A stretch of 64,000 nt of DNA from a virus, in the IMG/VR virus record IMGVR_UViG_3300024272_000069; one strand, 5' to 3'. Both the position numbers and the translations under genes were made by a program. This document shows, piece after piece, positions 1 through 64,000 of the stretch. Under the pieces are notes generated by a model. That model made no database searches, was not told where the DNA came from, and saw nothing but the letters and a program-made list of their open reading frames with translations. Numbering within the stretch: the first letter of the stretch is position 1; every line of letters starts with the position of its first letter.

Positions 1-583
1 TCGGTCTTGTCAAGAGCCTTAATGGCGTCGGTGATCTGCTTATTAACAGTTTCCTCACCAACAAGACCTTCAAGTGCGGTTAGACGGCTGTTGATTTCGG
101 TGAAATCAATAGTGGCAACAAGAGTACTAAAAGTTGTGTCGTTCTTAGCTGGATCGGTAGCCATTAACTTAAAGCTATAAGGATTGGCATCATCACGAAC
201 AACAGTGTAACGGGTATCGGTATCCTGAATCTCATCGTGGTCAGCGATAACTTCATCAACGAACTCCTTGAGGAGATTGATTTCGCTAGCAGTATACTCT
301 GGCTTGACCGCGGCCTTTGCCCAAGCATATACATCTGCAGCAAGAGCAGATACGAATTTTAGATCATTGTAATGGTCAGTGCCATTACCAACCTTCATTA
401 CGATGTTTGGAAGGTTTTGAAATTCATTATTGCTATTATTATTAGTGGTATTTGCCTTATCGCTAGTCTCAACAGTAGCAAAGGCAACTTCGCCCATCTT
501 TAAGATTGGGTTCTTAGAAGTCCAGTTAGCAAAACTGTCATACTTTAGTTGAATTCTTGTGTTAAGAACTTTCTCAGCCATGT
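1..583 (-). CDS. hypothetical structural-like protein; N-terminus (MAEKVLNTRIQLKYDSF...) at 583, C-terminus runs off the window
   Basis: Open minus-strand frame from the window edge to an ATG at 581-583; no in-frame stop. Confidence 0.55.
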
Positions 584-610
584 TTAAAACACCTCAAAAA
601 GATAGTTTGT

Positions 611-2065
611 TTAATAATTACTAGTACCACCATAAAGGACGAGTTCTTCGCCTTCTGGAATATAAAGGTTACTAGTGGAGATCTGATTTACACTCATGAT
701 ACCAGTGGCATCAACGAAAACTTGGTTAACTTCAAGACTACTCTTAACACCACCGAGAGTAGTTTCAGAAGCAATTGGAAGAGTATAACCGCTTCCATCT
801 CCAGAACCACCAACTGCGGAAAGTACACCAGATTCATCAAGAGTTAAACCATTACCGATAACAGCAATAGGCGGCATAGCCGCGAGTTTATCAACATCAT
901 ATTGACTTAATACTGGTATGGCCGCAATATCTTTAGTATTTTGTTCTACTAAAGCCTCAAGACCATTCCACTTATCACGCTCTGCCGCAGTGATATGAAC
1001 AGTATTATTAGCAAGATGATTCTTTAAACTGCTAACTGGAATACCTGCACTAACAAGTATACCGCCAGCTGCGATTTCAGGTAAATCACCTTCATCATAA
1101 GTTTCAACAACAGGAATATAATTAGATAGATCAACTTGAGTGTCTCCGATAAATTCAAAGGCACCATTGATAACCATATACTCATTATATTTATCAGTTT
1201 CAGACATTGGATTATTTAATACCATATAAATAGTATTAACATCCGCATCTTCTGGCGCAGGAAGTACATCAACGACTTCACGCTTTAATGTTCCCGCAGA
1301 AGCAACTGCTGTTGCAATTTTTTCTTCAACAACTTTTTCAGAAGCAGCAACTGAACCATCTTGTAAAACAAGATTTCCAGTTAGTACGCCACCAGTTGCA
1401 TCAATCTTACTAGCAAGTTCATTTTCAAGTTCTTGTGTCTTTTCAGATTGTTGCTCTGTTGTAGCTCTTAGTGCGGCAATGCTGCCGTAAATTGTATCTG
1501 CTTCCGCCGCATCTTCTTTGTTACCAATAGAAGCTGCGAGGTTATCTACTGTAGTTTGTAAACCAGTAAGTGCGGGACCAATGTCTTCTACTGTAATAGC
1601 AGAAGGCTCATACCAAGCAAGTTCTGGTTCACCATTAGTTGTGTCTACACGTGGTTCAAGGCCAGTCATCCAAGGATTGGATTCACTTACCTCAACAAGA
1701 ACATGAGTTTCAGATTCTGCATCCCATTTATAGTATTTAACGCCCCAGTTCTTTAAAGACAAAGTTTCTTTATTAAGAACTATTGTACGATTATCACCAA
1801 AAATTGCTTCTGTTCCAGAAGCAACACCAGTACCAACTTCAATTAGTTCGCCTTCGATGTTTTTGATGATATAGGCAGTGGCTTCGCCCTTTTCATCAAT
1901 GAGACTTAAAATTTGACCAACATATGCGGTGGGGTTGCTTGCCGCATAATTGGCCATTTCGCCATAACTATACCATACTGCACTTGCATCAAGGGGAAAA
2001 GCATTACTGCGTCGTACAGCTCGTGGTATAGCAGTGCTAGCCACATTTTTTCTTATAGTAGCCAT
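611..2065 (-). CDS. hypothetical 484-aa protein with a central coiled-coil; possible fiber or structural protein
   Basis: Intact ORF from the track; Gly/Thr-rich ends and a heptad-like middle segment; no in-frame TAG. Confidence 0.6.
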   Translation of the reverse strand: MATIRKNVASTAIPRAVRRSNAFPLDASAVWYSYGEMANYAASNPTAYVGQILSLIDEKGEATAYIIKNIEGELIEVGTGVASGTEAIFGDNRTIVLNKETLSLKNWGVKYYKWDAESETHVLVEVSESNPWMTGLEPRVDTTNGEPELAWYEPSAITVEDIGPALTGLQTTVDNLAASIGNKEDAAEADTIYGSIAALRATTEQQSEKTQELENELASKIDATGGVLTGNLVLQDGSVAASEKVVEEKIATAVASAGTLKREVVDVLPAPEDADVNTIYMVLNNPMSETDKYNEYMVINGAFEFIGDTQVDLSNYIPVVETYDEGDLPEIAAGGILVSAGIPVSSLKNHLANNTVHITAAERDKWNGLEALVEQNTKDIAAIPVLSQYDVDKLAAMPPIAVIGNGLTLDESGVLSAVGGSGDGSGYTLPIASETTLGGVKSSLEVNQVFVDATGIMSVNQISTSNLYIPEGEELVLYGGTSNY

Positions 2066-2133
2066 TACTTACCACCCCTTATGCTAAAACTACAGCTAAT
2101 GGCAATCCTAGTAGTCAACATTGCCATATCGCA

Positions 2134-2661
2134 TTATACCTCCTTTGCGGAACCACCGTAGATAATTGGAGAACCGTCGCCGATAAGTACTGTGCGATAA
2201 ATAGCGGTTAAGGTACCTTCACTAACAGACATTGTATTAGTGCCCTTGAAAGACATAATGTTGTGATAATTTAATTGAGCTACGGCCCCACTTGGTAATA
2301 CAAATTCACCAGTACTCCAGTTATATGTGCCAGCACATGGAATAACAGTGATGTATTGGGTCGCTTCACCGCTGGAGGACTCGTGTGTAAGGGTAAGTGT
2401 AGTTTCTCCGGCTACGGGTGTTTCTACCATTACTGGTGTGCCTGCAACTGGAATGAAAGATACGCTTGCTCCCTCTACAGAGGCTGGAGTGGTGAAGGAG
2501 TCGATCATTTTAGAACTACTCCAAATACGATCTTCGCAAGTGACGTTATCGTCAATAAATGCTTTATCGGCTTTTGCCATTAGCTGACTAATATCACGAA
2601 GTGTGCTATTAATGCTTTTACCTGTTGTGTCTAGGAGAATTGGACTTGTAATCTTACCCAT
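2134..2661 (-). CDS. hypothetical protein (175 aa)
   Basis: ORF track; SD AGGAGA 10 nt upstream; TAA stop. Confidence 0.55.
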   Translation of the reverse strand: MGKITSPILLDTTGKSINSTLRDISQLMAKADKAFIDDNVTCEDRIWSSSKMIDSFTTPASVEGASVSFIPVAGTPVMVETPVAGETTLTLTHESSSGEATQYITVIPCAGTYNWSTGEFVLPSGAVAQLNYHNIMSFKGTNTMSVSEGTLTAIYRTVLIGDGSPIIYGGSAKEV

Positions 2662-2667
2662 AACTTA

Positions 2668-3084
2668 TCATTCTCCTTCATTATAAGTTATATTAAGTTT
2701 GCCGTCAACTACGCTCAAGCCAAGATCTTCAAATTCGGCTGTGAGTGTACTATGGGCTTCATAAAGATTGTTGTGGGCCTCGCTAAGTTCTGAATAAAAA
2801 GTTTCCAGAACTTCTACTTTTTCTTCAACTGCGGCCAAGTCTTCTTTGGTAGCAGCTGCAAAAATGAGGTTTGTACCATCATTAAATTTAACGACGAGTG
2901 CTCCCTCTTCATTTAAGGAAATACTTTTTACATCGGAACCTTGGATATCCAAAGGAGTTTCTATAAGGGTTCCATCTGCAAGAGTAAAAACAAGCTTGCC
3001 ATCTACGTATTCTACTTTGCTTATGCCGGTGGCGGCTTGTCCTATGGTTTTCTTTAGTAGGGCATATGTAACTACATCAAACAT
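2668..3084 (-). CDS. hypothetical protein (138 aa)
   Basis: ORF track; TGA stop immediately followed by the SD and start of the next gene (translational coupling). Confidence 0.55.
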   Translation of the reverse strand: MFDVVTYALLKKTIGQAATGISKVEYVDGKLVFTLADGTLIETPLDIQGSDVKSISLNEEGALVVKFNDGTNLIFAAATKEDLAAVEEKVEVLETFYSELSEAHNNLYEAHSTLTAEFEDLGLSVVDGKLNITYNEGE

Positions 3085-3090
3085 AGTTTA

Positions 3091-3273
3091 TCACCCCAAC
3101 TTATACCAGGTCTTTTTACCATCTACCATATATACTTCAGAGGTTGGAACAATAAGGGCACAAGTGCCTTGCTCATCATAACCATCCTTTAGTAGTTTAG
3201 GAAGATCATCCACACTATCAATTGCAAAGGTGGGGGTAATATCACTGGGGTTAGAAATCATTCTGTAAGACAA
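3091..3273 (-). CDS. hypothetical small protein (60 aa)
   Basis: ORF track; SD GGGAGG upstream of the ATG at 3273. Confidence 0.4.
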   Translation of the reverse strand: MSYRMISNPSDITPTFAIDSVDDLPKLLKDGYDEQGTCALIVPTSEVYMVDGKKTWYKLG

Positions 3274-3582
3274 AATAATTACCTCCCGGAAAATAAAAAT
3301 AAGGAAAGGAAAACATAGAAGGACATCCTATCTGAAATTAAGAGAGGAAATATATAAAAGAAGAAGGAAGGTCATCAGAATTTTACGATAGGGAGGATGG
3401 AGGATGGGACGTACTACAACGGTGGGTGGCTCTTGAGGGGAGATGGCCAGCCCTGGAAGATTGGTGCCCATACCATCCGAGATTTGTCAAATTTTTAAAA
3501 TAAAATTTTCCTTTCTAAAACATAAGTGAAAATCCCCATCCACAATGAAAAGAAAAATTCCCAAACAATCAAAAAAAATAAC

Positions 3583-3610
3583 GCGGTCTGGCGATTGCTC
3601 GCCAGACCGC
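3583..3610. terminator. bidirectional intrinsic terminator (GCGGTCTGGCGA-ttgc-TCGCCAGACCGC)
   Basis: Perfect 12-bp GC-rich stem with a 4-nt loop; A8 on the left and T-rich on the right give a U-tract in both orientations; sits right after the stop of gene 3617-4036. Confidence 0.7.
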
Positions 3611-3616
3611 ATTTTC

Positions 3617-4036
3617 TTATACAATTACCCACACTCTATCTTCTTCTTCACTGTAGATTATATTATCTTCTTGATATAACGGTAATTCTGATTCTATTAA
3701 TAATCTTTCTGCCTCCAGCGGACTGACCTCTTCTTGGTTCAAAATGTCGTTGATAGTTTTGACCTGTGTTTTGAGCTCATTTACAACTGTCGAGTTTTGA
3801 CCTTCTAATGGTTCAGAATTTTCCGTTGTTTTGAACTCCTCTAATGGGTCAGATTTCTTATGTTTTGAACTGCTGGAGGGGTCACTACACTGATGTTTTG
3901 AACCATCAAGGTTCAAAACTCCCTCAGACCTTAAAAGTTCATTTTCATTTACATTTACATTTACATTTACATTAAGGTTTTGACCGCTTTTGAACCCTTT
4001 TGACCTTTTGACCTCTTTTTGTGAATCGTTTAACAA
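3617..4036 (-). CDS. acidic Ser-rich repeat protein with an (Asn-Val)n tract
   Basis: ORF track; coding hexanucleotide microsatellite (TTACAT/CATTTA x5, ~3945-3977) encodes NVNVNVNVNV; GTTTTGAAC motif recurs about 8 times in and around the gene. Confidence 0.5.
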   Translation of the reverse strand: MLNDSQKEVKRSKGFKSGQNLNVNVNVNVNENELLRSEGVLNLDGSKHQCSDPSSSSKHKKSDPLEEFKTTENSEPLEGQNSTVVNELKTQVKTINDILNQEEVSPLEAERLLIESELPLYQEDNIIYSEEEDRVWVIV

Positions 4037-4051
4037 ATTTGGTTCAAAACC

Positions 4052-4456
4052 CTATTGAGACTTTTGAGCTTCACTGATACGCCGCTTTACAGTGCTTTCG
4101 CTAATATTAAGCATGCCCGCAATTTCCTTGTATGTCATACCTTGATTCTTCATATTAAGAATTGTTTCAGCATCAACAGAAGTGCGGGGTCTGCCGCCTT
4201 TTTTGCCATTAGCGATTTGTTTATCTCGACGTTCTTGTGCATGAGATATGGCGGTCCGCACCTGCTCGAATCCATACAACCATGCGGGGTTGGATTCATC
4301 GGGAAGTAGCCCATAGCATCCATATTCCATAATGGACATTAGATAATCATATGCCGCTTCCTTACCTGCAAATCTTTCTACATTCTGAATAGTTTTGAGG
4401 AAACTTTCGTAAAAAACAAATGCACTATCATTTGTCATTCTGCTCACGCTCCTCAA
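4052..4456 (-). CDS. small DNA-binding protein with a C-terminal sigma-70 region-4/ArpU-RinA-like HTH (candidate transcriptional regulator)
   Basis: C-terminal GGRPRTSVDAETILNMKNQGMTYKEIAGMLNISESTVKRRI is a typical HTH; 134 aa. Confidence 0.6.
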   Translation of the reverse strand: MRSVSRMTNDSAFVFYESFLKTIQNVERFAGKEAAYDYLMSIMEYGCYGLLPDESNPAWLYGFEQVRTAISHAQERRDKQIANGKKGGRPRTSVDAETILNMKNQGMTYKEIAGMLNISESTVKRRISEAQKSQ

Positions 4457-4608
4457 TATATTCAGTCATCGCAGCTGTCAATGCGGGAGTATCCTGAAAT
4501 ACGTATGCATTCATCCAAGGCTTATACGGATGTGGCACCACCTTTTCACAATAAAAGCCTCTGTCGATTAGGAAACGTGCTAACTTTAGGGAGTAGATAG
4601 TTTTCATG
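4428..4608 (-). CDS. small hypothetical protein (59 aa, MKTIYSLKLARFLIDRGF...)
   Basis: Internal ATG with SD AGGTGA; the longer track ORF up to 4790 overlaps promoter-like repeats. Confidence 0.4.
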
Positions 4609-4689
4609 GTATCACCTGTGTATTTGAAATTGGTAATGAGGGGTAGTCCTCGTTTAAGTTGTAGTTTAAGGGGGTTATTTGTCAATTGG

Positions 4690-5610
4690 TTTATTCTAAA
4701 AATGAAATTAAATTGCGGGGTAGGTTTTGAAAATGAAATTGCCTTTTTATAATTGTAATTGTAGCTGGAGGTACAAAATGAAATTGCCAAAGCAACTACG
4801 GAATAACTATTCTCCTATCCCATTATAGTATAATATATTTTTTTGCAATTGTCAAAAATTGGTGAAAGATTGTTCTATGTCATGTGCGGCGGAATGATTT
4901 AACGTTTGCAGCTGTTTTAATATGTTGAATAGTATTTTCATCGGACAAAAATTTTTATCAGTATGAGTATTAAGAAGACTTTTCGTTTGCTAAAAATACA
5001 GTTGTTTTTTGAAAATGAGAGTTGATTTTTTCAACTGTATTTTGACGATATAATCCAAGTCTGAGAGTTCCAAAAAAATTTTTAAAAAATTTTTTTCAGC
5101 TTATATTGACAATTCTAAACTGCGGCGGTATGATTAATGGTAGAGAAACAACAGAAAAGATAACTCTCATGTGCCTCCAGCAACTGTCGTTGCTGGAGGC
5201 GTATTGGTCCGCAGCTCTGTGTATAATTAAGATACCAATCTAATGAAACATATAAACCTTCCAGCTTTTTGATTTCTCACTATTTGTTTACAATTGTTTT
5301 TTAGTTTATATAATCCAAGATTTTCGAATTCTCTGGCTTCGATTATATCGTTAAAATACAATTGTATTTTGAAGATGAAAGTTCATTTTTACAACTGTAA
5401 AATTAGCAATCGAAAAGGCTTTGGTATGAGTGTTAGTAAAAAAATTTTTTCATCTATTTTTCTTTCTCCTCGTTTTTAATTTCCAGATAATAGACAAGAA
5501 AGATGCGGTCAAATTTTTGTGGTGTCAAATTCATACTTCTAAAATTTCAACTGTTTTTGTAGCTGCTAAAATTTGAAAAAACTGAAAATCTATTCTATAA
5601 TATATACATA
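4690..5610. promoter_or_regulatory. repeat-rich non-coding control region
   Basis: Direct repeats AAAATGAAATTGCC x2-3 (4697-4783); strong leftward promoter TTGACA-17-TATACT (~4825-4862, minus); IR AAAATACAGTTG...CAACTGTATTTT (4990-5046); palindrome AAAATACAATTGTATTTT (5362-5379); perfect IR CCTCCAGCAAC-tgtc-GTTGCTGGAGG (5170-5200); duplicated TGCGGCGG(A/T)ATGATT and TATAATCCAAG blocks; rightward promoter TTGAAA-17-TATAAT (~5570-5603) for gene 5777. Confidence 0.5.
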
Positions 5611-5776
5611 AGGTTGAGAGAGAAAAGAGAATGATAAGACAAGCCAGCTTGATATATTTGGTGGTGTCCCACAACCTTTTCCTCCAGCCTAACTAATATT
5701 AAGGGAAGGAAAACCCTGTAAACCAGTGTGGGTAGCAAATACGCCCACAGGGCAAATAGCCCAAGGAGATAATAAT

Positions 5777-6292
5777 ATGTCTGTTGAAACTCGTGAGGCA
5801 CTCCGTTCTAAGGTAATGGATACTCTTATGTCTACTTTCCCAGGCGCCCAGAAGGTTGTTGGCGGCGTCGCGTTCCTCTCTGATGTTGTTGATGAGGCTA
5901 CCGGTATGCTCTTCCCAGTTGAGCTAAAGGTAACTGTTAAGAACACTCAGGATACTGCTCGTTCCAAGGCTTATGACCTTGATGCCGAGGTTGCTAAGGC
6001 TGCTGAGCGTCCCGGCCGTCGTGTTGCTGATCCAGCTAAGAAGGCTCAGAAGGATGCTGAAAAGGCTGCTGCCGCGGAGCGTAAGGCTGCTAATGTTGCG
6101 ATCCTCCGTGAGTGGGTTAAGACCAATCTTCCAGCTGAGGGCATGATTCCTTCTGTTATCGCTGCGAATGTTCCTGAGTTTGCTGGCCTCAACCAGATGC
6201 AGGTTGGTACCTACCTAAAGGCTCTTGTTGAAGAGGGCGTGCTTAAGTTCGAGCTTGACGAGAAGCGTCATAAGGTTTACACCCTAGCGTGA
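5777..6292 (+). CDS. lysine/alanine-rich putative DNA-binding protein, paralog family member 1
   Basis: SD AAGGAG before the ATG; central low-complexity tract AKKAQKDAEKAAAAERKAA; shares VKNT...(Y/F)DLDA and MQVGTYLK motifs with 7918-8442 and 16279-16776. Confidence 0.65.
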   Translation: MSVETREALRSKVMDTLMSTFPGAQKVVGGVAFLSDVVDEATGMLFPVELKVTVKNTQDTARSKAYDLDAEVAKAAERPGRRVADPAKKAQKDAEKAAAAERKAANVAILREWVKTNLPAEGMIPSVIAANVPEFAGLNQMQVGTYLKALVEEGVLKFELDEKRHKVYTLA

Positions 6293-6390
6293 AAACCGCT
6301 TAATGTGAGAATTCAGGTGAAAGAGGATGACCCAGCTTGTTGGACGACTCAATGCCCGGTAATTCTTCACACATAATTTAATCCAATGAG

Positions 6391-6417
6391 GAAGCGAAGT
6401 AATTCGCTTCTTTTTTT
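6391..6417 (+). terminator. intrinsic terminator (GAAGCGAA-gta-ATTCGCTTC + T7)
   Basis: Perfect hairpin followed by TTTTTTT immediately downstream of gene 5777-6292. Confidence 0.75.
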
Positions 6418-6420
6418 ATT

Positions 6421-6700
6421 TGTGGGAAATTTTTAAAACAAAATTAATTTTATTTATTTAAAATAAATAATGAATTATAAAAAATAAAATAAAATAATAA
6501 AATATTTTTAAATAAATTTTATTAAAATAAATAAAATAAAATTATAAAATATAAAATAAAATTTTAAAATAAATTTATTTAAAATAAATAAAAATTAAAA
6601 TAAGTAAAATAAAATTATAAATTATAAAATAAAAATTAAAATAATAAAATAAATTTCTTTAAAATAAAATTTATTTAAAATAAACAAAATTTTTATTTAA
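6421..6700. other. ~280 bp essentially pure A+T tract with short tandem AAAATAAA(T)-type repeats; candidate DNA unwinding element of an origin
   Basis: Only a handful of G/C in ~280 nt; periodic aaaataaataaaat units; directly flanked by GC-rich iteron-like repeats. Confidence 0.45.
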
Positions 6701-6705
6701 AATTC

Positions 6706-6840
6706 TCCAGCTTATACAAACAAATCCTCCAGCTTGCTGGAGGGGCGCGGCCCAGGGTGCAGGGCACCCAGGGCCTCCAGCTTACCTACTTCCAGCTTCC
6801 AACCCAGCTTGTTCCAGCTTTCCAGCTTGTGTCAAATTTT
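6706..6840. repeat. iteron-like direct repeats (T)CCAGCTT x7-8 plus GC-rich islands and a perfect 15-bp palindrome TGTCAAATTTTGACA (~6826-6840)
   Basis: ttCTCCAGCTTatac...cCTCCAGCTTgctggagg...cCTCCAGCTTacctactTCCAGCTTccaacCCAGCTTgtTCCAGCTTtCCAGCTTgtgtcaaattttgaca; another CCAGCTT at ~6339. Confidence 0.5.
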
Positions 6841-6951
6841 GACATCCGTGGAGGGGTGCGGCACGGCCGCGAGGGGAAGGTGGGAGGGATCGCTGGAGGG
6901 TAGTTATAGAGGGATAATAGTTTGTTAGTCATAACTAACACCGGTGGGAGA

Positions 6952-6970
6952 TTAGATGTTGAACATCTAA
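6952..6970. repeat. 19-bp palindrome copy 1 (TTAGATGTTGAACATCTAA), 9 nt upstream of the -35 box of the promoter for gene 7051
   Basis: Perfect palindrome; followed by aaacgtgac-TTGACT-17-TATAAT. Confidence 0.9.
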
Positions 6971-6979
6971 AAACGTGAC

Positions 6980-7008
6980 TTGACTTTTTAGTGGGTATCC
7001 TGTATAAT
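6980..7008 (+). promoter_or_regulatory. sigma-A-type promoter TTGACT-N17-TATAAT for gene 7051
   Basis: -35 at 6980-6985, 17-nt spacer, -10 at 7003-7008. Confidence 0.75.
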
Positions 7009-7050
7009 AATACTTGCAAGGAGTCCTATAAACAAGAAGGAGGAAAACTT

Positions 7051-7278
7051 ATGAAGATTTGGATTGTAATGGTATGGGATTGCGATGACTGGGAGATTCT
7101 GGACGTTCTGTTCGATAGTGATGCGATTGCACCGCGTGTCACCGAACTGTTCAAAGAGGAAGAAGGCCGCACTGAAATCAAAGTAGAATGCTGGTATAAG
7201 GATCCCACTAATGAAGTCAATGGGTATTTTCTTGATGTTGATGCATATTGGCGGGATGATTGGCTGGAGGGTGAGTAA
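7051..7278 (+). CDS. hypothetical acidic Trp-rich small protein (75 aa)
   Basis: SD AAGGAGG 7 nt upstream; TAA stop. Confidence 0.55.
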   Translation: MKIWIVMVWDCDDWEILDVLFDSDAIAPRVTELFKEEEGRTEIKVECWYKDPTNEVNGYFLDVDAYWRDDWLEGE

Positions 7279-7292
7279 TCACCCTAATATAA

Positions 7293-7311
7293 TTAGATGT
7301 TCAACATCTAA
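7293..7311. repeat. palindrome copy 2 (TTAGATGTTCAACATCTAA) + promoter TTGACA(7321)-17-TATACT(7344)
   Basis: 9-nt gap between the palindrome and the -35 box. Confidence 0.9.
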
Positions 7312-7379
7312 AAATTAAAATTGACATATGGTCATATTTGTGGTATACTATCCATAGAAATAGAAAAGGAGTTGTCTGC

Positions 7380-7547
7380 ATGAAAGTTCTTCTTACTTGG
7401 ATGTATACGCATCCGCATGAGTTTATTCGTATTGTGTTTTTAATCATCATTGCGGCAATCTTTTCTCCTTGGCGTGTAGAGATTCTTTCTGTGTTGTTGT
7501 GCTTTGACTTGGTGTTGTTGTATCTGGTTAGAAATTGGAAGGAGTAA
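7380..7547 (+). CDS. small hydrophobic membrane protein (55 aa)
   Basis: SD AAAAGGAG; predicted transmembrane helix; internal ATG of the track ORF 7338. Confidence 0.4.
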   Translation: MKVLLTWMYTHPHEFIRIVFLIIIAAIFSPWRVEILSVLLCFDLVLLYLVRNWKE

Positions 7548-7551
7548 AATT

Positions 7552-7830
7552 ATGACCATTACTGTTGTTATCGAAGAAAATCATGGCCCTATCATTTATG
7601 CTAAGAATGATGACGCGGCAAAGCGTGCCCTGTTGGAAACGAATTGGGTAGACCAGTTCTCTGATGTATGGTGTCCTGATATGAGTGAAGATGCTCTCAT
7701 GGATGCCGGAGACTTCCGTGCATTGAAGGATGTCTATGGTGATAATTGGGAAGAGCAGTATCTTTCCTTTGATCATACTAAGCTGGAATTGATGGGTTAT
7801 CATTTTTATACCGTAGAGTTGTACGAATAA
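7552..7830 (+). CDS. hypothetical protein (92 aa)
   Basis: SD GGAAGGAG; ATG at 7552; TAA at 7828. Confidence 0.5.
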   Translation: MTITVVIEENHGPIIYAKNDDAAKRALLETNWVDQFSDVWCPDMSEDALMDAGDFRALKDVYGDNWEEQYLSFDHTKLELMGYHFYTVELYE

Positions 7831-7848
7831 TCGTACACTCCTTTTTTA

Positions 7849-7867
7849 TTAGATGTTGAACATCTAA
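7849..7867. repeat. palindrome copy 3, at a convergent gene junction with no adjacent promoter
   Basis: Between the stop of 7552-7830 (+) and the terminator of 7918-8442 (-). Confidence 0.9.
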
Positions 7868-7878
7868 AAATCGCCTAC

Positions 7879-7910
7879 AAAAAAATAACAGGGGATTTGC
7901 ATCCCCTGTT
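7879..7910 (-). terminator. intrinsic terminator (AACAGGGGAT-ttgc-ATCCCCTGTT) for minus-strand gene 7918-8442
   Basis: Perfect 10-bp stem; T-tract on the minus strand (A-tract 7879-7886 on plus). Confidence 0.7.
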
Positions 7911-7917
7911 ATTTCCA

Positions 7918-8442
7918 TCAGGCACGGCTGTAATACGGCTTGCCCTTCACGACTTCACGCTTGACCGTCTCGGCGTTGTCCGCGGCGATGTTCTTGAGGT
8001 AAGTACCCACCTGCATGACACTGACTTCGGCAAGCTCCGGAATCGCCGCCTTGATGTCGGTGGTGGTCATCGGCTCGTCAGTCAGATTGACCATGCACCA
8101 GTCCTTGACAAGCTCCTGCTCCGCGTTACGCTTCGCACGCTTCGCTTCGGCTTCGGGATCGACTTCCTTCGCCTTCTTCTCGGTCTTGGGTTTCGCGTCA
8201 TTCTCCGCACGGGCGGTGATGGCGGCATCCAGATCGAAAGCCGGAGAAGTCTTGGTGGCTTCAGTGTTCTTCACGGTGATTTCCACGGTGGCGAACACGG
8301 TGTTGCCGTTCTCGTCCTTCACGCCGGTGTCAATGGCGTAGCAGTCCTTCTTGGCAACGCGAACCGGAATCAGACCAGCAACGGAAGCGGCGATCAGGTT
8401 CTCAACAGCGGCATTGGCGGCAACACGAATCTCGTTCTTCAT
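7918..8442 (-). CDS. lysine/alanine-rich putative DNA-binding protein, paralog 2
   Basis: Shares VEITVKNTEATKTSPAFDLDAAI and MQVGTYLKNI with paralog 1; KTEKKAKEVDPEAEAKRAKR tract; TGA stop; two tandem upstream promoters (consensus TTGACA-17-TATAAT at ~8525-8555 on minus; a second next to palindrome 8650). Confidence 0.65.
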   Translation of the reverse strand: MKNEIRVAANAAVENLIAASVAGLIPVRVAKKDCYAIDTGVKDENGNTVFATVEITVKNTEATKTSPAFDLDAAITARAENDAKPKTEKKAKEVDPEAEAKRAKRNAEQELVKDWCMVNLTDEPMTTTDIKAAIPELAEVSVMQVGTYLKNIAADNAETVKREVVKGKPYYSRA

Positions 8443-8649
8443 AGGGTATCCCTTTCTGCTTTTTAGGTGGTCGCATCACCTGTCGTTTTGTTTTCCTCTC
8501 TTGAGGATGTATTCATTATACCAGAAGATTTGGAATCTGTCAAGAGTTTTTTGAAACTTTTTTCAATTTCTTTTTTCTCTTGTTCTGTTCCTCTCTCTCA
8601 GGTACGAATATAGTATACATCAAATTTTAGAAAAAGTCAATGCTTAATA

Positions 8650-8668
8650 TTAGATGTTCAACATCTAA
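8650..8668. repeat. palindrome copy 4, flanked by divergent promoters
   Basis: Rightward TTGACT(8678)-17-TATACT(8701) for 8737; leftward TTGACT-17-TATACT (8613-8641, minus) for 7918-8442. Confidence 0.9.
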
Positions 8669-8736
8669 AAATGGTTATTGACTTTTTGTTTTAGGTGTGC
8701 TATACTATCAGTACCAACTGAAAGGAAGTGCATAAA

Positions 8737-9495
8737 ATGAATGTCGTTGTATTCGACACCGAAACCGCAAACATGCAGAAACGTTTCTGCTATAATGTCG
8801 GGTATGTTATCCTTGACATTTCTACTGGTGAAAAGCTGGTGGAGCGTGACTTTGTAGTGGAGCAGATTTGGCATAATGTTGAACTGTTTGCAACTGCCTA
8901 TTATGCGGACAAGCGTGAACTGTATGTCAAGAAAATGCGTTCGCGTAAAGCGGTCATGGATAAATGGGGTTATATCATGCAAACTATGATGCGTGATTTC
9001 AAGCGGCATGAAGTGGTTTGTGCGTATGCGTATAACTCTCCATTCGATGACAAAGTGTTTACCTTTAACTGTGATTGGTTCAAAACTCAGAATCCTTTTG
9101 ACACGATTCCCATTTACGATCTTATGGGACTTGCCTGCGACTGTATCACGCAGTATGATACCTATCATAGTTACTGCGAAGAACACGAGTTTTTCACCGA
9201 ATCCGAAACCGAGTATTCCATCACCGCAGAAACAGTCTATAGGTTCATCACCGATGACCCGACTTTTGTAGAAGAACACACCGCCCTTGCGGATGCACGA
9301 ATTGAAGCAACCATTTTGATGCATTGTCTGAATATGGGGGCATATCCTGACCGAGAATATCCGGTTGTGCATCAGAAACGAGTGATTGAACGTCCGTTCA
9401 AAGTGACCGTTGATGGACAAGTTGTCGCAGAAGGAAAGTACATCAAGAAGTGGCGGCGAGGGGACATTGTTAAATATACGACAAAGAACGGATAA
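8737..9495 (+). CDS. DnaQ-like 3'-5' exonuclease (DEDDh family), paralog 1
   Basis: Motif I VVFDTETA and motif III HTALADARIE; the antisense 277-aa track ORF is an artefact. Confidence 0.7.
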   Translation: MNVVVFDTETANMQKRFCYNVGYVILDISTGEKLVERDFVVEQIWHNVELFATAYYADKRELYVKKMRSRKAVMDKWGYIMQTMMRDFKRHEVVCAYAYNSPFDDKVFTFNCDWFKTQNPFDTIPIYDLMGLACDCITQYDTYHSYCEEHEFFTESETEYSITAETVYRFITDDPTFVEEHTALADARIEATILMHCLNMGAYPDREYPVVHQKRVIERPFKVTVDGQVVAEGKYIKKWRRGDIVKYTTKNG

Positions 9496-9521
9496 CATCC
9501 GTTCTTTCTTTATGCGTGATT

Positions 9522-9540
9522 TTAGATGTTCAACATCTAA
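9522..9540. repeat. palindrome copy 5 at a convergent junction (no promoter)
   Basis: Between the stop of 8737-9495 and the minus terminator at 9553-9575. Confidence 0.9.
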
Positions 9541-9544
9541 TATA

Positions 9545-9575
9545 TAAAAAATAAGGATGATTATTCATCATCCTT
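9545..9575 (-). terminator. intrinsic terminator (AAGGATGAT-tattc-ATCATCCTT) for gene 9561-9956
   Basis: Perfect 9-bp stem; the stop codon lies in the loop; T-tract on the minus strand. Confidence 0.65.
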
Positions 9576-9956
9576 GAACATGTTTCGCATGGTTTCGTAA
9601 GTGTGCTCAAACTCCTTGAAGTCCTTCCACTCCGAATCATCGCAGTCGTAATAGTAACAACCTGCACCGTATTCAAAGGCATCCTGCCAACCATGTTTGT
9701 CCCACGGAGAGCCATAACCAACGGTACGCAGAATTTCGTGCAAGGTCGCCGCCTCTTCTGCACTGTGCGTCTTGATGTAATAGAAGTCCTCATAAACGAG
9801 ATTGTCCTCGTTCAGAAGTGGCATCGGTTCGCCGTAGCGGTCGAACAACTTGAATCCAAGATGTTCTTTGGGAATGGTGGAAACGGTTTCATACAGTTCG
9901 CAATCTTCCTCAGAATCGAACTCTTTGCCGTCATAAGCACGATAAACGATATCCAT
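9561..9956 (-). CDS. hypothetical acidic protein (131 aa)
   Basis: ORF track; SD AAAGGAG; TAA stop. Confidence 0.5.
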   Translation of the reverse strand: MDIVYRAYDGKEFDSEEDCELYETVSTIPKEHLGFKLFDRYGEPMPLLNEDNLVYEDFYYIKTHSAEEAATLHEILRTVGYGSPWDKHGWQDAFEYGAGCYYYDCDDSEWKDFKEFEHTYETMRNMFKDDE

Positions 9957-9984
9957 ATTTTTCTCCTTTCATTTGTGGAAGGTT

Positions 9985-10146
9985 TTACCCTTCCACAATC
10001 TTCCATCCATCTTTGTCAAGGTTTTCCATTAGATTGGCGGCGAAGGTTACACATTCTTCATCCGACCATCCAAGGTTGTTGCGAAGGTTGTCGCACGCCG
10101 CTTCAATCGCCGCGTTGAGTACGGTTGTCGTGATAGTCTTTTCCAT
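9985..10146 (-). CDS. small hypothetical protein (~53 aa, MEKTITTTVLNAAIEAACDNL...)
   Basis: SD AAAGGAG; promoter TTGACA-17-TAGAAT with palindrome 10215 7 nt upstream of the -35 box. Confidence 0.35.
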   Translation of the reverse strand: MEKTITTTVLNAAIEAACDNLRNNLGWSDEECVTFAANLMENLDKDGWKIVEG

Positions 10147-10214
10147 GTTGTTCGCTCCTTTTCTTTTTGTGATTATATTCTATCATAAAAAAGAGAATTT
10201 GTCAACAAATACTA

Positions 10215-10233
10215 TTAGATGTTCAACATCTAA
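10215..10233. repeat. palindrome copy 6
   Basis: Adjacent to the leftward promoter (10178-10208); ~40 nt upstream of the rightward promoter TTGACA(10274)-17-TATACT(10297). Confidence 0.9.
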
Positions 10234-10350
10234 AAATCTTTGAAAATAAAATAAAATAATTTCAAAAAACCTATTGACAAAAGTGGCAACATAGTATATA
10301 CTATAATTGTTCCAAGGAACAAAACAAATAAAAGAAAAGAGGAAACAAAC

Positions 10351-10938
10351 ATGACTAACAAGAACTTCATCAACCTGCGTTCCCACTATGTACCGGATGA
10401 AATCCGCGTCAATCCGTTGTTCAACAATGCTCAGGAGTGCTTTGATGCTATGATGCTGAGCATGGTTCAGAGATGGTATGACCGTTTGACTGACGATGCC
10501 CACAAGGCAATCAGGATTCTGAAGTTTAATCCTACTGTGGTGACTGGTATGATGTTCTTCACCGACGGTTCTATGGATGAAAAGCCGCAGTACTTCGGTA
10601 GCGACTATGAGGACATCGGCACCGAAATGAAGAACTTCGCCCTGTCTCTTGCCCAGAATGATGAAGAATACGAGAAGTGTCAGACCCGTGGTTATGTCCG
10701 CTGGTATAGCCGCATGGCTCAGTCGATCCGCTGGTATCAGAAGGGTATCGAAGATATCGAAAAGACGCACGAACTGACGCTTTCCATTCTGCCGCACGAA
10801 CTGAAAGAAAAGGTTATCGAACAGATTGTGTCTACCGATCCTGTCTGTCAGATGGCGGCACGCAACTACTATGAAGCACTGGAAGATGGACGCAAGGACA
10901 TGCTTCGCAATGCTTTGCAGAAGATGAGGGGTGTATAA
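10351..10938 (+). CDS. hypothetical protein (195 aa)
   Basis: ORF track; SD AGAGGAAA; own promoter at 10274-10302. Confidence 0.55.
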   Translation: MTNKNFINLRSHYVPDEIRVNPLFNNAQECFDAMMLSMVQRWYDRLTDDAHKAIRILKFNPTVVTGMMFFTDGSMDEKPQYFGSDYEDIGTEMKNFALSLAQNDEEYEKCQTRGYVRWYSRMAQSIRWYQKGIEDIEKTHELTLSILPHELKEKVIEQIVSTDPVCQMAARNYYEALEDGRKDMLRNALQKMRGV

Positions 10939-10960
10939 CCCCTCTTTCTTTTGCTGGAGG

Positions 10961-10979
10961 TTAGATGTTGAACATCTAA
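10961..10979. repeat. palindrome copy 7 at a convergent junction (no promoter)
   Basis: Between the stop at 10938 (+) and the minus terminator at 10992-11014. Confidence 0.9.
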
Positions 10980-10991
10980 TAATTAGAAATG

Positions 10992-11014
10992 AAAAAGAGG
11001 TCTTAATAGACCTC
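10992..11014 (-). terminator. intrinsic terminator (GAGGTC-ttaata-GACCTC + T5 on minus)
   Basis: Perfect hairpin overlapping the stop of 11003-11413; plus-strand AAAAA at 10992-10996. Confidence 0.6.
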
Positions 11015-11413
11015 AATGGAGTAGATATACTGTTCTTCTTCCTTGACGAAGGTGTTAAGCACCATGCCGGTGTCATCAACTTCAAGGAAACGACGAGTGA
11101 CCCTCTTAGAATCACGACGCATTTCAGGCATGGTCGGCTTCTTCACGGTCGGATACTTGCGGCGGCTATCATGGGAAGCATAACCAAGTCCGGCGACGCT
11201 TGCCTTGATGCTGGTGCGTTCGGTTTCATCGTCAGTCATGAGAGCGGCAATCTGAGCGGCGGTTTTGTTGGGATGATTCACCATTACGCCGCGAAGCTGT
11301 TGCAGATATTCACGATGCTCGATTTCATCTCGGACGCGGAGATCATGCAACTGCATACGAAGAATGTCCATCTCGTGGTTAGCCTTCTTGCGATTCTGGA
11401 AGTGATTTGCCAT
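11003..11413 (-). CDS. hypothetical basic protein (136 aa)
   Basis: ORF track. Confidence 0.5.
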   Translation of the reverse strand: MANHFQNRKKANHEMDILRMQLHDLRVRDEIEHREYLQQLRGVMVNHPNKTAAQIAALMTDDETERTSIKASVAGLGYASHDSRRKYPTVKKPTMPEMRRDSKRVTRRFLEVDDTGMVLNTFVKEEEQYIYSIEVY

Positions 11414-11495
11414 GTTTATTTACCTTCTTTCTTTTATTATCCCCTTGGGATGATTAGAGTATATCATAGTATAGAAAGAAAGTCAATACCTTTTA

Positions 11496-11514
11496 TTAGA
11501 TGTTCAACATCTAA
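11496..11514. repeat. palindrome copy 8
   Basis: Upstream (in minus sense) of the promoter for 11003-11413. Confidence 0.9.
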
Positions 11515-11539
11515 AAGTTTCCAATAAAAAAGGGGAGGA

Positions 11540-12532
11540 TTACTCCTCACCCATAGGAATGTCGATAATCGGAAGAGCACCAGAACCACCCATCATATAA
11601 GTCGGGAGAGTACCTTCCCAACGCTGGGCATATTCATAAGCGACGATTTCATCAGTAATTGCGGCGGCCTGTGCGGCAATGGCTTCGGCTTCCTTCTGAC
11701 CCTTATATGCGATTGCATCGGCCTCAAGCTGGGCGACTTCATAATCTGCCTGTGCCTTTACCTTTGCGGCTTCGGCATCTGCGTCGGCGTTAATCTTACG
11801 AATAGCCGCGTCATTTTCTGCCTGAATCTTGGTACGCTCGGCAAGCTGACGGGAACGCTCGGTTTCCATTGCCTGCTGGGTCTTATCGCGAAGGGCTTCC
11901 TGCTCTGCAACCTGCTTGGCTTCGATGGCATTGGTGTATGCATCGGTGAAGTCAAAGTCATCAAGGAACACCATTGCTTCAATGCCATAGTTCTGGGCAT
12001 ACGCAGAAACATGCTCATTGATTTCAGACTGAATCAGAGTACGAGTTTCGGTCATGTCTTCGGCTTCACGCAGACCAAACGCGGCCTTAACAGAGTTATT
12101 TACCTGCGGCTTGATAAGGATATTAAAGTAATCTACGCCGACAGTCTTGTAAATATTCGGTGCGGCAGAGGGAAGCAGATTATACTTTACAGTATAAGTA
12201 TAAGTCACTTCCTGAAGATCCTTACTGAAAGAGACATTAGATTCAGTAAAGGTCTGTTCCTTATTGGTCATGGTAACAATCGTCTGCCACGGCTTGTGGA
12301 AATTCAGACCATTACCAAGTGAAACATCTTCGACCCTACCGAACGTAGAAAGGATGCCCGTATGGCCGGTTGGAACGGTAGAAGTGCAAGCAAGGAACAT
12401 GGTAATGCCTGCAACAACGAGACATGCAACCATTACGATAGTACCAAGACCCTTGGCCTTCATCTTACGCAGAATCATCATGGCACACAGACCGCCGACA
12501 AGAAGGATAACGGAAAAGATAATTGCGAACAT
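11540..12532 (-). CDS. SPFH/band-7 (prohibitin/HflK-like) membrane protein
   Basis: N-terminal TM helix, then TGHTGILSTFGRVEDVSLGNGLNFHKPWQTIV (PHB-domain signature); C-terminal Ala/Glu/Gln-rich coiled-coil. Confidence 0.7.
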   Translation of the reverse strand: MFAIIFSVILLVGGLCAMMILRKMKAKGLGTIVMVACLVVAGITMFLACTSTVPTGHTGILSTFGRVEDVSLGNGLNFHKPWQTIVTMTNKEQTFTESNVSFSKDLQEVTYTYTVKYNLLPSAAPNIYKTVGVDYFNILIKPQVNNSVKAAFGLREAEDMTETRTLIQSEINEHVSAYAQNYGIEAMVFLDDFDFTDAYTNAIEAKQVAEQEALRDKTQQAMETERSRQLAERTKIQAENDAAIRKINADADAEAAKVKAQADYEVAQLEADAIAYKGQKEAEAIAAQAAAITDEIVAYEYAQRWEGTLPTYMMGGSGALPIIDIPMGEE

Positions 12533-12617
12533 TGGGATATTCTCCTTTTCTTTTTGTTCTGTTCTCTTGGAACGATATTAGTATAGCATAGGAATATGAA
12601 ATTGTCAATAATAATTA

Positions 12618-12636
12618 TTAGATGTTAAACATCTAA
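12618..12636. repeat. palindrome copy 9 (central A variant, TTAGATGTTAAACATCTAA)
   Basis: Followed in minus sense by TTGACA-17-TATACT for the SPFH gene. Confidence 0.85.
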
Positions 12637-12657
12637 TATTTCAAAGGAAAGGAAGAT

Positions 12658-13089
12658 TTAATCTTCCAGTCCGATGATGCTCATATAGTCGCAGTCCTGA
12701 CCATGAACCGCACGACAGTGAGCGATGGCCTGACCGATGATAGGATCATAACGATCTTCATCCACGTTCAGACGGGCAGTGCCCACATGCTTCTTAAGCT
12801 TGCCCCAAGTGTTAGGGATATAACCCACACAAGTGGTAATGTAGTTGGAGTGCATGTAGCGGATGTCCTGCATATGCGGACGCTCATGAATCTTCTCAAC
12901 ATACTTAGCACAAGCGTCGTGCCAAGCGTCGGCAACATCCTGACGATACTTCTTAAGGACAACGCTTCCATTGTCAAGGAAGATTTCAAGCGGCTCGCCT
13001 TCCTTGATCTTCATAACCTTGCGGATTTCCTTCGGAATAACCACACGACCGAGTTCATCAATGCGACGCACGATACCAGTACACTTCAT
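12658..13089 (-). CDS. AbrB/MazE/SpoVT-type (swapped-hairpin) DNA-binding domain protein
   Basis: N-terminus MKCTGIVRRIDELGRVVIPKEIRKVMKIKEGEPLEIFLDNGSVVLKK matches the AbrB-N fold signature. Confidence 0.65.
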   Translation of the reverse strand: MKCTGIVRRIDELGRVVIPKEIRKVMKIKEGEPLEIFLDNGSVVLKKYRQDVADAWHDACAKYVEKIHERPHMQDIRYMHSNYITTCVGYIPNTWGKLKKHVGTARLNVDEDRYDPIIGQAIAHCRAVHGQDCDYMSIIGLED

Positions 13090-13105
13090 AATTCATTTTC
13101 CTTTC

Positions 13106-13264
13106 TTACTTCTTCTTATAGGCAGTATAGGGACAGGTAGGACAGGAACAGGAATAGCCCTTCTTGGTGTTACTCCAACTCGGATAACTTGCAAGGAAGG
13201 TTGTGCCGCACTTGTAGCACTTAAATTCGATTACCTTAGGTGCGCCCGTAACTACGATAGACAT
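13106..13264 (-). CDS. small Cys-rich zinc-ribbon protein (~52 aa: CYKCG...CSCPTC)
   Basis: Below the track's size threshold; SD AGGAAA; first gene after the promoter at 13312-13341. Confidence 0.4.
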   Translation of the reverse strand: MSIVVTGAPKVIEFKCYKCGTTFLASYPSWSNTKKGYSCSCPTCPYTAYKKK

Positions 13265-13350
13265 GATACATTTTCCTTTCTGTTAGTTGTTGTGTTCCTT
13301 ACTGACAAACATAGTATAGCATAATGCTGGAGGTTTGTCAATTCTTTTTA

Positions 13351-13369
13351 TTAGATGTATTACATCTAA
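13351..13369. repeat. palindrome copy 10 (variant TTAGATGTATTACATCTAA, still a perfect palindrome)
   Basis: 9 nt upstream (minus sense) of TTGACA-N18-TATACT. Confidence 0.85.
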
Positions 13370-13376
13370 TATTGTG

Positions 13377-13447
13377 AGGGTGTGGAAGGATTTGAACCTT
13401 CCATTTAACTTCGCCCCTTAGGCAGGGCTACTATAACCTGCTCACCC
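13377..13447 (-). tRNA. tRNA-like element (possible pseudo-tRNA; contains a CUA triplet in a candidate anticodon region)
   Basis: Good acceptor stem (GGGTGAG/CACACCC, 6 of 7 pairs) and canonical T-arm GAAGG-TTCAAAT-CCTTC, but the D and anticodon arms do not fold canonically by hand; best central stem GCCC/GGGC encloses UGCCUAAG. Confidence 0.3.
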
Positions 13448-13450
13448 ATA

Positions 13451-13526
13451 TGGTGCCCGTGGAGGGGATCGAACCCTCGACACCCAGATTAAAAGTCTGG
13501 TGCTCTACCGACTGAGCTACACGAGC
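13451..13526 (-). tRNA. tRNA-Lys (anticodon UUU), CCA encoded
   Basis: GCTCGTG-TA-GCTCAGTCGGTAGAGC-A-CCAGA-CTTTTAA-TCTGG-GTGTC-GAGGGTTCGATCCCCTC-CACGGGC-ACCA; all four arms canonical. Confidence 0.9.
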
Positions 13527-13529
13527 AAG

Positions 13530-13718
13530 GAAACGGGGTCTGGCTATGCCACGTACCCCGACGTGACCGGGCGGTTGCTGTTCCTGCCCTGATGACGATT
13601 AGACTTTAACCGGCCTTCGCCGTGTTGCAACCTTCTCTCATGCAGTTCCTTTCGCGGCCAAGGTGCGCACCGTCTTGCCGCATGGTGCCGAACTCTACCC
13701 TATATACATAAGAGAATT
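13530..13718 (-). ncRNA. ~190-nt GC-rich structured spacer between tRNA-Lys and tRNA-Leu (candidate small RNA or degenerate tRNA)
   Basis: No ORF; nested stems GCGGC...GGTGCGCACC...GCCGC and CGGGGT...ACCCCG; ends with GGCACCA like the flanking tRNAs. Confidence 0.25.
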
Positions 13719-13801
13719 TGGTGCCGATGGTGGGATTTGAACCCACACGCTTTAGGCCGCAGATTTTGAGTCTGCTGTGTCTGCCGTTCCACCACACCGG
13801 C
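13719..13801 (-). tRNA. tRNA-Leu (anticodon CAA), long variable arm, CCA encoded
   Basis: GCCGGTG...GCAGA-CTCAAAA-TCTGC-GGCCTAAAGCGT-GTGGGTTCAAATCCCAC-CATCGGC-ACCA. Confidence 0.85.
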
Positions 13802-13977
13802 GTAGTCTGGGATCGTTGCCCAGTGCGGATCTCAGGAGTATTTCGGGACGCGTCCTGAGTTGGCTAAGCGCGTAGTAGCGAATTAACAACTGCTACCCCA
13901 TCGGTAAGCGTTGAGAGTTTCAAAGGTCTTAGGAAATTCATCCGACTAGGCTTTTCCTCTCTCAACCTTACATACTT

Positions 13978-14100
13978 ATTATACATCAGATTTTGAGATT
14001 TGTCAATAGTTTTTTTGAAATTCTTTTTTCTTTTTTCAACTGTTGTTTTCATCTCTCAACCTTGTAAATATAGTATACACTAAATTTTTGAAATTGTCAA
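13978..14100 (-). promoter_or_regulatory. two tandem consensus promoters driving the tRNA cluster
   Basis: P2 TTGACA(14001-14006)-17-TATAAT(13978-13983); P1 TTGACA(14095-14100)-17-TATACT(14072-14077) with palindrome 14110 9 nt upstream; the 62-aa track ORF 13864-14052 overlaps these promoters and is probably spurious. Confidence 0.7.
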
Positions 14101-14109
14101 TATTTAATT

Positions 14110-14128
14110 TTAGATGTTCAACATCTAA
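14110..14128. repeat. palindrome copy 11
   Basis: Upstream of P1 of the tRNA operon. Confidence 0.9.
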
Positions 14129-14146
14129 TATCAAAAGGAAGGTGCT

Positions 14147-14647
14147 TTACAGCACCAATCCTTCAATCGCTCGGTGAAAACTGCGGCTTGCGTCAATAGT
14201 TTTGAAATTACATTTGATATTGTCGCCAAACTTACGCCATGCCGAACGGACTTCCTTATTGTCATCGACCAAATAAGAAACATCATACGGACAATAGTTG
14301 TTGTGCATGTCCCACATAAACTGTCCCTTGTCACATCCATAGGGGATGCAAGCAAACTTACCATCAGCAAGAGCAGGGAAGAAGCGGCAAAGCCAAGCGA
14401 ATTTTGTCTCGGTAATGGCGTCCAGTTCCTCACCCCAATCAATGCCCTTGCTTGCCCAAGTGATAACGCCTACTTGCCAACCATTTTCGATCAGTGCTTC
14501 GATGGCGGCGTTGATGCGTTCAAAGTGGGCACGCGGCAAGCATTTGTCATAGACGCTCCAATCATTAGAGCGGAGAGCAGGCAACCAATCCTTGACCTTA
14601 TACAGTTCCGCGATAGTGCCATCCATGTCAAACCAAATGCTGTTCAT
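14147..14647 (-). CDS. HAD-superfamily hydrolase (possible nucleotidase)
   Basis: Motif I IWFDMDGTI (DxDGT) near the N-terminus; later YLVDDN motif. Confidence 0.65.
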   Translation of the reverse strand: MNSIWFDMDGTIAELYKVKDWLPALRSNDWSVYDKCLPRAHFERINAAIEALIENGWQVGVITWASKGIDWGEELDAITETKFAWLCRFFPALADGKFACIPYGCDKGQFMWDMHNNYCPYDVSYLVDDNKEVRSAWRKFGDNIKCNFKTIDASRSFHRAIEGLVL

Positions 14648-14750
14648 TGTGTAACCTTCTTTCTTTGTTTTTGTAATTAGATTATAGCATACCTTTGTAC
14701 CGTTGTCAATACTGTTTTTAATATTTCTTGCGTTATTTGCTGGAGGAGAA

Positions 14751-14769
14751 CTAGATGTTCAACATCTAA
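14751..14769. repeat. palindrome copy 12 (cTAGATGTTCAACATCTAA); class B promoter
   Basis: A ~42-nt conserved insert (CTCCTCCAGCAAATAACGCAAGAAATATTAAAAACAGTA) separates the palindrome from TTGACA-17-TATAAT. Confidence 0.85.
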
Positions 14770-14788
14770 AACAGAAAGAAGGGGATGA

Positions 14789-15026
14789 TTAAATCATCCC
14801 TGTACGATGGTATGCGGACTGCTGGCGACCTTGTATATACTCTTCCGCACTGATAGCAATGCAACTCATAACGCCGCGGCTATGCTTCACGCCCGGCATA
14901 CGCCTTGCGATATTCGACGCGTGAAGGGCATTCTTTGCCGCAATGTAAAAAGTGATAGAGGACGAGCGACCGCGTCCCTGATGGGCACGATGAGTAGTAA
15001 CGCGATAGTATTTCTGTCCAAGTTCC
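14789..15026 (-). CDS. small hypothetical basic protein (~79 aa, MELGQKYYRV...)
   Basis: Internal ATG with SD AAAGGAG. Confidence 0.35.
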
Positions 15027-15097
15027 ATTGTTTTTGCTCCTTTCGTTCTTTGTGAATACATTATAGCATAGATTTTTTTATTTGTCAACAATTGATT

Positions 15098-15116
15098 TTA
15101 GATGTTGAACATCTAA
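15098..15116. repeat. palindrome copy 13
   Basis: Next to TTGTCAACA at ~15081 (-35 box on minus). Confidence 0.9.
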
Positions 15117-15140
15117 TTCTTGTGCGAAAAAGATGGGATG

Positions 15141-16145
15141 TTATACATCCCATGTTGTATACATAAACTGTTCCAGTTCGTCAATCTTGCGGAGAATCTG
15201 CTTTTGATAGTTACTACATTCTTCATACTCGATGTTATCCGGCAGATAATCTTTCATCTGATTAAGAACCATGTTTGCCATTTCCCAAGTAACGCCGCGT
15301 CCTTTCATTACGAATTCAACGGTATCACCAAGCATCTTATATGGAAAGAAGACGATGCCTTGAATCAGTTTGCCACGCTTGAGAGAAGCGAACAAAAGTT
15401 CGGTTTCGATTTCAGCATCACTCAATGCGGTATGATCTTCGATGAAGTCAAACTTCTTAGAAAAGAATTGCATTGCACTTTCCGCACTAGTCGAAAAGTA
15501 AATGCCTGTATTGCTGACACGCTTGTTTTCGAGACAAGACTTTTTGTATGCCGCACAATTCAAAATGTACGTACAAGCCAGACCCCAAATATCAATCATC
15601 GGATAAGATACGCCGCGAAGAATGAAGTTGTCCTTGTCAAAGTTATGGGATTCACGCTTTGACTTTGTGCGGAGAATTTTTGCACACGCTTCCTTTTGCT
15701 GTTCTTCCCATTCGTAGTAAGAGGGGGAGTAGAGACGCTTGATATACTGTTCCGTAAAGATGATTGCTTTCTTGAAGTCAAACATTGCGTTATACGCACA
15801 AATCCAAGAACACTTGCTCAAGTCCTGAATCAGGATTTCCATAATAGTATTCCATGGCAAGATTTCGATTTCTCCACGCTCAAGCATTCCAAGATAGAGA
15901 GGACGCTTTTCGTGATAGTAAGCGGTATTGAAGATAGCAGGAACAGCGAACGTCTCAGCAACAAGATAGCTCCTACGCTCAATGATACCATGAGAACGGG
16001 TAGCAATAGTCCATCCGATATCATAAACAAGCGGCTTTGCAATAGCAATCTTCTTCTTATCATCAGAAGACAGATTCCATTCGTTCACAAAAGGAAGGGT
16101 GCAGGTCTCAGTATCGAGAATCATGTAATAAATGGGCTTGCTCAT
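15141..16145 (-). CDS. DnaQ-like 3'-5' exonuclease (DEDDh), paralog 2
   Basis: MILDTETC (motif I) and HTALSDAEIE (motif III); ICAYNAMFDFK parallels VCAYAYNSPFDDK of paralog 1. Confidence 0.7.
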   Translation of the reverse strand: MSKPIYYMILDTETCTLPFVNEWNLSSDDKKKIAIAKPLVYDIGWTIATRSHGIIERRSYLVAETFAVPAIFNTAYYHEKRPLYLGMLERGEIEILPWNTIMEILIQDLSKCSWICAYNAMFDFKKAIIFTEQYIKRLYSPSYYEWEEQQKEACAKILRTKSKRESHNFDKDNFILRGVSYPMIDIWGLACTYILNCAAYKKSCLENKRVSNTGIYFSTSAESAMQFFSKKFDFIEDHTALSDAEIETELLFASLKRGKLIQGIVFFPYKMLGDTVEFVMKGRGVTWEMANMVLNQMKDYLPDNIEYEECSNYQKQILRKIDELEQFMYTTWDV

Positions 16146-16236
16146 GGTGATTACCTTCTTTCTTAATTTCTAATAAGATTATACCATAGGCAACACCATT
16201 TGTCAACAACAATTTTTTATATTTGCTGGAGGGGAA

Positions 16237-16255
16237 TTAGATGTTGAACATCTAA
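16237..16255. repeat. palindrome copy 14
   Basis: ~30-nt gap containing CCTCCAGCAAATA, then TTGACA-17-TATAAT (minus sense). Confidence 0.9.
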
Positions 16256-16278
16256 ATTTCCCAAAGGGGAAAGGGCGA

Positions 16279-16776
16279 TTACTCGCCCTTGTAGAAGTAG
16301 TAGTTCTTGCCCTTTTCGGTACGCTTGTCAAGCACGCCAGCGGTGAACAGTTCCTTGGCATCAGAACCGACCGTCATGATGACGCACTCACCGTAGACCT
16401 CCGGCATCGCTTCCTTGATCTCGGTACAGGTATGCTCGCCGGGGTTGTCCTTCATCCACTCGGTCAGAGCCGCCTTGCGTGCTTCCTTCGCCGCCTGCTT
16501 GGCAGGGTCAGCACCAGAGGACTTCTTGGGGGTAGCCGCCTTTTCCGCCTGCTTAGCGGAAAACTCGGCGTACTCAGCGACAGCGGCATCGAAATCAAAT
16601 GCCTTGTTGACCTTGGTATCCTTGGCAAGCAGGGCGGATACCTTAACCGCGTAGTAGGTCTGAACGCCGTCAACCACATCGCCCGGAACAGCGAGGAAAT
16701 TGGAGTTAGAGCGGCGGCACATGGTAGCACCAGTGCAAGCGGTAGAGATGGTGTCGATCAGGTTCTGCATAGTCAT
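16279..16776 (-). CDS. lysine/alanine-rich putative DNA-binding protein, paralog 3
   Basis: KAFDFDAAVAEY core; AKQAEKAATPKKSSGADPAKQAAKEARKAA tract; C-terminal TCTEIKEAMPEV...MTVG... parallels paralog 2. Confidence 0.6.
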   Translation of the reverse strand: MTMQNLIDTISTACTGATMCRRSNSNFLAVPGDVVDGVQTYYAVKVSALLAKDTKVNKAFDFDAAVAEYAEFSAKQAEKAATPKKSSGADPAKQAAKEARKAALTEWMKDNPGEHTCTEIKEAMPEVYGECVIMTVGSDAKELFTAGVLDKRTEKGKNYYFYKGE

Positions 16777-16916
16777 AGGTTTCCTCTCTTTCTGCCCTTA
16801 TCAGGGCGGTCGAAGTATTTTTGTCTTACTCCCTTGGAGTGATTATAGTATACCAAATCTTTTAGAATTTGTCAACACTTATTTTAATATTTCTTTTGTT
16901 ATTTGAGGAAAGAATA

Positions 16917-16935
16917 TTAGATGTTCAACATCTAA
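16917..16935. repeat. palindrome copy 15 (class B promoter with the conserved insert)
   Basis: Insert TTCCTCAAATAACAAAAGAAATATTAAAATAAGTG, then TTGACA-17-TATACT. Confidence 0.9.
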
Positions 16936-16957
16936 TAATGAGAAAAGAAAACAAGGG

Positions 16958-17359
16958 TTATTCACCCTTGTTTTCCTCTGCCTTGCGTGCGGCTCGGGCG
17001 GCTTCTTCGGCTTCCTTCTTTGCCTTTGCCGCGGCGGCCTTCTCTGCACGCTTCTTGGCGGCTTCCTGCTTTTCCTTTTCCTTGCGTGCCTTGTTCGCGG
17101 CTACATCTTCGAGATGTTCCTGATACTGCTGGGCTTCACCATAAGCATCATAGGCTTCGCCGGAACGATCACCACGCGGAATGGAGAGCGTGAGCTTTGC
17201 AAAGATTTCGTTACCCTCTGCATCAACAGTCGGGAAAGCAATCGCGTTACCGCTGACGCGGAGAACTTCTTCTCCTTCATCAGTAAGGAACTGTGCAAGC
17301 TGAGCAAGGATTTCGTCGCGTCGCATGTTGGTGAGCTGGGTCTTGGTGAGCTTTGCCAT
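16958..17359 (-). CDS. paralog 4 of the same family: conserved core + C-terminal histone H1-like K/A/E-rich tail
   Basis: NAIAFPTVDAEGNEIFAKLTLSI aligns with AIDTGVKDENGNTVFATVEITV of paralog 2; tail KARKEKEKQEAAKKRAEKAAAAKAKKEAEEAARAARKAEE. Confidence 0.55.
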   Translation of the reverse strand: MAKLTKTQLTNMRRDEILAQLAQFLTDEGEEVLRVSGNAIAFPTVDAEGNEIFAKLTLSIPRGDRSGEAYDAYGEAQQYQEHLEDVAANKARKEKEKQEAAKKRAEKAAAAKAKKEAEEAARAARKAEENKGE

Positions 17360-17466
17360 GTTGGTTGTCTCCTTCCTTGTTCCTTTGGAACAATAACAGT
17401 ATAGCATAGTTACAGAAGTTTGTCAATAGAAAAATGAAAAAAGTTTTTAAGAAAGTCAATTCTTTA

Positions 17467-17485
17467 TTAGATGTTCAACATCTAA
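17467..17485. repeat. palindrome copy 16
   Basis: Preceded by AGTCAAT, a TTGACT -35 box on minus. Confidence 0.9.
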
Positions 17486-17606
17486 TTTTCTCAATTTTCA
17501 TTTTCTATATATATTATACCACACTTGGAAACATTTTTCAATTCGCCATTTAGACAAATATTCAAATCTGTTTTTGTAAAAAATATACAAAAGGGTGTTG
17601 CCGCCC

Positions 17607-17990
17607 TTATGTTACATAATAGTCATAAAGTGCCGGAATATGTTCGGACATGAGACGTTCTTTCGTTTCCCATCTTGGGAAGTCAAACACGCGGAAGGAT
17701 GACCCATACCATTGAATACGGATATGTTCCCAATCTTTTGTTTCGATCATTCGCATAGAAGAAACAGGGAACTTTCCACAAATAATTCCTTTTTCTTCAA
17801 AGAAACGCCAATTTTCACGCGGTTCCTTGCTTCCATAAATGGTAAACAGATTTGGAGTATATTCTTCTACGTCTCCATTAAGGAAGGTAAACACAAAGGT
17901 CGGACGAGAATAGTACGCAGTATTCAGAGGCAAGAAGATTTTTTTAATTTTTTCCCACATATTCAACGCTCCTTTCAGGGATTGCGGCAA
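17607..17990 (-). CDS. hypothetical protein (127 aa)
   Basis: ORF track. Confidence 0.45.
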   Translation of the reverse strand: MPQSLKGALNMWEKIKKIFLPLNTAYYSRPTFVFTFLNGDVEEYTPNLFTIYGSKEPRENWRFFEEKGIICGKFPVSSMRMIETKDWEHIRIQWYGSSFRVFDFPRWETKERLMSEHIPALYDYYVT

Positions 17991-18178
17991 ACTGTCGCAG
18001 TTTCATGTGTCCAATAGAATGTAGCCATCAGATCATTATTGGGGCTTACCCAGTGTTCCCACCAAAAACGCGGAGAGCCGCCAATATTGCCAGATTCTTC
18101 CAGATGCCAATTATTAGCAATCAATTCGTCGCGGCTTGCCTGATAGCCGTCAAAAGGTACGATACTCATGTTGTGCAA
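17975..18178 (-). CDS. hypothetical protein (67 aa)
   Basis: ORF track; overlaps the downstream gene by 16 nt. Confidence 0.35.
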   Translation of the reverse strand: MHNMSIVPFDGYQASRDELIANNWHLEESGNIGGSPRFWWEHWVSPNNDLMATFYWTHETATVCRNP

Positions 18179-18237
18179 CTCCTTTGCTTTGTTTTCTATA
18201 TTGTATCATATATGCTTTAATTTGTCAACAAGATTTA

Positions 18238-18256
18238 TTAGATGTTCAACATCTAA
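18238..18256. repeat. palindrome copy 17
   Basis: TTTGTCAACA at ~18221 (-35 box on minus), 7 nt away. Confidence 0.9.
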
Positions 18257-18278
18257 AACGCTGGAGGAGAAGAGGGGA

Positions 18279-18869
18279 TTATTCAATCCCCTCAATTGCT
18301 TCCATGATTGCTTGATGAATCTTGTGTACATTGGCGGTGATGAACTTCTGTGCCTGTTCTTCATCGCACTCATAGTAGTCCTTCTTATTCTGACAACGGT
18401 TCATGCAACGTGCGTGGTCAAAGATATTGTGCAGTGCATGTTCTGCCGCCTGTGCCTGTGCCTTGTTGGCAACTTCCATATACCACATCTTCTGAACAGG
18501 AGTAGCACGGTTGATGGTGTTATAACGCTGAATGATATCCTTGGTTTCACCCGGCTTCACGCCGCCGGAGATGATGGAGAAGTATACCACATGCTGACCA
18601 CGAAGCGGCTGACCCTGACTGCGAACCAGCTCCACGATCTCAGCCCATTCAGAGCGACAAGCCAGCTCCCACAGACGAGCTTCTTCCGGTTCCAGCATCA
18701 TGGAACAGATGTCATAGGTACTCAGCTTTTCGCGGCTGTACTCGATATAGTCCTTAGTACGCGGCTCAGCTTTACCAGAGAAACGAGACACAGCGTTATA
18801 GACCAGCTGAGCACGGGCGGTTTCAAGGTTCTGGGACTTGGTGGCAGGAGTGTAACGGTTGAAATACAT
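18279..18869 (-). CDS. T5orf172/MUG113-like (GIY-YIG-related) domain protein
   Basis: GQHVVYFSIISGGVKPGETKDIIQRYNTINR...AEHALHNIF fits the VY..G..K.G.T....R...EHxLH pattern; start taken at MYFNRY from track arithmetic. Confidence 0.45.
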   Translation of the reverse strand: MYFNRYTPATKSQNLETARAQLVYNAVSRFSGKAEPRTKDYIEYSREKLSTYDICSMMLEPEEARLWELACRSEWAEIVELVRSQGQPLRGQHVVYFSIISGGVKPGETKDIIQRYNTINRATPVQKMWYMEVANKAQAQAAEHALHNIFDHARCMNRCQNKKDYYECDEEQAQKFITANVHKIHQAIMEAIEGIE

Positions 18870-18957
18870 AGCATTTACCTCTTTCTTTCTGGGGTGCTTC
18901 CCCTTAATTCGTATGACTAATTCTACCACAGAAACAGATAATTGTCAATAAGGTTTT

Positions 18958-18976
18958 TTAGATGTTCAACATCTAA
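18958..18976. repeat. palindrome copy 18
   Basis: AATTGTCAATA at ~18941. Confidence 0.9.
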
Positions 18977-19145
18977 AAACTATAAAAGAGGAATAACTCT
19001 CGTTATTCCTCCATGGGTGTGACTGTGACAACCGGATCACGCATTGCCCAAAATTCGAGGGCGGTTTCGATTGCCATTTCTTCATCTTCTGCAACGCCAT
19101 CCGGCAATTCGTAGTCAACACAATCTTCGATTCTGATATTAAATC

Positions 19146-19391
19146 TCATCTGATATATCCTCCCCTGTAAATGTTACGGTTCTTTTTTCTCTGCTCACGC
19201 TTCCACTCACGCCATGCAAGCCACGCATAATAGATGACCAGAAGCACAGTACCGATGGACATAGACCACATGATGATGGTTAGAATCATTTCACGCGGTT
19301 CTACGAACTGACCAACCACAAGGCCGCAGAAAGCGGAAATAAGCCAAGTAAGAATGATGTCCCAAATAGTGTCATTAAGCATGTTTGTCAA
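19146..19391 (-). CDS. small membrane protein (2 TM helices)
   Basis: Hydrophobic segments LTWLISAFCGLVVGQF and ILTIIMWSMSIGTVLLVIYYAWLAW. Confidence 0.4.
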   Translation of the reverse strand: MTNMLNDTIWDIILTWLISAFCGLVVGQFVEPREMILTIIMWSMSIGTVLLVIYYAWLAWREWKREQRKKNRNIYRGGYIR

Positions 19392-19449
19392 CTCCCTTTA
19401 AGTTATGATTTATTATAGCATCTATTTTTGTTTTTGTCAAGAATTAAAA

Positions 19450-19468
19450 TTAGATGTTGAACATCTAA
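19450..19468. repeat. palindrome copy 19
   Basis: TTTTTGTCAAGAA at ~19431. Confidence 0.9.
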
Positions 19469-19488
19469 AAAAAGAAAGAAGTTTCTTT

Positions 19489-19755
19489 TCAGAAACTTCT
19501 ACCCGCTCCACCACCGCGAGAACTGCCGCCCTTAAAACCGCTGGAGGAAGAACGATGACGATGAGAACGATGGGAAGAATGACTGATAACATCAGACCAG
19601 AACTCAAGCATGACAATAAACTTATCAGTCCAATCCCATTCACGATTGAAAAGCCAATCGAAGATTGCCCAAATGGTTGCACATGCAACACTAAGACCAA
19701 GCAATAGACCAAAAAGAATTGCAAATGCTTTGATGAGTCCGATGAACGTTTCCAT
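19489..19755 (-). CDS. small membrane protein with a His/Ser/Arg/Gly-rich tail
   Basis: TM helix AFAILFGLLLGLSVACATIWAIF; C-terminal HSSHRSHRHRSSSSGFKGGSSRGGGAGRS. Confidence 0.4.
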   Translation of the reverse strand: METFIGLIKAFAILFGLLLGLSVACATIWAIFDWLFNREWDWTDKFIVMLEFWSDVISHSSHRSHRHRSSSSGFKGGSSRGGGAGRSF

Positions 19756-19822
19756 TTTAATTGCTCCCTTCTTTTATTGATTATAGTGTAACATAATTTT
19801 TTCTTTTTGTCAATAATAAAAA

Positions 19823-19841
19823 TTAGATGTTCAACATCTAA
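19823..19841. repeat. palindrome copy 20
   Basis: CTTTTTGTCAATAATA at ~19806. Confidence 0.9.
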
Positions 19842-19866
19842 TAATAAAAAGAAGGTTGACATTATG

Positions 19867-20283
19867 TCAACCCCTGTGCTTGCGAAGGAACGGATGTGCA
19901 TTTACAATTGCATTAACTCTCTCCCACTTTTCCGCGGCGTCATCACGCATAGACTGATAATTGGTATAGTATACCAAGCGTTGTTTCTTGAGAGTTTCGA
20001 TTTCCTCAACAATTTCATCGCGTTCTGCTTTGGGCAACCATCGCAGTTCACTTTCTTTCTTCTCAATTTCCTTCTCATACTTGCGAACGTGCTTCATAAA
20101 ATATGCACCTGCTTCCTTGTCACAAGTAGAAGCAACATGACAAGCACGAAGATATTCCGGATATTCCTTTTCAATTTTCTTGTCGATATGCTTGTAATAC
20201 AAGACCATACCTACACCGCTAAGAATACCACAAAGAACAATGCCGCCAAGGATAACGAGGAAGATTACATTTTCGTAACTCAT
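19867..20283 (-). CDS. membrane-anchored protein (~138 aa) with a charged coiled-coil
   Basis: Start MSYENVIFLVILGGIVLCGILSGVGMVLYY (TM helix), then a K/E-rich segment. Confidence 0.4.
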   Translation of the reverse strand: MSYENVIFLVILGGIVLCGILSGVGMVLYYKHIDKKIEKEYPEYLRACHVASTCDKEAGAYFMKHVRKYEKEIEKKESELRWLPKAERDEIVEEIETLKKQRLVYYTNYQSMRDDAAEKWERVNAIVNAHPFLRKHRG

Positions 20284-20284
20284 A

Positions 20285-20659
20285 TTATTTATCCGTCCTT
20301 TCATAATTGTAATGTTCATGAAGTTTGAAGTTGTAACCGCTGGTGGACCGAGAATCAAGCACTTTAATTTCAAGCGGCATTGTTTCTGCATCTCTATATT
20401 TTGCATAGCACGCAGAACAGACTTTCATAATGTCGGTGGCGTGGTCATTCTCCCACATAAGATAGTAAGAGTTATAACCATCGTCATCGGTAGTATAGAA
20501 GGTTTCTACAATGGTGACGTTCTCAGTATAACTTTCAACTTCTTTCATACTGTAATCAACCACGAAGTCAAACGCGGCCTTGCCCATACAAAAGACACAA
20601 AGAAGAATACCAAGAGTACAAAGAATACTAATAAGTGTTGGGCGGTTGGTTGTTCTCAT
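20285..20659 (-). CDS. small secreted/membrane protein (~124 aa)
   Basis: Signal/TM-like LISILCTLGILLCVFCMG. Confidence 0.4.
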   Translation of the reverse strand: MRTTNRPTLISILCTLGILLCVFCMGKAAFDFVVDYSMKEVESYTENVTIVETFYTTDDDGYNSYYLMWENDHATDIMKVCSACYAKYRDAETMPLEIKVLDSRSTSGYNFKLHEHYNYERTDK

Positions 20660-20725
20660 GTTTTCAATCTCCTTTCTTGATGATAATAGTATACAATAAA
20701 ATTTCAAATTTGTCAATAAATAATT

Positions 20726-20744
20726 TTAGATGTTGAACATCTAA
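20726..20744. repeat. palindrome copy 21
   Basis: AATTTGTCAATAAATA at ~20709. Confidence 0.9.
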
Positions 20745-20765
20745 TTATAAAAAAGATAAGAGAGT

Positions 20766-21032
20766 TTAATCTCTCTTATCCCAACCAGTGTACATCCATG
20801 CCAACAGGATAGGCCGCACAAGGTCATCACCCGTTTCAACATCTTCAAAGGTCATGATTTCCTGTGTGTCGATGTTGCGTACAACCAACTGACAATTACT
20901 GCGATTCCACCAGAAAGACAGGTGAGCATCAGAGCACTTGAAATCCATGATGTTATTCTTGATAAGAACATCAGTAAACAGATGAGCATCGTTGATAGTG
21001 AGGAAGTTAATACGAGAATAGCTGGTGACCAT
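20766..21032 (-). CDS. hypothetical protein (88 aa)
   Basis: ORF track; own consensus promoter TTGACA-17-TATAAT (21064-21102, minus) with no palindrome. Confidence 0.4.
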   Translation of the reverse strand: MVTSYSRINFLTINDAHLFTDVLIKNNIMDFKCSDAHLSFWWNRSNCQLVVRNIDTQEIMTFEDVETGDDLVRPILLAWMYTGWDKRD

Positions 21033-21098
21033 GTTTTACAACTCCTTTGTTCTTTTGATGGTTTTATTATACCATGAGATTAGGGATTTGTCAACCCC

Positions 21099-21344
21099 TT
21101 ATCTCAAAAAATATACATTTAATATTATCAGAGCGATTTGAATAATGTACAGATTCAAATGGGTTTTGTGCCGCGTGTTTAATGCAATGCTGAGAATAGA
21201 ATTTATCAAGCCCAGTATAGGTGCCCACCAATAACCCAGTACGACGAATATTACATTCAACACGGTGAACAGGGCAGAAACGTCGCCCCATTCAAATACA
21301 TACTTTTTCTTTTCAATTCCAAAGAACTCTTTTATGCTTCCCAT
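21099..21344 (-). CDS. small membrane protein (81 aa)
   Basis: ORF track; hydrophobic VIFVVLGYWWAPILGLINSILSIAL. Confidence 0.35.
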   Translation of the reverse strand: MGSIKEFFGIEKKKYVFEWGDVSALFTVLNVIFVVLGYWWAPILGLINSILSIALNTRHKTHLNLYIIQIALIILNVYFLR

Positions 21345-21472
21345 TCTTCTTCACATCCATCATACCATACACGTTTAATAGTCTTGCCATCTGCGGAAAT
21401 GAAATCTTCATATCCCATCCAAGAAGATTCTGCTTGCTGTTCGTCAATTTTGATCCAGTTATCAGAAGTCAT
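21332..21472 (-). CDS. small protein (~46 aa, MTSDNWIKIDEQQ...)
   Basis: ATG overlaps the TGA of the upstream small gene (coupled); SD GGAAAGGAAGG. Confidence 0.3.
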   Translation of the reverse strand: MTSDNWIKIDEQQAESSWMGYEDFISADGKTIKRVWYDGCEEEWEA

Positions 21473-21623
21473 ACACAGTACCTTCCTTTCCATCCTCAAA
21501 GCCCACGCCATAGCAACCGCAAGGACTTTCATACTCTGTCCAGTTCTTGCCTGCCGCGGTCAGTTCCCATCCATCCGCGAGCATCTGAGATTCGGTGACC
21601 TTCATGCCTTTTTCATATTTCAT
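21462..21623 (-). CDS. small Cys-containing protein (~53 aa, MKYEKGMKVTESQ...)
   Basis: Below the track's size threshold; follows palindrome 21715 on minus. Confidence 0.3.
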   Translation of the reverse strand: MKYEKGMKVTESQMLADGWELTAAGKNWTEYESPCGCYGVGFEDGKEGTVYDF

Positions 21624-21714
21624 TTATTCATCCCCTTTTTTCTTTATTCTATCATATGCTGGAGGAAATATCAAGGGGTTATTGAAAAATATTTTTACTT
21701 CTTCTAAAAGTATA

Positions 21715-21733
21715 TTAGATGTTCAACATCTAA
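21715..21733. repeat. palindrome copy 22
   Basis: Perfect copy; GCTGGAGG 50 nt upstream. Confidence 0.9.
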
Positions 21734-21753
21734 AGATGAAATTGTGGGACTGA

Positions 21754-21996
21754 TTAACAGTCCCATGTATAGCCGCCAACATAGGGGTCGAATCCTAACT
21801 CCAAATCATCCGCGGATTCAGAGCATCCATACTCTTCTTCCACATCGAAATCATCATCCCAATCCTCATAGGGATCATCGTCATCCTGATCGCACGGAGC
21901 CGGGAACATCGGGTCATCGTAGTGGCAACGCGGATAGGCTTCGTTCTCGTCCTTCCAGAAGTAGCCGCAGTTGCGGCGTTCGCATTCACTCATCAT
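21754..21996 (-). CDS. small acidic Cys-rich protein (~80 aa)
   Basis: Start MMSECERRNCGYF with SD GAGGAGG 9 nt upstream; DDDD/EE-rich C-terminal half. Confidence 0.35.
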   Translation of the reverse strand: MMSECERRNCGYFWKDENEAYPRCHYDDPMFPAPCDQDDDDPYEDWDDDFDVEEEYGCSESADDLELGFDPYVGGYTWDC

Positions 21997-22150
21997 GGTT
22001 TTCGTCCTCCTCTTCGTTCGTCGGGTACATCTCGTCAACCCATTCAAAACCAAATTCTTCGTATTCGGGGTGCTTCATGTTTATCGCTCCTTGCTTTCTT
22101 TTGATGGTTATATTGTACCACAGAAAAATGAAATTGTCAACACTTTTTTA

Positions 22151-22169
22151 TTAGATGTTCAACATCTAA
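22151..22169. repeat. palindrome copy 23
   Basis: AAATGAAATTGTCAACAC at ~22119. Confidence 0.9.
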
Positions 22170-22193
22170 TTATGTCGGGGTGGTTAACCCCTG

Positions 22194-22511
22194 TTAGAAA
22201 TCGTTTGTTTCATAATGTCTGAATGTACCATCGAATCTGTAATACATCACCACGAAACAACCATTATCAAACCAAATATCAATTTCAAAGAAATCATCCT
22301 CATTACCGGTAGTATATACATCAACAACGTCCGTCATGTATTCGTAACCGTTAGCATGAAGTCGATCTGAAAGTTCCTTGAAACTGTATTGCGTAAGTTG
22401 TTCAACGAACTCTTTCATTTTGATAACTCCTTCTAAAAGCATATTCTTCCGGCGTAAGGTTGCGAACCTTAACCACTCGGCCGCACAATCCCCGTGATAC
22501 TTTAACCGCAT
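22194..22511 (-). CDS. hypothetical protein (105 aa)
   Basis: ORF track. Confidence 0.35.
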   Translation of the reverse strand: MRLKYHGDCAAEWLRFATLRRKNMLLEGVIKMKEFVEQLTQYSFKELSDRLHANGYEYMTDVVDVYTTGNEDDFFEIDIWFDNGCFVVMYYRFDGTFRHYETNDF

Positions 22512-22646
22512 TCAAAATGCAATCACTCTTAATATAGTACGTCAAACCATTTTGAAATGTAAGGGCGTAGTACTTCATGGAATCATCTTCTTTCCTTTTG
22601 TTGTTTATAGTCTAACATAAAAAATGAAATTTGTCAATACTTGAAA

Positions 22647-22665
22647 TTAGATGTTCAACATCTAA
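22647..22665. repeat. palindrome copy 24
   Basis: AAATGAAATTTGTCAATAC at ~22621. Confidence 0.9.
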
Positions 22666-22687
22666 TTATAAAAGGATTTGGTATTAA

Positions 22688-22864
22688 ACCAAATCCGCGA
22701 GTTTATTTTCTACAAAGGCGGCATCTTCAACACGGCAAGTCACCGTGATTTCACCATTGCGGAAATAAGCAAAGCAAGGAATGCGTTCTGCGATTTCATC
22801 AAGGCGTTCGTGAATCAGAGAGGAAAGGATGGTGGGATCGGCGTAAACAGAGATGGTCTTCATG
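22688..22864 (-). CDS. small protein (~58 aa, MKTISVYADPTILSSLIHERLDEIAERIPCFAYFRNGEITVTCR...)
   Basis: Minus-strand reading; SD AAAGGAGG; promoter TTGACA-17-TATAAT at ~22898-22936 (minus). Confidence 0.35.
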
Positions 22865-22955
22865 GGGTTGCCTCCTTTAGTTTGTTTTCTTTTCTTTTTG
22901 TAATTATATTATAGCACACAAAAATGAAATTGTCAACCCCTAAAATAAAAAATTT

Positions 22956-22984
22956 CCCGATGGAGTTAGCTACTCTCCATCGGG
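22956..22984 (-). terminator. intrinsic terminator (CCCGATGGAG-ttagctact-CTCCATCGGG + T-rich on minus)
   Basis: Perfect 10-bp stem; minus-sense downstream AAATTTTTTATTTT. Confidence 0.6.
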
Positions 22985-23140
22985 TCGCACCTCAATATAT
23001 TTATCGCCCGAATCACCGCGAGGCCGTGCAGTGACCGTTTGGAACAGTTATCAAATTATAAGGTGGGTTCGTGCGTTGGCTGTTCCCCTTCGCAAGTTGC
23101 CCTTACACTAAATCAAGTTTCATCAACTACCTTTCTTTCC
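22985..23140 (-). ncRNA. candidate ~150-nt non-coding RNA with its own promoter and terminator
   Basis: Promoter TTGACA-17-TATTAT (23140-23179, minus) with palindrome 23192 upstream; terminator at 22956-22984; no ORF beyond 8 codons; GC-rich relative to flanks. Confidence 0.35.
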
Positions 23141-23191
23141 TTTCGACATGTATATAATAACACAAAATGCTGGAGGTGTCAATAGTCTTTT

Positions 23192-23210
23192 TTAGATGTT
23201 GAACATCTAA
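23192..23210. repeat. palindrome copy 25
   Basis: 9-nt gap to TTGACA (minus) whose spacer contains CCTCCAGC. Confidence 0.9.
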
Positions 23211-23231
23211 AAATAAAAAGGAAAGATGACG

Positions 23232-23519
23232 TTAGTCATCTTCCGCATTCCAACCAACATTCACTGCAGAAACATTGGAGCAATCAATGAAGATTTCTCC
23301 TGCTTCATTGCGAATGCTCATCAGGCCATAATCAGCAACAAACTGGTCAATCAGAGTGATGATTTCAGCTGCCGCACGACTACGCTCATTCTTCTGCTTT
23401 TCACGTTCATCCTTGAGCCTTTCAGCCGCTTCAATGAATGCGGCCAATTCATCATCAGAGCCAACAGAGAAGATGTATTCACCAATACGAACAGAGCTTT
23501 CCATAGAGACTACCTCATT
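23232..23519 (-). CDS. hypothetical protein (~95 aa, MESSVRIGEYIF...)
   Basis: Internal ATG of the track ORF. Confidence 0.4.
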   Translation of the reverse strand, partial: NEVVSMESSVRIGEYIFSVGSDDELAAFIEAAERLKDEREKQKNERSRAAAEIITLIDQFVADYGLMSIRNEAGEIFIDCSNVSAVNVGWNAEDD

Positions 23520-23576
23520 TCTTTCTTTTGATAGCATTATTGTAGCATATTGCAGGCTGTTTGTCAATGCAGGTTC

Positions 23577-23595
23577 TTAGACGTTCTACATCTAA
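23577..23595. repeat. palindrome copy 26 (degenerate: TTAGACGTTCTACATCTAA)
   Basis: Preceded by TTTGTCAATGC at ~23560. Confidence 0.7.
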
Positions 23596-23618
23596 CTTTT
23601 ATAAAAAAAGGATTCGCT

Positions 23619-23876
23619 TTACAGCGAATCCGTAGACAGATAACAGCTCCTAACAACAGCGTTGGCAACCTCACCAGAAAACTCAACATCTTCGAACTCG
23701 AAGATCTCTTCGCTATGCAGGTTCTCACAATGCAGCAGCAGGTTCTCATCCCACGAAAAGACCAGCACAACGTCAGTCGTTTCCAGTCGCAGGTTGTAGT
23801 GTTCATACAGTTCATCAGCAGCAGCCAGCATTTCACGCATGGTCAGGTCGAGCAGGCTCTTCTCAAAGTTCTTCAT
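23619..23876 (-). CDS. hypothetical protein (85 aa)
   Basis: ORF track. Confidence 0.4.
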   Translation of the reverse strand: MKNFEKSLLDLTMREMLAAADELYEHYNLRLETTDVVLVFSWDENLLLHCENLHSEEIFEFEDVEFSGEVANAVVRSCYLSTDSL

Positions 23877-23917
23877 AGCTTAAACCTCACTTTCAATTCT
23901 TAAGAAGGTGGAGAGCC

Positions 23918-24253
23918 TCAGCTCTCCACCACGATATCCCAGTCCTCCAGCTGTGCGTAGATTGCACAGCACTCGGAAGCCCACACTTCCCGCGTCGTCG
24001 GCTCATAGCAGCCGAACTCGTCAGGGTCAGGAGCCCACACCTTGACCATGCCATAGCACCAGTCGACGTAAGCCTTGACAGCCTTCTCAGCTTCATCAGC
24101 TTTTACCATGTAGAAACGGCTGTTGCTGTCGTCCATCACAGTGCAGTCATCGCCAGCTTTGAGAACACGGACGGTGATTTCTTCAGACTCAAGGTCAAAG
24201 GAAGCCAGCTTGCCTTCGCGAGTATTGAAGGTGTACTTGTTGATATTCATCAT
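23918..24253 (-). CDS. hypothetical protein (111 aa)
   Basis: ORF track. Confidence 0.4.
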   Translation of the reverse strand: MMNINKYTFNTREGKLASFDLESEEITVRVLKAGDDCTVMDDSNSRFYMVKADEAEKAVKAYVDWCYGMVKVWAPDPDEFGCYEPTTREVWASECCAIYAQLEDWDIVVES

Positions 24254-24322
24254 AATAGAAACCTCTCTTTCATGTCGTAGCTTTTTGAAGGGGGAAGGGG
24301 GGAAGGGGCTTTCGCCCCTTCC

Positions 24323-25081
24323 TCAGCCGTTAATCTTGACCTTTACGAGCTTGCCGGTGTCGCGGAACGTCGGCCAGTCATAGGAGTGTTCGTCGTAGAT
24401 GTGGTAGAGCCAGCTGAGCTTCTTGCCAGAGTTGGCAACCGACTGGAAGTTGATGCAGGTTTCACCGTTGACCTTAAACCATGTCAGCATGTCGCCCTTG
24501 AACTCTTCCAGCCGATAAACCAGCTCATCCATCGGAAGGAAGATGCAGGGATTTTCGTCGAACTTTTCCCAGCCACGCATGGACGGGTCAAAGTACCAGA
24601 CCAGCCACTTGCCAGCGTCGCAAGCGTCTGCCAGCACTTGCCAGCATTCATCAATGCTGATGCCGTTGGCAACGCAACCGCCGCCGCTTTTCAGCTCAAC
24701 CACGATGCGAGACTTTTCCAGCATATCCGCCGCGTCGTCGTCGCACTGAATCGTAATATCAGGCTGACCAGCCGGACGGCAGGCGATATCAACGATATCG
24801 AGAGCCAGCCCACGAGCCGCCGCCTTTTTGCAACGGTTGAAAGAATCAGCCGCTTTTCCGAACGTGCCAGTTGAGCCTTTTTCAGCCTGTCGGCTCAATT
24901 CGCCGCTGACGTAATTTTCCCACGCCATGCGGATTGCGTCGCCGCTAATCTGACGCTGAGAAGTGTGCTTGATGATTCCATGCTCAAACAGATCAACCGC
25001 GATTTTCGCCGCTCTGTTTTCCTTCTCTGCCTTTGCTTTTTCGCGGAGCTTTTTGCTCATCTCAAAATTCGTGTATGCCAT
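24323..25081 (-). CDS. hypothetical protein, possible PD-(D/E)xK-type nuclease (D...ELK motif)
   Basis: DIVDIACR...IVVELKSGGG resembles a D-(x)n-ExK core; promoter TTGACA-17-TATAAT at ~25195-25235 (minus) with a ~110-nt leader. Confidence 0.4.
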   Translation of the reverse strand: MAYTNFEMSKKLREKAKAEKENRAAKIAVDLFEHGIIKHTSQRQISGDAIRMAWENYVSGELSRQAEKGSTGTFGKAADSFNRCKKAAARGLALDIVDIACRPAGQPDITIQCDDDAADMLEKSRIVVELKSGGGCVANGISIDECWQVLADACDAGKWLVWYFDPSMRGWEKFDENPCIFLPMDELVYRLEEFKGDMLTWFKVNGETCINFQSVANSGKKLSWLYHIYDEHSYDWPTFRDTGKLVKVKING

Positions 25082-25588
25082 GGTATAACCTTCTTTCTGT
25101 TAAATGTTTGTCAATGTGTTCATGAGTGACTATGATCCCGTCAGTGGTCTTGACTCCGGCGGTTGAGCATCGTCGGCAACTGTTGATCTCTATCAACTGT
25201 ATTCATTATAAGGGATACAAGGCTATTTGTCAACGGCTTTTTTGAATTTTTTTCAGATTTTTTCAAAGAAATTTTTGCAGGATATTTTGCAGGATTGCTT
25301 GCATTTTACTTTCACACTTTAGCGTGCTAAATCCTACTAAGGGGCAGGGGTTTCAGGCGTCTGTTAGCCCTCCCTAACGACCGACCCCGTGGTCTCCACA
25401 TTATCCGATAGAATTCAATTTTAAAAAATCAGCACCCATCTCACCAATCAAAAAATTTCACTACAACTGTAATTCAATCAAATTTCCCCGCACTCTATTT
25501 TCCCCAAATTTTACTTTTTTGTAAAAAAGTGATAAAATTTTAGTATAAGAAAAAACTAGACAGAAATAAACTGTCAAGGAGCAAAGAC

Positions 25589-26854
25589 GTGAAGAAACCC
25601 TACTCACTAAATTTTGAAATAAAGACGGCAGTGGATAGAAATTAGGCCGTAATAGATATTCTCGATTCACTCGAAACCGATCCTTCGTAGAAAGAAATAG
25701 AACAAATGACCGACTATATTCTTTTTGGTAAGGATGAAAAGTTTTTGTCGGCCGTCGACACCAAAGACATTTTATAGCCCGAACGCCGTTTCAATTCTTG
25801 GAAAACCAAAGCAGAAAAAACCGAATCTCTTGATGCCCTGCTGGAAGACCCAGTAACAGCCCCCGAGATAGAATCAAAAACCGCCGACCGCGGGCCACGT
25901 TACAAGGTAGTTAAGCCCGAGATTAAGCGTCCCACCTACGATGCTGATGGCAACATGATTGATCCCGGTGACTCCGATGTACCCGGCATGGTGGAGTTAT
26001 GGGAGATTATTGATGACCTCCAGAAACGCTATGATATGTATAGGGGTAAAATTCCTCCGGATGACAACATTAGGGCACATCCAATAAATAGTTATCAGTT
26101 GTATAAGATGGGCCACATGCTAATAGACATTAGACGTCACCAATACTATTTAAAAGACTATTGGAAACCCACAATCAAATTCTTCAACATCCAGCCACCC
26201 GGAAAACCCATACTAGATTTCAATGGCAACACCGGTCTATGGTTGTCGCCCGAAGAATGGTGCGAACGAAAACGCAACCCTAAAGAATTTGACCTTGAAC
26301 AGCCGCCACTACAAGATACACCTACAGATGAGCAAGGCCACATTTATTGGAAAATCAGTGATAACGAAATAGATTATGAAAATCCCGATCACATTTTAGC
26401 AATTTTAGATAACTATTGCTCATTATTAAAACATTCCTATGGCGACCTTCACAGTCCTACTCGCATCATGTGTTGGGACATAGAATGGTTAATTGAAAAC
26501 GCTGGTCTCACCGATTTAGAACATTTCCTTCTTACCCAACGTGTAGCACATAGAAACATATTTAGAATACAAAAAGCCCTATTGGAAGACGACATCGTAA
26601 TGAGCGACGTTCAAATCCGTACCTATACAAGAAATAAAATCCCAAAGAAGCTCGCCCAAACCGCCACCCGCCTACGCCTAGAGTGTCAGATGCGTAATGG
26701 TGAAATAGAAACACTCAAGTGTTCCAAGTGCGGCAAGTCCTATCCAAAAGATCCTTTCTACTTTGCACGTTCTCGCGACAAGCGTACCGGCTACTGTAGT
26801 CAATGTAAGGCTTGTCAGAAAGCAAAACGTGATGCGGCTAAGGAGGCGAAGTAA
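25589..26854 (+). CDS. first late gene: protein with a C-terminal Cys4 zinc ribbon; 3 in-frame TAG codons
   Basis: GTG start with SD AAGGAG 8 nt upstream; in-frame TAGs at ~25643, 25688, 25775 (the track begins at 25955); frame open (except TAG) back to 25331. Confidence 0.5.
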
Positions 26855-26856
26855 TT

Positions 26857-27789
26857 ATGCCTGTATGCGGCAAATGTAAGATAGATAAACCTATTACAGA
26901 ATTTGTACCTACCAAATCACCATTTCATCCCAAGGATCGCTCCTTGATGTGTTTAACTTGTTTGGAGAAATTGGTTGATCCCAAAGACTTAAATTAGGTC
27001 GACAAAATGTGCCAGTGGCTAGACATTCCTTTCTTTGTCAATGAATGGACCCGGATATGGAACGCGGCGAAAGAACGCACATTACACGTATATGTAAAGC
27101 TACTATCAGACAACCCTTCCTACACGTCCCTTGATTGGTCAACCGTAAATGAAAAATGGCAAGATGCAGAAACATGCGGCACCCTAATTGATAATGTGCC
27201 TGTTGTTGCCGAAGGCTGGCGACGCGAAATGATGCGTAAATGGCCATCCGACCAAGAACGTGATGATGAAGACTATCATTATTTAGAAAATTTCTATAAC
27301 GATCTTTGCACCACCCAAAATCTTGTAAGTGCTACCCAACGTGACGATGCCAAACGCTTGTGCGAAGTTGGACTGTTAGCTACCAAAAAAATTCGTGCCG
27401 GTCTTGATGCCAAGAATGAAATGGCAATTTACCACAACATCGTTAAGACCGAAGGTTTTGAACCGAAAAACGCCAAAAATATTGGAGACTTCGACAGCGT
27501 AGGAGAACTCTACACTTGGCTTGAAAAACGTGGCTGGAAACCAAAGTGGCACACCGAGCCGCAAGATAGCGTGGACTTTACTATAAAGAATATACAAAAA
27601 TATCTACAACGTCTTGTTACGGGCGAGGGTGCCCTAGCAGACCAAGTAGAAAATCGCCGTAAGCAACTTGAACTTGCTAACCGTCTTGAGGAAGACTACG
27701 ATACTCCACTTGAAGATGAGGACGTCGAAATCGAGTATGAAGGTGCGGCCGAGCTGGAGGATGAGTTAGATGACGGAGCTCTTAACTAA
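26857..27789 (+). CDS. DNA-packaging-associated protein (possible terminase small subunit): N-terminal zinc ribbon, acidic C-terminal tail, 1 in-frame TAG
   Basis: ATG immediately after the upstream TAA; CGKC...CLTC; TAG at 26995-26997 joins it in frame to track ORF 27007-27789. Confidence 0.45.
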
Positions 27790-29554
27790 CACTACCTCCC
27801 GCCCCATTTAGGGGGAATTAAGAGATGGAGTCCCTATTGAAAAAGGTGTAGTAGTTACTGAAGATTTCCTAGAGAGAAACGAAAATCTTTTTTAGCAATA
27901 TAGTGCCTACTTTATGTTGTATCCAGATTTATTTTTGGATCTGATCGCAACCAAAGATTGTCCAATTAAATTCTACTACTACCAGCGAATTATGTTGCGT
28001 GCGATGATGCGTTTCCGTTATTTTTACGGAACCTTTACTCGTGCGACATCTAAATCGTTCTTAGCAATTATTTCACAGTATCTTGCTTGTATGTTCCTGC
28101 CGCGTTCTAAGCGATTTGTAGTATCTCAATTCAAGAAAGCTTCTCTAAGTATTACGAAGCAGAAGCTCGAAGAAATTTGGACATACTGGCCACTACTGAA
28201 AACAGAAATTCTTACTCAACATATGTCAACAGACTATATTGAGCTTATCTTTAAAAATAGTTCTACCCTACAAATTCTTTCTCTCAGTGCCTCCAGCCGT
28301 GGACAACGTGCTTCTGGCGGTCTGATAGAAGAGGCTGCTCTTATTGATGGTGACCTGTTGGCAGAAGTTATCATTCCTATGATGAACATTCCTCGTCAAC
28401 ATTCTTCTGGCGGTTCGAATCCAGAAGAACCGCACTCTCAGCAGGTGTATATTACATCGGCTGGCAGTAAGAATACTTTCGCCTATGAACGTTTGATAGA
28501 ACTTACAACATTGGCTGTACTTGAACCACAAGATTACTTCATATGCGGTGCAAGTTATGAACTACCGTTGAAATATGGATTATTCGATAAAAAAACAATT
28601 CAAGACCAAAAGCTTAGCTCTACTTTCTCTAGTGATGGTTTCGCTCGTGAGTCTATGAGTATTTGGACAGGTGGTTCAAGTGATTCTTGGTTTAATACAA
28701 ATAAGCTAAATAAGTCTCGTTCTCTAATGCATTGTGAGAGAGATTACAATCTCACTCAGAAGCAAGTAGATGCGGGCTGGTTCTATCTAATGTCTGTCGA
28801 CGTTGCTCGCTATGGTGAGAATGATACTTCTGTATTCGTCTTTAAGGTGCGGCCTAGGGATAACGGCTGGAAAAAGGACGTTGTATATACAGAGAACCTT
28901 ACTAAGATGAATCTTCTCACACAAGCCGCGAGATTAAAAGAACTTAATCGTATTTATCGTCCAAAAGAAATCGTTATCGACGGTAACGGCGTTGGTGCCG
29001 GTTTAATTGACGCGATGGTTGTTCCTTCTTTCGGTAAGAATGGTGAAACCTATGAACCAATATACGTAACTAACGATCCTGATAATTATCCTATTCCACG
29101 CGGTATGGATAGGCTTGCTTCTATTTATAACATTAAAGCCAATGCAACTCTTAACGGTGAAATTTATTCTAATCTCTATGTTCAAATAAACAGTGGTAAT
29201 GTTGGACTATTAGCTGCTGAGCGTATCGTCAAAGAAAAACTACTTGCAACTAAAAAAGGACAACGAATGAATTATTTAGCAAGAGAAAAATTTCTCTTAC
29301 CTTATATCATGACTTCGCGACTTATAGATGAGATGAATAATCTAAAATTAAAAGTTGGTGGAGCTGCCGGAACTGTTGCCGTCGAACAAATTTCTCGACG
29401 TATTAACAAAGACCGTGTATCCGCCCTCTCTTATGGATTATATCGTATCAAATACTATGAAGATAAAGAAGTGCGGAGAAAGCGTACCGGAATAACGGAT
29501 GCCTCAAAGTTAGCTTTCTTTTCTTCTTCTAAAAAATCTAAACGGAGGCATTGA
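27770..29554 (+). CDS. terL: terminase large subunit (TerL), with 2 in-frame TAG codons in the N-terminal extension
   Basis: ATPase motifs (GTFTRATSKS, LIEEAALIDGD) and C-terminal nuclease-like VDVARYGENDTSVFVF; the track start 27914 lacks an SD whereas ATG 27770 has GGAGG 9 nt upstream and is in frame through TAGs at 27809 and 27893. Confidence 0.75.
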
Positions 29555-29559
29555 TAAGC

Positions 29560-31053
29560 ATGGCTGAAGAGACCAACAAAAAAGTTCGTCAACTAACGGA
29601 TTTCGAAAGTTTCGCCAAGAAAGTCGCTTTGAAAGTGCCACAACAATCTACGAGCTATCGTAACAGATTCGGTAGAAGCTATACCTCCATTTCGTCTGAC
29701 GGATTCTCCAAAGAGGAGATCCGCCAGATTTTAGAATCTGGAGATCCTAATAGCATACGTGAATTATCGAAATATTTTAGTAGATTTTGCGGTACCTATT
29801 CTCGACCTTTGCAATACTATGCAACGTTACTTAATTACGGTTATGTAATTGTTCCGCATTATGACATTGATTCAAAACCTAAGAAAATAAAGGCTGCGTA
29901 CAAGAAAATCTCTTAGTATATTAAGAACTTTAATTTTGATTATATTCTTCCTAAGATCAATTATATTGTTCTTACTGAAGGTATATACTATGCTTTGTTA
30001 ATTGAAGATTCTGAAGAACGTCCAGTTTTCTATCGTTTACCGGCAAAGTATTGCCGCACTCGTTTCGCCGATAGTTACGGATTACCAATTCTTGAACTTC
30101 ATACTTCTTATTTTGAGTACATCACTGACTCTGATGTTGAACGAAAAGAAATTTTAAAGCTATTTCCTAAATATGTTCAACAATCCTATAACAGTCGTAA
30201 AGAAAAATTAAAGTGGGTAGAAATTCCTCCCTCCGAGGGCGGTTTCTGTTTCTACTTTACAGAGGATCAAACTCCTCCCTTTGTTTCTTCCACTTTAGCC
30301 GCGGCTGAGTTAGAAAATGCTCGTGATCGCGAAACGGAACGAGATAACAATGAGTTGGAGAAGATTTTAATTCATAAGCTTCCAATTAATAAGGAAGATG
30401 GTGAATTACTTTTTACACTTCCCGAAGCAGAAGTTTTACACCAAAGTATTTGTAATATGCTAGAAGATAACGAGACTATTAATGTATTAACTACTTATGG
30501 TGAAGTTAGCTTAGAGGGTGTACAGGATACCGAAGCTTCTTCTACTGCTTCTTCTACTCGTTTAGAGAAATACCTTAATAGTGTTTATGATGAGTTGGGT
30601 ACTTCTTCCGCAATCTTTAATGCAGATAGTGCTACCACCGCTCTAACTTTCTCTATTAAGAAAGATATTTCTTTAATGTATGCTTGGAGTAAGCAATACG
30701 AATTAGCTGTTAATTCTATTCTTCGTCGCAAGGCAAAGAATGATCAACTTTATTTCTCTATAAAGTTCCTTGCTACATCTTCTATTTTCCGTAAAGAAGA
30801 TGCGGACATGTATCTAAAGATGGCACAGTATGGTTATCCACGTTCTACTGTATCTGCGACAATTGGTCTTGATATGGTTGATTTGGCTCAAGTTACCGAC
30901 TTTGAAAATAATGTACTACATCTTGAAAAATCTATGATTCCTCTACAATCTTCTTATACAACTCCTGGTGGAGAAAATTCTACAGGTTCGGGAAAAATTT
31001 CTGAAAAGAAAACAACTGGTCAAGACCTTACAAATGAAGGCGGAAGGCCATAG
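29560..31053 (+). CDS. portal protein (~497 aa), 1 in-frame TAG
   Basis: Track ORFs 29551-29916 and 29995-31053 share a frame and are separated only by TAG 29914-29916; combined size and position after TerL fit a portal. Confidence 0.6.
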
Positions 31054-31121
31054 AAAAGTGTAGAAGAACGTGCGGACCGAACCAATGCAAATATTGACGG
31101 TTCAACGTAAGGAGTGAAATA

Positions 31122-32543
31122 ATGTCACGAGAGATACCAACTCGTTTTGATGCATCCTTCGTAGAAGGTAGCTTTCATTCCACTGAAGACCCAGAAATAC
31201 AGCTCGGTAGGGTAAGAGCGTTCTATAAGTATTCTAATCGCAATGGCAGTTATATTACCGACGAATATGCGGAAAAGCTTGCTTTATCCGCTTATATGAA
31301 GCCGGTATTTGGCTGTTATAGTCATGAGCACAAAGACTTTTTAGGGCATGAGGGGCCTGAGAATGTCAAGGGTTACGGTTTCGTAATTCCAGGCTCACTT
31401 AAATGGGAAGACCATTTAGATGATGACGGCGTAGTTCGCACTTATGCTACATATGATGTATTGGTTTGGGCAGAATATTGGGAAGAAGCTAAGTATATTT
31501 TCCAAAAAGCTCAAAGCATGGAAATTGACAAAAATACTGTTCAGGGTGAATGGCGCTTTATGAACAATGGCCCCATGGAAGAATTTGTTTATACAAAGGG
31601 TGTTATGGCTGGCTTTTGTGTTTTAGGAGACATGAAGACTCCTTGTTTTGAAGGTGCGGCATTCTTCTCTATGGACGACGAAAGCTATGTGAAATTCACA
31701 AAGGCTCTCGAAAAATACTATTCCAATAATGGAGGTAAGAACGCTATGAACGTAAAGGTAGCGGGACTTGAGCATGAGAAGTTCAATGCAATTTTTGCCG
31801 CTCTAAATCCCAACTTTAATGAAGAAGGCGCTTACTCACTCAATTTTATTCCTTGTGAAATCGCTGACGAGTACTTCTATGCTCTCGCTTGCGACAAGGC
31901 TGGCAAGGTAAATAAGTATTCTTACTCTTTCAATGAGGAGAATGAGCTAACTGTCGAATTAGTTGAGGAAACTGACTATCAAGCGGCAGTTGCTGATTTT
32001 GAGATTGTTAAGGGTCAGCTCGCAACCGTACAGGCCGAGTTCGAAACTTTCAAGACTGAAAATGCTACTGCGCTAAGTGAAGCAGAGGGCCGTTATAATG
32101 AGCTAAATACTCAGTATGAAGCTCTCATGGGTGAGAAGTCTACTCTCGCAACTGAGTTCGAAAATCTTCAGGCTCAGTTTAATGAACTACAGGCTCAGTT
32201 TAATGAGCAACAAATTAGCTTTAATAATCAGGCTGCCGTAATTGCTGAGAAGGATGCTACTATTGCTACTCAGTCTGCGACTATTACTGATTATGAAAAT
32301 AAAGAAAAGGATGCCCTAATTAATAAGTTCTCTACTTGCATGCCTACTGATATTATTCAGGAGATTGTTGAGAAGAAGGACACCCTAACTATTAATGAAT
32401 TAAATACTGCTCTTTCTATTGAGTATACTAATTTCTCAATGGCAAAGGAACAGAAGCAGGAGCTACGTATTCCAAACAATAATCCTCCTTCCGATCCTTC
32501 TAAAGAGAAGCTATTTAATATTTTAAATGCCTACAAGAAGTAA
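31122..32543 (+). CDS. head morphogenesis protein with a long C-terminal coiled-coil (scaffold, possibly fused to a prohead protease-like N-domain)
   Basis: SD AAGGAG; heptad-rich QAEFETFKTENATALSEAEGRYNELNTQYEALMGEKSTLATEFENLQAQFNELQAQFNEQ. Confidence 0.4.
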   Translation: MSREIPTRFDASFVEGSFHSTEDPEIQLGRVRAFYKYSNRNGSYITDEYAEKLALSAYMKPVFGCYSHEHKDFLGHEGPENVKGYGFVIPGSLKWEDHLDDDGVVRTYATYDVLVWAEYWEEAKYIFQKAQSMEIDKNTVQGEWRFMNNGPMEEFVYTKGVMAGFCVLGDMKTPCFEGAAFFSMDDESYVKFTKALEKYYSNNGGKNAMNVKVAGLEHEKFNAIFAALNPNFNEEGAYSLNFIPCEIADEYFYALACDKAGKVNKYSYSFNEENELTVELVEETDYQAAVADFEIVKGQLATVQAEFETFKTENATALSEAEGRYNELNTQYEALMGEKSTLATEFENLQAQFNELQAQFNEQQISFNNQAAVIAEKDATIATQSATITDYENKEKDALINKFSTCMPTDIIQEIVEKKDTLTINELNTALSIEYTNFSMAKEQKQELRIPNNNPPSDPSKEKLFNILNAYKK

Positions 32544-32562
32544 ATTACGGAGGTAATTGTTT

Positions 32563-33108
32563 ATGGCTCGTTTTATGATTGACAAGTACGGCGTTCTCGA
32601 AATGAACCGTGCTGAATATTTAAAGACAGGCATGATCGTCTCCCAGACTCCACTAAGTGAGGAATTCACTGAGGCCGCTCCTTGCGAGAACGGTATGTGG
32701 GTAGATGCCAATAAGGCTAATGACGCGATCAAGCTAATTTCTGACGAAACCGAAATCTACGGTATCGTTTATACTACTGAGAAGGATTACACTGGTCTAC
32801 GTCCAGCCCTAAAGTGGTTCCATCAGGTTGCTGGCGACTATCCACGTGTAGGTATTCTAAATAAGGGCGACACCTTTACTACCAACACCTTCCATTATGA
32901 TTTCGCAAGTGAAACTGTTGCTGAACAGTGGGCAGAGCTAAAGAAAGCTTTCAAAGCTGGTGCCCTATATGTTGTTCCAACCGTTGACGATGGTGCTCCA
33001 ACTGTAACTGCTGAGAAGCCAGCTGAGGGTCCATATGCTGAAGTCGTTAAGCTCTATACTGTTCCTGCTGGAACCCCTGGTATTAAGTACGTAATGGTAC
33101 GCGTCTAA
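32563..33108 (+). CDS. head-associated protein (181 aa; decoration or minor capsid candidate)
   Basis: SD ACGGAGG; lies between the scaffold and capsid genes. Confidence 0.35.
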   Translation: MARFMIDKYGVLEMNRAEYLKTGMIVSQTPLSEEFTEAAPCENGMWVDANKANDAIKLISDETEIYGIVYTTEKDYTGLRPALKWFHQVAGDYPRVGILNKGDTFTTNTFHYDFASETVAEQWAELKKAFKAGALYVVPTVDDGAPTVTAEKPAEGPYAEVVKLYTVPAGTPGIKYVMVRV

Positions 33109-33124
33109 TTTGGAGGTAAATATT

Positions 33125-34156
33125 ATGGATATGACATTACAACAGCTACATGACTGTGCGATGGGTCGTAATATTCCAGCCGAGTTCGCTAACCAGAACG
33201 TTGATTACGAATCCGCCCTTCGCGATGAAATTAAGAAACTCGTAGGTACCTATTCCCTCTATCGCAAGAATAAGTACGAGTTATTTGATCTACTCCAGCA
33301 GAATGCTGAAGAGATTCTCCCACGCAAGGTTCTTGACCTAATTGGTTCTTTTGCTGAGGTTGCTCAGTATGGTAATAATGATCGTCTAAGCTTCAAGGTA
33401 AAGCGTGGCGCACAGCGCGGCAAGCAGTTCGTTACCCGTGCTACTGAGTCCGGTGTCTACGAGACCTTCCGTCTCGATTACGACTACATGGAACTCACCA
33501 GCCACACCATCGGAGGCGCTGGTATCATTGATTTCGAGCGCTACCTCGATGGTCTTGAGGACATCGCTGAGATCTATGATATTATCCTTGATGGTATGAT
33601 GACCGCTATCTTCCGTGACATTCAGGGCTGTCTAGCTGCTTCTTGGAATGATACTGGCCGTCCAGCCAAGAATAAGGCTTCTGCTAATACTTTCGACTGG
33701 CAGAAGATGAGTCAGCTCGTTCAGGTTGTAAGTGCATATGGCGCTCCAGTTATCTACTGCTCCGCTCTATTCGCTGCTACCATGCTAAATGTTGTTGCTA
33801 CTCCAGATGGTTGCAAGGTTTCTGATAAGGAAATCGACGAGATTCGTGAGTATGGCTACATTGGTAAGTTTGCTGGTGCTCCAGTTGTCGTTATGCCAAA
33901 TTCCTTCGAGGATGAGACTAACGAGAAGCTAGTATTCGACCCACGTTTTGCTTATGTAATTCCAGCTGGCAAGGAGAAGATCGTTAAGGTTGCTCTAGTT
34001 GGCCAGACCATCATCGACGAGTGGAAGAACACCGATCGTTCCCTCGAGATTCAGGGTTACAAGAAGCTCGGCGTCGGCATTGTTGCCGCACCACACTATT
34101 GGGGAATCTATTACAACTCCGGCATTGATGCTTGGGGTCATCCAGAAATCGCCTAA
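33125..34156 (+). CDS. major capsid protein candidate (344 aa)
   Basis: Size, position after the scaffold, strong SD GGAGG 8 nt before ATG 33125, high-expression codon usage. Confidence 0.5.
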   Translation: MDMTLQQLHDCAMGRNIPAEFANQNVDYESALRDEIKKLVGTYSLYRKNKYELFDLLQQNAEEILPRKVLDLIGSFAEVAQYGNNDRLSFKVKRGAQRGKQFVTRATESGVYETFRLDYDYMELTSHTIGGAGIIDFERYLDGLEDIAEIYDIILDGMMTAIFRDIQGCLAASWNDTGRPAKNKASANTFDWQKMSQLVQVVSAYGAPVIYCSALFAATMLNVVATPDGCKVSDKEIDEIREYGYIGKFAGAPVVVMPNSFEDETNEKLVFDPRFAYVIPAGKEKIVKVALVGQTIIDEWKNTDRSLEIQGYKKLGVGIVAAPHYWGIYYNSGIDAWGHPEIA

Positions 34157-34223
34157 TTTACTATTAATATAAATTTCGGGGAGGGCCTCCGCCCTCCCCT
34201 CGGAGTTAAAAGGAGTAATTATT

Positions 34224-34673
34224 ATGAGTAAGATGAAAATTAAAAACGTCAGCAACTTTGCTATTAGTATCATTCTTAATAACGTTCGTTATCGCCGAGA
34301 TCTAAATCCTGGTCAGGAGACTTCTCTTCCAGAAGATGTAGTTGAGGAATTTAATTTTGATCCCGGCTGCCGCTCTTATGTAAAGTCCGGTTATATCAAG
34401 GTTATTACTGAAGACCAGGAAATTAAGGATGTCTTTGGAGACACTCCAAAGGATGTAGATATTGATATTGCGGACCTTCTAACTAATAAGTCTGTAAATG
34501 AACTTGCAATTGCTCTAAAGAATGGCTCTCCTGCTTTTAAGGAAAAAGTTGTTTCTGAAGCAATTCGTCTATCTATTACTGATGCTGCTCGTTGTTCTTT
34601 AATCAAGCACAATTGCAATGTAGATGTACTAAATGCTATTACTCTACAGCGCTCTGTTGAAACCAACCGATAA
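34224..34673 (+). CDS. head-tail connector/completion protein candidate (149 aa)
   Basis: ORF track; SD AAAGGAG. Confidence 0.3.
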   Translation: MSKMKIKNVSNFAISIILNNVRYRRDLNPGQETSLPEDVVEEFNFDPGCRSYVKSGYIKVITEDQEIKDVFGDTPKDVDIDIADLLTNKSVNELAIALKNGSPAFKEKVVSEAIRLSITDAARCSLIKHNCNVDVLNAITLQRSVETNR

Positions 34674-34687
34674 GGAGGTGCGGCCTC

Positions 34688-35131
34688 ATGGCTACTCCTT
34701 TACAAAAAGTTTACGATGCCTTTCTGGCTAAACTTGAAGAAGACGAGTGGATGCTAGCAGAGGACGTGAACGTCGTAGAAGATGATTGGAGATAGATTTT
34801 GGACGCGGCAATTTTCCGCGTTCGCTATCCACATGTGTCGTTAGACTACGATGCTGAAACTGGCATTTTTATCGACACTCTTGGTAATGATGAAATTCAA
34901 TTACTTGCAAATCTTATGAAGTCTGAATGGATTAATCGTACTATTGCAGTATGGGATAATTTAAGACAATTATATAGTGATAAAGATTTCTCTCAAGCTA
35001 ATTTCCTTGACAAGCTTAATAAAACAGGAGCGCAGGTTGATGATACTTGTCGCCTAATGTTAGATAGGTACGGCCGTGCTGTACGTTATAAACCTAACAA
35101 AATCTTCGGCAAGTTAGCCGGAAAGGGTTAA
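34688..35131 (+). CDS. head-tail joining protein candidate (147 aa), 1 in-frame TAG
   Basis: SD AAGGAGG; TAG at 34793-34795 precedes track ORF 34799 in the same frame. Confidence 0.4.
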
Positions 35132-35138
35132 GTTTGGT

Positions 35139-35399
35139 ATGGAAGGCTATTATAATAAATTAAAGGGCCGCCTTTATGGGCTGCTCTGTGAAAAGGAAAA
35201 AGAAGGAGCTTGGGAAAAATTTTTGGATACAATTATAATTGAGCTTATGGGATTTCAATCTCACAATAAGACAATTAATTATTGGACTTTAATTGGTAAA
35301 TTAGGTTCATTACGTTATCTGAGTTATGAATATTTTCGTAAAACAGTTTTTGAATGTATGAACTTAGTTACTGAATTAAGTAAAAATGAGTTACTTTGA
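35139..35399 (+). CDS. hypothetical head-tail protein (86 aa)
   Basis: ORF track. Confidence 0.35.
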   Translation: MEGYYNKLKGRLYGLLCEKEKEGAWEKFLDTIIIELMGFQSHNKTINYWTLIGKLGSLRYLSYEYFRKTVFECMNLVTELSKNELL

Positions 35400-35949
35400 A
35401 ACCTATAAAAAGCGTGCTTCTTTTTTAGGTATAACACCTCAAGAACGTGCTTTTCAATCTGGTATATTAGAATTTCGTCGTTATCTTAAATACAATTCTC
35501 ATACCGTAAGAGGTTTGATTTGTGAAACAACCGGCCAAATATTTGACGGTGTTATCTTAACGGATAAAGAAGATGAAAATCGTGTATCACAAATTCTTTT
35601 GGTGGATTTAGAAACACCTTTAAAAAAGGGAGATTTAATTCTTTGGAATAATGAGCATTGGCTCATTTATCGTTCTACTACTTCTTCTTATCAACCGCAT
35701 CAAAAGTTCTATATGGTTCGCTGTAATCACTATATTAAATGGGTAGATAATGGTGAACTTAAAGAAAGTTGGATTTATCTCTTAGGATCTAAAGATTCTA
35801 AGATTAAAGATAATTTCCGTACATGGCACAATGTAATTACTCCTCAGCCAAACAAATATATTCAAATTATTTTGCCGCATGTATTAATGCCAATAAATAC
35901 TGAGATTATTGTTATGGATGAAGCTTGGTATCTTGTTGATTATGATTAG
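35386..35949 (+). CDS. hypothetical head-tail protein (187 aa)
   Basis: ORF track; start overlaps the previous stop. Confidence 0.4.
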   Translation: MSYFETYKKRASFLGITPQERAFQSGILEFRRYLKYNSHTVRGLICETTGQIFDGVILTDKEDENRVSQILLVDLETPLKKGDLILWNNEHWLIYRSTTSSYQPHQKFYMVRCNHYIKWVDNGELKESWIYLLGSKDSKIKDNFRTWHNVITPQPNKYIQIILPHVLMPINTEIIVMDEAWYLVDYD

Positions 35950-35973
35950 AATTCAGTTCCTGGTGTAATTTTT

Positions 35974-36327
35974 ATGTCTTTTACTGAAACTAAAGTCAAT
36001 GAACAACGTGATGACCTTGAAAATAAAATTGCAAACGCTGACCAAATTATTATAGAAGAACCTGAAGATACCACAGGTATCGTAGGTAAAGATATGATTA
36101 AGGTTGGTTATAGTGCTAAATATGAACTTTTAAACGCGGAAGGAGATATTAAATTTAGTATCTCTGATAAGAAGCTGGCTACAATAGAATATAAAACTGG
36201 TTCTAACATTTGTACTGTTAAAGCTAATGAAAACAACAAACTTGGTTTTATAACTTTAACAGCTGAGTACAATGAAGCAGTTTTTACCAAACAAATTGAA
36301 ATTATTCCTTTGTGGAAGGTGAATTAA
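35974..36327 (+). CDS. hypothetical protein (117 aa)
   Basis: ORF track. Confidence 0.4.
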   Translation: MSFTETKVNEQRDDLENKIANADQIIIEEPEDTTGIVGKDMIKVGYSAKYELLNAEGDIKFSISDKKLATIEYKTGSNICTVKANENNKLGFITLTAEYNEAVFTKQIEIIPLWKVN

Positions 36328-36816
36328 ATGGAAAGTCAGCGTCGATTTGCAGTAATGGGTATTAATTTGTTTAAGATATTAAATAAATTATGCCATAATC
36401 AAAAGCTTTGTCGTTTATTAAAATATCAAAGCCCAAATCCTTTTAGTGAAGAATTTGAAGATGTAGATGGTTCTGAACTACTTACAAAACAAATTCTTTA
36501 TGTTCCTAAATACCCAGAAGACGAAGTTGAAAGCTCTTATGTAATGGCTGTATTTAATAATTTTATAATTAATCCTACTAATCCCGATTTTAAATTAACG
36601 ACAATTCGATTTGAAGTTGTTTGTCCTTATACTGAATGGATTATAGATGAAGGTAATCTACGTCCATATTTATTAATGCAAGAAATTGACGATATGTTTA
36701 ATCAAGCAAAATTAAATGGTTTGGGCAATCTTCAATTTGTTAAATGTGAACCGCTAACTTTATCACCACAGATGGGTGGCTACTCTATGGTGTATCAAAT
36801 CAATGAGTTCAATTGA
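36328..36816 (+). CDS. hypothetical tail-completion-like protein (162 aa)
   Basis: ORF track; TGA stop. Confidence 0.4.
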   Translation: MESQRRFAVMGINLFKILNKLCHNQKLCRLLKYQSPNPFSEEFEDVDGSELLTKQILYVPKYPEDEVESSYVMAVFNNFIINPTNPDFKLTTIRFEVVCPYTEWIIDEGNLRPYLLMQEIDDMFNQAKLNGLGNLQFVKCEPLTLSPQMGGYSMVYQINEFN

Positions 36817-37573
36817 TTCTAAAGTAATGCGTTATCTTCATGGGCTTCCTGTGATATTTGATGATATTTGTGTAATTCATTCTCCTCGTTTACATGATAT
36901 AGCCACTGCAGGATTGGATAAATTTTATCAATATATATCTGCGACCTAGATCTCTAAACCAACTAAGTTAGAAGATCCAGAAATTAAAAAGCTACTATCT
37001 CCGCTTTCTGATTTTGAGTATTTGCTACTTTTAACTTAGATGGATAAAGAGGATAATAAGTTAATAAAGGATGCCTTTGAATTTTTCACGAAAGAAAAAA
37101 TTACCATTCTTATAAATCCGCCTAGTATTGTTTTCGGTCCTATAAACGAGAAACGTATTCTTACTAAAGAAAAGTTTTATAATTTTTAGGAAGAGGTCAA
37201 ACTTGCGTGTGCTATGAGAGATCCTCATGAATCTACAATTGAATTTCTTGACTCTGATACTCCTCGGGTAAGGGCTTTAAAAGAACAAATGCTTCGAGGG
37301 CGAAGAGAACGAGAAGAGGCTAAACGTAGATAGCGTTAGAAAAGTGGGGATGGTAATTTAGAACTTTCAGACTTAATTGCTTCTTTAGCAATTGGGAATA
37401 ATTCCTACAATTTAATAAATATTTGGGATTTATCATATTATGCTTTTCAAGATCAATTCAAAAGAATGAGTTGGCATGAAGAGTTTGATATAAATACCCG
37501 AGCGTCTCTTGCAGGCGCGAAACTTGATAAAAACAAACTTTCTCATTGGATAAAGACAATGTCTTTTAATTAA
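36803..37573 (+). CDS. hypothetical late protein (~256 aa) with 5 in-frame TAG codons; invisible to the ORF track
   Basis: ATG overlaps the stop of the previous gene; frame open to TAA 37571 except TAGs (...ISAT*ISKPT..., ...LLLT*MDKED..., ...YNF*EEVK..., ...KRR*R*KSGDG...); protein-like composition throughout. Confidence 0.55.
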
Positions 37574-37587
37574 GGAGGAAAATTAAC

Positions 37588-38493
37588 ATGGCTGTAAATA
37601 TTTTTGAGCGCTATGGTATTAAGGAAGTTGCTAACGTATACTTCGAAGCTCTCGCTGACGAACCAAAGGCGGGTATTACCAAGGGCGATATCGTACTATA
37701 CCTAGATACTCTAAAGGTTTCTACTGTTGAGACCACTGCTGAGAACGTTTCTGCTCAGGGTGGTTGGGGCAATCCAAAGCTCGTTACTTGGGATTACGGC
37801 AAGGACATTAACGTTACCCTAGAGGACGCTGTTATTTCTTGGGAAGAGATGCGTATCCTAATGGGTGCGGTTATGAACAAGGCTACCGCTGATAAGCCTG
37901 TTAAGATTCGTAAGAATGCTCAGGTTATTATTGAGAAGCCAGCTGATTGGGCTGCTGCTGAGCTCAAGTATGTACCAGTTGAGGGTGAAACCAACCGTGC
38001 CGGCCTAACCGATAATGGTAAGCATAATCTACCAGAAGCTGGCCTTGCTGGCGTTCCATTTAAGTGGGTTGATATGTCTCGTGGCCTCCGTGGTACTCAG
38101 GCCAATTTTGCTGCTAACGCTCCTGTTGAAGGAGAAGATTATGATAGCGTTGACGAGACTTCTGGTGCATTCCTCGATGAAAACGGTAACGTAGTAACCT
38201 TTAAGGTCCGTGTATTCTGGGAAGATAATGCTACCGCAGAAGCTCAGGGTGCTACCGAGCTCGTCATTTCTCCAGATCGTTATCCAGGTACCTATCGTGT
38301 TGTTGGCGACTCCCTCATTCGTTCCGAGAAGACTGGTATGGACGAGGCCTTCCAGTTCGTTATCAACAAGGCTAAGATGCTATCTGAAGTTACTCTTACC
38401 ATGCAGGCAGAGGGCGATCCTTCTACCTTCAATATGACCCTCAACGTCCTTCGTGACGATGACGGCAACATGATGAGCCTAATTAAGTACTAA
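37588..38493 (+). CDS. major tail protein candidate (301 aa)
   Basis: Strong SD AAGGAGG; highly biased codon usage; followed directly by an intrinsic terminator, as is common for major tail genes; no TAG. Confidence 0.45.
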   Translation: MAVNIFERYGIKEVANVYFEALADEPKAGITKGDIVLYLDTLKVSTVETTAENVSAQGGWGNPKLVTWDYGKDINVTLEDAVISWEEMRILMGAVMNKATADKPVKIRKNAQVIIEKPADWAAAELKYVPVEGETNRAGLTDNGKHNLPEAGLAGVPFKWVDMSRGLRGTQANFAANAPVEGEDYDSVDETSGAFLDENGNVVTFKVRVFWEDNATAEAQGATELVISPDRYPGTYRVVGDSLIRSEKTGMDEAFQFVINKAKMLSEVTLTMQAEGDPSTFNMTLNVLRDDDGNMMSLIKY

Positions 38494-38520
38494 TAAATTG
38501 CTCCTTGTGAGCATTTCCAA

Positions 38521-38548
38521 GGGGAAGCTTCGGCTTCCCCTATTTTTT
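38521..38548 (+). terminator. intrinsic terminator after the major tail gene (GGGGAAGC-ttcg-GCTTCCCC + TATTTTTT)
   Basis: Perfect 8-bp GC stem, tetraloop, T-tract. Confidence 0.75.
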
Positions 38549-38566
38549 GTACCCGGAGGTTTTATA

Positions 38567-39382
38567 ATGAATTTTTTACAGGAAATGGGTATAAAAGACT
38601 TAGAACATGTTGTATTAAAGGCTAAACAACGCATGTCTCTGGGACGTAGAACTTACGAACCAGGAGAACCAATTCTTTATTTTGAAAATATTTAGATTGC
38701 AGTATTATCAGAAAACGCACGAATGGTCGCGGCCTAGGGTGGTTATTTAAATCAACCACGGGTTGTGTGGGAAGATAGAGATAATACAACATTTTAGTTT
38801 TCTAATGGCACTTTAAATCAATTGAGTTTAAATATGCTTTTAGAAGCAAATATGTTACATGAAATGAAAGTGTTTGTGCCGCATCATGGTGTCTATGAAT
38901 TAGATGAAGAAGGAAAGCTATGGTTACCATATGAGATAAATAAATCTCGAAAACGTTTTTATTCTATTTTTGAAAGAGAAAATCTTCAAGATAAAATAAC
39001 CCCTATTTCTGAAGAAATTATAGATGGTCAAACTTTAGTAACTTTTGATTCTATATATGAAAATAAAACTATTGTCGCGGATTACTATTTTATCCCAAAA
39101 AATGGCGCAATAACTTATACAATGGACAGGGAACGCAGACCGAACTTATATACTTTGGAAGCGACCTTCTATTTGAAGGATGAAAATGAAGGGCTTCTTC
39201 ATACTGGAATTTTAGAGATGCCTAAAGTTTATATAATGAGTAATATTAACTTGCGTATGGGAGAAAGAGCTGACCCCACTGTGGGCACGTTCCGGATAGT
39301 GGCAATGCCAGATGACTTAGATAATCATGAAGCAACAGTATGTAGAATAACATATTTAGACGAAGATATCTATGGTTTATAA
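38567..39382 (+). CDS. tail assembly chaperone-position protein (~271 aa), 3 in-frame TAG codons
   Basis: SD CCGGAGG; track ORFs 38498 and 38822 share a frame and are joined only through TAGs. Confidence 0.45.
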
Positions 39383-39386
39383 TATA

Positions 39387-39419
39387 AGAGCTCCCGTTAA
39401 CGCGGGAGCTCTTTTTTTG
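39387..39419 (+). terminator. intrinsic terminator before the tape measure gene (AGAGCTCCCG-ttaa-CGCGGGAGCTCT + T7)
   Basis: Perfect 12-bp stem and T-tract. Confidence 0.75.
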
Positions 39420-39441
39420 TTATAAGGAGGGAAAAGGAAAT

Positions 39442-42400
39442 ATGGCAGTAAAGATTACAATACCTGTTAATTTTCAAGATAGTGCTTAGTCGTATAAGAA
39501 AATTATAGCTTCTTTGCAGTCTGAATTAAAAAAGGTTAAACCTGGTACTGCGATATATGAAAATATATCATCTTAGTTAAAAAAGGCCAACAGTTTAATT
39601 TTAAAACTGGAAGGAAGTATTGGCTAGGGCGTGGCCTCTCATGCTGAAATTGAAAGAATGATTAAAGATTTTTCTTCTTTACAGACAGTGGTAGAAAGTG
39701 TTAATGATGCCTATACTACAATGTCTATTAAGAATTTAAATATAAATTCTGAAAATTTTGGCAATTTAGCAAAAGATTTAGTTGATGCTGCATCACAATT
39801 AACTAAAGCTAAGAAGGCTTTAACAGATGCCGAAAGCCTTAATATTGGAGAGCTTTTTTAGGGTGATGCTAATATTGGCAAGTTTACTGCAAAACAACTT
39901 ACCAGTAAAGGTAAAAGTTTTTATGATAATTTGGCTGCTCAAATTGAACGTCTTGGAATAAAATCTAATGAAGCAGAACAAGAAATAAAAACTCTTGAAC
40001 AAAGTTTATTAGATTTATAGCAATAGGCTAATAATTTAAAAAGCGATTCTTTAGCAGAATCTGTCACAGGAATTGTTGGAACTGCAGGAAGTAAGACAGC
40101 TAAAAAAGGCCAATTTGTTTCATTGGCGGATGCACAAACAAATTTATTAAACATTACTCAAAATAAATTTTTCACTAAGAAAGGTCTTTTAAAAGCGGGA
40201 GTAAGTCAAGATTAGGTAGAAGATTGGTTAAAAGTTTTTGGTATTTCAGATGAATCAATTGCAAAAATTCTTGAAACCAGTAAAGATCGAATTGAACGTT
40301 TACGTCAAGCCATTAATACTGAATTTACCAATACTAAAAAAAATGAATTAACCATTAAATATCGCGATGCCGCAGCAGAATCTGTTCAACGATAGGCTGT
40401 TGAAAGACAAATTGCAGAAGTTAATGCAAATTTAGCAACTGCTCGTTCTACTGCAAAAGATTATGGTGGAGAATTAAAAGGTATCCAAGAACAATTTAAT
40501 TTATTAAAAGATAAATTAATTAAACGTGGTGTTCTTGGAGCCACTGAAGGAGAAGCTGGAGATTTATAGAAATAGATTGATGCTATTGAATAGCAAATGG
40601 CTTCTTTACAATCAGCTATTGTAGCACAAGGACCGAGGGCGGAGCATAATTTACCAGATACTCCAAGTAGAGAAGCAACTGATTACGTTTTTGATGCTGA
40701 ACGTAATGCTCAACAATTTAAAGATAATTTAAAATCGGCCATTGCTCATTGGCTAAGTGCTTAGCAAATTATTACAATGGTCAAAGAGGGTATTCGTCAA
40801 GCTTGGACAGATATTCAAGGTCTTGATAAGGCAATGACGAATATTGCAGTAGTTACAGATATGTCGGTATCTGACCTTTGGGGAAAAATTAACGATTATA
40901 TGGCAATTGCCCAAGAATATGGTGTAACTACTCAAGGTGTTTATGAAGTTTCTTAGCTCTATTATCAACAAGGTTTAAATACTAATGAGGTAATGGAAGC
41001 AACTACAGAAACTCTTAAAATGGCTCGTATCGCAGGTATGGACTATGCTGAAGCCGCTGATGCAATGACTGTAGCAATTCGTGCATTTAAGATGGAAATG
41101 TCTGATGCATAGATAATCACTGATGTTTATTCTAAAGTTGCAGCAGTTACGGCATCTGATAGCCAAGAACTTGCTATTGCTATGAGTAAGACAGCTTCTT
41201 CTGCTGAAAGTGTAGGAAGTAGTTTTGAAAATACCACTGCTATGTTAGCTGTTATGATTGAAACTACTCGTGAATCTGCTCAAAACTTAGGTAGCGCGTT
41301 AAAGTCTATTATTTCTCGTTATGGTGAAATGAAAACCGGTCTTACTATTGACAGTGAGGGCGAAGCAATTGACTACAATAAAGTAGATACTGCTTTACAA
41401 TCTGTAGGTATTTCTATTAAGGATGCTCAAGGTCAATTCCGTGATTTTGATGATGTAATTTTCGAACTTTCTAAAAAGTGGGATAGCCTTGATAAAAATA
41501 CTCAACGTTACATTGCTACAATTATGGCAGGTAACCGTCAACAGTCCCGTTTCATTGCTTTGGTTGATAACTGGGAACGTTTAGAGGAAGTAAGCGCAGC
41601 AGCATATGATAGTGAGGATGCGGGTTTATTACAATATGCTAAAACACTCGATAGTCTTGAAACTAAATTAAATGCTCTTTCTACAAGTTTTTAGCAATTT
41701 TATATGAGTATAATTAATGGTGATACTTTTAAAGGTGCCATTGATTTTATTACTAAATTACTAGACGGATTAAATAAGATTGGCTCTTGGACTTCAATTT
41801 TTAATATAGCTCTTTTAGCACAGAGTTTAAAAACAGTTGGAACTCTTTTAGTTAATGGTTTTTCTGAACCAATGTCTAAAGTTATTTCAGTTTATAGATA
41901 GCGTTTTGATGAAATAACAAATTTAGCTTTTATTAAAGGTAGGGAAGCAGGAGAAGCACATTATAAAGGTTTTCTTACTGCCACCGATAAAACCATACCA
42001 AATTCTATTCCTACATAGACTTCTATACCAATACCTTCGACAAAAATTGATTGGTCTTAGGGTATTGGAAAAGGATTAATTAATTGGATTAAAAAAAATC
42101 CAGCAAAATTTAGTTTGGGTGCTTCTGCCGTAGGAAGTCTTGCCACTATAGCAGGTACTAAAACGGCTGAAAAAAATTAGAGAGCTGGTTCACTATTATC
42201 AATGCTTGGTAGTTCCGCGTCTGGGGCTAGCATGGGAATGTCAATTGCTGGTCTTAAGGGAGCACTTGTAGGAGCTATTGCTGGAGCATTAGCTAATCTT
42301 CCTGCCGTAATAAATAGTTTCGAATTAGACACAATTCTACAAGAAAAAATAGATAAAGCTAAGGAAGTTTTTGATGATGCTGAAATTGTAAGAGCTACGA

Positions 42401-45400
42401 AAAAAGAAGAAGCTCGTAATTTAGCCGCGACAATTGATAATTTAAAAAAATTACAACAAGCACGCTATTCTAGTGAAGAGGCTGAAAAAGCTTTTATTGA
42501 AGCTTCTAATGCCGCATTTGAATAGTTTCCTCAATTAACCGCCACTTTTGATGAAACTGGTAATGCAATTGTAGACGTAATTTCTAAATCTTCTAATGCA
42601 GAATATTTATTAATGAAAGCTCGTCAACAATCAGCAAATGCGACCTTAGATGCAGCTGAGAAAGAGGGTTATTTAAGAACTCAAGAAGAGAAATAGTCTA
42701 AAAATGAATATGCACGTTTTTATACTACTGATGTTGCTTCAAGACAATTTTATGATACATTATATGGTAATTTAAGTTTTGCAGATAGAGAAGTTATTAG
42801 TTTTGATGCTAATAAATATCGTGAAACCAATGTTTATTCAATGATTAAAGGCTACATTGAAGAAATTTATTAGGCATATGGTACAGAAGATATACGTAGT
42901 ATTAATTTAATTAATGCTCTTAAAAAATCCTTAAAAAGTAGATATAATGTTGATTTAACTAATAGTAATGATATTTGGTCTGATTTTGAAGGGATAATAG
43001 CTGAAGCTAGAAAAGCTTGGACTACTGACTAGAGTCAAATAGATTCAAATAATGCTTCAATTATTTCTAGTTACTTAACTCAATTAGATTATGAAATTGA
43101 TCCAACTCAAAGCGAAAGTTGGAAAACCTTATAGGGCGTAAATGACTATTTTGAAAAATATATTATTGATAAGGTTACAACTGCGGAAGAGTTATTTACT
43201 ATTGATGAAAAAAATAATAAAAAAATATTAAATGAACAAGGTAAAGCTGCAATTTAGAAAGCTTATAATGACTTTACAAAATAGATTACTGAAGTATAGA
43301 CATATTTAAAGAAAAATTTACAAACTGATGAATATGAAAAAGTTATTAAAGATATACAAAGTAAAAAAGTTTCTCCTAAATTAATTTAGGAAAGTTTAAA
43401 CAAGATTTTTAATAATTAGATTCCAAAGGTAATTTAGCAATACTTAGATTCTTATAGTAAAGAAATAGAAGAACAAGCCAAGTATATTGCACAGTATGCT
43501 ATTACAAATCTTCCTACACTTTTTGAATGGACTGATGAAGAAAACTTAACCGAAATTTTTACAAATCAAGCCGGTTATTCAAGTGGTATTTCTAATGTAA
43601 TTAAAGATGTTGGAAATCTTGTTGATTCTGGAACAATTGACACTTTATCAGGTTAGGAATGGATTAAAGCATATATTGATATTTTTGATTCTATTGATAC
43701 AAATACAAGTTTAACAGAAAAATAGATACATGAAGCAAAAGCTATTCTTACAAATGAGTCTTCTGATCTTTTTAGTATTAGTGGTTTATTTGATATAGTA
43801 ACTGCTTTAAAAGATATTGGTATTAGTCCAGAATCAATTGGTTTAAATAATTTAAACGCACTGTCTAATAATTTTAATACAGAATTTGCTTCTTTATCAG
43901 AGAAAATTGGTAAAGGACTGGAGTCTCTTACTAAAGTATTAAAAAATGCTGCTGATGGTTTTGATACTGAAACTGCATCTAACTTAGCAAAATAGTTAAA
44001 TACAACTTTAAATGATACTAGTAAATTCGAATTTATTGACGGTAAGTGGTTTATAAAAGATATAAAAGATATTGAAATTGCTCTTGAAAAAACATATTCA
44101 GGATTACGCTCCAACTTAGAAACTTCGCTAGAAGAGGCAAAAACTGTATTATCTTCCACTGATGAAAATAATGCAATAAAAAAACAAAGTTTAATTGATT
44201 CTAATTTTGATATTGCATTGCAATGGGCTTTAGCATAGGGTGCAAGTGAAGATGTTTTAAAAAATCTACCAAAAGAAACTTTAGTTGAAATTTATCTAAC
44301 TAAACAATATGAAGGTATTGTAGCAGCTTATGATTAGGAAAAGGCATGGTTATTAGAATAGGCTACCTATAATTCTGAGGTTGCTTCTTATGCTCGTGAC
44401 TTACTAGGTGGAGAAGAGGACCAACGTATTAGAGAATCTTGGGATATTATTAAGAATACTGGTTTAAACGGTTATAAAGCTACTGATGTTGCAAAAATTA
44501 CAAAAGATTTAAAATTGCCGTCTGAAGCTTTCATCGCTAATGGTGATGGAACTTGGTAGCTTGATTTAACTAAATTAAATGATATTCCAAAAGATGTTCA
44601 TAATGCTATTTTAGCTAGTATAGATAATGAGACAGAATCCGCCATTAGAGCCATCAAATCTCTTGGTAGTGAAATGACTGAAGGAGCAAATCCAGGTATT
44701 TATGCCGAAGCTTTTTCTCATTATGTTGGAGAATATGGTTATGACGCAGCTGAACTTTATATTCCACAGTTTATTAAAGCTGCGGCAGGTGGATAGACAA
44801 ATATTCAAGAACATTTAAAAAAGCTTATTGCAGATGAACTTACTGCTAAAGGTGAAACAGTTTCAGGAATTAACGATCCTAAAGTAATTAAAGTATATAA
44901 TGAATTAATTGCTGGTTATAATGATGGTATTAATAATAATATAACGCGTTTACTAGAATTATCTCAAAAATCCATTAAAGGAACCTTAACAGAAGCTGAA
45001 GAATTAGAACTAAAAGACTTACAACTTGATAATAAGGAATACGCCGAAACACTTAAAAAAATCATTTCTGATGAAACTTTAAAGATAGCTGAAAAAGCTG
45101 CTGCACTAGTTACTGCTGCAGTTTAGGCTTATTTAAATGGTGAGGTTTCTTGGGACGAGGCTGAAGCTACGCTTGAAGAAACTTATTTAGGCATGCTAAG
45201 CCGCAATCGTAAAAAGCAAACCGGTACTGATGAAAATGCAGAACATGTTTCTTCTGAGGATCTTGAAGAAATTGCTAACGCTGGTGGTGTCTATAGTGAA
45301 CAAGCAATATCTGCCCTACTTGCTATGGCTGGTGGAGAAGGTATTACTGTTACAGAAGAGACTCTTAATGAAGTCATAAAATGGGATGAAGTAAAGAAAG

Positions 45401-48400
45401 GATGGGTCTTTGCAGCAGGCAAAGGACTTGAAGATCTTTTAGGAGCAGAAATCCCAGAATATATCAAAAAAGCTGTTGATACCAGTGAAAATGTTAAGGA
45501 TTTAAATAATAAAGTAAATGCGGAAAATACTGCAAATGCAATTATTGATTCTTTTACAAATCTCTATACCAATGCCGAAGAAGCTACTTTAGAGGGTATT
45601 AAATCACTATATGACAGTATTTATGGTGAAAATGCTTTTGCTAATTCTGGTGAAACTGCTAAATGGCAGGCAGCAATTTAGGCGGCGAAAAATGGTAATG
45701 AAGAACTATTACAAAGTCATTTAGAAGATTTAATTAAAGAAGCTCAATCTCAAGGAAAAATTGTTGATGCTAATGCTTTATCACAAAAAGTTCGTAATTT
45801 AGTTTCTTCTGCAATAGATTCGGAATTTAGACAAGCTTCTGATACTATCGCATCTCTTGGAGCCTCTAAAGCCGCTTCTCGTGGAAATAGTGATCGAGGT
45901 ATCTATGCAGATGCTTTTTCTGCTTTAATTGAAAAAAATGAATGGGATAGACAAGAAACTGATAAAAAAATAAGTGGTTTTATTACTGGTGCAGCATCTG
46001 GAGATAGTTATAGTAGTTTAGCATTAAAGTAGTATATTGCCGCCAATTTAAGAGCTATTGATCCAGAAAATTATAAAAATGTTTATATTGATGATCCAGA
46101 AGTAATTCGTCAATATAATTTATTAATGGCTGGTTATAAAGACGGCATCACCAGTAATACTCTACGCTATCTTGAACTAGCTCAAAAACAAGCAGAAGGA
46201 ACTATCACAGAAACGGAAAAACAAGAGATGGCCGATCTTGTTCCCCAAAGTGATCAGTGGGTAGTTGATTTAGTAAATACTCTAGCACAAGGTGGAACAG
46301 ATTCATTAAGTAATCTTGCTCTAATTATTTCTAATGCTTTAGCAAATGGAATTGACTGGTCTGAGGTTGAAGATGAGGTTCAAAATTAGGCTGAAGGACT
46401 TTTCAATACTGAAAAATTAAAGAGTGTTGGTATTAATCCTGGTGATAGCATTACTAAAGGTAAGCTTTTAAGCTCTATCGTTGATTCCGCGGGTGTATAT
46501 GGAGAAGAATTATATACTAATTTATATAATTATGCTACTGAAAATGGTTTAAACTTTAACGAAGAACTTTTTAAACAAGCATTTAACTATAGCTCCATTG
46601 CAGGTGGTTTTGTTGCTACAACTTCTGAAGGAATTAGTACATTATTCTCAGGCTGGGGCTAGGATTTTGTAAAAGCTTTTACATTGGGAAGTAATTCTTT
46701 TAACGTTGAAGAAGCTATTCGTTTTGATGATTTAGGTACTTCTGTTACCGAAACTATAAGTGGTTTTTATAGCAATATTGCAGAAATTTCTCTTGGAGAT
46801 TTAGCTAATCTATACGAATCCATTCATGGACAAGATACTTTTGCGCAAAGCGGATTAGTTGATGATTATTAGGCCGCGATTCGTGAAGCAAAAAGAGGTA
46901 ATGTTGACCTCCTCACCGATTTTACTAACAATCTAATAAAAGAAGCTAAAGCAAAAGGAATTGAAGTAGACACTACTGCAATTCAAAATGCCATGTAGGA
47001 TGCAGCACTTGCTATGATGGCAAGTATTGTTCAAGCTGTTGAAGCTGGTATTGGCGGAACAATGACTAATGCTGATTACACTCAACTTTTAAAAGATATC
47101 GGTGTTAATTAGTTTGAATCAGATGGTTCCGTTTCTCAGGACTGGGAACGTTGGTAGAATATGGTCTATTCGACCAACGAAGGATTAAAGTTCACTAAAC
47201 AAGGCTTGTTGGATATTTATGGAGTAGTTGCTAGTCGTAACGCGATGGCTTCTCAAGGTATCCTTGAGATGATTGCAGAAGATTATCGTGAATATGATAA
47301 TTTAAGTTCTACTCTTGCACATATTAAAGAGCTTCGTGATTTAAAAGACAAAGCTGATCCAACAAAACGTAAACAGTATGAACAAGAACTTGCAGTTGCA
47401 GAAAAAATTGCTCGTATTCGTTCTTAGGATTCAGATAGCTTTAACTTCATGGATCGTGCAATTCCAGATGAAATTCAGTCTCCTCTTAATGTATGGCAAA
47501 ATGCAGCAGATGCAGCAAGTGCTTTACAAGATGCTAAGAAAAATGGCTACATGGGAGCCGAAGATTTCTACCGAATTGTAACTACTGCTAGTGAATATAT
47601 GACCGCGGCAGGACAAGAATTCTCTGTCGCTGGCATGACTTATGAAGATTTAATTTCTAAGGCAACAAGCTCTCTTGCTACTGCTAATGGAAATCTTGTA
47701 GTCGATTTCTCTAAGTTTGGTGTTGATTTTGCCGGCGGTATTGATGATATGGCTGGCGGTCTTGAAAAAGGATTAAAAGCTTTAGCTGAAGAATAGATTA
47801 AGATGCTAGATGGCTTAATTGCCATGCTAGAAACTCTAAAGACTATTGAAGAGTTAAAACTTGATCAAGATGGAAACGGTATTGATCTTGGTGAGATTTT
47901 TACTATTACAGATGATGGTAGCATTAGTGAATTTACCGACACCTTTACTGAATGGTGGAAGAGATTACAAACTGCTGTTGGAGAAATCCGCTTTGATAAT
48001 GGTAAATTTAATCTTGGCGAAGCTTTAGCTAGAGGAATTGTTACTCCAAATCTTTTACAAGATTGTAGTAATGAAATATAGCGTTTATTAGCTAGTGAAA
48101 ATATTGATCCATATACTGTAGATACTCAAATACAAGATATTATTCGTAAATATTTTGGAGAAGGAGTTACCTTTGGAATTCCTTTTAATACCTAGTTAAG
48201 TATTAATAGTGATGGTACATATGCCTTAAATGGTAAAGGTAAATATCCCACTCGCGAGGCCGCTCTAGAAGCCTATTGTAGAAGTATTAGTCCTGGAGCA
48301 TGGACATATACTGAAGAAGGAGTTGTTCATACTGTTAAATTTAAGCAGTATGCAGAAGCAAATACTACTGTTACAATAGATGAATCTAGTGTAGGAACAA

Positions 48401-51400
48401 GTTATACTCTTGGATCTAAAACTTTTACTGATGAAGCTTCTTTCTTAGCTGCATTAACTTCCGGTTCTAATGAAGAGGGTGCAGCGAAAGTTGGAGAAAC
48501 TGTTACTACGGCCGATGGTGGAAAATATACTGTTAAATATAACGAAGCACTAAAAATTAATTATTTAGTTGCCGAGGATGATGCAAGTAAATTTTTAATT
48601 AATGGTGAAAGTACAGGATATGCTTCTATCGACGAATATGTTAAAGCATAGCTAGAAGCTCAGTAGAACGCAGATGGAGAAGGCACCTCTTACGACGTAA
48701 CCACTACTCTCGGTATTGATGCCTCTTAGGCTGATAAAGAACTTGAACGGGTAAATAAAGAGTTAGATGCTTTAGATAAAAAAGCAGTATGGCCAAAAGT
48801 ATCTATTAATGATAGTACAAAGAGTGGTATTGATGCTATTAATGCAAAACTACTCGCTCTAACTCGTACTCGTTATGTAGATGTCGTTGTTCGTGAAAAG
48901 GCTGAAGAAACTCCAGAAGTTTATGGACCCGTACAACAACAACAACAATCAACTATTCCACCCGGTGGTAATTCTGGTCGATGGATTGATCAATTTATGG
49001 CTAAGGGTAATGTAGCTCTTGCCAAAGGCACCCTTATGGGAGAACTTGGTCCAGAATTATATGTTCAAAATGGTTCTTATCATATTGCCGGTTCCAATGG
49101 TCCAGAATTTGTTGATCTGGCAGATGACGCGATTGTTTTCAATCATCTACAAACTAAACGTATTTTAAACACTGGTCATTCTTTTGGACGCGGAACTCCT
49201 GTAACAAACGAGCGTCGTGCGGTTGCTTGGGCAACTGGTAATGTAACCGGTCCCGCACTCGCTGGTGGTATTGATAGTGCAATTGAACAACTTAAAACAG
49301 CTCGTGAGTTCTGGAAAGGATTACTTAACCAGCTTTCTCTTTCTGAGCTTATGTCTGGCTCTGGCGGTCACAAAGGTGGCGGTTCTGGTAACAGTATTAA
49401 AGCAGTTACTGAAGAACTACAAGAATGGTATAACCTTTCTCGCCAAATTGCTGATATTGAGCAAGATATTAACAATCTTCTTGCTGAACGTGAGAATATT
49501 GAATGGTCTAATGGTGAAGCTTATTTAAAGAGTTTGCGTGAACAACAAAAGCTTTTAAATAAGCAAATGGCTACCCAACAAGCACTTCTTGATTATCAAG
49601 AACTTCAGCTTCAACGCCAAGCAGATCATATTAATCAAAATCGTATTTGGTCTCAATTCTTAACTGTTGGCGAAGATGGATTACTTCAATATATCGAAGG
49701 TAATGAAACTAATGGTGGTAAGGGTGCCCTTCAAGTTCTACAAGAACTTAACCAAATGTCTGGTGAAGAACAAACTGCTTATTTAAAGCGTATTGGTTAT
49801 TCTTATACTAATAATGATGGTAAAAAGCTTGAGGGACAAGAACTTGTAGAGCAATTCTTCCAAGAGTTGCAAGATCAGATTGACCAGTATGATTCTCTTT
49901 ATGATACCGTTCATGGAACAGAGGAAACTCTTGAAAATCTTCGTACTCAGATTGAAGATATTAATGAATAGATTAAAGAGAACCAAATGGATCTTGAAGA
50001 GGCTGTTTTCGATATTATTGTTGAAGCTTGGGAAAAGCAAATTGAAGAAATGGAAGAGCAAGCGGACTTAATTAAGGAAGCCAACGAAGCCTATATTAAT
50101 GGTTTAAACGAGGCTCTTTCCGCGGAACGTCAGATGTATGATGATAATCAGAAAATTGCTGATCGTGAACAACTTCAACGTCAACTTTCTTTACTTCGTC
50201 GTAGTGGAGGTTCTGCTTCTGAAATTGCTGATTTAGAAGAGCAATTAAATGATATGCTAAAGGATGAATACTTTAGCAATCAAGAGCGAATGATTGAGGA
50301 TATTCAATAGGCAAATGACATTCAAGTACAACAACTTGAAACTCAAATTCGTCTATAGGAAGAGGCCCTAGAATATCAAAAAGAGAATGGTGTAATTTGG
50401 ACTCAAGTTTATGAAGTTCTTTCTAAGTCTCGTAATGAGATTCTTGCTTTTATGCAAGGTAATTCTACTGAGTTCTTTAGCCAATCCTTATTACAACAAG
50501 AGCAAATGCTTACCGATTGGGCGCATAAAATTGGTATTTATAAGGAAGATTAGAAATACCAAAATTATGCTAATCATGGACGTGAAACTCTTTGGGACAA
50601 TGGATAGGCTTGGAATCTTGGAGATATGAGTAAGTATCAGTCTACTTACAATAATCTCACTGAGGAAGAAAAAAACACAATTCGTGATCAATTTACTTCT
50701 GTTTATGCAAATGCTCGTCTTGATGGCAAGAGTCATGAGGAAGCTGCAGCATTGGCCGCGGCGGAAGTTTCTAAGACTTTGAAGCGTAAAAAAGATGCCG
50801 CGGATGCAGAAGATCATACTCCACCAACTACTGATCCAAATCCACAAAATCCTGGCGGAAATAATGACGATGATGACGATGAGGATGACGGAGGAGGAGG
50901 CTCTCAACAATAGCAATAGCAAACTAGCCCTACTCACTGGCGATTTACTTATAACGGAAAAGTCCGTAAATGCTTTAATCAGAAGTCCAGTGCGGAAAGT
51001 GCAATGAAAGAGATGTATGAGGCAGACAAGGCCGCTTTATTACGTACCGCTAGTGATCGTCAAGAAATTGATGCAGCTAATGCAACTGCACAAAGACGTT
51101 ATAATACAGCAAAAAATTCTTTAAAATCTGGTAAACACAGTTCTGGTTATCGTCATGGTGGATTAGTTGATTTTACCGGTCCTACAATGGTTCATGGTAG
51201 TACCACCAAACCAGAGGGTTTCTTAAATGCTGAATAGACTGCAATTATTAGAGAGGGTCTAGAACTATCAGGTGAACTAAGTTCGTTATCTAATTTAAGA
51301 AACTTGGTAGATGTTTTGAAGAGAAATGTAAAAAATACTGTTGGCGCTGTTAGTGAAATTAATAATATTAATATTGCTTCTGGAGCTGTTGTTGTATAGG

Positions 51401-51510
51401 TACAATAGCTTAATGATAAATATGATATTGATGATGTAGCAACAGATATCATGAATCGTATGTATGCCATTGGTAATAAATCCACTAATCGTGGAGTAAG
51501 TCGGAGGTAA
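39442..51510 (+). CDS. tape measure protein, ~4022 aa, containing many in-frame TAG sense codons (dozens)
   Basis: SD AAGGAGG; all 14 track fragments between 39631 and 51237 are in frame 1; gaps checked by hand contain only TAG; first TAA at 51508; TP901-type core (ATIMAGNRQQSRFIALVDNWERL); ELGPE motif near the C-terminus. Confidence 0.7.
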
Positions 51511-51516
51511 TTAATT

Positions 51517-53073
51517 ATGGGTATTCAAGTTACTGAATTAACCCAAGGAAAAAATTGCCACGAAAAGGAGTTCATCGACTTTGAATTCGATGGAAAACAT
51601 GTAAGTGAGTTTGGCATGGTCGCCGTCGCGGACGGCGACCGCCACTCCTTTGATGCCGCTCCAACTTTTGAAGATGAAACTTCTTAGGTGAACGGTATAG
51701 ATGGGCAATATTATTGGGGCACACATTTTGGCTCAAAAAAGATGACTTTTTCTTTGGCAACAGATGGAATGACTGAAGCACAAGTAAATGCTTTTAAATT
51801 ACATTTTAAGCCGGGTAAGTATGGTAAATTTATTGAAGATAAACTTTCTAGTCGTTATGGATATGCTCGTATTAGTTAGGTAACAACTTTTAATACTGTG
51901 CCTTTCCGCGTTGAAAAAAAGATTATGGGACAAACTATTTATATTAATGAATATAAAGGAGATTGTCGTATTACTTTTGAATTTGATGATCCTCATATGA
52001 AAGCTACTATGAATCTAATTGAAGATTTCGCAGAGGATAATGAATTAAAACTTCGTGCTATGTATACGAACGGAACTCCATATTCAGCAAGCTGGAATAG
52101 TAATAATAATTATGTTTGTTTTGTGGGTAGCAATGAAAAAATTCTAACTAAGGGTGCTGTGTCACCTTTAACCAGCGGCGGTCTGAGTAGCCAAAGTGCT
52201 CTTACTTATTATAATCCAGCAACCAGTAAAACTAAAGCTATTATTCAAATGAAATTCCAACCAACCTTTACTGCTGATGGAGAGACCACCGTATCTTTCC
52301 CAATTTATTTTCATGAAATTAGAGATGATATTAATAGCAATACTTTTCCTTATAATCGTATATTAACTACAGTTTCAGTTGATAAAGATATTGTACGTAC
52401 ATCTTGTGACTATCCAAAAGAATTTAAATATACTACCCCCAATGTGATTTAGCAAATTAATCACGCTATTGAGCTTGCGGCAAGTTTTTACATGAAATCT
52501 GCTACCGGCCCTGCGTTGGATTTTGAAGAACTTTTACGCTTAGAAATCGTTGACTCTAAAGTTATGGCTTGGGCTGCGGCGGTTTTAAGAATTATAAAAA
52601 CACGAGATGCTTTTTATAATCGTAATACTGGTAATTTTAATTCGGGAACTTTATCTGTTAATTGCTCGTCAATTGGCGCGGGAACTCAGGGATTAAATTG
52701 GTGGCAATATTTTAATGTATATATGTTATATATGTTAGCCAATTGTGCAGATCCAGAAAAATTCCATCTTGAAGGAGAAGCTGAAGGTACTTGGACTTTC
52801 AATCCTTACACAATTACTTTTAATGGAGAAGAGAATCGTACATATATGACTTATTCTTATAATAGAATTATCAATATATTAGAAAAAATTTCCGTAGCAG
52901 AAGAAAATTGTGGAGACATGATTCTTTCAGAATACCTTAACTTAGATGGAGGAGATGTACTAAATGATGATGGTACAATTGCTTCTTGTCATCATATGAA
53001 GTTTATAAAAGGTGAGGGTACTACCCACACTGCAAATTGGGTATCTTTAGTATATACACCAACTTATTTCTAA
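51517..53073 (+). CDS. distal tail protein (Dit) with a C-terminal extension (~518 aa), 3 in-frame TAG
   Basis: Directly downstream of the tape measure gene with SD GGAGG; track ORFs 51688, 51898 and 52492 share frame 1 and are separated only by TAGs (51685, 51877, 52450). Confidence 0.5.
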
Positions 53074-53091
53074 TAACATGGAGGGATAATT

Positions 53092-56000
53092 TTGAGCGTA
53101 CGTACTGTATTATCTCAAAAATCTCGCCCATACAAGATTGAAGTCTATGGACTGTAGGACGACTTTATAGGAACCCTACAGTCCTTTAATGACTCTTTTA
53201 TTGGGCAAATTGTTTCGCCAGAAATCAAATTTTCTGATGATGGCACACAAACTTTTACTTGCTCAATTCCTAAATTTTATATTGATCCTGAAACGAATTT
53301 AAAAATTGAGAATCCTCGCTGGACTGATATAAATAATGGAGTATTGGCGGAAAATACCAGAGTATTAAAAATATTTCTGGATTATGGAAATGAGATAAAG
53401 GTTTATCCCTTTATTGTGGATAAAATAACTGATAAACGAGATTCTCATTTTTCAGTTTATCGTGAAGTTGAAGCCAGTGGAATGGCCTTCGCGGAATTAG
53501 GTAAAACTGGTTATAAATTAGAATTAAATAGCCATACAATTGAATCTGTATAGGAAGAAGATATTGAGATTCTTCCTTATATAGATTTCTGGTTGGATTA
53601 TGTTTTTCCTAATGAAAAAGATGAAAACGGAAAAGTTATAAAATGGCTTACTCCTTGGTGCTATGAGATTAGAATGGACTGGTCTCATTATGCAGTAGAG
53701 GGTCGCCTTTCTAATAAAATTTATGAAGATTCTTATGTTACTTCTTGGGGAGTAAGAGATGCTTTAACTGATGAATACGGTAACATCACTACTGCTGCAG
53801 GTCTAGAGGCATAGGGAGTAGAATCTGGTGCGGAAAAAGCTCGTTATATTGATTGTGCCAATAGTAATAAATACAATATCACTCAAGATATTTCCGAAGC
53901 TTTTGAAGTATTTTGTCAATATGAATATAAGTGTGATTCACGCGGCAAGTTTATTCATGAATATGTTGACGAAAATGGTAATGTATGGACTGGCCGCAAG
54001 GCAGTATTTTACAATCGAGCAATTAAAACTGATAACCCTATTGTAATTGATTATAAGAAGAACCTTTCTACGATTACTCGTACTTGTGATAGTTCTGAAA
54101 TTTATACAAAGCTATATGTAACTCCAATTGAGTCTTCAACAATGGAGACTGGTTATATTTCTATTGCAGATACTCCTATTAATCCAACATTGGATGAGTT
54201 CATTTTAAATTTTGATTATCTTTATAATATAGGTTCTATTTCTCAATATTAGTTAAATTATGTAAAAACTTATGAAGTTGAGATACATAAATTAAATACA
54301 GAATTAATTAATTTAGCTCCATAGATTGAAGACTTAACGATTCGTATTAATAATCTTAAAGCTACAAAAACCAATGCTGAAAATGAAAAAACGTCTGCTG
54401 AACAAACCTTGTAGCAATATCAAACTTTACGAGATAGTGAGGTAACTAATACTCCAATTAGAAAAAATAAGGATAATCCAATGTCAATTATCTTTGTTGA
54501 AGATGGAGATATTAAAAAGGCGGCTTTACGTTAGATAGGTATTGCACCTGCGACAATTGTTGGTTATAGTAATTTTTCTTATAGTAAAAGAATTTTTGAT
54601 TATAATGATATTATTACTGTAAATCAATTGGGGTCTACTACTGCAAATGATACAAGTTATTATTTAGTATTAGATGAGTTTGGTTATCCAACATATATTT
54701 ATACCTCTAAAAATAATTCAGATTTTGAAGTAGATAATAGTCCAATTATTTATTTAGAATTGGAATATAGTCCTAAAAACGCTTATGTTGATATTTGTAA
54801 TCAACTAGAATAGCGTATTATAGGAAAAGCCGCTACAGTAGAAACTTTAGAAGTTTCAATCAATGATTTATAGACACAATTAGATGAATTAGAATTAGAT
54901 CAAAAAGAACTTTTAGATAAGAAAGAAATCTTAAATCAAAAGCTTGAACTTACTCTTGGTCCTGCACTTCGCGAGGGTTATTGGACTCCTGACAGTTATG
55001 AAGATCCTGGCCAAGCCCGAAAAGCTGAGTTAGTTATGGTTCCTACTGCCGCGCAAACTGGAGTGGTTTTAACTTTTGATAATACTGCTTTTGAGGGAGA
55101 AGAGTTAAATTATTATTATGCTAATATTGATGATGTAGCTAATGATAATAAAACTTATTATCCTTATATTGATATTTCTAGTATTTATGAAGATTGGTCA
55201 GATAAGAATATTGAAAATTTAACTTTACACTTTTTAAATCCAGAATGTAAATATACTGTTGGTAATAATAAAATTGCCGCAGGTAATTATTTTGTAATTT
55301 ATAATGGTCTTACAAAATATTATTTCAATATTCCGAATGACTTAACAGAAGGAACCGTTGTTGAAATTCTTATTAATGATAGTTCAAAGCCTTATATTAA
55401 AATAGGTAATACAACAATATCTACCAATGAAACAGAATTAGAGGGAGCAACAAATTTAACCTCTATTTTTGAAGGTATCGGTAATTATTTGGGTGAACGT
55501 TTAGTTTATAATAATGCCGGTTTTGTTTTTGGCTTCTTAAAAGAAAATAATATTGTTACTCCTATTTTACTTCTAAATAATTTAGATATAGAATATTCAC
55601 GTTATAAGAAAGTCTAGTATTCTTTTAATGGTAATAATCGTGGAGTAATTACTAACAATTTACGTATTGACATTCCACCTGCCAATGCAATTTTCTGTTA
55701 TCCTCGTATTATTATTTATGATTCTAATGTAAATTATGATTCAGATAATTTAAAGATAATTCCTTATACAGGAACCTTAACAGAGGAAACATAGAAGTTA
55801 GAAAAGTTTTAGGACTATACCATTTTAATAAGAGGCGGCAAGCCACATTTTACATTAAAGATTACTGAGAACAATAATTTAAATAAAATTTTAAGTTATT
55901 CTTATCATATAGAATATCAAATTTCTCGTGCCAATGAAATGCTTTATTTAGATGCTAAAAATGTTGCACGTGAAAATTCTTATCCAAAATATTCTTATAA

Positions 56001-58596
56001 ACTTAGCGTAGCTAACACTCCTGATAATATTGGTTTTTATGAACTTGGTCAACTTGTTTTTATCAACGACTATCTTATGGGCGTTTCCGCCGCGACTGGT
56101 TACATTAGTGGAATTACCTATAAATTAAGCAATCCACAAGATGACGAGATTGAAATTAAAAACTATAAAACAAAGTTTGAGGATCTTTTTAGTACCATTA
56201 CTGCTTCCAGCGAAGCAATGAGAAATAATCAAGTTGCTTACAATATTGCAGCGGGAAGCTTTAATGCTGATGGTACAATTGAAGGTTCGGTTCTACAAAA
56301 CTCTATTCTTAACAACAATATTGCAATGAATTATTCTAATACTAATGTTGCAATAGATGATGTTAATGGTATTATTCTTACCAATCAACAGCCTTATCTA
56401 AATGGTGTTTATGGCCAGGTTAAACTGATGGGCGGCGGCATATTCCTATCAAATGCTATTGATGGATCAGGTGCTCGTATTTGGAACACTGGTATTACTC
56501 CTAATGGTATTAATGCCGCGATGATTACTGCTGGTCAATTAGATGTAAATAAGATTCGTGTCTTTGCTGGCGATAATGTTGCATTTCAATGGAATAGTGA
56601 AGGTATTTTTGCTTATAAGCAAAATGAAGAAACTGGTTCTGTTGACTTAAATACCTACGTAAGATATTCTGATAGAGGTTTATAGTTTGTAAGTGGAGAG
56701 CATACTGCAGTAGATTTGGGTTGGAATGGTTTACTTATTTCTACTCAAGATGGTGCTACTCAATTAACCGGTGAGTATGGTTTAACAATTTATGATGGAG
56801 AACCAGAAAATGATGAAGAAACTGGTCTTCCACTTAATCCAGTTGTGCGTATTGGTAAGTTTGAAGAAGAAGGTTAGCCTATTGACTATGGTATGCGGCT
56901 TTATAAACAAGATCCAGAAACAAATGAATACCATGAAACGCTTATTACTTCTAATAAAGGATAGCTTTGGTTAAAAGATTACATCATTGTTGGTATTGAA
57001 GAAACTGATGATGCTGGTAATATTAATATTGCTGGGACTTCTGGAGTAACTGATGGCTTAGCAGGTGCCATACTTGATGGTGGAGATGCCAATGAAGATC
57101 CAACTGTTGATAATGTAGTGGTTTATGGTGGAGATTTTGCTGGTATTTCTGGCGAAGTTGAAGCAACAGCTGGTAAGTCCGTAAGATTTTGGGCTGGCGA
57201 TAGTTTTTCCAACCGTAGAATTGCGCCTTTTCAAGTTTGGTAGGATGGTACATTAATTGCTGATCGTGGTATTATTAGAGGTACTATTTATGCAAAAGAC
57301 GGTGAATTTTCAGGTGCTATCAATGCTGAAAGTGGTAGTATTGGTGGCTGGATAATTAATAAGGATACTGACGAAGAAACTTCTATTGAAATTGATTATT
57401 TAATGAGTGAAGATGGTAAGACCAAATTATTTGGTAATGGCGATATTCGTATTCAAGTAGGAGATAATTTTTCAATTACCGAAGATGGAAAAATTACTGC
57501 AAAATCTGGACAAATTGGTTCTTTAACTATTAGTGATATTGATGCTTTAGGTGGAGATATTACTACAAATTCTGCAATATTATCAGTTGAAGGTTTAACC
57601 ACGGTAAAACGAGGAGAAGCTGTTGATGCCAATTTTGTTGTTTCTTGTTATCGAGGAAATATTTTATTTACAGATATAGAATATTTGGATTACGATGTTT
57701 TACTATGGTAGTATAATGATGGTTCTGGTTGGAAAGATTTGTATAATACACAAATTACTTTAAATCTAAATAGAACTTATGATTATAACGAAGAATTATC
57801 ATAGTCAACTTATATACGTTGTATTTTTAAAAATGATAATGAAGAAATCATTAGTAATGAGTTATTATTAACTGCGATTACTGAAGATGAATCAAATGCC
57901 GTAATTTTTTCGATTATTACTCCAAATGGCAATATCTTAAATAGCTCTAATACTGAAGTTATTTTAATTGCTTCTTTAGTTGAAAATGGTGTTACAATAA
58001 ATGAAAATATAGAATATATTTGGGAAAAATATGATATTGAAAATAAAGAATATATTGAATTAAGTAATGAAAAAACCGATTCTTTAAGTGTAACTATAAA
58101 AGATATAGATAGTTATGGTTCATATAGATGTAAAGCTATCTATAATGATAATATATATTTAGCATATGGTTCTGTTCAAGATAGTACTGATCCGTTACAG
58201 TGTTATCTATATAGTACAATAGGTGATTAGATTTTAAATGGCGAAGGAATAGGGGCGGTTTATGCTCGTTCTTATCGAGGTAATTTAGAAGTGGGTCCTA
58301 TAAAAACGACTATTTTTACTACTTCATTAGACGAATCTTTAGAAAGTGCTTATGTTTATATTCTCGATAATGAAAATAAAACCTATAATCTTTATTTTAA
58401 TAATGATGGCGTTTGGGAATTAGCAGAGGATGATACGAGTGTAATTTATACTTATTCTTTTAGAGATAAATACGGAAATGCTACTACTTATAAAGGATAG
58501 AATTATTATATCGGACGAGTATTATATATTGATAGCGAACTTATTGAAGGTAAAATTATTATAGATGTTACTGCTGAAGAAGCTGTCATAACTTAA
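53092..58596 (+). CDS. tail-associated lysin/baseplate-fiber (Tal-position) protein, ~1834 aa, many TAG codons
   Basis: TTG start 6 nt after SD GGAGGG; track fragments 53344, 53593, 54628, 55036, 55939, 57403 and 58291 all in frame 1; TAA at 58594. Confidence 0.55.
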
Positions 58597-58613
58597 TAAG
58601 GAGGTTATACATT

Positions 58614-61586
58614 ATGGCCAAAGCTTTTAGTTCTATAACTATTACTGAAGTTAATGATGGTCAAAATGGTACAACCTTAGTTTGGAAGGGTTCCTATGCC
58701 TCAGTTGCAGATTTAATTGAGGCATAGGGATCTCCAAAAAATGGTTGGGCTTATTATGATATAGGATTAAAGGGCTCTTATATCTATCAAGATGGTTCTT
58801 GGTTTTTACTTAGTCAAGATGGTTTAGATGGAGATGGAGCAAATTAGATAGTTGATATCCGCTATAGTGATAATTTAAATGATAAACATTTTACAACCAA
58901 TGATAATGGTGAGGAAGATGGCCTCACTTTAGGAAAATATATTGGTTTTCGACTTGTTGAAAAAAAGCCTACAACTGAAGAGCTATAGGGAACTTTTGAT
59001 GATTATTCATGGAGTTCATTAGAAACAACTGTTGATTTTAATTTATCTTTTTATATAAAAACTAGTGCGCAAATAATTAATCATCAAGTCGATAAAAATA
59101 ACGTTTATGCTTGTACACCGGATGAAATAAAAATTGAGTTTTATGCCGAAGCAAATGCAGAGCGTATAGTCTTAAATAAAGATTTATATTGTTTTGATAT
59201 AAATTTTTATTATGAAGATGGTTCAATAGATAATAAATATATTAAAGAAGATTTAAGTGAAAGTACATTTGAATTATCTTTATCTAATATTAATCAAAAA
59301 ATTAATTAGATTGATATTATTTTATATGAAAAAAGGGAAAATATTGGTATAAATGAAGACGGACAAGAACAAGTAAGTATAATCCACAAAATTTAGGCAT
59401 CTTCAACTATTATTGGTATTTATGAAATGACAAAAGAATTAGCTATTTTTTAGGTGAATGCTGATTCAATTGTCTAGTCAATTGGTGAAACAAAATTAAC
59501 GTTTAGCGATAAAGGATTAACCGTTGCTAACGGTGCTTTAACAATTTTAGACAAAAATTCTGTACCAGTTTTTTATACTGTTGATGGCGATTTAGTTTTA
59601 AAAGGCACTATTTATGCTGAAAATGGTGAATTTGGTGGTTGGGTTATTAAAAAAGAATAGTTCTCTTCAAGCAATAACAAAACTATTTTTTATAGTGGAG
59701 CCGGTATGAATTATCATGGGTCTTCAGCTAGAATATTAACAGGTTTACGCGAAACTCAGGCTCTCGTTGAAGACGATGAAGAATTAAATTATTCTTTTAT
59801 TGTTACTGATAATGGTTATCTTTATTGCGCAGATGCTAATATTACCGGTGATATACATGCTATAAATGGTTCTATTTTAAATTTCTTTAAAATTGGAACA
59901 GAAGATAGTTTCCGAGGTATCACAATTTATGGTGGTAATAATGAGAACGATAGCTATATAGGTTCAAATAATTTTAGTTCTGGTACATTTGGCTATGGTT
60001 GGAATATTAGTGGTGGCGGTACAGCGGAATTTACTGATATTCGTGCAAGAGGAAAAATATCAAGTTCAGTTTTTGAATATCAAAAAACAAGTTCTATTGG
60101 TGGTAACTTATATATTACTCCTACTATTTATTTCGAACAAGCTTCTAGTCCGATTAAAACAGAGAATGGAAAATTTGTAGTTACTTTAACTCATTCCTCT
60201 TCTGATATTAAAGGTATTAGTGGCCGTGCTTGGAAAGAAAAAGATGAAATTCGTTTAGAAGGTATTGCTGTTTTAGAGTCTAATAAAAATTAGGTTATAT
60301 TAAACAATGTTGTAGGTTATATTTAGAAAATTGAAGTTATTAATAATGAAACAAATATTGAAGTTGTTTTTGAAAATGAAAAATCATTAAATGACTATAT
60401 TTTAATCGAAGGTACTCTTTTAATGTTTTATGGTGCTTGGGATGAAGCTACTTAGAAAATACAACAAAGTGGTATTTATTTAACAGCTTCTGAAGAAGCT
60501 TCTCCTTATATTGATGTTTATGATATTAGTACAGATGGAAAAGTTAAATATAGTCCTGCGGTACGATTAGGAAATCTTTCTGGAGTTCGCAATGATATTT
60601 TTGGTACGGAAACTGGATATTTAGAAGGTTTTGGTTTATATAGTTCTAATGCTTATTTAACCGGTGAATTAATTTTACCAAATGCTGGAATTACCAATCA
60701 ATAGAAGGTTGGTTATGATGGTTTAGAAAATTATACTTCTATAAACGAAGATAGTTCGAACGCTATAAGAATATGGGCTGGCGCGGAAAAACCTAAATCA
60801 GATAGTGAAATAATAGCACCTTTTATTGTTACTTAGGATGGTTCTTTATATGCTAAAAAAGGAGTCTTTTAGGGCACTGTTATAGCAGAAAACGGTTATT
60901 TTAATGGAGTTATATAGGCCGCGGGAATCATTTTAGATAAAAACACAGATTATACCTCTCCTGAAATAGGAAAAGATCACTTTTTTGTTGGTTATTCTCA
61001 AAATCCTGTTTCTTTTGATGATTATGTTTTAAATATAGGTAAAGATGGAATATCTATTTGGGAAGGTGCTCTTCGTGCTTTTAGTGATTTTGCAAGTATA
61101 AGTACAAATGAAAAATATACCCATAAAATTTATGGTTATGATAATACTTAGAAATATACTCCTCTTCCCTATTTTTTCTTAGTAGATGCTGTTCACAATA
61201 TTACGTCAGAGGGTTTATCACTTGATAATAGAGTAGTAAATTATAAAAATCATATTTTTTAGTTAGATGAAAAGTATCAATGGTCTTCGGTTCTTTTAGA
61301 TAATGGTATTTGGTTTTCTAGCGGTACAAATGAAGATTTTATTCTACAAAATAATTTAGATACATTAGAGAAAAAAGCTTATGAATCTCATGGAAAAATT
61401 GGTATTTATGAAAAAGAAAATAAACTTAATATAAGAAGTGAAGAAATAATTCTTGAAAATGAAGATATATATTTTAATGGTTATTTACACTTAAATAATA
61501 ATAGTTCTAATGATATTTCAATTAGTATCGGTAATATGCTAATTCAAGAAGTCGATAGTACTATTGAAGGAATCAATTTTATATAA
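58614..61586 (+). CDS. tail fiber/receptor-binding protein candidate (~990 aa), many TAG codons
   Basis: SD AAGGAGG; frame open except TAG to TAA 61584; Gly-rich GG/NG repeats. Confidence 0.5.
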
Positions 61587-61599
61587 AGGAGAAAAAAGG

Positions 61600-64000
61600 A
61601 TGAGTTATAGTGTTGGCGCGATTTATAGCGCAGATGGAATAGCTTTAAGTGGAAAGCCTGGTACCAGTTCCAATTATGCCACAGCCTATTATGGTGGTTA
61701 TGACGGAACTTGGCCTTCTAGTAGTAATTGGTCTGGATATAAAATTAATTCGGTATCAGTTGGTTTTGAGATAGAAAATTATATGTCTTCAACAACAGCT
61801 TATATTTCATTAGAATTAAATGGAAGAACTTTAGTTGATTCATATCCTATTAGCGCAGGTACTAGAGTTGATGTTACTTAGTCAGGACCCACTTCAGGTT
61901 ATTTAATATAGGCTTTATTAAATGGCAATTCTATTTCAATTACCGGCGATCGTAATACTTCTACTGGTAGTGGAACTTTTTTACAATTTAAATCAGATAT
62001 TTCTGTTTCGATTAATTATGAGTTACCTAAAACATATACGGCTTGTTCTGCTCCTACATCAGTTACAGCTAGTTCAGAAAATGTAATGCCTGGTGGAACT
62101 TTTACTCTTAGTTGGAGTGGTGCATCTGGTGGTACTAATACTTCAATTTCAAAATATGATATTTACCGCAGTACTTCAAGTGATAGCGGCTATACCAAGG
62201 TTTAGACAGAATCAAGTTCTCCAGCTCCTGTTACAATTCCAGATTCAAATGGAACTACTTATTATTATAAAGTCTAGGCTATTTGCTCTGATACAGACTA
62301 TAATAGTAGTTTGTCAACTAATTATGCCACAGTAAAAGCTACTGCCACTTCTCCAACTATTTCTACTTTTACTATTGCTGGTCAATCTTCTAATGTTTAT
62401 ATTGGAGGATCTACTTAGTAGGTAACTATTAAATGGAGTGGAACAGGAGGAACAAATAATAGTATTGTAGGGTATATATTAGTAGATGCAACTACTGGAA
62501 CAGAGTAGTCATTTAGTTCAGCTGAAACATCATATACAACTACAGTTACAGTAACTGCCGGCCATACTTATTATGGTAAAATTAAAGGTTCTTATAGTAA
62601 TAGTGATAGTTCTAATCAAATTACTGTAGAAGCTTTAGCCTTAGATACTAATATTACGATTACTTCAAATCCTACTACTGGTAAAATTACCTAGCGTAAT
62701 ATTAATTTGTCTTGGAGCACTCCAACAATTACAACAGGAAAAATTTCTGGTAATATCACTTATACAATTAGCTATATTAGTGACGCATTAACAGGTGATT
62801 TAGTTTCAAAAATTACGACTACTAATACTACAGTAACATTACCAACAACAATACAATCTGGTGTAAGCACTATTTTATGGTTGACTATTTCAGCAACTGC
62901 AAGAGATGGAGGAAGTAATACTTGGACGGTAACTATTGGAGAATATACATTAACAGGTTTACCTAATGCACCAACAATTACTAAATTGTATGATACAAAA
63001 GGACCAAGTTCTATGTTAAATGGAATTTAGTCTATTGGTTATAAATATATTAAAATTCATTTTTCTCCTGCTACGCAAAATAGTGCCAATGGTTCTGGAA
63101 GTAATTTTACTTATAAACTTCGTTATTGGAAAAATAATGAACCATATAAAACTGAAAATCTTTCTGTAAGTGGTACTGCTACTGAAATCGTTTTAGACCG
63201 TGATCTTGAAAGTGATTATGATTTATCCTCTAATTCTACAATTAACTTTTAGATAGAGGCTACAGACGAATATGGCACACCAGCACTTTCAAATAATGTT
63301 TCTATAAAACGTTTTTCTTTGCCAACAATTACTTGGAATAATTGTTCTATTACTCAAATAAATGCTTCAAATTTTTCAGTGCCTATTGGTAATAAAATAA
63401 CCGGTGCTTTTTCTGGAATCATTCCTGCAGCGAGTGGTTCAACAAAAGTTATTTATTCTTTGAAAGTAAGTTATAATAATTTTATTGCAGAACACTTAAA
63501 TTCAATAAATGGCTCTTTTTCTAATACGAATTCTAATACTTTTACAACTACGGTTACTTGTCCAACTTCTTTAGATGTAAGTAATAATTTTTAGACTGCT
63601 TTATTCCAGGAAGTATTAAATAATAATAATCCAAAACCATCTGGAACATTAATTTTAACTTATTATTATGAAGGTTTTTCTACTTATACCGCAACAAGTT
63701 TGTACTCTTTCAATTTTAATTTTATACGAACTTTAGGAGCGTTATCTTCTGAAAACTATTTAGTCCATTATTCCAATAATCGAACTTATTTTAATCCTTT
63801 TGAAACAATAACAATTACTTGTAAGGATTTGATAGATTGGACTGGAGCTTCTGGAGAAAGAACTTATCCTGGAGCTACTATAACTAAAACAATTAAAAGA
63901 AATAATAATAACTTATCAATTAATAGTGATAATCAAATCAATGATAGCTATGATTTATATACTGCATCAGAAGTGACTTTAAACTATTATTTAACTTATA
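61600..64000 (+). CDS. tail fiber protein with tandem Ser/Thr-rich Ig/FN3-like repeats (partial; continues past the window), many TAG codons
   Basis: SD AAGGAG; track fragments 61564, 62707 and 63319 in frame 1; repeated ~90-aa T/S-rich modules (SWSGASGGTNTSISKYDIYRS... / IKWSGTGGTNNSIVGY...). Confidence 0.5.

What the first reader, a model, noticed from the sequence alone, without database searches (positions are those of the whole stretch)
5700..25100. Complete absence of in-frame TAG in ~45 early genes versus a rising TAG density along the late operon
The early region (both strands) has intact ORFs ending in TAA/TGA with no internal TAG. Late genes carry TAGs: head genes 1-5 each, tail genes (tape measure, Tal, fibers) dozens. 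This fits the use of a late-appearing suppressor tRNA as a translational timer, or as a lock against premature or host-directed expression. The density gradient would delay tail protein synthesis relative to head proteins.
Basis: partly seen in the sequence, partly recalled or inferred. Interest (0 to 1): 0.7.

Follow-up and report, generated by a model that had tools for sequence, protein, structure and literature searches.

The report
Amber-recoded late genes in a phage
This is part of a large gut phage that reads the stop codon TAG as an amino acid (most likely glutamine) in its virion genes but keeps TAG out of its early and replication genes, which is a known phage strategy; how often each late gene uses TAG follows its codon-usage class, not its position in the operon.

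Summary
The core observation is real. The 37 called early genes (5.7-25.1 kb) have no in-frame TAG in about 4,600 codons. The + strand late operon (25.6-66 kb) needs TAG read as sense: 141 in-frame TAGs in 20 genes, none ending in TAG. Long-ORF coverage rises from 0.64 to 1.00 and a 4,022-codon tape-measure gene appears.

The "rising gradient" is not positional. Head genes carry 2.7 TAG per 1000 codons and tail genes 14.1. But the major tail protein, inside the tail block, has 0 in 301 codons, and scaffold-like g5, g6, the major capsid protein and g8 also have none. Position adds nothing once GC3 or CAG preference is modelled. In the distant relative Phass-1, tail genes come first and the same gene classes are TAG-rich or TAG-free.

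Recoding also occurs outside the operon: two fibre genes, a GIY-YIG endonuclease and an 803-codon ORFan. AT-rich replication genes stay TAG-free.

No suppressor tRNA was found in about 114 kb of the contig (at least 174 kb), so "late-appearing suppressor" is untested. The early-standard, late-recoded pattern and the timer or lock model are already published (Borges et al.; Phass-1; crAss-like phages). This is a new member of a known kind.

The parts
5726..25081 (.). Early region: 37 called genes, 32 on the - strand and 5 on the + strand, GC-rich and CAG-preferring. No in-frame TAG; stops are TAA 25, TGA 11, TAG 1.
   Evidence: JGI gene calls; codon counts; 85 sigma70-like promoter matches against 41 +/- 7 expected, 26 of them matching at least 11 of 12 positions.
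6953..23214 (.). 23 exact copies of the 19-bp palindrome TTAGATGTT[G/C]AACATCTAA. Each is intergenic and usually lies 8-10 nt upstream of a TTGACA-N17-TATAAT promoter and next to the previous gene's terminator hairpin. This marks the early transcription class.
   Evidence: No copies in the late operon or in the flanks L001, L005 and L008.
13451..13526 (-). tRNA-Lys(UUU). It matches the AAA-rich codon usage of the TAG-containing late genes and is not a suppressor.
13719..13801 (-). tRNA-Leu(CAA), with a long variable arm. It is not a suppressor and groups with the ordinary Phass-1 tRNA-Leu(UAA) rather than with the Phass-1 suppressors.
13864..14052 (-). 62-codon ORF, the only early call that ends in TAG. 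Read-through would run across the tRNA-Leu gene, so this is either a true TAG stop or a spurious ORF.
25589..26854 (+). g1, the first late gene. Its C-terminus matches PHROG 5767, labelled 'sigma factor', and it has a Zn-ribbon. Start is GTG 25589 behind an AAGGAG site. 3 in-frame TAGs at 25643, 25688 and 25775.
   Evidence: no Pfam hit.
26857..27789 (+). g2 (PHROG 3314, in the position of a small terminase subunit), 1 TAG at 26995.
   Evidence: Homology covers residues 9-273 across the TAG.
27770..29554 (+). g3, large terminase subunit, 2 TAGs (27809, 27893).
   Evidence: PHROG alignment begins upstream of the first TAG-free ATG at 27914; 34% identity to Phass-1 TerL.
29560..31110 (+). g4, portal protein, 2 TAGs (29914, 31051).
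   Evidence: PHROG 2739 aligns over residues 22-520 of one continuous protein; tblastn to portal proteins of large siphoviruses.
31122..34673 (+). g5-g8: scaffold-like coiled-coil protein, g6, major capsid protein g7 (33125-34156) and g8. All are TAG-free, with CAG preferred 33:6 over CAA and higher GC3 except in g8.
   Evidence: g7 is 38% identical to Phass-1 ORF25, annotated 'major capsid protein'.
34688..35131 (+). g9 (PHROG 3853), 1 TAG at 34793.
35386..36327 (+). g11, 1 TAG at 35947, which joins two standard-code ORFs into one gene.
   Evidence: PHROGs 5251 and 16444 span the TAG.
36803..37573 (+). g13 (PHROG 4051), 5 TAGs in 256 codons.
37588..38493 (+). g14, major tail (tube) protein: 0 TAG in 301 codons, CAG only, GC3 0.44. 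A strong terminator-like hairpin follows at 38520-38541.
   Evidence: homologs annotated 'major tail protein'.
38567..39382 (+). g15, a paralog of g14, 3 TAGs. A terminator-like hairpin follows at 39386-39413.
39442..51510 (+). g16, giant tape-measure protein of 4,022 codons with 64 in-frame TAGs (27% of Gln-type codons).
   Evidence: Standard-code homologs of 2,400-4,700 aa carrying PF10145, 42-49% identical in the core.
51517..53073 (+). g17, 3 TAGs.
53092..58596 (+). g18, tail protein of 1,834 codons, 20 TAGs.
   Evidence: PHROG 3267, labelled tail protein.
58614..61586 (+). g19, 990 codons, 17 TAGs (49% of Gln-type codons).
61600..64000 (+). g20, a repeat-rich fibre-like protein that runs off the window. 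11 TAGs inside the window; the full gene ends at 64935 with 19 TAGs in 1,111 codons. g21 (64944-66026, 3 TAGs) and a strong terminator at about 66.03 kb close the operon.
   Evidence: through locus L005.
1..581 (-). 5' part of a fibre gene of about 625 codons that continues beyond the window start and reads through 1 TAG there. It belongs to a - strand fibre block that also holds a 1,005-codon FN3-repeat gene with 6 TAGs.
   Evidence: L001 11485-13362 and 14238-17255.
3617..4438 (-). Sigma-70 region-4 HTH gene (4055-4438) that ends in TAG at 4052-4054. A 139-codon ORF with no ATG and no Shine-Dalgarno site follows in the same frame. This is a candidate TAG read-through fusion of 273 aa.
   Evidence: PHROG alignments extend about 37 residues past the TAG with slightly better E-values. 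The support is weak.

Best explanation
The window is part of a large siphovirus genome of at least 174 kb from goat-gut metagenomes. The phage uses a code-15-type reassignment, reading TAG as a sense codon that is most likely glutamine.

TAG appears never to act as a genuine stop in this genome, with one dubious 62-codon ORF as the only exception. It is kept out of the genes that must be translated by an unmodified host: the sigma70-driven early genes and the replication and nucleotide-metabolism genes.

Among genes that tolerate TAG, usage follows codon-usage class. The high-copy virion proteins (major capsid, scaffold-like, major tail protein) use GC-rich, CAG/AAG-type codons and hold no TAG. 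The low-copy, long, AT-rich genes (tape measure, tail and fibre proteins, terminase, portal, an ORFan, a homing-type endonuclease) use TAG for 8-59% of their Gln-type codons.

Shown here: the reassignment itself, the early versus late partition, and the link between TAG density and codon class, which is replicated in Phass-1. Inferred: that a phage-supplied amber suppressor turns on decoding after early gene expression, and that TAG-free status in the major structural genes reflects selection for efficient translation, because TAG decoding competes with release factor 1. The head-to-tail 'gradient' is a by-product of where these two gene classes happen to lie.
For: Reassignment. Long-ORF coverage of the late operon rises from 0.64 to 1.00 when TAG is sense, but only to 0.66 in the TGA control; the longest ORF goes from 552 to 4,040 codons. 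Profile homology spans the TAGs in seven proteins. None of 21 late genes ends in TAG. TAG has the same +4 and -1 base context as CAA/CAG.

Gln identity. Q is the commonest residue at TAG columns in 19 standard-code tape-measure homologs (23% against a 5.5% background; 13 of 19 at the best column). Opposite our TAGs, Phass-1 has Q or its own TAG in 3 of 13 columns. Q has the best BLOSUM sum, 16.0, with E next at 14.0. Code 15 has been confirmed by proteomics in other phages (PMC9523058).

Partition. Early genes have 0 TAG in 4,614 codons. Strong sigma70 promoters occur only in the early region. AT-rich replication genes are TAG-free.

Codon class rather than position. Poisson likelihood-ratio tests; three distinct codon classes; g14 is the major tail protein; g7 is the capsid protein, not flagged as carrying suppressor TAGs in all three Phassvirus genomes. 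In Phass-1, TAG density against GC3 gives rho = -0.70 (p = 8e-4) and against position rho = -0.43.

Apparent TAG stops of long ORFs outside the operon turn out to be sense TAGs.
Against: No tRNA-Sup(CUA), release factor or GlnRS was found in about 114 kb examined, so the decoding agent is not demonstrated for this phage. The Gln assignment rests on few well-aligned columns, and Glu scores nearly as well. Expression levels are inferred from protein identity, not measured. g10 and g12 are AT-rich yet TAG-free, although they are short (86 and 162 codons). Some fibre genes with GC3 of about 0.2 (484 aa, 439 aa, and the N-terminus of a 2,171-aa protein) are also TAG-free, so codon class is not the whole story. 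The identity of g5 as a scaffold protein is inferred only from its position and coiled coil.
Confidence: 0.75

Rival explanations
1. TAG density rises with distance along the late operon and acts as a graded translational delay, so tail proteins appear later than head proteins once a late suppressor tRNA accumulates.
For: Head genes average 2.7 TAG per 1000 codons and tail genes 14.1. Density correlates with position: Spearman rho = 0.49-0.55, p = 0.01-0.03.
Against: Position is not significant once GC3 or CAG fraction is in the model (p = 0.13 and 0.49). The major tail protein, inside the tail block, has 0 TAG in 301 codons (P = 0.014 at its neighbours' rate). In Phass-1 the tail genes come first and the trend reverses. 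No suppressor has been located, so 'late-appearing' has no support; the Phass-1 suppressors lie on the standard-code arm.
Confidence: 0.08
2. Selected, gene-specific lock. TAGs are kept in particular genes whose premature or host-forced expression would be harmful or wasteful: the first late gene g1, terminase, portal, tape measure, fibres, a homing-type endonuclease and the ORFan. Early TAGs abort translation quickly. The major capsid and tail proteins are left unlocked. On this view TAG placement is regulatory, not a by-product of weak selection.
For: Every essential assembly gene except the major shell and tube proteins has at least one TAG. g1 has 3 TAGs in its first 63 codons. In genes under 700 codons, 58% of TAGs lie in the first quarter against 26% of CAA/CAG codons (Mann-Whitney p = 0.01; first-TAG permutation p = 0.04). 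A GIY-YIG endonuclease in the replication arm is recoded, which parallels the recoded intron endonuclease reported by Borges et al..
Against: The 5' skew is not seen in Phass-1 (mean relative position 0.63), and it partly depends on my start-codon choices for g1 and TerL. In the giant genes TAGs are spread almost evenly. TAG density is predicted well by GC3 alone (residual deviance p = 0.18), as weak selection plus AT pressure would give. There is no context bias around TAG.
Confidence: 0.25
3. TAG is reassigned, but to an amino acid other than glutamine, for example Glu, or Leu through a long-arm suppressor like the 88-nt Sup-CTA of Phass-1.
For: Glu scores nearly as well as Gln at the TAG columns (14.0 against 16.0). 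Phass-1 carries a long-arm Sup-CTA next to a tRNA-Leu. This phage's own suppressor has not been seen.
Against: Q is the single commonest residue at TAG columns in close homologs. TAG plus CAA plus CAG makes up about 2.4-6% of codons across TAG-containing late genes, and several of them would have unusually little Gln without TAG (g20 1.2%, g13 1.6%, g19 1.8%). Hydrophobic residues are rare opposite TAG. TAG to Gln is the only amber reassignment validated in phages (PMC9523058; Phass-1 paper).
Confidence: 0.1
4. Artefact. The late region is degraded, mis-assembled or pseudogenised, and the in-frame TAGs are real stops.
For: None beyond the fragmentation seen under the standard code.
Against: Only TAG interrupts the frames; TAA and TGA never do. 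The same sequence is recovered from at least 15 independent contigs and samples, with 1-7 differences in the compared overlaps of 6.4-14.3 kb. Homology continues across the TAGs.
Confidence: 0.01

Closest known systems
Alternatively coded (stop-codon-recoded) gut phages described by Borges et al. (bioRxiv 10.1101/2021.08.26.457843; TAG-recoded clades such as crAss-like, Garnet, Amethyst, Topaz and Lak)
   Same: TAG is used as a sense codon in structural genes, while genes expressed before the code switch stay compatible with the standard code. The genome is low in GC. A homing-type endonuclease is recoded. Recoded genes lie in more than one module. That paper already proposes the model in which suppression gates late translation.
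   Different: A different lineage: a large siphovirus related to SPbeta-like and Bacillus, Enterococcus and Lactococcus phages. No suppressor tRNA, release factor or aaRS has been seen yet. No lysis cassette was identified in the recoded operon within the DNA examined. Borges et al. report a tail tube gene as preferentially recoded in crAss-like phages, whereas the tube protein here is TAG-free.
Phage Phass-1 and the proposed genus Phassvirus (OQ749652; PMC10607447; NCBI 'Caudoviricetes code 15 clade')
   Same: It gives the lowest E-values among annotated phages for the portal (28% identity) and is among the closest for the capsid protein (38%); local alignment gives 34% identity for TerL. It has a giant tape-measure gene rich in TAG (3,150 codons, 110 TAGs), a TAG-free, CAG-only capsid gene, one strand holding the recoded virion genes and a long opposite-strand arm that is mostly standard code. 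TAG density correlates negatively with GC3.
   Different: Identity is only 20-38%. Module order differs, with tails before heads in Phass-1. Phass-1 has 36 tRNAs including 3 Sup-CTA, while only 2 ordinary tRNAs were found in about 114 kb here. The Phass-1 replication arm holds scattered TAGs (2.7 per 1000 codons), while ours is cleaner apart from discrete recoded genes. Our genome is larger (at least 174 kb against 136 kb).
TAG-recoded crAss-like phages (Yutin et al., PMC7886860; Peters et al., PMC9523058)
   Same: Code 15 is confined mainly to late and structural genes. TAG to Gln has been shown there by proteomics.
   Different: An unrelated podovirus-like lineage that infects Bacteroidota, and those genomes carry identifiable suppressor tRNAs.
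Codon-usage partition between early and late genes in tRNA-carrying phages such as the T4-like phages, as cited by Borges et al.
   Same: Early and late genes use different synonymous codons. The phage tRNA-Lys(UUU) matches the AAA-rich late class.
   Different: Here the extreme case is a reassigned stop codon. There is also a third class, the major structural genes, that returns to GC-rich codons.

Membership tests
Code-15 (TAG to Gln) alternatively coded phage | In-frame TAGs inside conserved genes, with homology continuing across them | tested here: met
   PHROG alignments span the TAGs in g2, TerL, portal, g9, g11, g13 and g15. The tape-measure core aligns to standard-code homologs across its TAGs.
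Code-15 (TAG to Gln) alternatively coded phage | Coding density and ORF length are restored by reading TAG as sense, but not by reading TGA as sense | tested here: met
   Late operon coverage rises from 0.64 to 1.00 with TAG as sense, but only to 0.66 with TGA as sense. The longest ORF goes from 552 to 4,040 codons.
Code-15 (TAG to Gln) alternatively coded phage | TAG is not used as a terminator in recoded genes | tested here: met
   The 20 tabulated late genes end in TAA (17) or TGA (3), and g21 also does not end in TAG, so none of the 21 late genes ends in TAG. Apparent TAG stops of long ORFs elsewhere continue in frame.
Code-15 (TAG to Gln) alternatively coded phage | TAG positions correspond to glutamine in homologs | tested here: inconclusive
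   Q is the top residue: 23% against a 5.5% background in close tape-measure homologs, and 3 of 13 columns are Q or TAG in Phass-1. The BLOSUM sum is Q 16.0 against E 14.0. Few columns align well. Two larger searches failed.
Code-15 (TAG to Gln) alternatively coded phage | A phage-encoded amber suppressor tRNA (anticodon CUA), or other code-change machinery such as RF2 or GlnRS | tested here: inconclusive
   None was found in the window or in flanks covering about -9.4 to +104.5 kb (ARAGORN; Rfam; Pfam). About 60 kb of the 173.9-kb contig could not be reached. Borges et al. detected TAG suppressors in only 40% of TAG-recoded genomes.
Code-15 (TAG to Gln) alternatively coded phage | Early and replication genes are compatible with the standard code | tested here: met
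   0 TAG in 4,614 early codons. Replication-arm ORFs are intact.
Code-15 (TAG to Gln) alternatively coded phage | The host uses the standard code | not testable with these tools
   The host is unknown. Firmicutes-type signals (AAGGAGG ribosome-binding sites, TTGACA-17-TATAAT promoters with an extended -10, and relatives that infect Bacillota) suggest a standard-code host.
Phassvirus-related group of large code-15 siphoviruses | Orthologous TerL, portal, capsid and tape-measure proteins with shared architecture | tested here: met
   Identities to Phass-1: TerL 34%, portal 28.5%, MCP 38%, tape-measure core 30%. This is distant family-level relatedness only, not membership of the genus. No nucleotide-level match was found.
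   Position given GC3 has p = 0.13 and position given CAG fraction has p = 0.49. g14 has 0 TAG inside the tail block. The positional trend is reversed in Phass-1.

The most novel reading that the evidence does not exclude
TAG usage in this lineage is a tuned translational control, not drift. Selection keeps the major shell and tube proteins free of TAG, so they are made at full rate and possibly before suppression is complete. It loads low-copy or dangerous proteins with TAGs, often near the 5' end: the first late gene g1, terminase, portal, tape measure, fibres, a homing endonuclease and an 803-codon ORFan in the replication arm. Suppressor level would then set both their timing and their stoichiometry. 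A sigma-region-4 regulator (4055-4438) would switch from a 128-aa form to a 273-aa form by TAG read-through, acting as a built-in sensor of the code change. A further possibility is that the phage carries no suppressor of its own.
Probability: 0.15. Interest if true: 0.6.

Novelty: new member of a known kind. Interest (0 to 1): 0.33.

Why it matters
Stop-codon reassignment in phages is a real case of two genetic codes operating in one cell. It breaks standard gene calling: here the public pipelines split a 4,022-codon tape-measure gene and about 40 kb of virion genes into dozens of fragments.

This window adds a clean, previously uncharacterised example from a lineage of large Firmicutes-type siphoviruses. 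Its most useful contribution is a correction to an attractive idea. The head-to-tail rise in TAG density is explained by codon-usage class, and probably expression level, rather than by operon position, and the same holds in an independent relative with the opposite module order. That gives a testable rule for recoded phages: high-copy virion proteins avoid the reassigned codon.

The finding does not change the known model. It does supply good material for testing it, because the early class is sharply defined (23 identical operators with consensus promoters) and sits next to a fully recoded operon.

Tried and rejected
- Nucleotide search of GenBank phages with the early and late regions found no match.
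- Position-specific base composition could not settle the coding strand in the early region, where both strands look coding and many long antisense ORFs exist. I used translations, JGI gene calls and homology instead.
- Walking to the rest of the 174-kb contig to find a suppressor tRNA mostly failed. IMG/VR exact-DNA probes gave about 17 kb on the right arm and then stalled. Both metagenome scans found nothing. A protein search meant to recover the 2,171-aa neighbour returned only short paralogs. Protein-level IMG/VR scans added about 17.5 kb more on the right arm and nothing on the left. No tRNA turned up in any of this DNA.
- I tested whether the window's tRNA-Leu(CAA) is related to the Phass-1 long-arm suppressor. 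It is not; it groups with the ordinary tRNA-Leu(UAA).
- Composite queries to collect more TAG columns gave little.
- Internal-repeat alignments to read the identity of TAG were noisy, because BLAST did not keep the low-identity FN3 repeats in register. Only anecdotal columns support Q.
- There is no codon-context bias around TAG.
- The 5' clustering of TAGs is nominally significant here but not in Phass-1, so I kept it only as a tentative point.
- The AlphaFold single-sequence model of g7 was unusable (pLDDT 33), and sequence searches of the PDB found nothing for g7 or g14. Their identities came from annotated homologs instead.
- Pfam gave nothing for g1, so the 'sigma factor' label rests on one PHROG hit to its C-terminus.

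Full report
WHAT THE WINDOW IS. The window is a segment of a large phage genome. Exact-protein look-ups place it on a 173,889-bp JGI metagenome contig (3300029705 Ga0224414_10000596) and on many shorter contigs from related samples. Copies from different samples differ from the window by only 1-7 bases in the overlaps compared (6.4-14.3 kb of the tail region). GenBank phages hold nothing similar at the nucleotide level. At the protein level, the portal, capsid, major tail and terminase proteins are 25-38% identical to those of phage Phass-1 and of large siphoviruses of Bacillus, Enterococcus, Staphylococcus (SPbeta-like), Lactococcus and Clostridioides. Phass-1 (OQ749652) is a 136-kb TAG-recoded phage placed in NCBI's 'Caudoviricetes code 15 clade'.

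CHECKING THE OBSERVATION: LATE GENES. Under the standard code the + strand from 25.6 kb to the window end is fragmented. Reading TAG as sense, and only TAG, restores a gap-free series of genes. Coverage by ORFs of at least 100 codons rises from 0.64 to 1.00, against 0.66 for the TGA-sense control, and the longest ORF grows from 552 to 4,040 codons.

Profile homology runs across the TAGs in the TerS-like gene, TerL, portal, g9, g11, g13 and g15. I delimited starts using Shine-Dalgarno context. The first late gene, however, most likely starts at GTG 25589 behind an AAGGAG site and holds three TAGs in its first 63 codons.

The final tally, extended 2 kb past the window through locus L005, is 20 genes, 12,998 codons and 141 in-frame TAGs. 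Stops are TAA 17, TGA 3 and TAG 0. One more fibre-like gene (3 TAGs) and a strong terminator at about 66.03 kb end the operon.

CHECKING THE OBSERVATION: EARLY GENES. Independent standard-code gene calls give 37 genes between 5.7 and 25.1 kb, 32 on the - strand and 5 on the + strand. They contain no in-frame TAG in 4,614 codons, while the two other frames hold 20 TAGs each. Stops are TAA 25, TGA 11 and TAG 1.

Because genes called under the standard code cannot contain TAG, I looked for evidence that does not depend on those calls.
- The region carries 85 sigma70-like promoter matches against 41 +/- 7 expected. Twenty-six match at least 11 of 12 positions, nearly all with 17-nt spacers and most with an extended -10 TG. 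It also has twice the expected number of terminators. The late operon shows no excess (53 against 62 +/- 7) and nothing convincing on its coding strand.
- An exact 19-bp palindrome, TTAGATGTT[G/C]AACATCTAA, occurs 23 times, always intergenic and just upstream of these promoters, and nowhere else in about 114 kb examined. Each early gene is therefore bounded by its own promoter and terminator, and the standard-code ORFs fill those intervals.
- None of eight TAG-containing candidate ORFs in the early region has any PHROG homology.
- The replication and nucleotide-metabolism arm to the right of the window (gyrase A and B, ligase, RNase H, dNMP kinase, dUTPase and others) is as AT-rich at third positions as the tail genes (GC3 about 0.2). 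It nevertheless consists of intact ORFs of 340-860 codons with no TAG.

So TAG avoidance in non-virion genes is a real property and not an artefact of gene calling.

IS THERE A GRADIENT? TAG density is clearly heterogeneous. Head genes g1-g12 hold 10 TAGs in 3,695 codons and tail genes g13-g20 hold 131 in 9,303. With the earlier gene starts this gave Fisher p = 8e-11 and a heterogeneity chi-square of p = 2e-4.

But it is not a function of position. g14 has 0 TAG in 301 codons, flanked by genes with 19.5 and 11.1 TAG per 1000 codons; its homologs are annotated as the major tail protein. g5-g8 also have none. These include the major capsid protein g7, which is 38% identical to Phass-1 ORF25, annotated 'major capsid protein'.

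These TAG-free genes prefer CAG (39 CAG to 6 CAA) and AAG, and all but g8 are also the GC-richer late genes. The remaining late genes use CAA, AAA and TTA, and use TAG for 29% of their Gln-type codons, rising to 49-59% in the last two genes.

In a Poisson regression, position adds nothing once GC3 (p = 0.13) or CAG fraction (p = 0.49) is included. GC3 and CAG fraction remain highly significant given position (p = 9e-7 and 1e-7). The residual deviance is unremarkable.

Phass-1 gives an independent replicate. There the tape-measure and tail genes come first and the capsid genes last. TAG density still falls with GC3 (rho = -0.70, p = 8e-4) and with CAG fraction (rho = -0.73, p = 4e-4), while the positional trend is reversed (rho = -0.43). 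Its capsid gene is TAG-free and uses only CAG, and it is not flagged as carrying suppressor TAGs in the curated annotation of all three Phassvirus genomes.

The 'rising gradient' is therefore a by-product of where the two codon classes lie in this genome.

BEYOND THE FINDING'S COORDINATES. Recoding is not confined to the + strand operon.
- The - strand block to the left of the early genes encodes fibre-like proteins. One starts in the window at about 581 and reads through 1 TAG in about 625 codons. Another, an FN3-repeat protein, has 6 TAGs in 1,005 codons. Others are TAG-free (484 aa, 439 aa, and the N-terminus of a 2,171-aa protein).
- The replication arm holds an 803-codon ORFan with 15 TAGs and no family match.
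- The same arm holds a GIY-YIG endonuclease made of two standard-code fragments joined by TAG, with a second TAG inside. This echoes the recoded homing endonuclease reported by Borges et al..
- The sigma-70 region-4 HTH gene at 4055-4438 ends in TAG. A 139-codon ORF that has no ATG and no ribosome-binding site follows in frame. PHROG alignments extend slightly past the TAG. This is a candidate read-through fusion with weak support.

Every apparent TAG stop of a long ORF turned out to continue in frame. The only TAG stop left is a 62-codon ORF beside the tRNAs, and its extension would run through the tRNA-Leu gene.

WHAT TAG ENCODES. In 19 full-length, standard-code tape-measure homologs (42-49% identity), Q is the commonest residue at the aligned TAG columns: 23% against a 5.5% background, and 13 of 19 at the best-conserved column. 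Opposite our TAGs, Phass-1 has Q or its own TAG in 3 of 13 columns, and polar residues in most of the rest. Gln has the highest BLOSUM sum (16.0), with Glu second (14.0). TAG plus CAA plus CAG makes up about 2.4-6% of codons across TAG-containing genes. TAG has the same neighbouring-base context as CAA and CAG. Together with the published evidence for TAG to Gln in Phass-1 and crAss-like phages, Gln is the likely reading, but it is not proven here.

THE DECODING AGENT. The window holds only tRNA-Lys(UUU) and tRNA-Leu(CAA). The Lys tRNA fits the AAA-rich late codon class. The Leu tRNA reads a codon that is rare everywhere and is not related to the Phass-1 suppressors. No tRNA, release factor or aminoacyl-tRNA synthetase was found in flanking DNA reaching from about -9.4 kb to +104.5 kb in window coordinates. 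About 60 kb of the contig could not be reached.

In Phass-1 all three Sup-CTA genes lie on the standard-code arm, two beside the anaerobic ribonucleotide reductase genes and one in the tRNA array. Genome-length relatives of our phage carry a tRNA array in the corresponding arm, including Gln-CUG and Gln-UUG, but no CUA tRNA is in the part I could see. The claim of a 'late-appearing' suppressor is therefore untested for this phage. By analogy, a suppressor would more likely be made from the early or middle arm.

MECHANISM. Shown: TAG is a sense codon in the virion genes and in a few other genes. It is excluded from the sigma70-driven early genes and from the replication genes. Within TAG-tolerant genes its frequency follows codon-usage class.

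Inferred: infection starts under the host's standard code, and a phage-supplied amber suppressor then makes TAG-containing genes translatable. Because g1, terminase, portal, tape measure and the fibres all contain TAG, no particles can form before that point.

The major capsid, scaffold-like and major tail proteins are needed in hundreds of copies. They avoid TAG and AT-rich codons, most simply because suppression competes with release factor 1 and is less efficient than ordinary decoding. Long, low-copy genes drift towards AT-rich codons, where CAG to TAG is a single transition. Strong terminator-like hairpins directly after g14 and g15 fit a drop in expression after the major tail protein.

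A more adaptive reading, with TAGs placed as gene-specific locks clustered near the 5' end, has some support here: 58% of TAGs in the smaller genes lie in the first quarter against 26% of CAA/CAG codons (p = 0.01). It is not replicated in Phass-1 and partly depends on start-codon choices.

COMPARISON WITH WHAT IS KNOWN, AND NOVELTY. The pattern and its interpretation are already in the literature. Borges et al. describe diverse gut phages with standard-code early or replication genes and recoded structural and lysis genes, with suppressor tRNAs encoded in standard code. They propose that recoding times late protein synthesis and blocks premature or host-forced expression. Phass-1 and its relatives show the same in a related lineage. 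Code 15 has been confirmed by proteomics in crAss-like phages.

This window is a new, previously unannotated member of that kind. What is added here is modest: positional gradients can be discarded in favour of a codon-class and expression rule that replicates in Phass-1, and discrete recoded genes (an ORFan and an endonuclease) sit inside an otherwise clean standard-code arm.

VERDICT. Interest is about 0.33.

Noticed in passing
window 6953-23214 (23 sites, e.g. 6954, 8652, 10217, 14112, 19452, 22153, 23194): The exact 19-bp palindrome TTAGATGTT[G/C]AACATCTAA is repeated 23 times. It is always intergenic, with a near-consensus TTGACA-N17-TATAAT promoter 8-10 nt away on one side and the previous gene's terminator hairpin on the other. 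It is probably the operator of a dimeric regulator that controls the whole early class. It is absent from the late operon and from all flanks examined.
   Followed up: partly
window 5726-6292 (+), 7918-8442 (-), 16279-16776 (-), 16958-17359 (-): A family of 3-4 paralogous early proteins of about 130-190 aa, with an Ala/Lys-rich linker; the first three also share a winged-helix-like C-terminus (motif MQVGTYLK or similar). They lie on both strands and are very GC-rich (51-58%). They are candidate DNA-binding proteins and possibly bind the palindrome.
   Followed up: no
window 8.6-20.4 kb: Many early genes have a long ORF on the opposite strand, for example 8665-9498 (-) against 8728-9495 (+), and 10183-11115 (-) against 10351-10938 (+). 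Stop codons are depleted on both strands in this region, so ORF length alone does not reveal the coding strand. Homology and translations were needed.
   Followed up: partly
window 39442-51510: The tape-measure protein has 4,022 residues, among the longest known, which implies a very long tail. It contains large internal duplications. Homologs of 2,400-4,700 aa exist in metagenomes.
   Followed up: partly
window 3617-4438 (-): A sigma-70 region-4 HTH gene ends in TAG and is followed in frame by a 139-codon ORF with no ATG and no ribosome-binding site. It may be a regulator with a short form and a TAG-read-through long form. Support is weak.
   Followed up: partly
L020 ~741-3152 (same phage, roughly +101 to +104 kb in window coordinates, window - strand): An 803-codon ORFan with 15 in-frame TAGs sits among standard-code nucleotide-metabolism and replication genes. 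It has no PHROG or Pfam match.
   Followed up: partly
L008 11386-12380 (about window +70 kb, window - strand): A GIY-YIG endonuclease gene is split by TAG into two standard-code ORFs and has a second TAG inside. It is a recoded homing-type endonuclease in the replication arm, as Borges et al. reported for Agate phages.
   Followed up: partly
window 31122-34673, 37588-38493 versus the other late genes and the early genes: The genome has three distinct codon-usage classes. The TAG-free major structural genes use CTA for 42% of Leu codons and never use CTG. Early genes use CTG for 32% and CTA for 3%. The other late genes use TTA for 51%. GC content drops from 0.41-0.58 in most early genes to 0.29-0.35 in the tail genes.
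   Followed up: partly
window 38520-38541 and 39386-39413: Strong intrinsic-terminator-like hairpins lie inside the late operon, directly after the major tail protein gene and after its paralog. They may attenuate expression of the downstream tape-measure and fibre genes.
   Followed up: no
window 50866-50938 (compared with L006) and ~24323 (compared with L011): Six of the seven differences between L006 and the window fall within 73 bp near the 3' end of the tape-measure gene, in otherwise near-identical sequence. Another strain has a 2-bp indel at the 3' end of gene 24323-25081.
   Followed up: no
window 13451-13526 and 13719-13801: Both phage tRNA genes encode their 3' CCA. tRNA-Leu(CAA) decodes TTG, which makes up only 1-12% of Leu codons in every gene class, so its role is unclear.
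   Followed up: partly
window 6293-7050 and 25082-25588: These are the two longest non-coding stretches. The first is AT-rich with several weak promoter-like sites. The second separates the divergent early and late units and holds no consensus sigma70 promoter facing the late operon, so what drives late transcription is unknown.
   Followed up: no

Follow-up and report, generated by a model that had tools for sequence, protein, structure and literature searches.

A conserved 19-base palindrome at early cassette boundaries, a probable promoter-coupled operator in a clade of uncultivated phages

In an uncultivated phage of the gut or rumen, a 19-base palindrome, TTAGATGT-N3-ACATCTAA, marks nearly all borders between the small early genes, as a rule with a terminator before it and a promoter after it. 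Dozens of related phages have kept the array, and it accordingly resembles the binding site of a single regulator that would switch the entire early gene set. Judged from sequence, its anatomy and the constraint acting on it are those of a symmetric protein-binding operator linked to RNA polymerase, and we consider it probable (roughly 80%) that the palindrome is the operator of such a promoter-coupled regulator.

Extent and anatomy of the array

Scanning of the whole window, i.e., the 64-kb stretch of DNA analysed here, revealed 26 copies, all located in the early region at 6952-23595 (Table 1), versus 0.04 expected with up to three mismatches allowed, the rest of the sequence containing no copy at the same tolerance. 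The exact pattern TTAGATGTTSAACATCTAA gave 22 matches, as compared with 0 in the shuffled sequence. The original prediction of at least 26 copies in this interval was thus reproduced, while its figure of 24 perfect copies holds on the two 8-bp arms only and becomes 22 when a C/G centre is demanded, the imperfect copies being those at 12618, 13351, 14751 and 23577.

Table 1. Palindrome copies and palindrome-free (class II) promoters in the window, with the distance from palindrome to promoter
Feature	Position	Strand	Sequence	Context
Copy 1	6952..6970		perfect	9 nt upstream of + promoter 6980-7008 (TTGACT/TATAAT); gene 7051-7278
Copy 2	7293..7311		perfect	after hairpin containing stop codon of 7051-7278; 9 nt upstream of + promoter 7321-7349; 7380-7547, 7552-7830
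Copy 3	7849..7867		perfect	junction, convergent terminators, no promoter; kept in 3/3 aligning close relatives
Copy 4	8650..8668		perfect	divergent promoters, each 9 nt off: - 8640-8612, + 8678-8706
Copy 5	9522..9540		perfect	junction, convergent terminators, no promoter; kept in 4/4 close relatives
Copy 6	10215..10233		perfect	9 nt from - promoter 10205-10177; 40 nt from + promoter 10274-10302
Copy 7	10961..10979		perfect	junction, terminators 10926-10944 (+) and 11014-10997 (-), no promoter; kept in 4/4 close relatives
Copy 8	11496..11514		perfect	terminator on one side; 9 nt from - promoter 11486-11458; 11003-11413
Copy 9	12618..12636		centre A	9 nt from - promoter 12608-12580; SPFH-domain gene 11540-12532
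Copy 10	13351..13369		arms intact, centre ATT	9 nt from - promoter 13341-13313; 13106-13264, AbrB-like gene 12658-13089
Copy 11	14110..14128		perfect	9 nt from - promoter 14100-14072; beyond it palindrome-free promoter 14006-13978, then 13864-14052 and two tRNA genes
Copy 12	14751..14769		first base C	distal, 41 nt from - promoter 14709-14681, GCTGGAGG between; HAD-like gene 14147-14647
Copy 13	15098..15116		perfect	9 nt from - promoter 15088-15060; 14789-15028
Copy 14	16237..16255		perfect	distal, 30 nt from - promoter 16206-16178; exonuclease-like gene 15141-16145
Copy 15	16917..16935		perfect	distal, 41 nt from - promoter 16875-16847; winged-helix paralogue 16279-16776
Copy 16	17467..17485		perfect	distal, 40 nt from - promoter 17426-17398; 16958-17407
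Copy 17	18238..18256		perfect	9 nt from - promoter 18228-18200
Copy 18	18958..18976		perfect	9 nt from - promoter 18948-18920; T5orf172-domain gene
Copy 19	19450..19468		perfect	9 nt from - promoter 19440-19412
Copy 20	19823..19841		perfect	9 nt from - promoter 19813-19785
Copy 21	20726..20744		perfect	9 nt from - promoter 20716-20688
Copy 22	21715..21733		perfect	distal, 40 nt from - promoter 21674-21646
Copy 23	22151..22169		perfect	10 nt from - promoter 22140-22112
Copy 24	22647..22665		perfect	9 nt from - promoter 22637-22609
Copy 25	23192..23210		perfect	9 nt from - promoter 23182-23154
Copy 26	23577..23595		TTAGACGTTCTACATCTAA, two changes	9 nt from - promoter 23567-23539; first copy past the palindrome-free first operon
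Class II promoter	25206..25234	-	consensus	upstream A-tract; read from sequence
Class II promoter	22908..22936	-	perfect consensus	T/A-rich upstream element
Class II promoter	21066..21094	-	perfect consensus	
Class II promoter	13978..14006	-	perfect consensus	AAAAAAGAATTTCAAAAAAACTA directly upstream of -35; upstream of tRNA genes
Class II promoter	8515..8543	-	perfect consensus	GAAAAAAGTTTCAAAAAACTC upstream; drives winged-helix gene 7918-8442

Relative to the promoters, the copies comprised a proximal class (18 copies, 9-10 nt upstream of a sigma-A -35 box), a distal class (five copies, 30-41 nt upstream with the helical phase kept) and a junction class (three copies between convergent terminators, without a promoter). 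Seventeen copies lay exactly 9 nt from promoters of the form TTGAC(A/T)-N17-TATA(A/C)T, that at 22151 alone lying at 10 nt, and because the copy at 8650 serves two divergent promoters, these account for 18 promoters at 9 nt. Such geometry was in good agreement with the earlier estimate of about 18 copies situated 7-10 bp upstream of the -35 box and centred near -54 (taking the -10 box as -12 to -7), and with the claim that promoters on both strands share copies. Among 665 sites in 24 loci, the gap was exactly 9 nt in 424 of 541 promoter assignments, with minor peaks at 18-21, 28-31 and 38-42 nt and nearly empty intervals between them. The fixed spacing and the helical-turn steps thus suggest that the bound protein would sit on one face of the helix, beside the polymerase. 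Promoter-less sites amounted to 146 of the 665 (22%) across loci and to 3 of 26 in the window, and were perfect in 86% of cases versus 92% for promoter-linked ones. The palindrome is as tightly tied to cassette boundaries as to promoters, a point that the original prediction had overlooked along with the conservation of the promoter-less junction copies.

Three of the four palindrome-free promoters listed earlier (21064, 8525 and 13978) were located to within a few bases, whereas the fourth (22898) was about 10 nt off; the first early operon (24323-25081, 23918-24253 and 23619-23876) is served by a further, fifth promoter of this kind at about 25234-25206. In the window, these promoters carry A-tracts at the position taken elsewhere by the palindrome. 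The suspected existence of two promoter subsets was borne out by a systematic difference in the core elements, since perfect consensus was seen in only 15% of the proximal-palindrome promoters versus 44% of the palindrome-free ones (Fisher p = 1e-13); the former were systematically TTGAC(A/T)/TATACT, with 10-11 of 12 consensus matches and an extended -10 TG in 84%. Palindrome-free promoters drive the tRNA genes, the most conserved early genes and 53 of 62 winged-helix DNA-binding protein genes, and the DNA-metabolism genes (exonuclease, HAD nucleotidase) are palindrome-linked. The palindrome promoters are a regulon separate from the palindrome-free, perfect-consensus promoters with A-tracts. 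The label "early" given to the array genes fits, because their cassettes have promoters of the host type and follow the standard code, whereas TAG is recoded in the late genes.

Sequence constraint and lineage variants

In close relatives, palindrome positions ±2 to 8 were conserved at 97-100%, ±9 at 76% and the centre at 44%, as compared with about 96-97% for the -35/-10 hexamers (100% for TTGAC) and mostly 60-90% for the flanks. The arms are thus as conserved as the promoter boxes, and the centre base is free. The palindrome hence behaves, as had been proposed for most early promoters, like the site of one dimeric DNA-binding protein serving either strand, each half of which would read one arm, TAGATGT (positions 2-8), leaving the central bases unread.

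A structural role, in which an RNA or DNA hairpin or a cruciform would contribute to a bidirectional terminator or take up supercoils, and no protein would be dedicated to it, appeared highly improbable. The palindrome is placed right behind terminator hairpins and could fold into an 8-bp stem and a 3-nt loop, but the free energy of this stem is only -4.6 to -5.7 kcal/mol, and no Rfam family matched. Moreover, the sequence itself, beyond its pairing, is identical among copies and phages, the arms vary independently so that hybrid sites with non-complementary arms are common (11 of 37 in locus L055 and 14 of 23 in L066), and the distance to the terminator is variable, at about 10-18 nt as read from the flanks, while that to the -35 box is fixed.

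The scan of related phages further revealed that the array, having 9-40 copies per 20 kb, is shared by at least 30 uncultivated phage contigs. Its lineage variants include TTAGGTGT, TTGGATGT, TTAGGTGG, TTAGACGT, TTAGACGA and TTACTGTA, as well as an 8-4-8 spacing in one lineage and a CTAG..CTAG form. The palindrome is a clade-wide feature with evolving variants, which had also been overlooked.

Cassette exchange at the palindromes

Comparison of 90 related locus pairs revealed that 18.4% of homology-block ends fall at a palindrome edge versus 1.7% of random points, and 34% versus 5.5% within 8-20 nt of a palindrome. The three + strand segments of the window have palindromes exactly at both borders. 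The palindromes are thus junctions for cassette exchange and inversion between phages, which we would regard as a consequence of the repeated operator.

It is quite doubtful that recombination is instead the primary function, with the palindrome as a linker or crossover for swapping, deleting and inverting promoter-gene-terminator cassettes and regulation being secondary. The enriched block ends are what it expects, the + segment borders give the convergent and divergent junctions of inversion between two palindromes, the copies within a genome evolve in concert, and there is a likeness to the PeSL motifs that link cassettes in T4-type phages. Identity alone would suffice for recombination, however, and neither the palindromic symmetry, the free centre, the arm-wise variation nor the 9-nt helical register is needed; the arms are under purifying selection equal to that on the promoter boxes, and any dispersed repeat will incidentally become a site of recombination. 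The array has no recombinase associated with it. Core regions are 6-8 nt for tyrosine recombinases and 2 nt for serine recombinases, and the 3-nt (or 1-nt) centre suits neither.

The putative regulator and the sign of its action

None of the three binders proposed earlier was retained. The HTH protein 4052-4456 belongs to a 279-aa ORF (3617-4456) with an internal TAG, of which it makes up the front part, and no relatives were detected among the IMG/VR contigs, from which the other palindrome phages derive. The N-domain of the AbrB-like protein 12658-13089 is found in over 400 viral contigs, the majority of which lack palindromes, and is essentially invariant in phages having different operators. 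In the K/A-rich family, a true winged helix-turn-helix is indeed present, but its recognition helix differs among phages with an identical operator. No early-region protein common to same-operator phages and qualifying as the reader was found, which fits a regulator made later. The binder would most likely be phage-encoded by a gene outside the early region, its specificity co-evolving with all operator copies of the genome.

A host transcription factor of either sign, whose high-affinity box this phage clade had placed at its early promoters, seemed unlikely. Phages with early proteins of 30-58% identity at most, or of no recognisable similarity, carry the identical operator, which would also fit a conserved host factor, and no phage candidate co-varies with the operator; the promoter phasing is typical of host class I factors, and Fur-family boxes have a similar 9-1-9 layout with a free centre base. 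However, exact-match searches of 185,579 bacterial and archaeal species genomes, Oscillospirales included, yielded only chance singletons and short phage-like MAG contigs, so that the motif is not a host chromosomal repeat, an objection foreseen in the original prediction; no array was found among 50,697 deposited phages. The operators are not the same in related phages, those of L039, L049 and L053 diverging in the sequence of the arms or in their spacing, nor in phages from the same samples, and in one close relative 16 of 17 sites have switched the outer base pair to CTAG..CTAG, the promoter-less junction copies joining in concert. In addition, such a factor would be titrated by the 26-40 perfect sites that each genome copy brings.

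Activation is possible, although we consider it the less probable sign. The protein bound at -54, either one of the host or an immediate-early or injected one of the phage, would recruit or stabilise RNA polymerase via the alpha subunit. The centre at -54, the strict phasing at 9, ~20, ~30 and ~40 nt, the replacement of the A-tract UP-like element and the sub-consensus cores (TATACT, TTGACT) reproduce the classical activator anatomy of CRP class I sites, which speaks against repression, and the P2 Ogr dyad at about -55 is similarly placed. The AT-rich 9-nt spacer could hold the alpha C-terminal domain, one site serves two divergent promoters, and the division between palindrome-free winged-helix genes and palindrome-linked metabolism genes resembles a regulator-then-regulon order. 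On the other hand, the core promoters, nearly consensus and mostly with extended -10 elements, should be strong alone, promoter-less copies are conserved, no conserved immediate-early protein is common to same-operator phages, and these phages differ in their winged-helix recognition helix.

We favour shut-off or silencing of transcription, with a confidence just short of even. Promoter-less junction copies are kept in every aligning close relative, although this could also reflect passive gene conversion among copies; further pointers are the near-equal perfection of promoter-less sites, a four-copy tandem array (21-bp period) at the first regulated promoter of one phage, and the palindrome-free promoters of the tRNA genes and of the most conserved early genes. 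A site 9 bp from the -35 box misses the core promoter, and repression would thus need contact inhibition or oligomerisation. The likeness to mycobacteriophage stoperators drawn earlier holds for copy number and concerted evolution but not for anatomy. As neither an integrase among the scanned phage proteins nor long bacterial contigs carrying arrays were found, an immunity repressor of the stoperator/SPBRE type is not specifically supported.

In the proposed shut-off, one sequence-specific, two-fold symmetric protein would bind one operator at nearly every boundary of the single-gene early cassettes. The promoter-linked operator covers -63 to -45, exactly the place of the A-tract UP-like element (for the alpha subunit) at palindrome-free promoters, and the rarer operators sit one, two or three helical turns further away. 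Once accumulated, the protein may silence the entire standard-code early regulon by taking up, or keeping hold of, the alpha-subunit contact upstream, and may also act as a barrier at cassette boundaries, whereas the palindrome-free promoters of the tRNA, winged-helix and K/A-rich genes and of the first operon would escape. Were the protein an activator, the palindrome cassettes would form a delayed-early regulon turned on after the palindrome-free immediate-early promoters; were it a host factor, early expression would be tied to host physiology, and the variant palindromes would reflect different hosts.

The palindrome array and its coupling to promoters

A search of the window for TTAGATGTT[C/G]AACATCTAA returned 22 matches, as against 0 in 100 shuffles, and when up to three mismatches were allowed the number rose to 26 copies, every one of which lay within 6952-23595 and none in the remaining 47 kb. 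The original prediction had counted 24 perfect copies, a figure that holds when only the two 8-bp arms are counted and falls to 22 once the C/G centre is included. The centre base was C or G without strand preference, the site being a two-fold symmetric 19-mer, and isolated half-sites were not found in the window. The palindrome region comprises approximately 35 small genes in approximately 25 transcription units, mainly on the minus strand, and its end is marked by a palindrome-free consensus promoter, from which the first operon is expressed (Table).

An A+T-only repeat tract followed by a G+C-rich iteron block is positioned exactly at the left edge of this region, and the two together may represent an origin of replication or an end of the genome; a largely non-coding stretch further to the left holds another repeat family and a long inverted repeat. 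The octamer GCTGGAGG, which is one base off the E. coli Chi sequence, was overrepresented around the array, with its copies mainly intergenic and often 13-36 nt from a palindrome or within promoter spacers. This enrichment was limited to the lineage of the window itself (the window and the loci L147, L150, L151 and L152, L-numbers denoting loci fetched from related phages) and did not extend to the IMG/VR relatives.

Viewed along the orientation of the downstream gene, nearly all copies were embedded in the same order of elements: the preceding gene came to its end, a T-rich run and then the palindrome followed, and a promoter of the host vegetative type came last. The TAA stop codon of the preceding gene sits within the loop of the G+C-rich hairpin, so that coding sequence and terminator overlap in nearly every cassette. 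Predicted terminators adjoined the copies in at least 15 cases on the minus strand and in 2 on the plus strand, with a variable gap of 10-18 nt between hairpin and palindrome. As for the promoters, 17 proximal copies were separated by exactly 9 nt, and one by 10 nt, from TTGAC(A/T)-N17-TATA(A/C)T, whereas five distal copies stood 30, 40, 40, 41 and 41 nt from theirs and three junction copies had none. The promoters thus served lie on both strands, divergent pairs included, and the sharing of one copy by divergent promoters, as originally proposed, was borne out by copy 8650, which has a proximal promoter on either side. With the transcription start inferred from the -10 box and the -10 hexamer taken as -12 to -7, the proximal sites would span -63 to -45 and be centred at -54.

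In a spacing survey of 665 sites in 24 loci, a promoter was found within 60 nt of 519 sites. The distance was exactly 9 nt in 424 and 7-10 nt in 489 of the 541 promoter assignments, and the others clustered at 18-21, 28-31 and 38-42 nt with almost empty gaps between them, a pattern that is a helical repeat. The distance to the -35 box is held constant, whereas that to the upstream terminator is not.

The core sequences of the two promoter classes also differed. Promoters with a proximal palindrome (n = 374) had a perfect consensus in 15% of cases, TATACT as the commonest -10 box and TTGACT as the -35 box in 41%, as against 44%, TATAAT and TTGACA in 64% for palindrome-free promoters (n = 169), the difference in perfect consensus giving a Fisher p of 1e-13. 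The palindrome-linked promoters still matched 10-11 of the 12 positions, with TG present in 84%. In the window, the palindrome-free promoters bear A-tracts of the AAAAAAGTTTCAAAAAAC form directly upstream of the -35 box, at the position occupied by the palindrome in the other class. The palindrome-linked gene families included the exonuclease, the HAD nucleotidase and several small families; a palindrome-free promoter was found in 53 of 62 cases for the winged-helix (K/A-rich) family, the relatives of gene 16958-17407 (the 16958-like family) had mostly distal copies or no palindrome, and the tRNA genes of the window are served by a palindrome-free promoter as well.

The centre at -54, the helical phasing, the replacement of the UP element by the palindrome and the weaker core promoters would all be in line with activation by a palindrome-bound protein, and the geometry is close to that of class I activators, with the dyad at about -54 (-55 to -61.5 in class I) and alternative positions one helical turn apart. 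Such activators are exemplified by CRP, which acts at -61.5 and in-phase positions, and by P2 Ogr and P4 Delta, which recognize a dyad TGT-N12-ACA near -55; they share with the present sites the placing of a dyad upstream of the -35 box, a helix-face dependence, and the position of the alpha C-terminal domain. Their target promoters, however, are poor in the -35 box and occur at four to six per phage, unlike the near-consensus -35 and -10 boxes and the 20-40 sites, some of them promoter-less, observed here. No conserved early protein qualified as the cognate activator, and we regard activation as a possible, rather doubtful reading.

Features discussed in the text, with coordinates in the window unless a locus is named
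Feature	Coordinates	Strand	Remarks
TAG recoding, left part	3617-4883	-	
HTH protein	4052-4456		proposed binder
Repeat family TTTTGAAAATGAAAGTT...CAACTGTA	4690-5460		largely non-coding, left of palindrome region; 3-4 copies
Inverted repeat	5032-5075 / 5321-5364		44 nt; same non-coding stretch
A+T-only repeat tract	6452-6690 (within 6420-6900)		~270 bp; periods ~5, 20 and 73 bp
G+C-rich block	6700-6830		CCAGCTT iterons; directly after A+T-only tract
Fused N-domain/K/A-rich proteins	5777-6292; 7918-8442; 16279-16776		
Exonuclease-like gene	8737-9495		used to fetch loci
AbrB/SpoVT-like protein	12658-13089		proposed binder
Convergent junction copies	7849; 9522; 10961		between convergent terminators, promoter absent
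Divergent junctions	8650; 10215		
Hairpins with TAA in loop or upper stem (examples)	9553-9575; 12651-12667; 14141-14156; 14782-14800; 15133-15153		stop codons of early genes
Octamer GCTGGAGG	2371-28290		16 + 7 copies; ~1 expected per strand
Octamer GCTGGAGG, inner part	6892-23169		13 on +, 0 on -
Palindrome-free consensus promoter	near 25234		end of palindrome region
Contiguous large late genes (TAG as sense)	25529-64000	+	
Conserved sigma-like gene	25529-26854		TAG sole interruption
Conserved gene	26857-27789		TAG sole interruption
Recoded ORF	39442-51510		4,022 aa; 64 in-frame TAGs
Recoded ORF	53092-58596		1,834 aa; 20 TAGs
Tandem palindromes	L014 9255-9336 (= L043 3124-3205)		four copies, 21-bp period; two outer copies degenerate
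TTAGACGA-type region	L054 361-12183		
Homing-endonuclease-like genes (NUMOD1 or GIY-YIG)	L147 1485-2312; L152 911-1741, 3309-4001; L150 7281-7982	opposite in L147, L152	

Occurrence and variation of the palindrome in related phages

In exact scans of IMG/VR, the palindrome formed arrays on numerous large contigs (24-190 kb), with at least 30 contigs carrying at least two copies. These contigs differ from the window, alignment being limited to intergenic modules and a few genes, and the loci fetched via the exonuclease-like gene held 9-40 copies per 20 kb. Among 185,579 species genomes (596 Gb), only 18 stretches matched, of which 12 were singletons in unrelated taxa, about the number due to chance, and multi-copy matches were confined to MAG contigs of 1.9-4.4 kb (Acutalibacteraceae, Oscillospiraceae and Bacillota) that resemble phage arrays and look like fragments of array phages. 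The prospect raised originally, that the motif might be a repeat of the host chromosome, was therefore not realized in these genomes, nor were the many chromosomal copies typical of REP/BIME-like dispersed repeats seen. Among 50,697 deposited phages, megablast of the region gave no match and the palindrome never occurred in more than one copy per phage, as single chance matches only; it was absent from the first 50 kb of phAss-1, the closest deposited relative. The sequence is printed in no open-access paper, the literature matches being primers only. The palindrome is a clade-wide element and not a host repeat.

Conservation was scored at orthologous sites in four close relatives recovered through homologues of 7918-8442. 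Within the palindrome, positions ±2 to 8 were 97-100% conserved, positions ±1 85-92%, positions ±9 76% and the centre 44%; the flanks were mostly 60-90% conserved, the -35 box (TTGAC) 100%, and the -10 box with the extended TG approximately 97-100%. Lineage variants of the site comprised TTAGGTGT, TTGGATGT and TTAGGTGG, as well as TTAGACGT (L097 and L109), TTAGACGA (L054 and L140), TTACTGTA with extended symmetric flanks (L053), and the same arms spaced by a centre of 4 nt (L049). L150, one of the close relatives, had CTAGATGT...ACATCTAG at 16 of its 17 sites, a change of the outer base pair on both arms, and the T..A outer pair was kept in the window and the three other close relatives. A whole array changing in this way would be expected from a reader protein that co-evolves with its sites, or from frequent conversion among the copies.

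Two further arrangements were observed. In L054, the hairpins preceding the palindrome often had no T-run, and between palindrome and -35 box there was a conserved element, rich in A/T and 22-38 nt long (AAAAAAGT.. before TTGAC), so that not all of the clade has the fixed 9-nt spacing. In one related phage (L014), tandem palindromes were arranged before the first palindrome-linked promoter, straight after the palindrome-free first operon.

A reading of the palindrome as a hairpin or terminator was rejected on several grounds. In genomes with two arm types, hybrid sites were frequent (11 of 37 in L055 and 14 of 23 in L066), indicating no base-pairing constraint; the hairpin of the palindrome was weak (-4.6 to -5.7 kcal/mol), no T-run lay 3' of it, and no Rfam family matched. 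Neither compensatory pairing nor a stable stem followed by a U-run was thus found. A mini-ORF within the palindrome (ATG-TTS-AAC-ATC-TAA, sometimes with GGAGG 8 nt upstream) was likewise dismissed, as the variant palindromes are without a start codon.

Candidate binding proteins and the sign of control

None of the three binders put forward in the original prediction, an HTH protein, an AbrB-like protein and the K/A-rich family, survived. The HTH protein turned out to be part of an ORF of 279 aa that has a DUF6291 domain and contains a TAG in frame; relatives of it were not detected in IMG/VR. The N-domain of the AbrB/SpoVT-like protein was nearly identical in phages with TTAGATGT, TTAGACGT and TTAGACGA operators, and the protein occurred in more than 400 viral contigs, with palindrome arrays in only about 8 of the 79 loci fetched. 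For the K/A-rich family, an AlphaFold model (mean pLDDT 86.9) predicted the C-terminal domain to be a winged helix-turn-helix like the DNA-binding domains of ArsR, Fur and BlaI, in which 'MQVGTYLK' is the recognition helix; no sequence similarity to solved structures was found. Attractive as it was for this fold and for its mostly palindrome-free promoters, this family was not adopted as the binder, since the recognition helix reads KVQYAL, QVGTYL or QKTSSL among phages with identical operators, and since two relatives without palindromes encode the family as well.

In the lineage of the window, a 16958-like N-domain, the K/A-rich helix and the winged helix-turn-helix occur in one polypeptide (Table), and in other phages an N-domain protein with a K/E tail and a winged-helix protein are encoded by separate genes. 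These genes mostly have promoters without a proximal palindrome.

The proteins of the palindrome-free first operon were discounted as a conserved activator, showing no recognisable conservation between phages. The early families common to all palindrome phages were only two exonucleases, the HAD nucleotidase, the 16958-like family and a membrane protein; none of them co-varied with the operator, and they were discounted on this ground or as enzymes. As no early candidate qualified, the reader protein would be encoded outside the early region, be lineage-specific, or be supplied by the host; the last case, a hijacked host factor acting with either sign, we consider unlikely.

The palindrome is a symmetric, strongly constrained and clade-wide site that stands in fixed helical register with host-type promoters at the boundaries of cassettes. 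A dimeric protein on it would communicate with RNA polymerase at the alpha-subunit/UP contact position, and its effect may be shut-off or silencing, to which we assign a probability of roughly 0.45. Silencing is favoured by the conservation of promoter-less copies, by the four-copy array at the first regulated promoter of one relative, by the lack of a conserved early-encoded reader protein, and by the escape of the tRNA genes and of the most conserved genes from palindrome control. It is further favoured by the precedent of every known phage operator array, namely the stoperators, SPBRE, the phiC31 CIRs and the P1 C1 operators. Strong promoters are repressed from an upstream, non-overlapping site via the alpha C-terminal domain by phi29 p4 at A2c and by GalR at -60.5 of galP1, which are single sites with known proteins, unlike the present array.

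The stoperators of Cluster A mycobacteriophages are asymmetric 13-bp sites read by a monomer of the L5 gp71-type immunity repressor, and they occupy positions within transcription units, point along the direction of transcription and halt elongation (PMC6550527, PMC9283540). The palindrome resembles them in that one short protein site recurs at intergenic positions in nearly identical copies, comparable in number, in a motif that varies between related phages and evolves with its system, and in the proposed reach of the protein beyond a single promoter. In contrast, it is a 19-bp palindrome fixed 9 nt upstream of promoters in the early region only, is neither asymmetric nor oriented with transcription, and follows terminators and precedes the next promoter instead of lying within transcription units. 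SPBRE of the Bacillus prophage SPbeta is a 15-bp motif in 10 promoter regions, bound by MrpR (MrpR/YopR), a repressor of the tyrosine-recombinase fold that maintains lysogeny (PMC10516654). Both systems are promoter-region repeats of large Firmicute phages under a single master regulator (here proposed), but the palindrome is present in 26-40 copies per genome, and no recombinase-like protein was recognised among the window proteins scanned, with no recombinase-type Pfam match among the approximately 35 early and flanking proteins. The temperate Streptomyces phage phiC31 carries conserved inverted repeats of approximately 17 bp (CIRs), bound by the c repressor. These are likewise present in many intergenic copies in the early region, whereas the early promoters of phiC31 are not of the host vegetative-sigma type found here.

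Cassette exchange in a TAG-recoded phage clade

The window encodes terminase, portal and virion proteins and is a phage; its portal protein was approximately 26.8-29% identical to those of phAss-1, SPbeta-like (26.8%) and Tsamsa-like phages. Its late genes are TAG-recoded in a manner like genetic code 15: with TAG read as sense, the plus-strand ORFs that reach 100 aa grew in summed length from 8,108 to 13,220 residues, and the region became resolved into large contiguous genes (Table). The palindrome cassettes were untouched by this recoding. No suppressor tRNA was found in the window, where the only tRNAs were tRNA-Lys(UUU) and tRNA-Leu(CAA). phAss-1 has been classed under the 'Caudoviricetes code 15 clade' (PMC10607447). 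Recoded gut phages are described as having early genes in the standard code and recoded late genes (bioRxiv 10.1101/2021.08.26.457843). The corresponding split in the window provides independent support for the cassettes being early genes.

Neither a repressor nor an integrase was recognised among the window proteins scanned (64 kb, the whole genome being probably about 180 kb), no sign of lysogeny was seen, and arrays occurred in no long bacterial contig. L147 (record scaffold_12, 361,041 bp) is a relative with approximately 90% protein identity, whose scaffold has about double the length of the longest related contigs (165-190 kb); the scaffold may have been assembled as a concatemer rather than represent a prophage, and no evidence of integration was seen in it.

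Among 719 homology-block ends between 90 pairs of related loci, 18.4% fell 8-11 nt from a palindrome centre, that is, at its outer edge, compared with 1.7% of random points, and 34% lay within 8-20 nt, compared with 5.5%. Blocks started at the upstream edge 72 times and ended at the downstream edge 29 times, an excess that makes palindrome-promoter-gene-terminator the usual mobile unit. Three plus-strand segments of the window have palindromes as their exact borders, and the layout of the resulting convergent and divergent junctions (Table) is the pattern that would be expected of inversion between two palindromes. The junction copies were kept in each close relative aligning there and take part in the switch of L150; across loci, 86% of promoter-less and 92% of promoter-linked sites were perfect (p = 0.056). 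Genes resembling homing endonucleases were also observed between early cassettes of three relatives, and are missing at the matching places of the window.

PeSL (promoter-early stem-loop) elements of T4-type phages are terminator/promoter composites flanking small variable early genes, at which related phages gain, lose and exchange cassettes (PMC2839356, PMC4122927). The palindrome resembles them in marking the breakpoints of indels and replacements, but PeSL consists of promoter and stem-loop only, whereas here an extra, separately conserved palindrome with operator-like constraints is placed between terminator and promoter. Conceivably, a single binder both insulates or regulates each early gene and catalyses or directs cassette exchange and inversion at the palindrome; we consider such a dual system quite improbable. 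If true, the early region would be an integron-like, plug-and-play gene pool across the TAG-recoded clade, and operator specificities would diversify like immunity groups.

Phage operator arrays are already known as a kind, and the novelty is tempered by these close precedents for the concept; the present array is undescribed and symmetric. It is set apart by the location of the site at -54, not on the promoter or within transcripts, its one-to-one association with single-gene cassettes, its coincidence with mosaic seams, and its occurrence in an uncultivated TAG-recoded clade with a rich natural variant series. That series, with its altered arm spacing and its switch of a single base pair across a genome, constitutes a natural experiment in the co-evolution of a regulator and its sites, for which few datasets with dozens of sites exist beyond the mycobacteriophage stoperators, and could supply synthetic biology with orthogonal operator/regulator pairs. 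The view derived from the T4 PeSL, that regulatory repeats form the seams along which genomes are mosaic, is carried over by the junction data to an unrelated group of phages. By flagging early standard-code genes singly, splitting the promoters into two classes and offering a perfect 19-mer as bait for the regulator, the array opens a first way into gene regulation in a large clade of uncultivated code-15 phages that infect gut and rumen Firmicutes.

What the first reader, a model, noticed from the sequence alone, without database searches (positions are those of the whole stretch)
13377..13801. Early tRNA operon lacks an obvious amber suppressor; a non-canonical tRNA-like element carries a CUA triplet
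Two clean tRNAs (Lys-UUU, Leu-CAA) sit downstream of two tandem consensus promoters. Next to them is a 71-nt element with a good acceptor stem and a canonical T-arm, but its D and anticodon arms cannot be folded canonically by hand. Its central GC stem (GCCC/GGGC) encloses UGCCUAAG, which contains CUA. It is either a pseudo-tRNA or an unusual suppressor tRNA, which would be the key component of the recoding system. If it is not a suppressor, the tRNA-Sup must be encoded elsewhere in the genome or be supplied by the host. The ~190-nt GC-rich structured spacer between tRNA-Lys and tRNA-Leu is also unexplained.
Basis: partly seen in the sequence, partly recalled or inferred. Interest (0 to 1): 0.6.

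Follow-up and report, generated by a model that had tools for sequence, protein, structure and literature searches.

The report
Decayed tRNA relic, not amber suppressor
The odd 71-base element beside two real tRNA genes in this stop-codon-recoded phage is a broken-down tRNA gene that keeps only the top half of the tRNA shape. It is not the missing tRNA that reads TAG, because sister strains lack it and still use TAG as a sense codon.

Summary
On the minus strand, two consensus promoters drive tRNA-Leu(CAA), a 192-nt GC-rich spacer, tRNA-Lys(UUU), and then, 3 nt later, a 71-nt tRNA-like element (13447-13377). The phage reads TAG as a sense codon, most likely Gln, in its late genes.

The suppressor reading is not supported:
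- The element fails ARAGORN defaults and scores 17 bits on the Rfam tRNA model (threshold 29), with the anticodon arm skipped.
- The only register that fits a cloverleaf puts CUA at positions 32-34, giving anticodon AAG.
- A 7-nt loop centred on CUA has only a 3-bp stem, has C where U33 should be, and costs about 8 kcal/mol.
- Its G1-C72/U73 end is unlike the Gln-type suppressors of the related phage phAss-1.
- In sister strains about 93% identical (L008, L011, L031-33) it is replaced by unrelated sequence. Two of these strains show in-frame TAG: L008 has TAG where the window has CAA.

Its T arm and acceptor 3' strand match phage tRNA-Tyr(GUA) genes exactly. It is best read as a decayed tRNA gene, at most a processing signal.

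No suppressor tRNA was found in about 80 kb of a roughly 174-kb genome, so one may lie elsewhere. The spacer is neither tRNA-derived nor a recognisable ribozyme. Ordinary finding, low interest.

The parts
14110..14128 (.). 19-bp perfect palindrome TTAGATGTTCAACATCTAA just upstream of P1. It is one of 26 copies that precede early promoters.
   Evidence: 26 matches between 6952 and 23595, 0 in shuffles
14072..14100 (-). Promoter P1 (TTGACA-17-TATACT)
   Evidence: 11/12 match
13978..14006 (-). Promoter P2 (TTGACA-17-TATAAT, perfect consensus)
   Evidence: 12/12 match
13802..13977 (-). Non-coding leader, about 175 nt. Part of it is deleted in strains L008 and L011.
   Evidence: Fold not exceptional (z = -1.07). 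Deletions of 35-36 nt that are not frame-consistent, in sister strains. No similarity to tRNAs beyond shuffles.
13719..13801 (-). tRNA-Leu(CAA), type II, CCA encoded
   Evidence: ARAGORN; Rfam 56.7 bits; 79% identical to the phAss-1 tRNA-Leu(UAA) that sits beside that phage's suppressor tRNAs
13634..13718 (-). Spacer module S1, about 85 nt. It is conserved in all strains as a long hairpin. It contains a repeat of the tRNA-Leu 3' end, TCGGCACCA.
   Evidence: RNAalifold: 27 pairs, one compensatory pair, several one-sided G-U-compatible changes, 5 distinct sequences
13527..13633 (-). Spacer module S2, about 107 nt, three GC-rich hairpins. It is replaced by a different ~140-nt sequence in strain L010.
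   Evidence: Not tRNA-derived. No Rfam family at E <= 10. No HDV-like or hammerhead fold.
13451..13526 (-). tRNA-Lys(UUU), CCA encoded
   Evidence: ARAGORN; Rfam 73.7 bits; identical in all strains
13377..13447 (-). tRNA-like element: intact acceptor/T-arm minihelix, degenerate D and anticodon arms, no encoded CCA
   Evidence: Absent from strains L008, L011 and L031-33. Top half identical to phage tRNA-Tyr(GUA) genes.
13351..13369 (.). Palindrome copy with a variant loop (TTAGATGTATTACATCTAA) that closes the tRNA unit. It is not followed by a U-run.
   Evidence: No terminator-like site between the element and P3.
13313..13341 (-). Promoter P3 (TTGACA-17-TATACT with an extended -10 TG) of the next early unit

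Best explanation
The 71-nt element is the remnant of a tRNA gene, probably of the phage tRNA-Tyr type, sitting at the third position of a small early tRNA operon.

It keeps the top half of a tRNA: a 7-pair acceptor stem stacked on a canonical T arm. It has lost a working D arm and anticodon arm. It does not decode UAG.

Shown: it is tRNA-derived; it fails tRNA models; no fold presents CUA as an anticodon; close strains that still use TAG as a sense codon lack it.

Inferred: it is co-transcribed with tRNA-Leu and tRNA-Lys from P1/P2. Because bacterial RNase P and the 3'-end enzymes recognise the acceptor/T minihelix, the most it probably does is act as a cleavage signal. That cut would trim the 3-nt trailer of tRNA-Lys and separate the tRNA part of the transcript from the downstream mRNA. 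It may equally be inert.

TAG is most likely read as Gln, as in other code-15 phages. The agent would then be either a suppressor tRNA in the ~94 kb of the genome I could not read or some other, unknown means.
For: 1. Predictors. ARAGORN defaults and Rfam at gathering score find only Leu and Lys. RF00005 gives the element 17.0 bits against a threshold of 29 and jumps over the anticodon arm. ARAGORN calls it only at an 80% threshold, as 'tRNA-Leu(AAG)' with a 3-bp anticodon stem and a 3-nt D loop.

2. Geometry. The cloverleaf-compatible register makes CUA = C32-U33-A34. A 7-nt loop centred on CUA has a 3-bp stem and C at position 33, and evaluates at -11.8 kcal/mol. The best top-half-compatible fold, a 5-bp stem with a 6-nt loop, evaluates at -19.6 kcal/mol (unconstrained MFE).

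3. Identity. The element has G1-C72, U73 and no encoded CCA. The three Sup(CUA) tRNAs of the related code-15 phage phAss-1 have a weak first pair, G73, CUCUAAA-type loops and encoded CCA.

4. Dispensability. In strains L008, L011 and L031-33 (about 93% nucleotide identity where measured) an unrelated ~88-nt sequence takes its place. L008 has an in-frame TAG in a conserved 138-aa gene exactly where the window and L011 have CAA. L011 keeps the in-frame TAG of the sigma-like gene.

5. Origin. The 21-mer spanning the T loop, T-stem 3' strand and acceptor 3' strand has three exact matches across two large collections. Two are tRNA-Tyr(GUA) genes in phage tRNA arrays with acceptor GGGTGTG/CACACCC; the third is not a tRNA.

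6. Position. It has the array spacing seen between real tRNAs in phAss-1 (CCA + 3-6 nt).

7. Turnover. tRNA content at this locus changes quickly. Relatives with 68-70% identity in the flanking gene have no tRNAs here. IMG/VR relatives carry Ser, Ile or Phe cassettes instead.
Against: - The element is 71/71 identical in strain L010, which is about 7% diverged elsewhere (chance about 0.006). This could mean selection, although cassette exchange by recombination explains it equally well at this mosaic locus.
- No transcript, processing or aminoacylation data exist.
- No canonical suppressor tRNA was found in the ~80 kb examined, so the true decoder of TAG remains unidentified.
- Borges et al. 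explicitly expect some phage suppressors to be non-canonical.
- The tRNA-Tyr ancestry rests on the top half only.
Confidence: 0.72

Rival explanations
1. It is a non-canonical amber suppressor tRNA with an 8-nt or otherwise unusual anticodon loop. It would read UAG and be the key to the phage's code switch.
For: - A CUA triplet lies in the loop of the only strong internal hairpin.
- The element sits in an early, strongly promoted tRNA operon.
- No canonical Sup tRNA was found in ~80 kb.
- About 60% of TAG-recoded phages lack a detectable suppressor, and non-canonical ones have been predicted.
- A tRNA-Tyr-type ancestor is the classical source of amber suppressors (established knowledge of supF).
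Against: - C rather than U precedes CUA, and no 7-nt loop has CUA at 34-36 with more than 3 closing pairs.
- There is no G18G19 D loop, and the tRNA model skips the anticodon arm.
- G1-C72/U73 does not fit Gln identity, while the TAG/CAA polymorphism points to Gln.
- The element is absent from sister strains, two of which show in-frame TAG.
Confidence: 0.03
2. It is a functional tRNA-like small RNA that does not decode. For example, it could be a decoy or inhibitor for a host tRNA-targeting defence nuclease or tRNA-modifying enzyme, released from the operon by RNase P.
For: - The acceptor/T minihelix is perfectly preserved while the rest has diverged.
- It is 100% identical in the diverged strain L010.
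- It is co-located with tRNA-Lys(UUU), a classical target of anticodon nucleases. Phage tRNAs are proposed to counter such defences (PMC10264068).
- Presence or absence varying between strains is typical of accessory anti-defence cassettes.
Against: - There is no direct evidence.
- No homologues were found outside one strain group.
- The neighbouring gene first hinted to be a polynucleotide kinase looks instead like a HAD-type nucleotidase.
- The sequence identity can be explained by recent recombination.
Confidence: 0.15
3. It is a working but unusual elongator tRNA, tRNA-Leu(AAG) as ARAGORN calls it at relaxed threshold, that supplements CUU decoding.
For: - ARAGORN at -ps80 gives a cloverleaf with loop CUAAGGG, which has U33 and G37.
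- CTT is a common Leu codon in both early and late genes.
Against: - The anticodon stem has 3 bp with two mismatches, and the D loop is 3-5 nt without GG.
- It lacks the long variable arm and A73 of bacterial tRNA-Leu.
- An A34 anticodon is not used for Leu in bacteria (established knowledge).
- It scores 17 bits on RF00005 and is dispensable in sister strains.
Confidence: 0.05

Closest known systems
Pseudo-tRNAs and tRNA-like stable RNAs inside phage tRNA clusters, for example the small stable RNAs co-transcribed with the T4 tRNA cluster (recalled from memory, not tested here)
   Same: It sits at a tRNA position in a phage tRNA operon. It keeps the parts recognised by processing enzymes. It has no credible anticodon. 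Its presence varies between close relatives.
   Different: No product has been shown for this element. It is a single 71-nt unit whose top half is identical to phage tRNA-Tyr genes.
Suppressor tRNA(CUA) genes of code-15 (TAG to Gln) phages, e.g. phAss-1 OQ749652 (PMC10607447) and the phages surveyed by Borges et al.
   Same: The biological setting is the same: a large Bacillota-type siphovirus with TAG-recoded late genes and tRNA genes in the standard-code part of the genome. This phage's tRNA-Leu is 79% identical to the phAss-1 Leu gene that adjoins two suppressor tRNAs.
   Different: The phAss-1 suppressors are canonical cloverleaves with CUCUAAA-type loops, a weak 1-72 pair, G73 and encoded CCA. 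The element has none of these. The site syntenic to the phAss-1 Leu-Sup-Sup cluster holds only ORFs in this phage.
Phage tRNA-Tyr(GUA) genes in large tRNA arrays (L036, L042)
   Same: The T loop, T-stem 3' strand and acceptor 3' strand are identical over 21 nt. The acceptor 5' strand differs at one base, GGGTGAG against GGGTGTG.
   Different: The element has no long variable arm and no GUA anticodon loop. It has U73 instead of A73 and no CCA. The D and anticodon regions cannot be aligned.
Theta (minimal HDV-like) ribozymes that abut tRNA 3' ends in recoded gut phages (PMC10879173)
   Same: The setting is a recoded gut-type phage with structured GC-rich RNA directly downstream of a tRNA-Leu. 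Leu, Met and Sup are the tRNAs most often linked to theta ribozymes.
   Different: No HDV-like double pseudoknot lies at any tRNA 3' end here and Rfam gives no ribozyme hit. The tRNAs here encode CCA, unlike 95% of theta-associated tRNAs.

Membership tests
Canonical tRNA (Rfam RF00005 / ARAGORN default) | Covariance-model score at or above the gathering threshold, or an ARAGORN call at default settings | tested here: not met
   17.0 bits against 29. No hit at E <= 10 in the 1-kb search. Not called by default ARAGORN.
Canonical tRNA (Rfam RF00005 / ARAGORN default) | 7-bp acceptor stem stacked on a 5-bp T stem with a GTTCRANNC-type T loop | tested here: met
   6 of 7 acceptor pairs (A6.A67 mismatch). 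T arm GAAGG-UUCAAAU-CCUUC.
Canonical tRNA (Rfam RF00005 / ARAGORN default) | D arm with a G18G19-containing loop, and a 5-bp anticodon stem with a 7-nt loop carrying U33 and a purine at 37 | tested here: not met
   The D loop is 3-5 nt without GG. The best anticodon-type stem is 3 bp (ARAGORN) or a 4-5-bp stem with a 5-, 6- or 8-nt loop.
Amber suppressor tRNA(CUA) of code-15 phages | CUA at positions 34-36 of the anticodon loop | tested here: not met
   In the cloverleaf register CUA falls at 32-34. The CUA-centred loop has C33 and a 3-bp stem and is about 8 kcal/mol worse.
Amber suppressor tRNA(CUA) of code-15 phages | Gln-type identity: weak or U1-A72 first pair and G73, as in the phAss-1 suppressors | tested here: not met
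   The element has G1-C72 and U73. The phAss-1 suppressors start with A or U and end in G73 + CCA.
Amber suppressor tRNA(CUA) of code-15 phages | Present wherever the lineage uses TAG as a sense codon | tested here: not met
   Replaced by unrelated sequence in L008, L011 and L031-33. L008 and L011 carry in-frame TAG in conserved genes.
Amber suppressor tRNA(CUA) of code-15 phages | Suppression of UAG in vivo | not testable with these tools
   Needs a reporter assay or proteomics.
tRNA-derived pseudogene / tRNA-like relic | Clear partial homology to tRNA genes, at a tRNA position in an array, with loss of elements needed for decoding | tested here: met
   Local alignment to tRNA-Tyr scores 45, against a maximum of 27 in shuffles. 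Exact 21-mer matches to phage tRNA-Tyr genes. Starts 3 nt after the preceding CCA.
Theta / HDV-like ribozyme abutting a tRNA 3' end | Nested double pseudoknot (P1, P2, P3, P1.1) with a catalytic C in J4/2 and the cleavage site within 5 nt of a tRNA 3' end | tested here: not met
   My own descriptor gave 13 hits in the 851-nt region, against 0-27 in shuffles, none at 13719, 13451 or 13377. No Rfam HDV-family hit at E <= 10. The descriptor is mine, not the published RNArobo file.
tmRNA / Y-RNA-like (YrlA) tRNA-like RNAs | Family covariance-model score at threshold | tested here: not met
   YrlA 18.5 bits against 69. Permuted tmRNA about 13 bits against 47. Both hits overlap the real tRNAs.

The most novel reading that the evidence does not exclude
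If the complete ~174-kb genome encodes no canonical tRNA-Sup(CUA) at all, TAG must be decoded by something unrecognised. The candidates would then be the non-canonical RNAs of this early operon: the tRNA-like element in some strains, or the conserved S1/S2 RNAs present in nearly all strains. They could either decode directly or reprogramme a host tRNA or release factor.
Probability: 0.04. Interest if true: 0.85.

Novelty: new member of a known kind. Interest (0 to 1): 0.22.

Why it matters
How the majority of TAG-recoded phages without a detectable suppressor tRNA read TAG is an open question (Borges et al.). An odd tRNA-like gene carrying CUA in such a phage therefore deserved a proper test.

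The test comes out negative. The element is a decayed tRNA gene, and strains without it still use TAG as a sense codon. That removes a tempting false lead.

The useful residue is a well-delimited case for follow-up:
- a ~174-kb Bacillota-type code-15 phage with no suppressor in the 80 kb examined;
- a sharp early/late split in codon usage;
- a sigma-like regulator interrupted by a TAG codon.

Tried and rejected
1. Finding the rest of the genome to look for a suppressor tRNA.
- Flanks of 9.4 kb (L012) and 6.3 kb (L018) hold no tRNA.
- Chaining further failed.
- A homology search with the 2171-aa coiled-coil protein returned nothing useful.
- The single metagenome scan returned only a 1.6-kb contig.
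- The last homology search led only to relatives (L040, L041), which also have no tRNAs.

2. Relaxed ARAGORN with introns on the 80-kb composite. It gave only junk, including a 'tRNA-Pyl(CUA)' inside a gene at 15418-15497 with many mismatches.

3. The idea that the spacer and leader are decayed tRNAs, for example ex-suppressors as in the phAss-1 Leu-Sup-Sup cluster. Rejected: local alignments to 53 phage tRNAs are no better than shuffles.

4. The idea that the upstream gene is a polynucleotide kinase, forming a tRNA-repair kit. The weak PHROG hit looks like HAD-domain similarity. One homologue carries a source name of 5'(3')-deoxyribonucleotidase.

5. Ribozyme searches.
- HDV-like/theta at tRNA 3' ends: rejected.
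- Hammerhead in the window operon: none.

6. Inferring the amino acid for TAG from distant homologues (Geobacillus E3, phAss-1, SPbeta-like relatives). The sequences are too diverged to be decisive. Strain polymorphisms were more useful.

7. Searching for copies of the element in IMG/VR and in GTDB genomes. No copy was found, only tRNA-Tyr genes sharing the top half. A T-loop-plus-palindrome pattern found nothing.

Full report
**What is there**

The window is a phage segment with 38% GC. Plus-strand genes from about 25 kb onward make long ORFs only if TAG is read through: 4040, 1839 and 1002 aa, with 64, 20 and 17 in-frame TAGs. Minus-strand early genes between 1 and 20.7 kb are TAG-free. The terminase is 35-40% identical to those of large Bacillota siphoviruses. 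One of these is phAss-1, which NCBI files under 'Caudoviricetes code 15 clade'.

The finding lies on the minus strand, in this order:
- a 19-bp palindrome (14128-14110);
- promoter P1 (14100-14072) and promoter P2 (14006-13978, a perfect TTGACA-17-TATAAT);
- a ~175-nt leader;
- tRNA-Leu(CAA), 13801-13719;
- a 192-nt spacer;
- tRNA-Lys(UUU), 13526-13451;
- three bases, then the 71-nt element (13447-13377);
- a second palindrome copy (13369-13351);
- promoter P3 of the next unit.

**Is the element a tRNA?**

ARAGORN at default settings and Rfam at gathering thresholds report only Leu and Lys. In a 1-kb search at E <= 10 the tRNA model does not report the element at all. Searched alone, it scores 17.0 bits against a gathering score of 29. 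The alignment covers the acceptor stem, the T arm and a low-confidence D arm, and skips the anticodon arm.

ARAGORN calls it only when the threshold is lowered to 80%. It is then 'tRNA-Leu(AAG)' with a 3-nt D loop and a 3-bp anticodon stem flanked by two mismatches.

The minimum-free-energy fold keeps the acceptor/T minihelix and one internal hairpin, GCCCU/GGGGC with a 6-nt loop.

I evaluated explicit alternatives:
- top half plus the 5-bp hairpin: -19.6 kcal/mol;
- a four-arm cloverleaf with a 5-nt 'anticodon' loop: -17.4;
- a 7-nt loop centred on CUA: -11.8, with only three closing pairs and C in place of the near-universal U33.

In the one register that respects cloverleaf spacing, the CUA triplet is C32-U33-A34. 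It is the usual 'CU' that precedes an anticodon, plus the first anticodon base. It is not an anticodon.

**Is it needed for recoding?**

The same phage occurs in dozens of public metagenome contigs. Strains L008, L011 and L031-33 (about 93% nucleotide identity where measured) keep the promoters, tRNA-Leu, the spacer and an identical tRNA-Lys. At the element's position they carry an unrelated ~88-nt sequence made of small hairpins.

Two of these strains can be shown to read TAG as sense. In the conserved 138-aa gene at window 2668-3084(-), L008 reads PLDI-TAG-GSDVK where the window and L011 have CAA (Gln). L011 also keeps the in-frame TAG of the sigma-like gene.

So the element is dispensable for TAG decoding. 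This is the strongest argument against the suppressor reading.

The same comparison points to Gln as the meaning of TAG. So do:
- the excess of CAG/CAA-TAG exchanges among strain polymorphisms;
- a QQ-TAG-Q-TAG-Q run at the end of the tape-measure protein;
- the literature on code-15 phages.

Alignments to distant homologues were too diverged to add much.

The element's G1-C72 pair and U73, and the absence of an encoded CCA, contrast with the three phAss-1 suppressors. Those have a weak first pair, G73, CUCUAAA-type loops and encoded CCA.

**Where does it come from?**

The 21-mer covering its T loop, T-stem 3' strand and acceptor 3' strand has three exact matches in 596 Gb of GTDB genomes plus IMG/VR. 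Two are tRNA-Tyr(GUA) genes in phage-type tRNA arrays, with acceptor GGGTGTG/CACACCC. That differs by one base from the element's GGGTGAG, and the change creates the A.A mismatch. The third match is not a tRNA.

Only the top half aligns. The D, anticodon and variable regions do not.

The element starts 3 nt after the CCA of tRNA-Lys. That is the same spacing as between real tRNAs in the phAss-1 array.

tRNA content at this locus turns over fast:
- relatives with 68-70% identity in the adjacent HAD-like gene have no tRNAs here, but have other promoter-driven GC-rich non-coding inserts;
- more distant relatives have none;
- IMG/VR relatives that share the palindrome carry Ser(UGA), Ile or Phe cassettes.

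A decayed tRNA gene in such a locus is ordinary.

**How it most likely works**

Shown: the element is tRNA-derived, non-decoding and dispensable.

Inferred: no terminator-like site lies between P2 and P3, so it is probably co-transcribed with the two tRNAs and the downstream genes. Its intact acceptor/T minihelix is the substrate feature that bacterial RNase P and the 3'-end enzymes recognise (established knowledge). The most it plausibly does is provide a cleavage point that trims the 3-nt trailer of tRNA-Lys and separates the tRNAs from the downstream mRNA.

One observation argues for some constraint. The element is 71/71 identical in strain L010, which is about 7% diverged elsewhere. Cassette exchange at this visibly mosaic locus explains that equally well. 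A non-decoding function, such as a decoy for a tRNA-targeting defence, cannot be excluded. I give it 0.15.

**The suppressor question**

I found no tRNA-Sup(CUA) in the window, in 9.4 kb beyond its start, or in 6.3 kb beyond its end. Relaxed searches did not help, and Rfam found nothing further.

The site syntenic to the phAss-1 Leu-Sup-Sup cluster holds only ORFs in this phage.

The largest contig carrying the phage is 173,889 bp, and relatives are 167-175 kb. About 94 kb therefore remains unread, and attempts to reach it failed.

Absence of a detectable suppressor is itself common. Borges et al. detected TAG suppressor tRNAs in only 40% of TAG-recoded phage genomes, and two TAG-recoded relatives of phAss-1 have none.

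**The spacer**

As a whole, the 192-nt spacer folds no better than shuffled sequence (z = -1.26).

It has two modules:
- S1, the first ~85 nt. It is conserved in all strains and folds into a long hairpin with one compensatory pair and several G-U-compatible changes. It also repeats the last 9 nt of tRNA-Leu (TCGGCACCA) 27 nt downstream of the gene.
- S2, the remaining ~107 nt, made of three GC-rich hairpins. In L010 it is replaced by a different ~140-nt sequence.

Neither module resembles tRNAs or any Rfam family. Neither matches an HDV-like/theta ribozyme (context) or a hammerhead. It remains unexplained.

**Verdict**

The suppressor hypothesis is not supported. The pseudo-tRNA alternative is supported. 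This is a new member of a known kind, and interest is low.

Noticed in passing
window 6952-23595 (26 sites), e.g. 14110-14128 and 13351-13369: A 19-bp perfect palindrome, TTAGATGTT[C/G]AACATCTAA, occurs 26 times and only in the early region. It sits about 12 nt upstream of the -35 box of near-consensus promoters, roughly one per early gene. It looks like an operator for a phage regulator or an RNA hairpin punctuating early units. The same motif marks about ten IMG/VR contigs of 120-167 kb.
   Followed up: partly
window 3617-4465 (-): A sigma70 region-4-like gene has one in-frame TAG right after the HTH domain. The product would be 128 aa without suppression and 273 aa with it. The TAG is conserved in L009 and L011. 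This may be a regulator whose form depends on the code switch.
   Followed up: partly
window early genes (611-18929, - strand) against late genes (27587-63999, + strand): Codon usage splits sharply. Early genes prefer AAG (161 against 52 AAA), CTG/CTT and CAG. Late genes prefer AAA (470 against 228 AAG), TTA (440) and CAA, and hold all 126 in-frame TAGs counted. tRNA-Lys(UUU) fits late-gene demand. tRNA-Leu(CAA) reads the rare TTG codon and is not explained by codon usage.
   Followed up: partly
window 39388-51510 (+): A 4040-aa tape-measure-like protein with 64 in-frame TAG codons, with a TP901-type core around residues 480-800. This implies an exceptionally long tail.
   Followed up: no
L008/L011/L031-33, position equivalent to window 13447-13377: An alternative ~88-nt cassette, AAGACTTTGGTTCAGGTCTATG...CTCCATTCCGTTAATATGGAGAAAAACA, replaces the tRNA-like element. 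It forms four small hairpins and matches no tRNA or Rfam family. Its function is unknown.
   Followed up: partly
window 13106-13264 (-): A 52-aa CxxC...CxxC zinc-ribbon-like ORF downstream of P3 is present in the window-type strains but deleted in L008, L010 and L011.
   Followed up: no
L052 2148-2190 (IMGVR_UViG_3300032038_000007): A relative has the same operon layout: palindrome, two promoters, tRNA-Ile, a 284-nt GC-rich spacer, tRNA-Phe, palindrome. Its spacer contains a complete minimal type-I hammerhead-like motif, GCGC/CUGAUGA/GAG..CUC/GAA/ACAUUCAUGUC|GCGC. Rfam is silent on it. My descriptor finds 2 such motifs by chance in the 64-kb window when both strands are scanned.
   Followed up: partly
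window 13683-13691 (-) against 13719-13727 (-): The last 9 nt of tRNA-Leu (TCGGCACCA) are repeated 27 nt downstream, at the start of the conserved S1 module. This may be a scar of an insertion or duplication at the tRNA 3' end.
   Followed up: no
L029 18536-18747: A group I intron (Rfam 87.9 bits) lies in the terminase region of a relative with 68% identity in the HAD-like gene.
   Followed up: no
window 14147-14647 (-): The gene upstream of the operon gave a weak PHROG 'polynucleotide kinase' hit. It has 139 homologues, and one of the more distant ones is named 5'(3')-deoxyribonucleotidase by its source. It is probably a HAD-type nucleotidase rather than a tRNA-repair enzyme. In relatives, the locus downstream of it is a hotspot for non-coding RNA cassettes.
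   Followed up: partly
L012 12073-12075 against L017: Within near-identical strains, one in-frame TAG of a ~625-aa middle gene is GAG (Glu) in another strain. This is a single-base TAG/GAG polymorphism and fits a Gln/Glu exchange.
   Followed up: no
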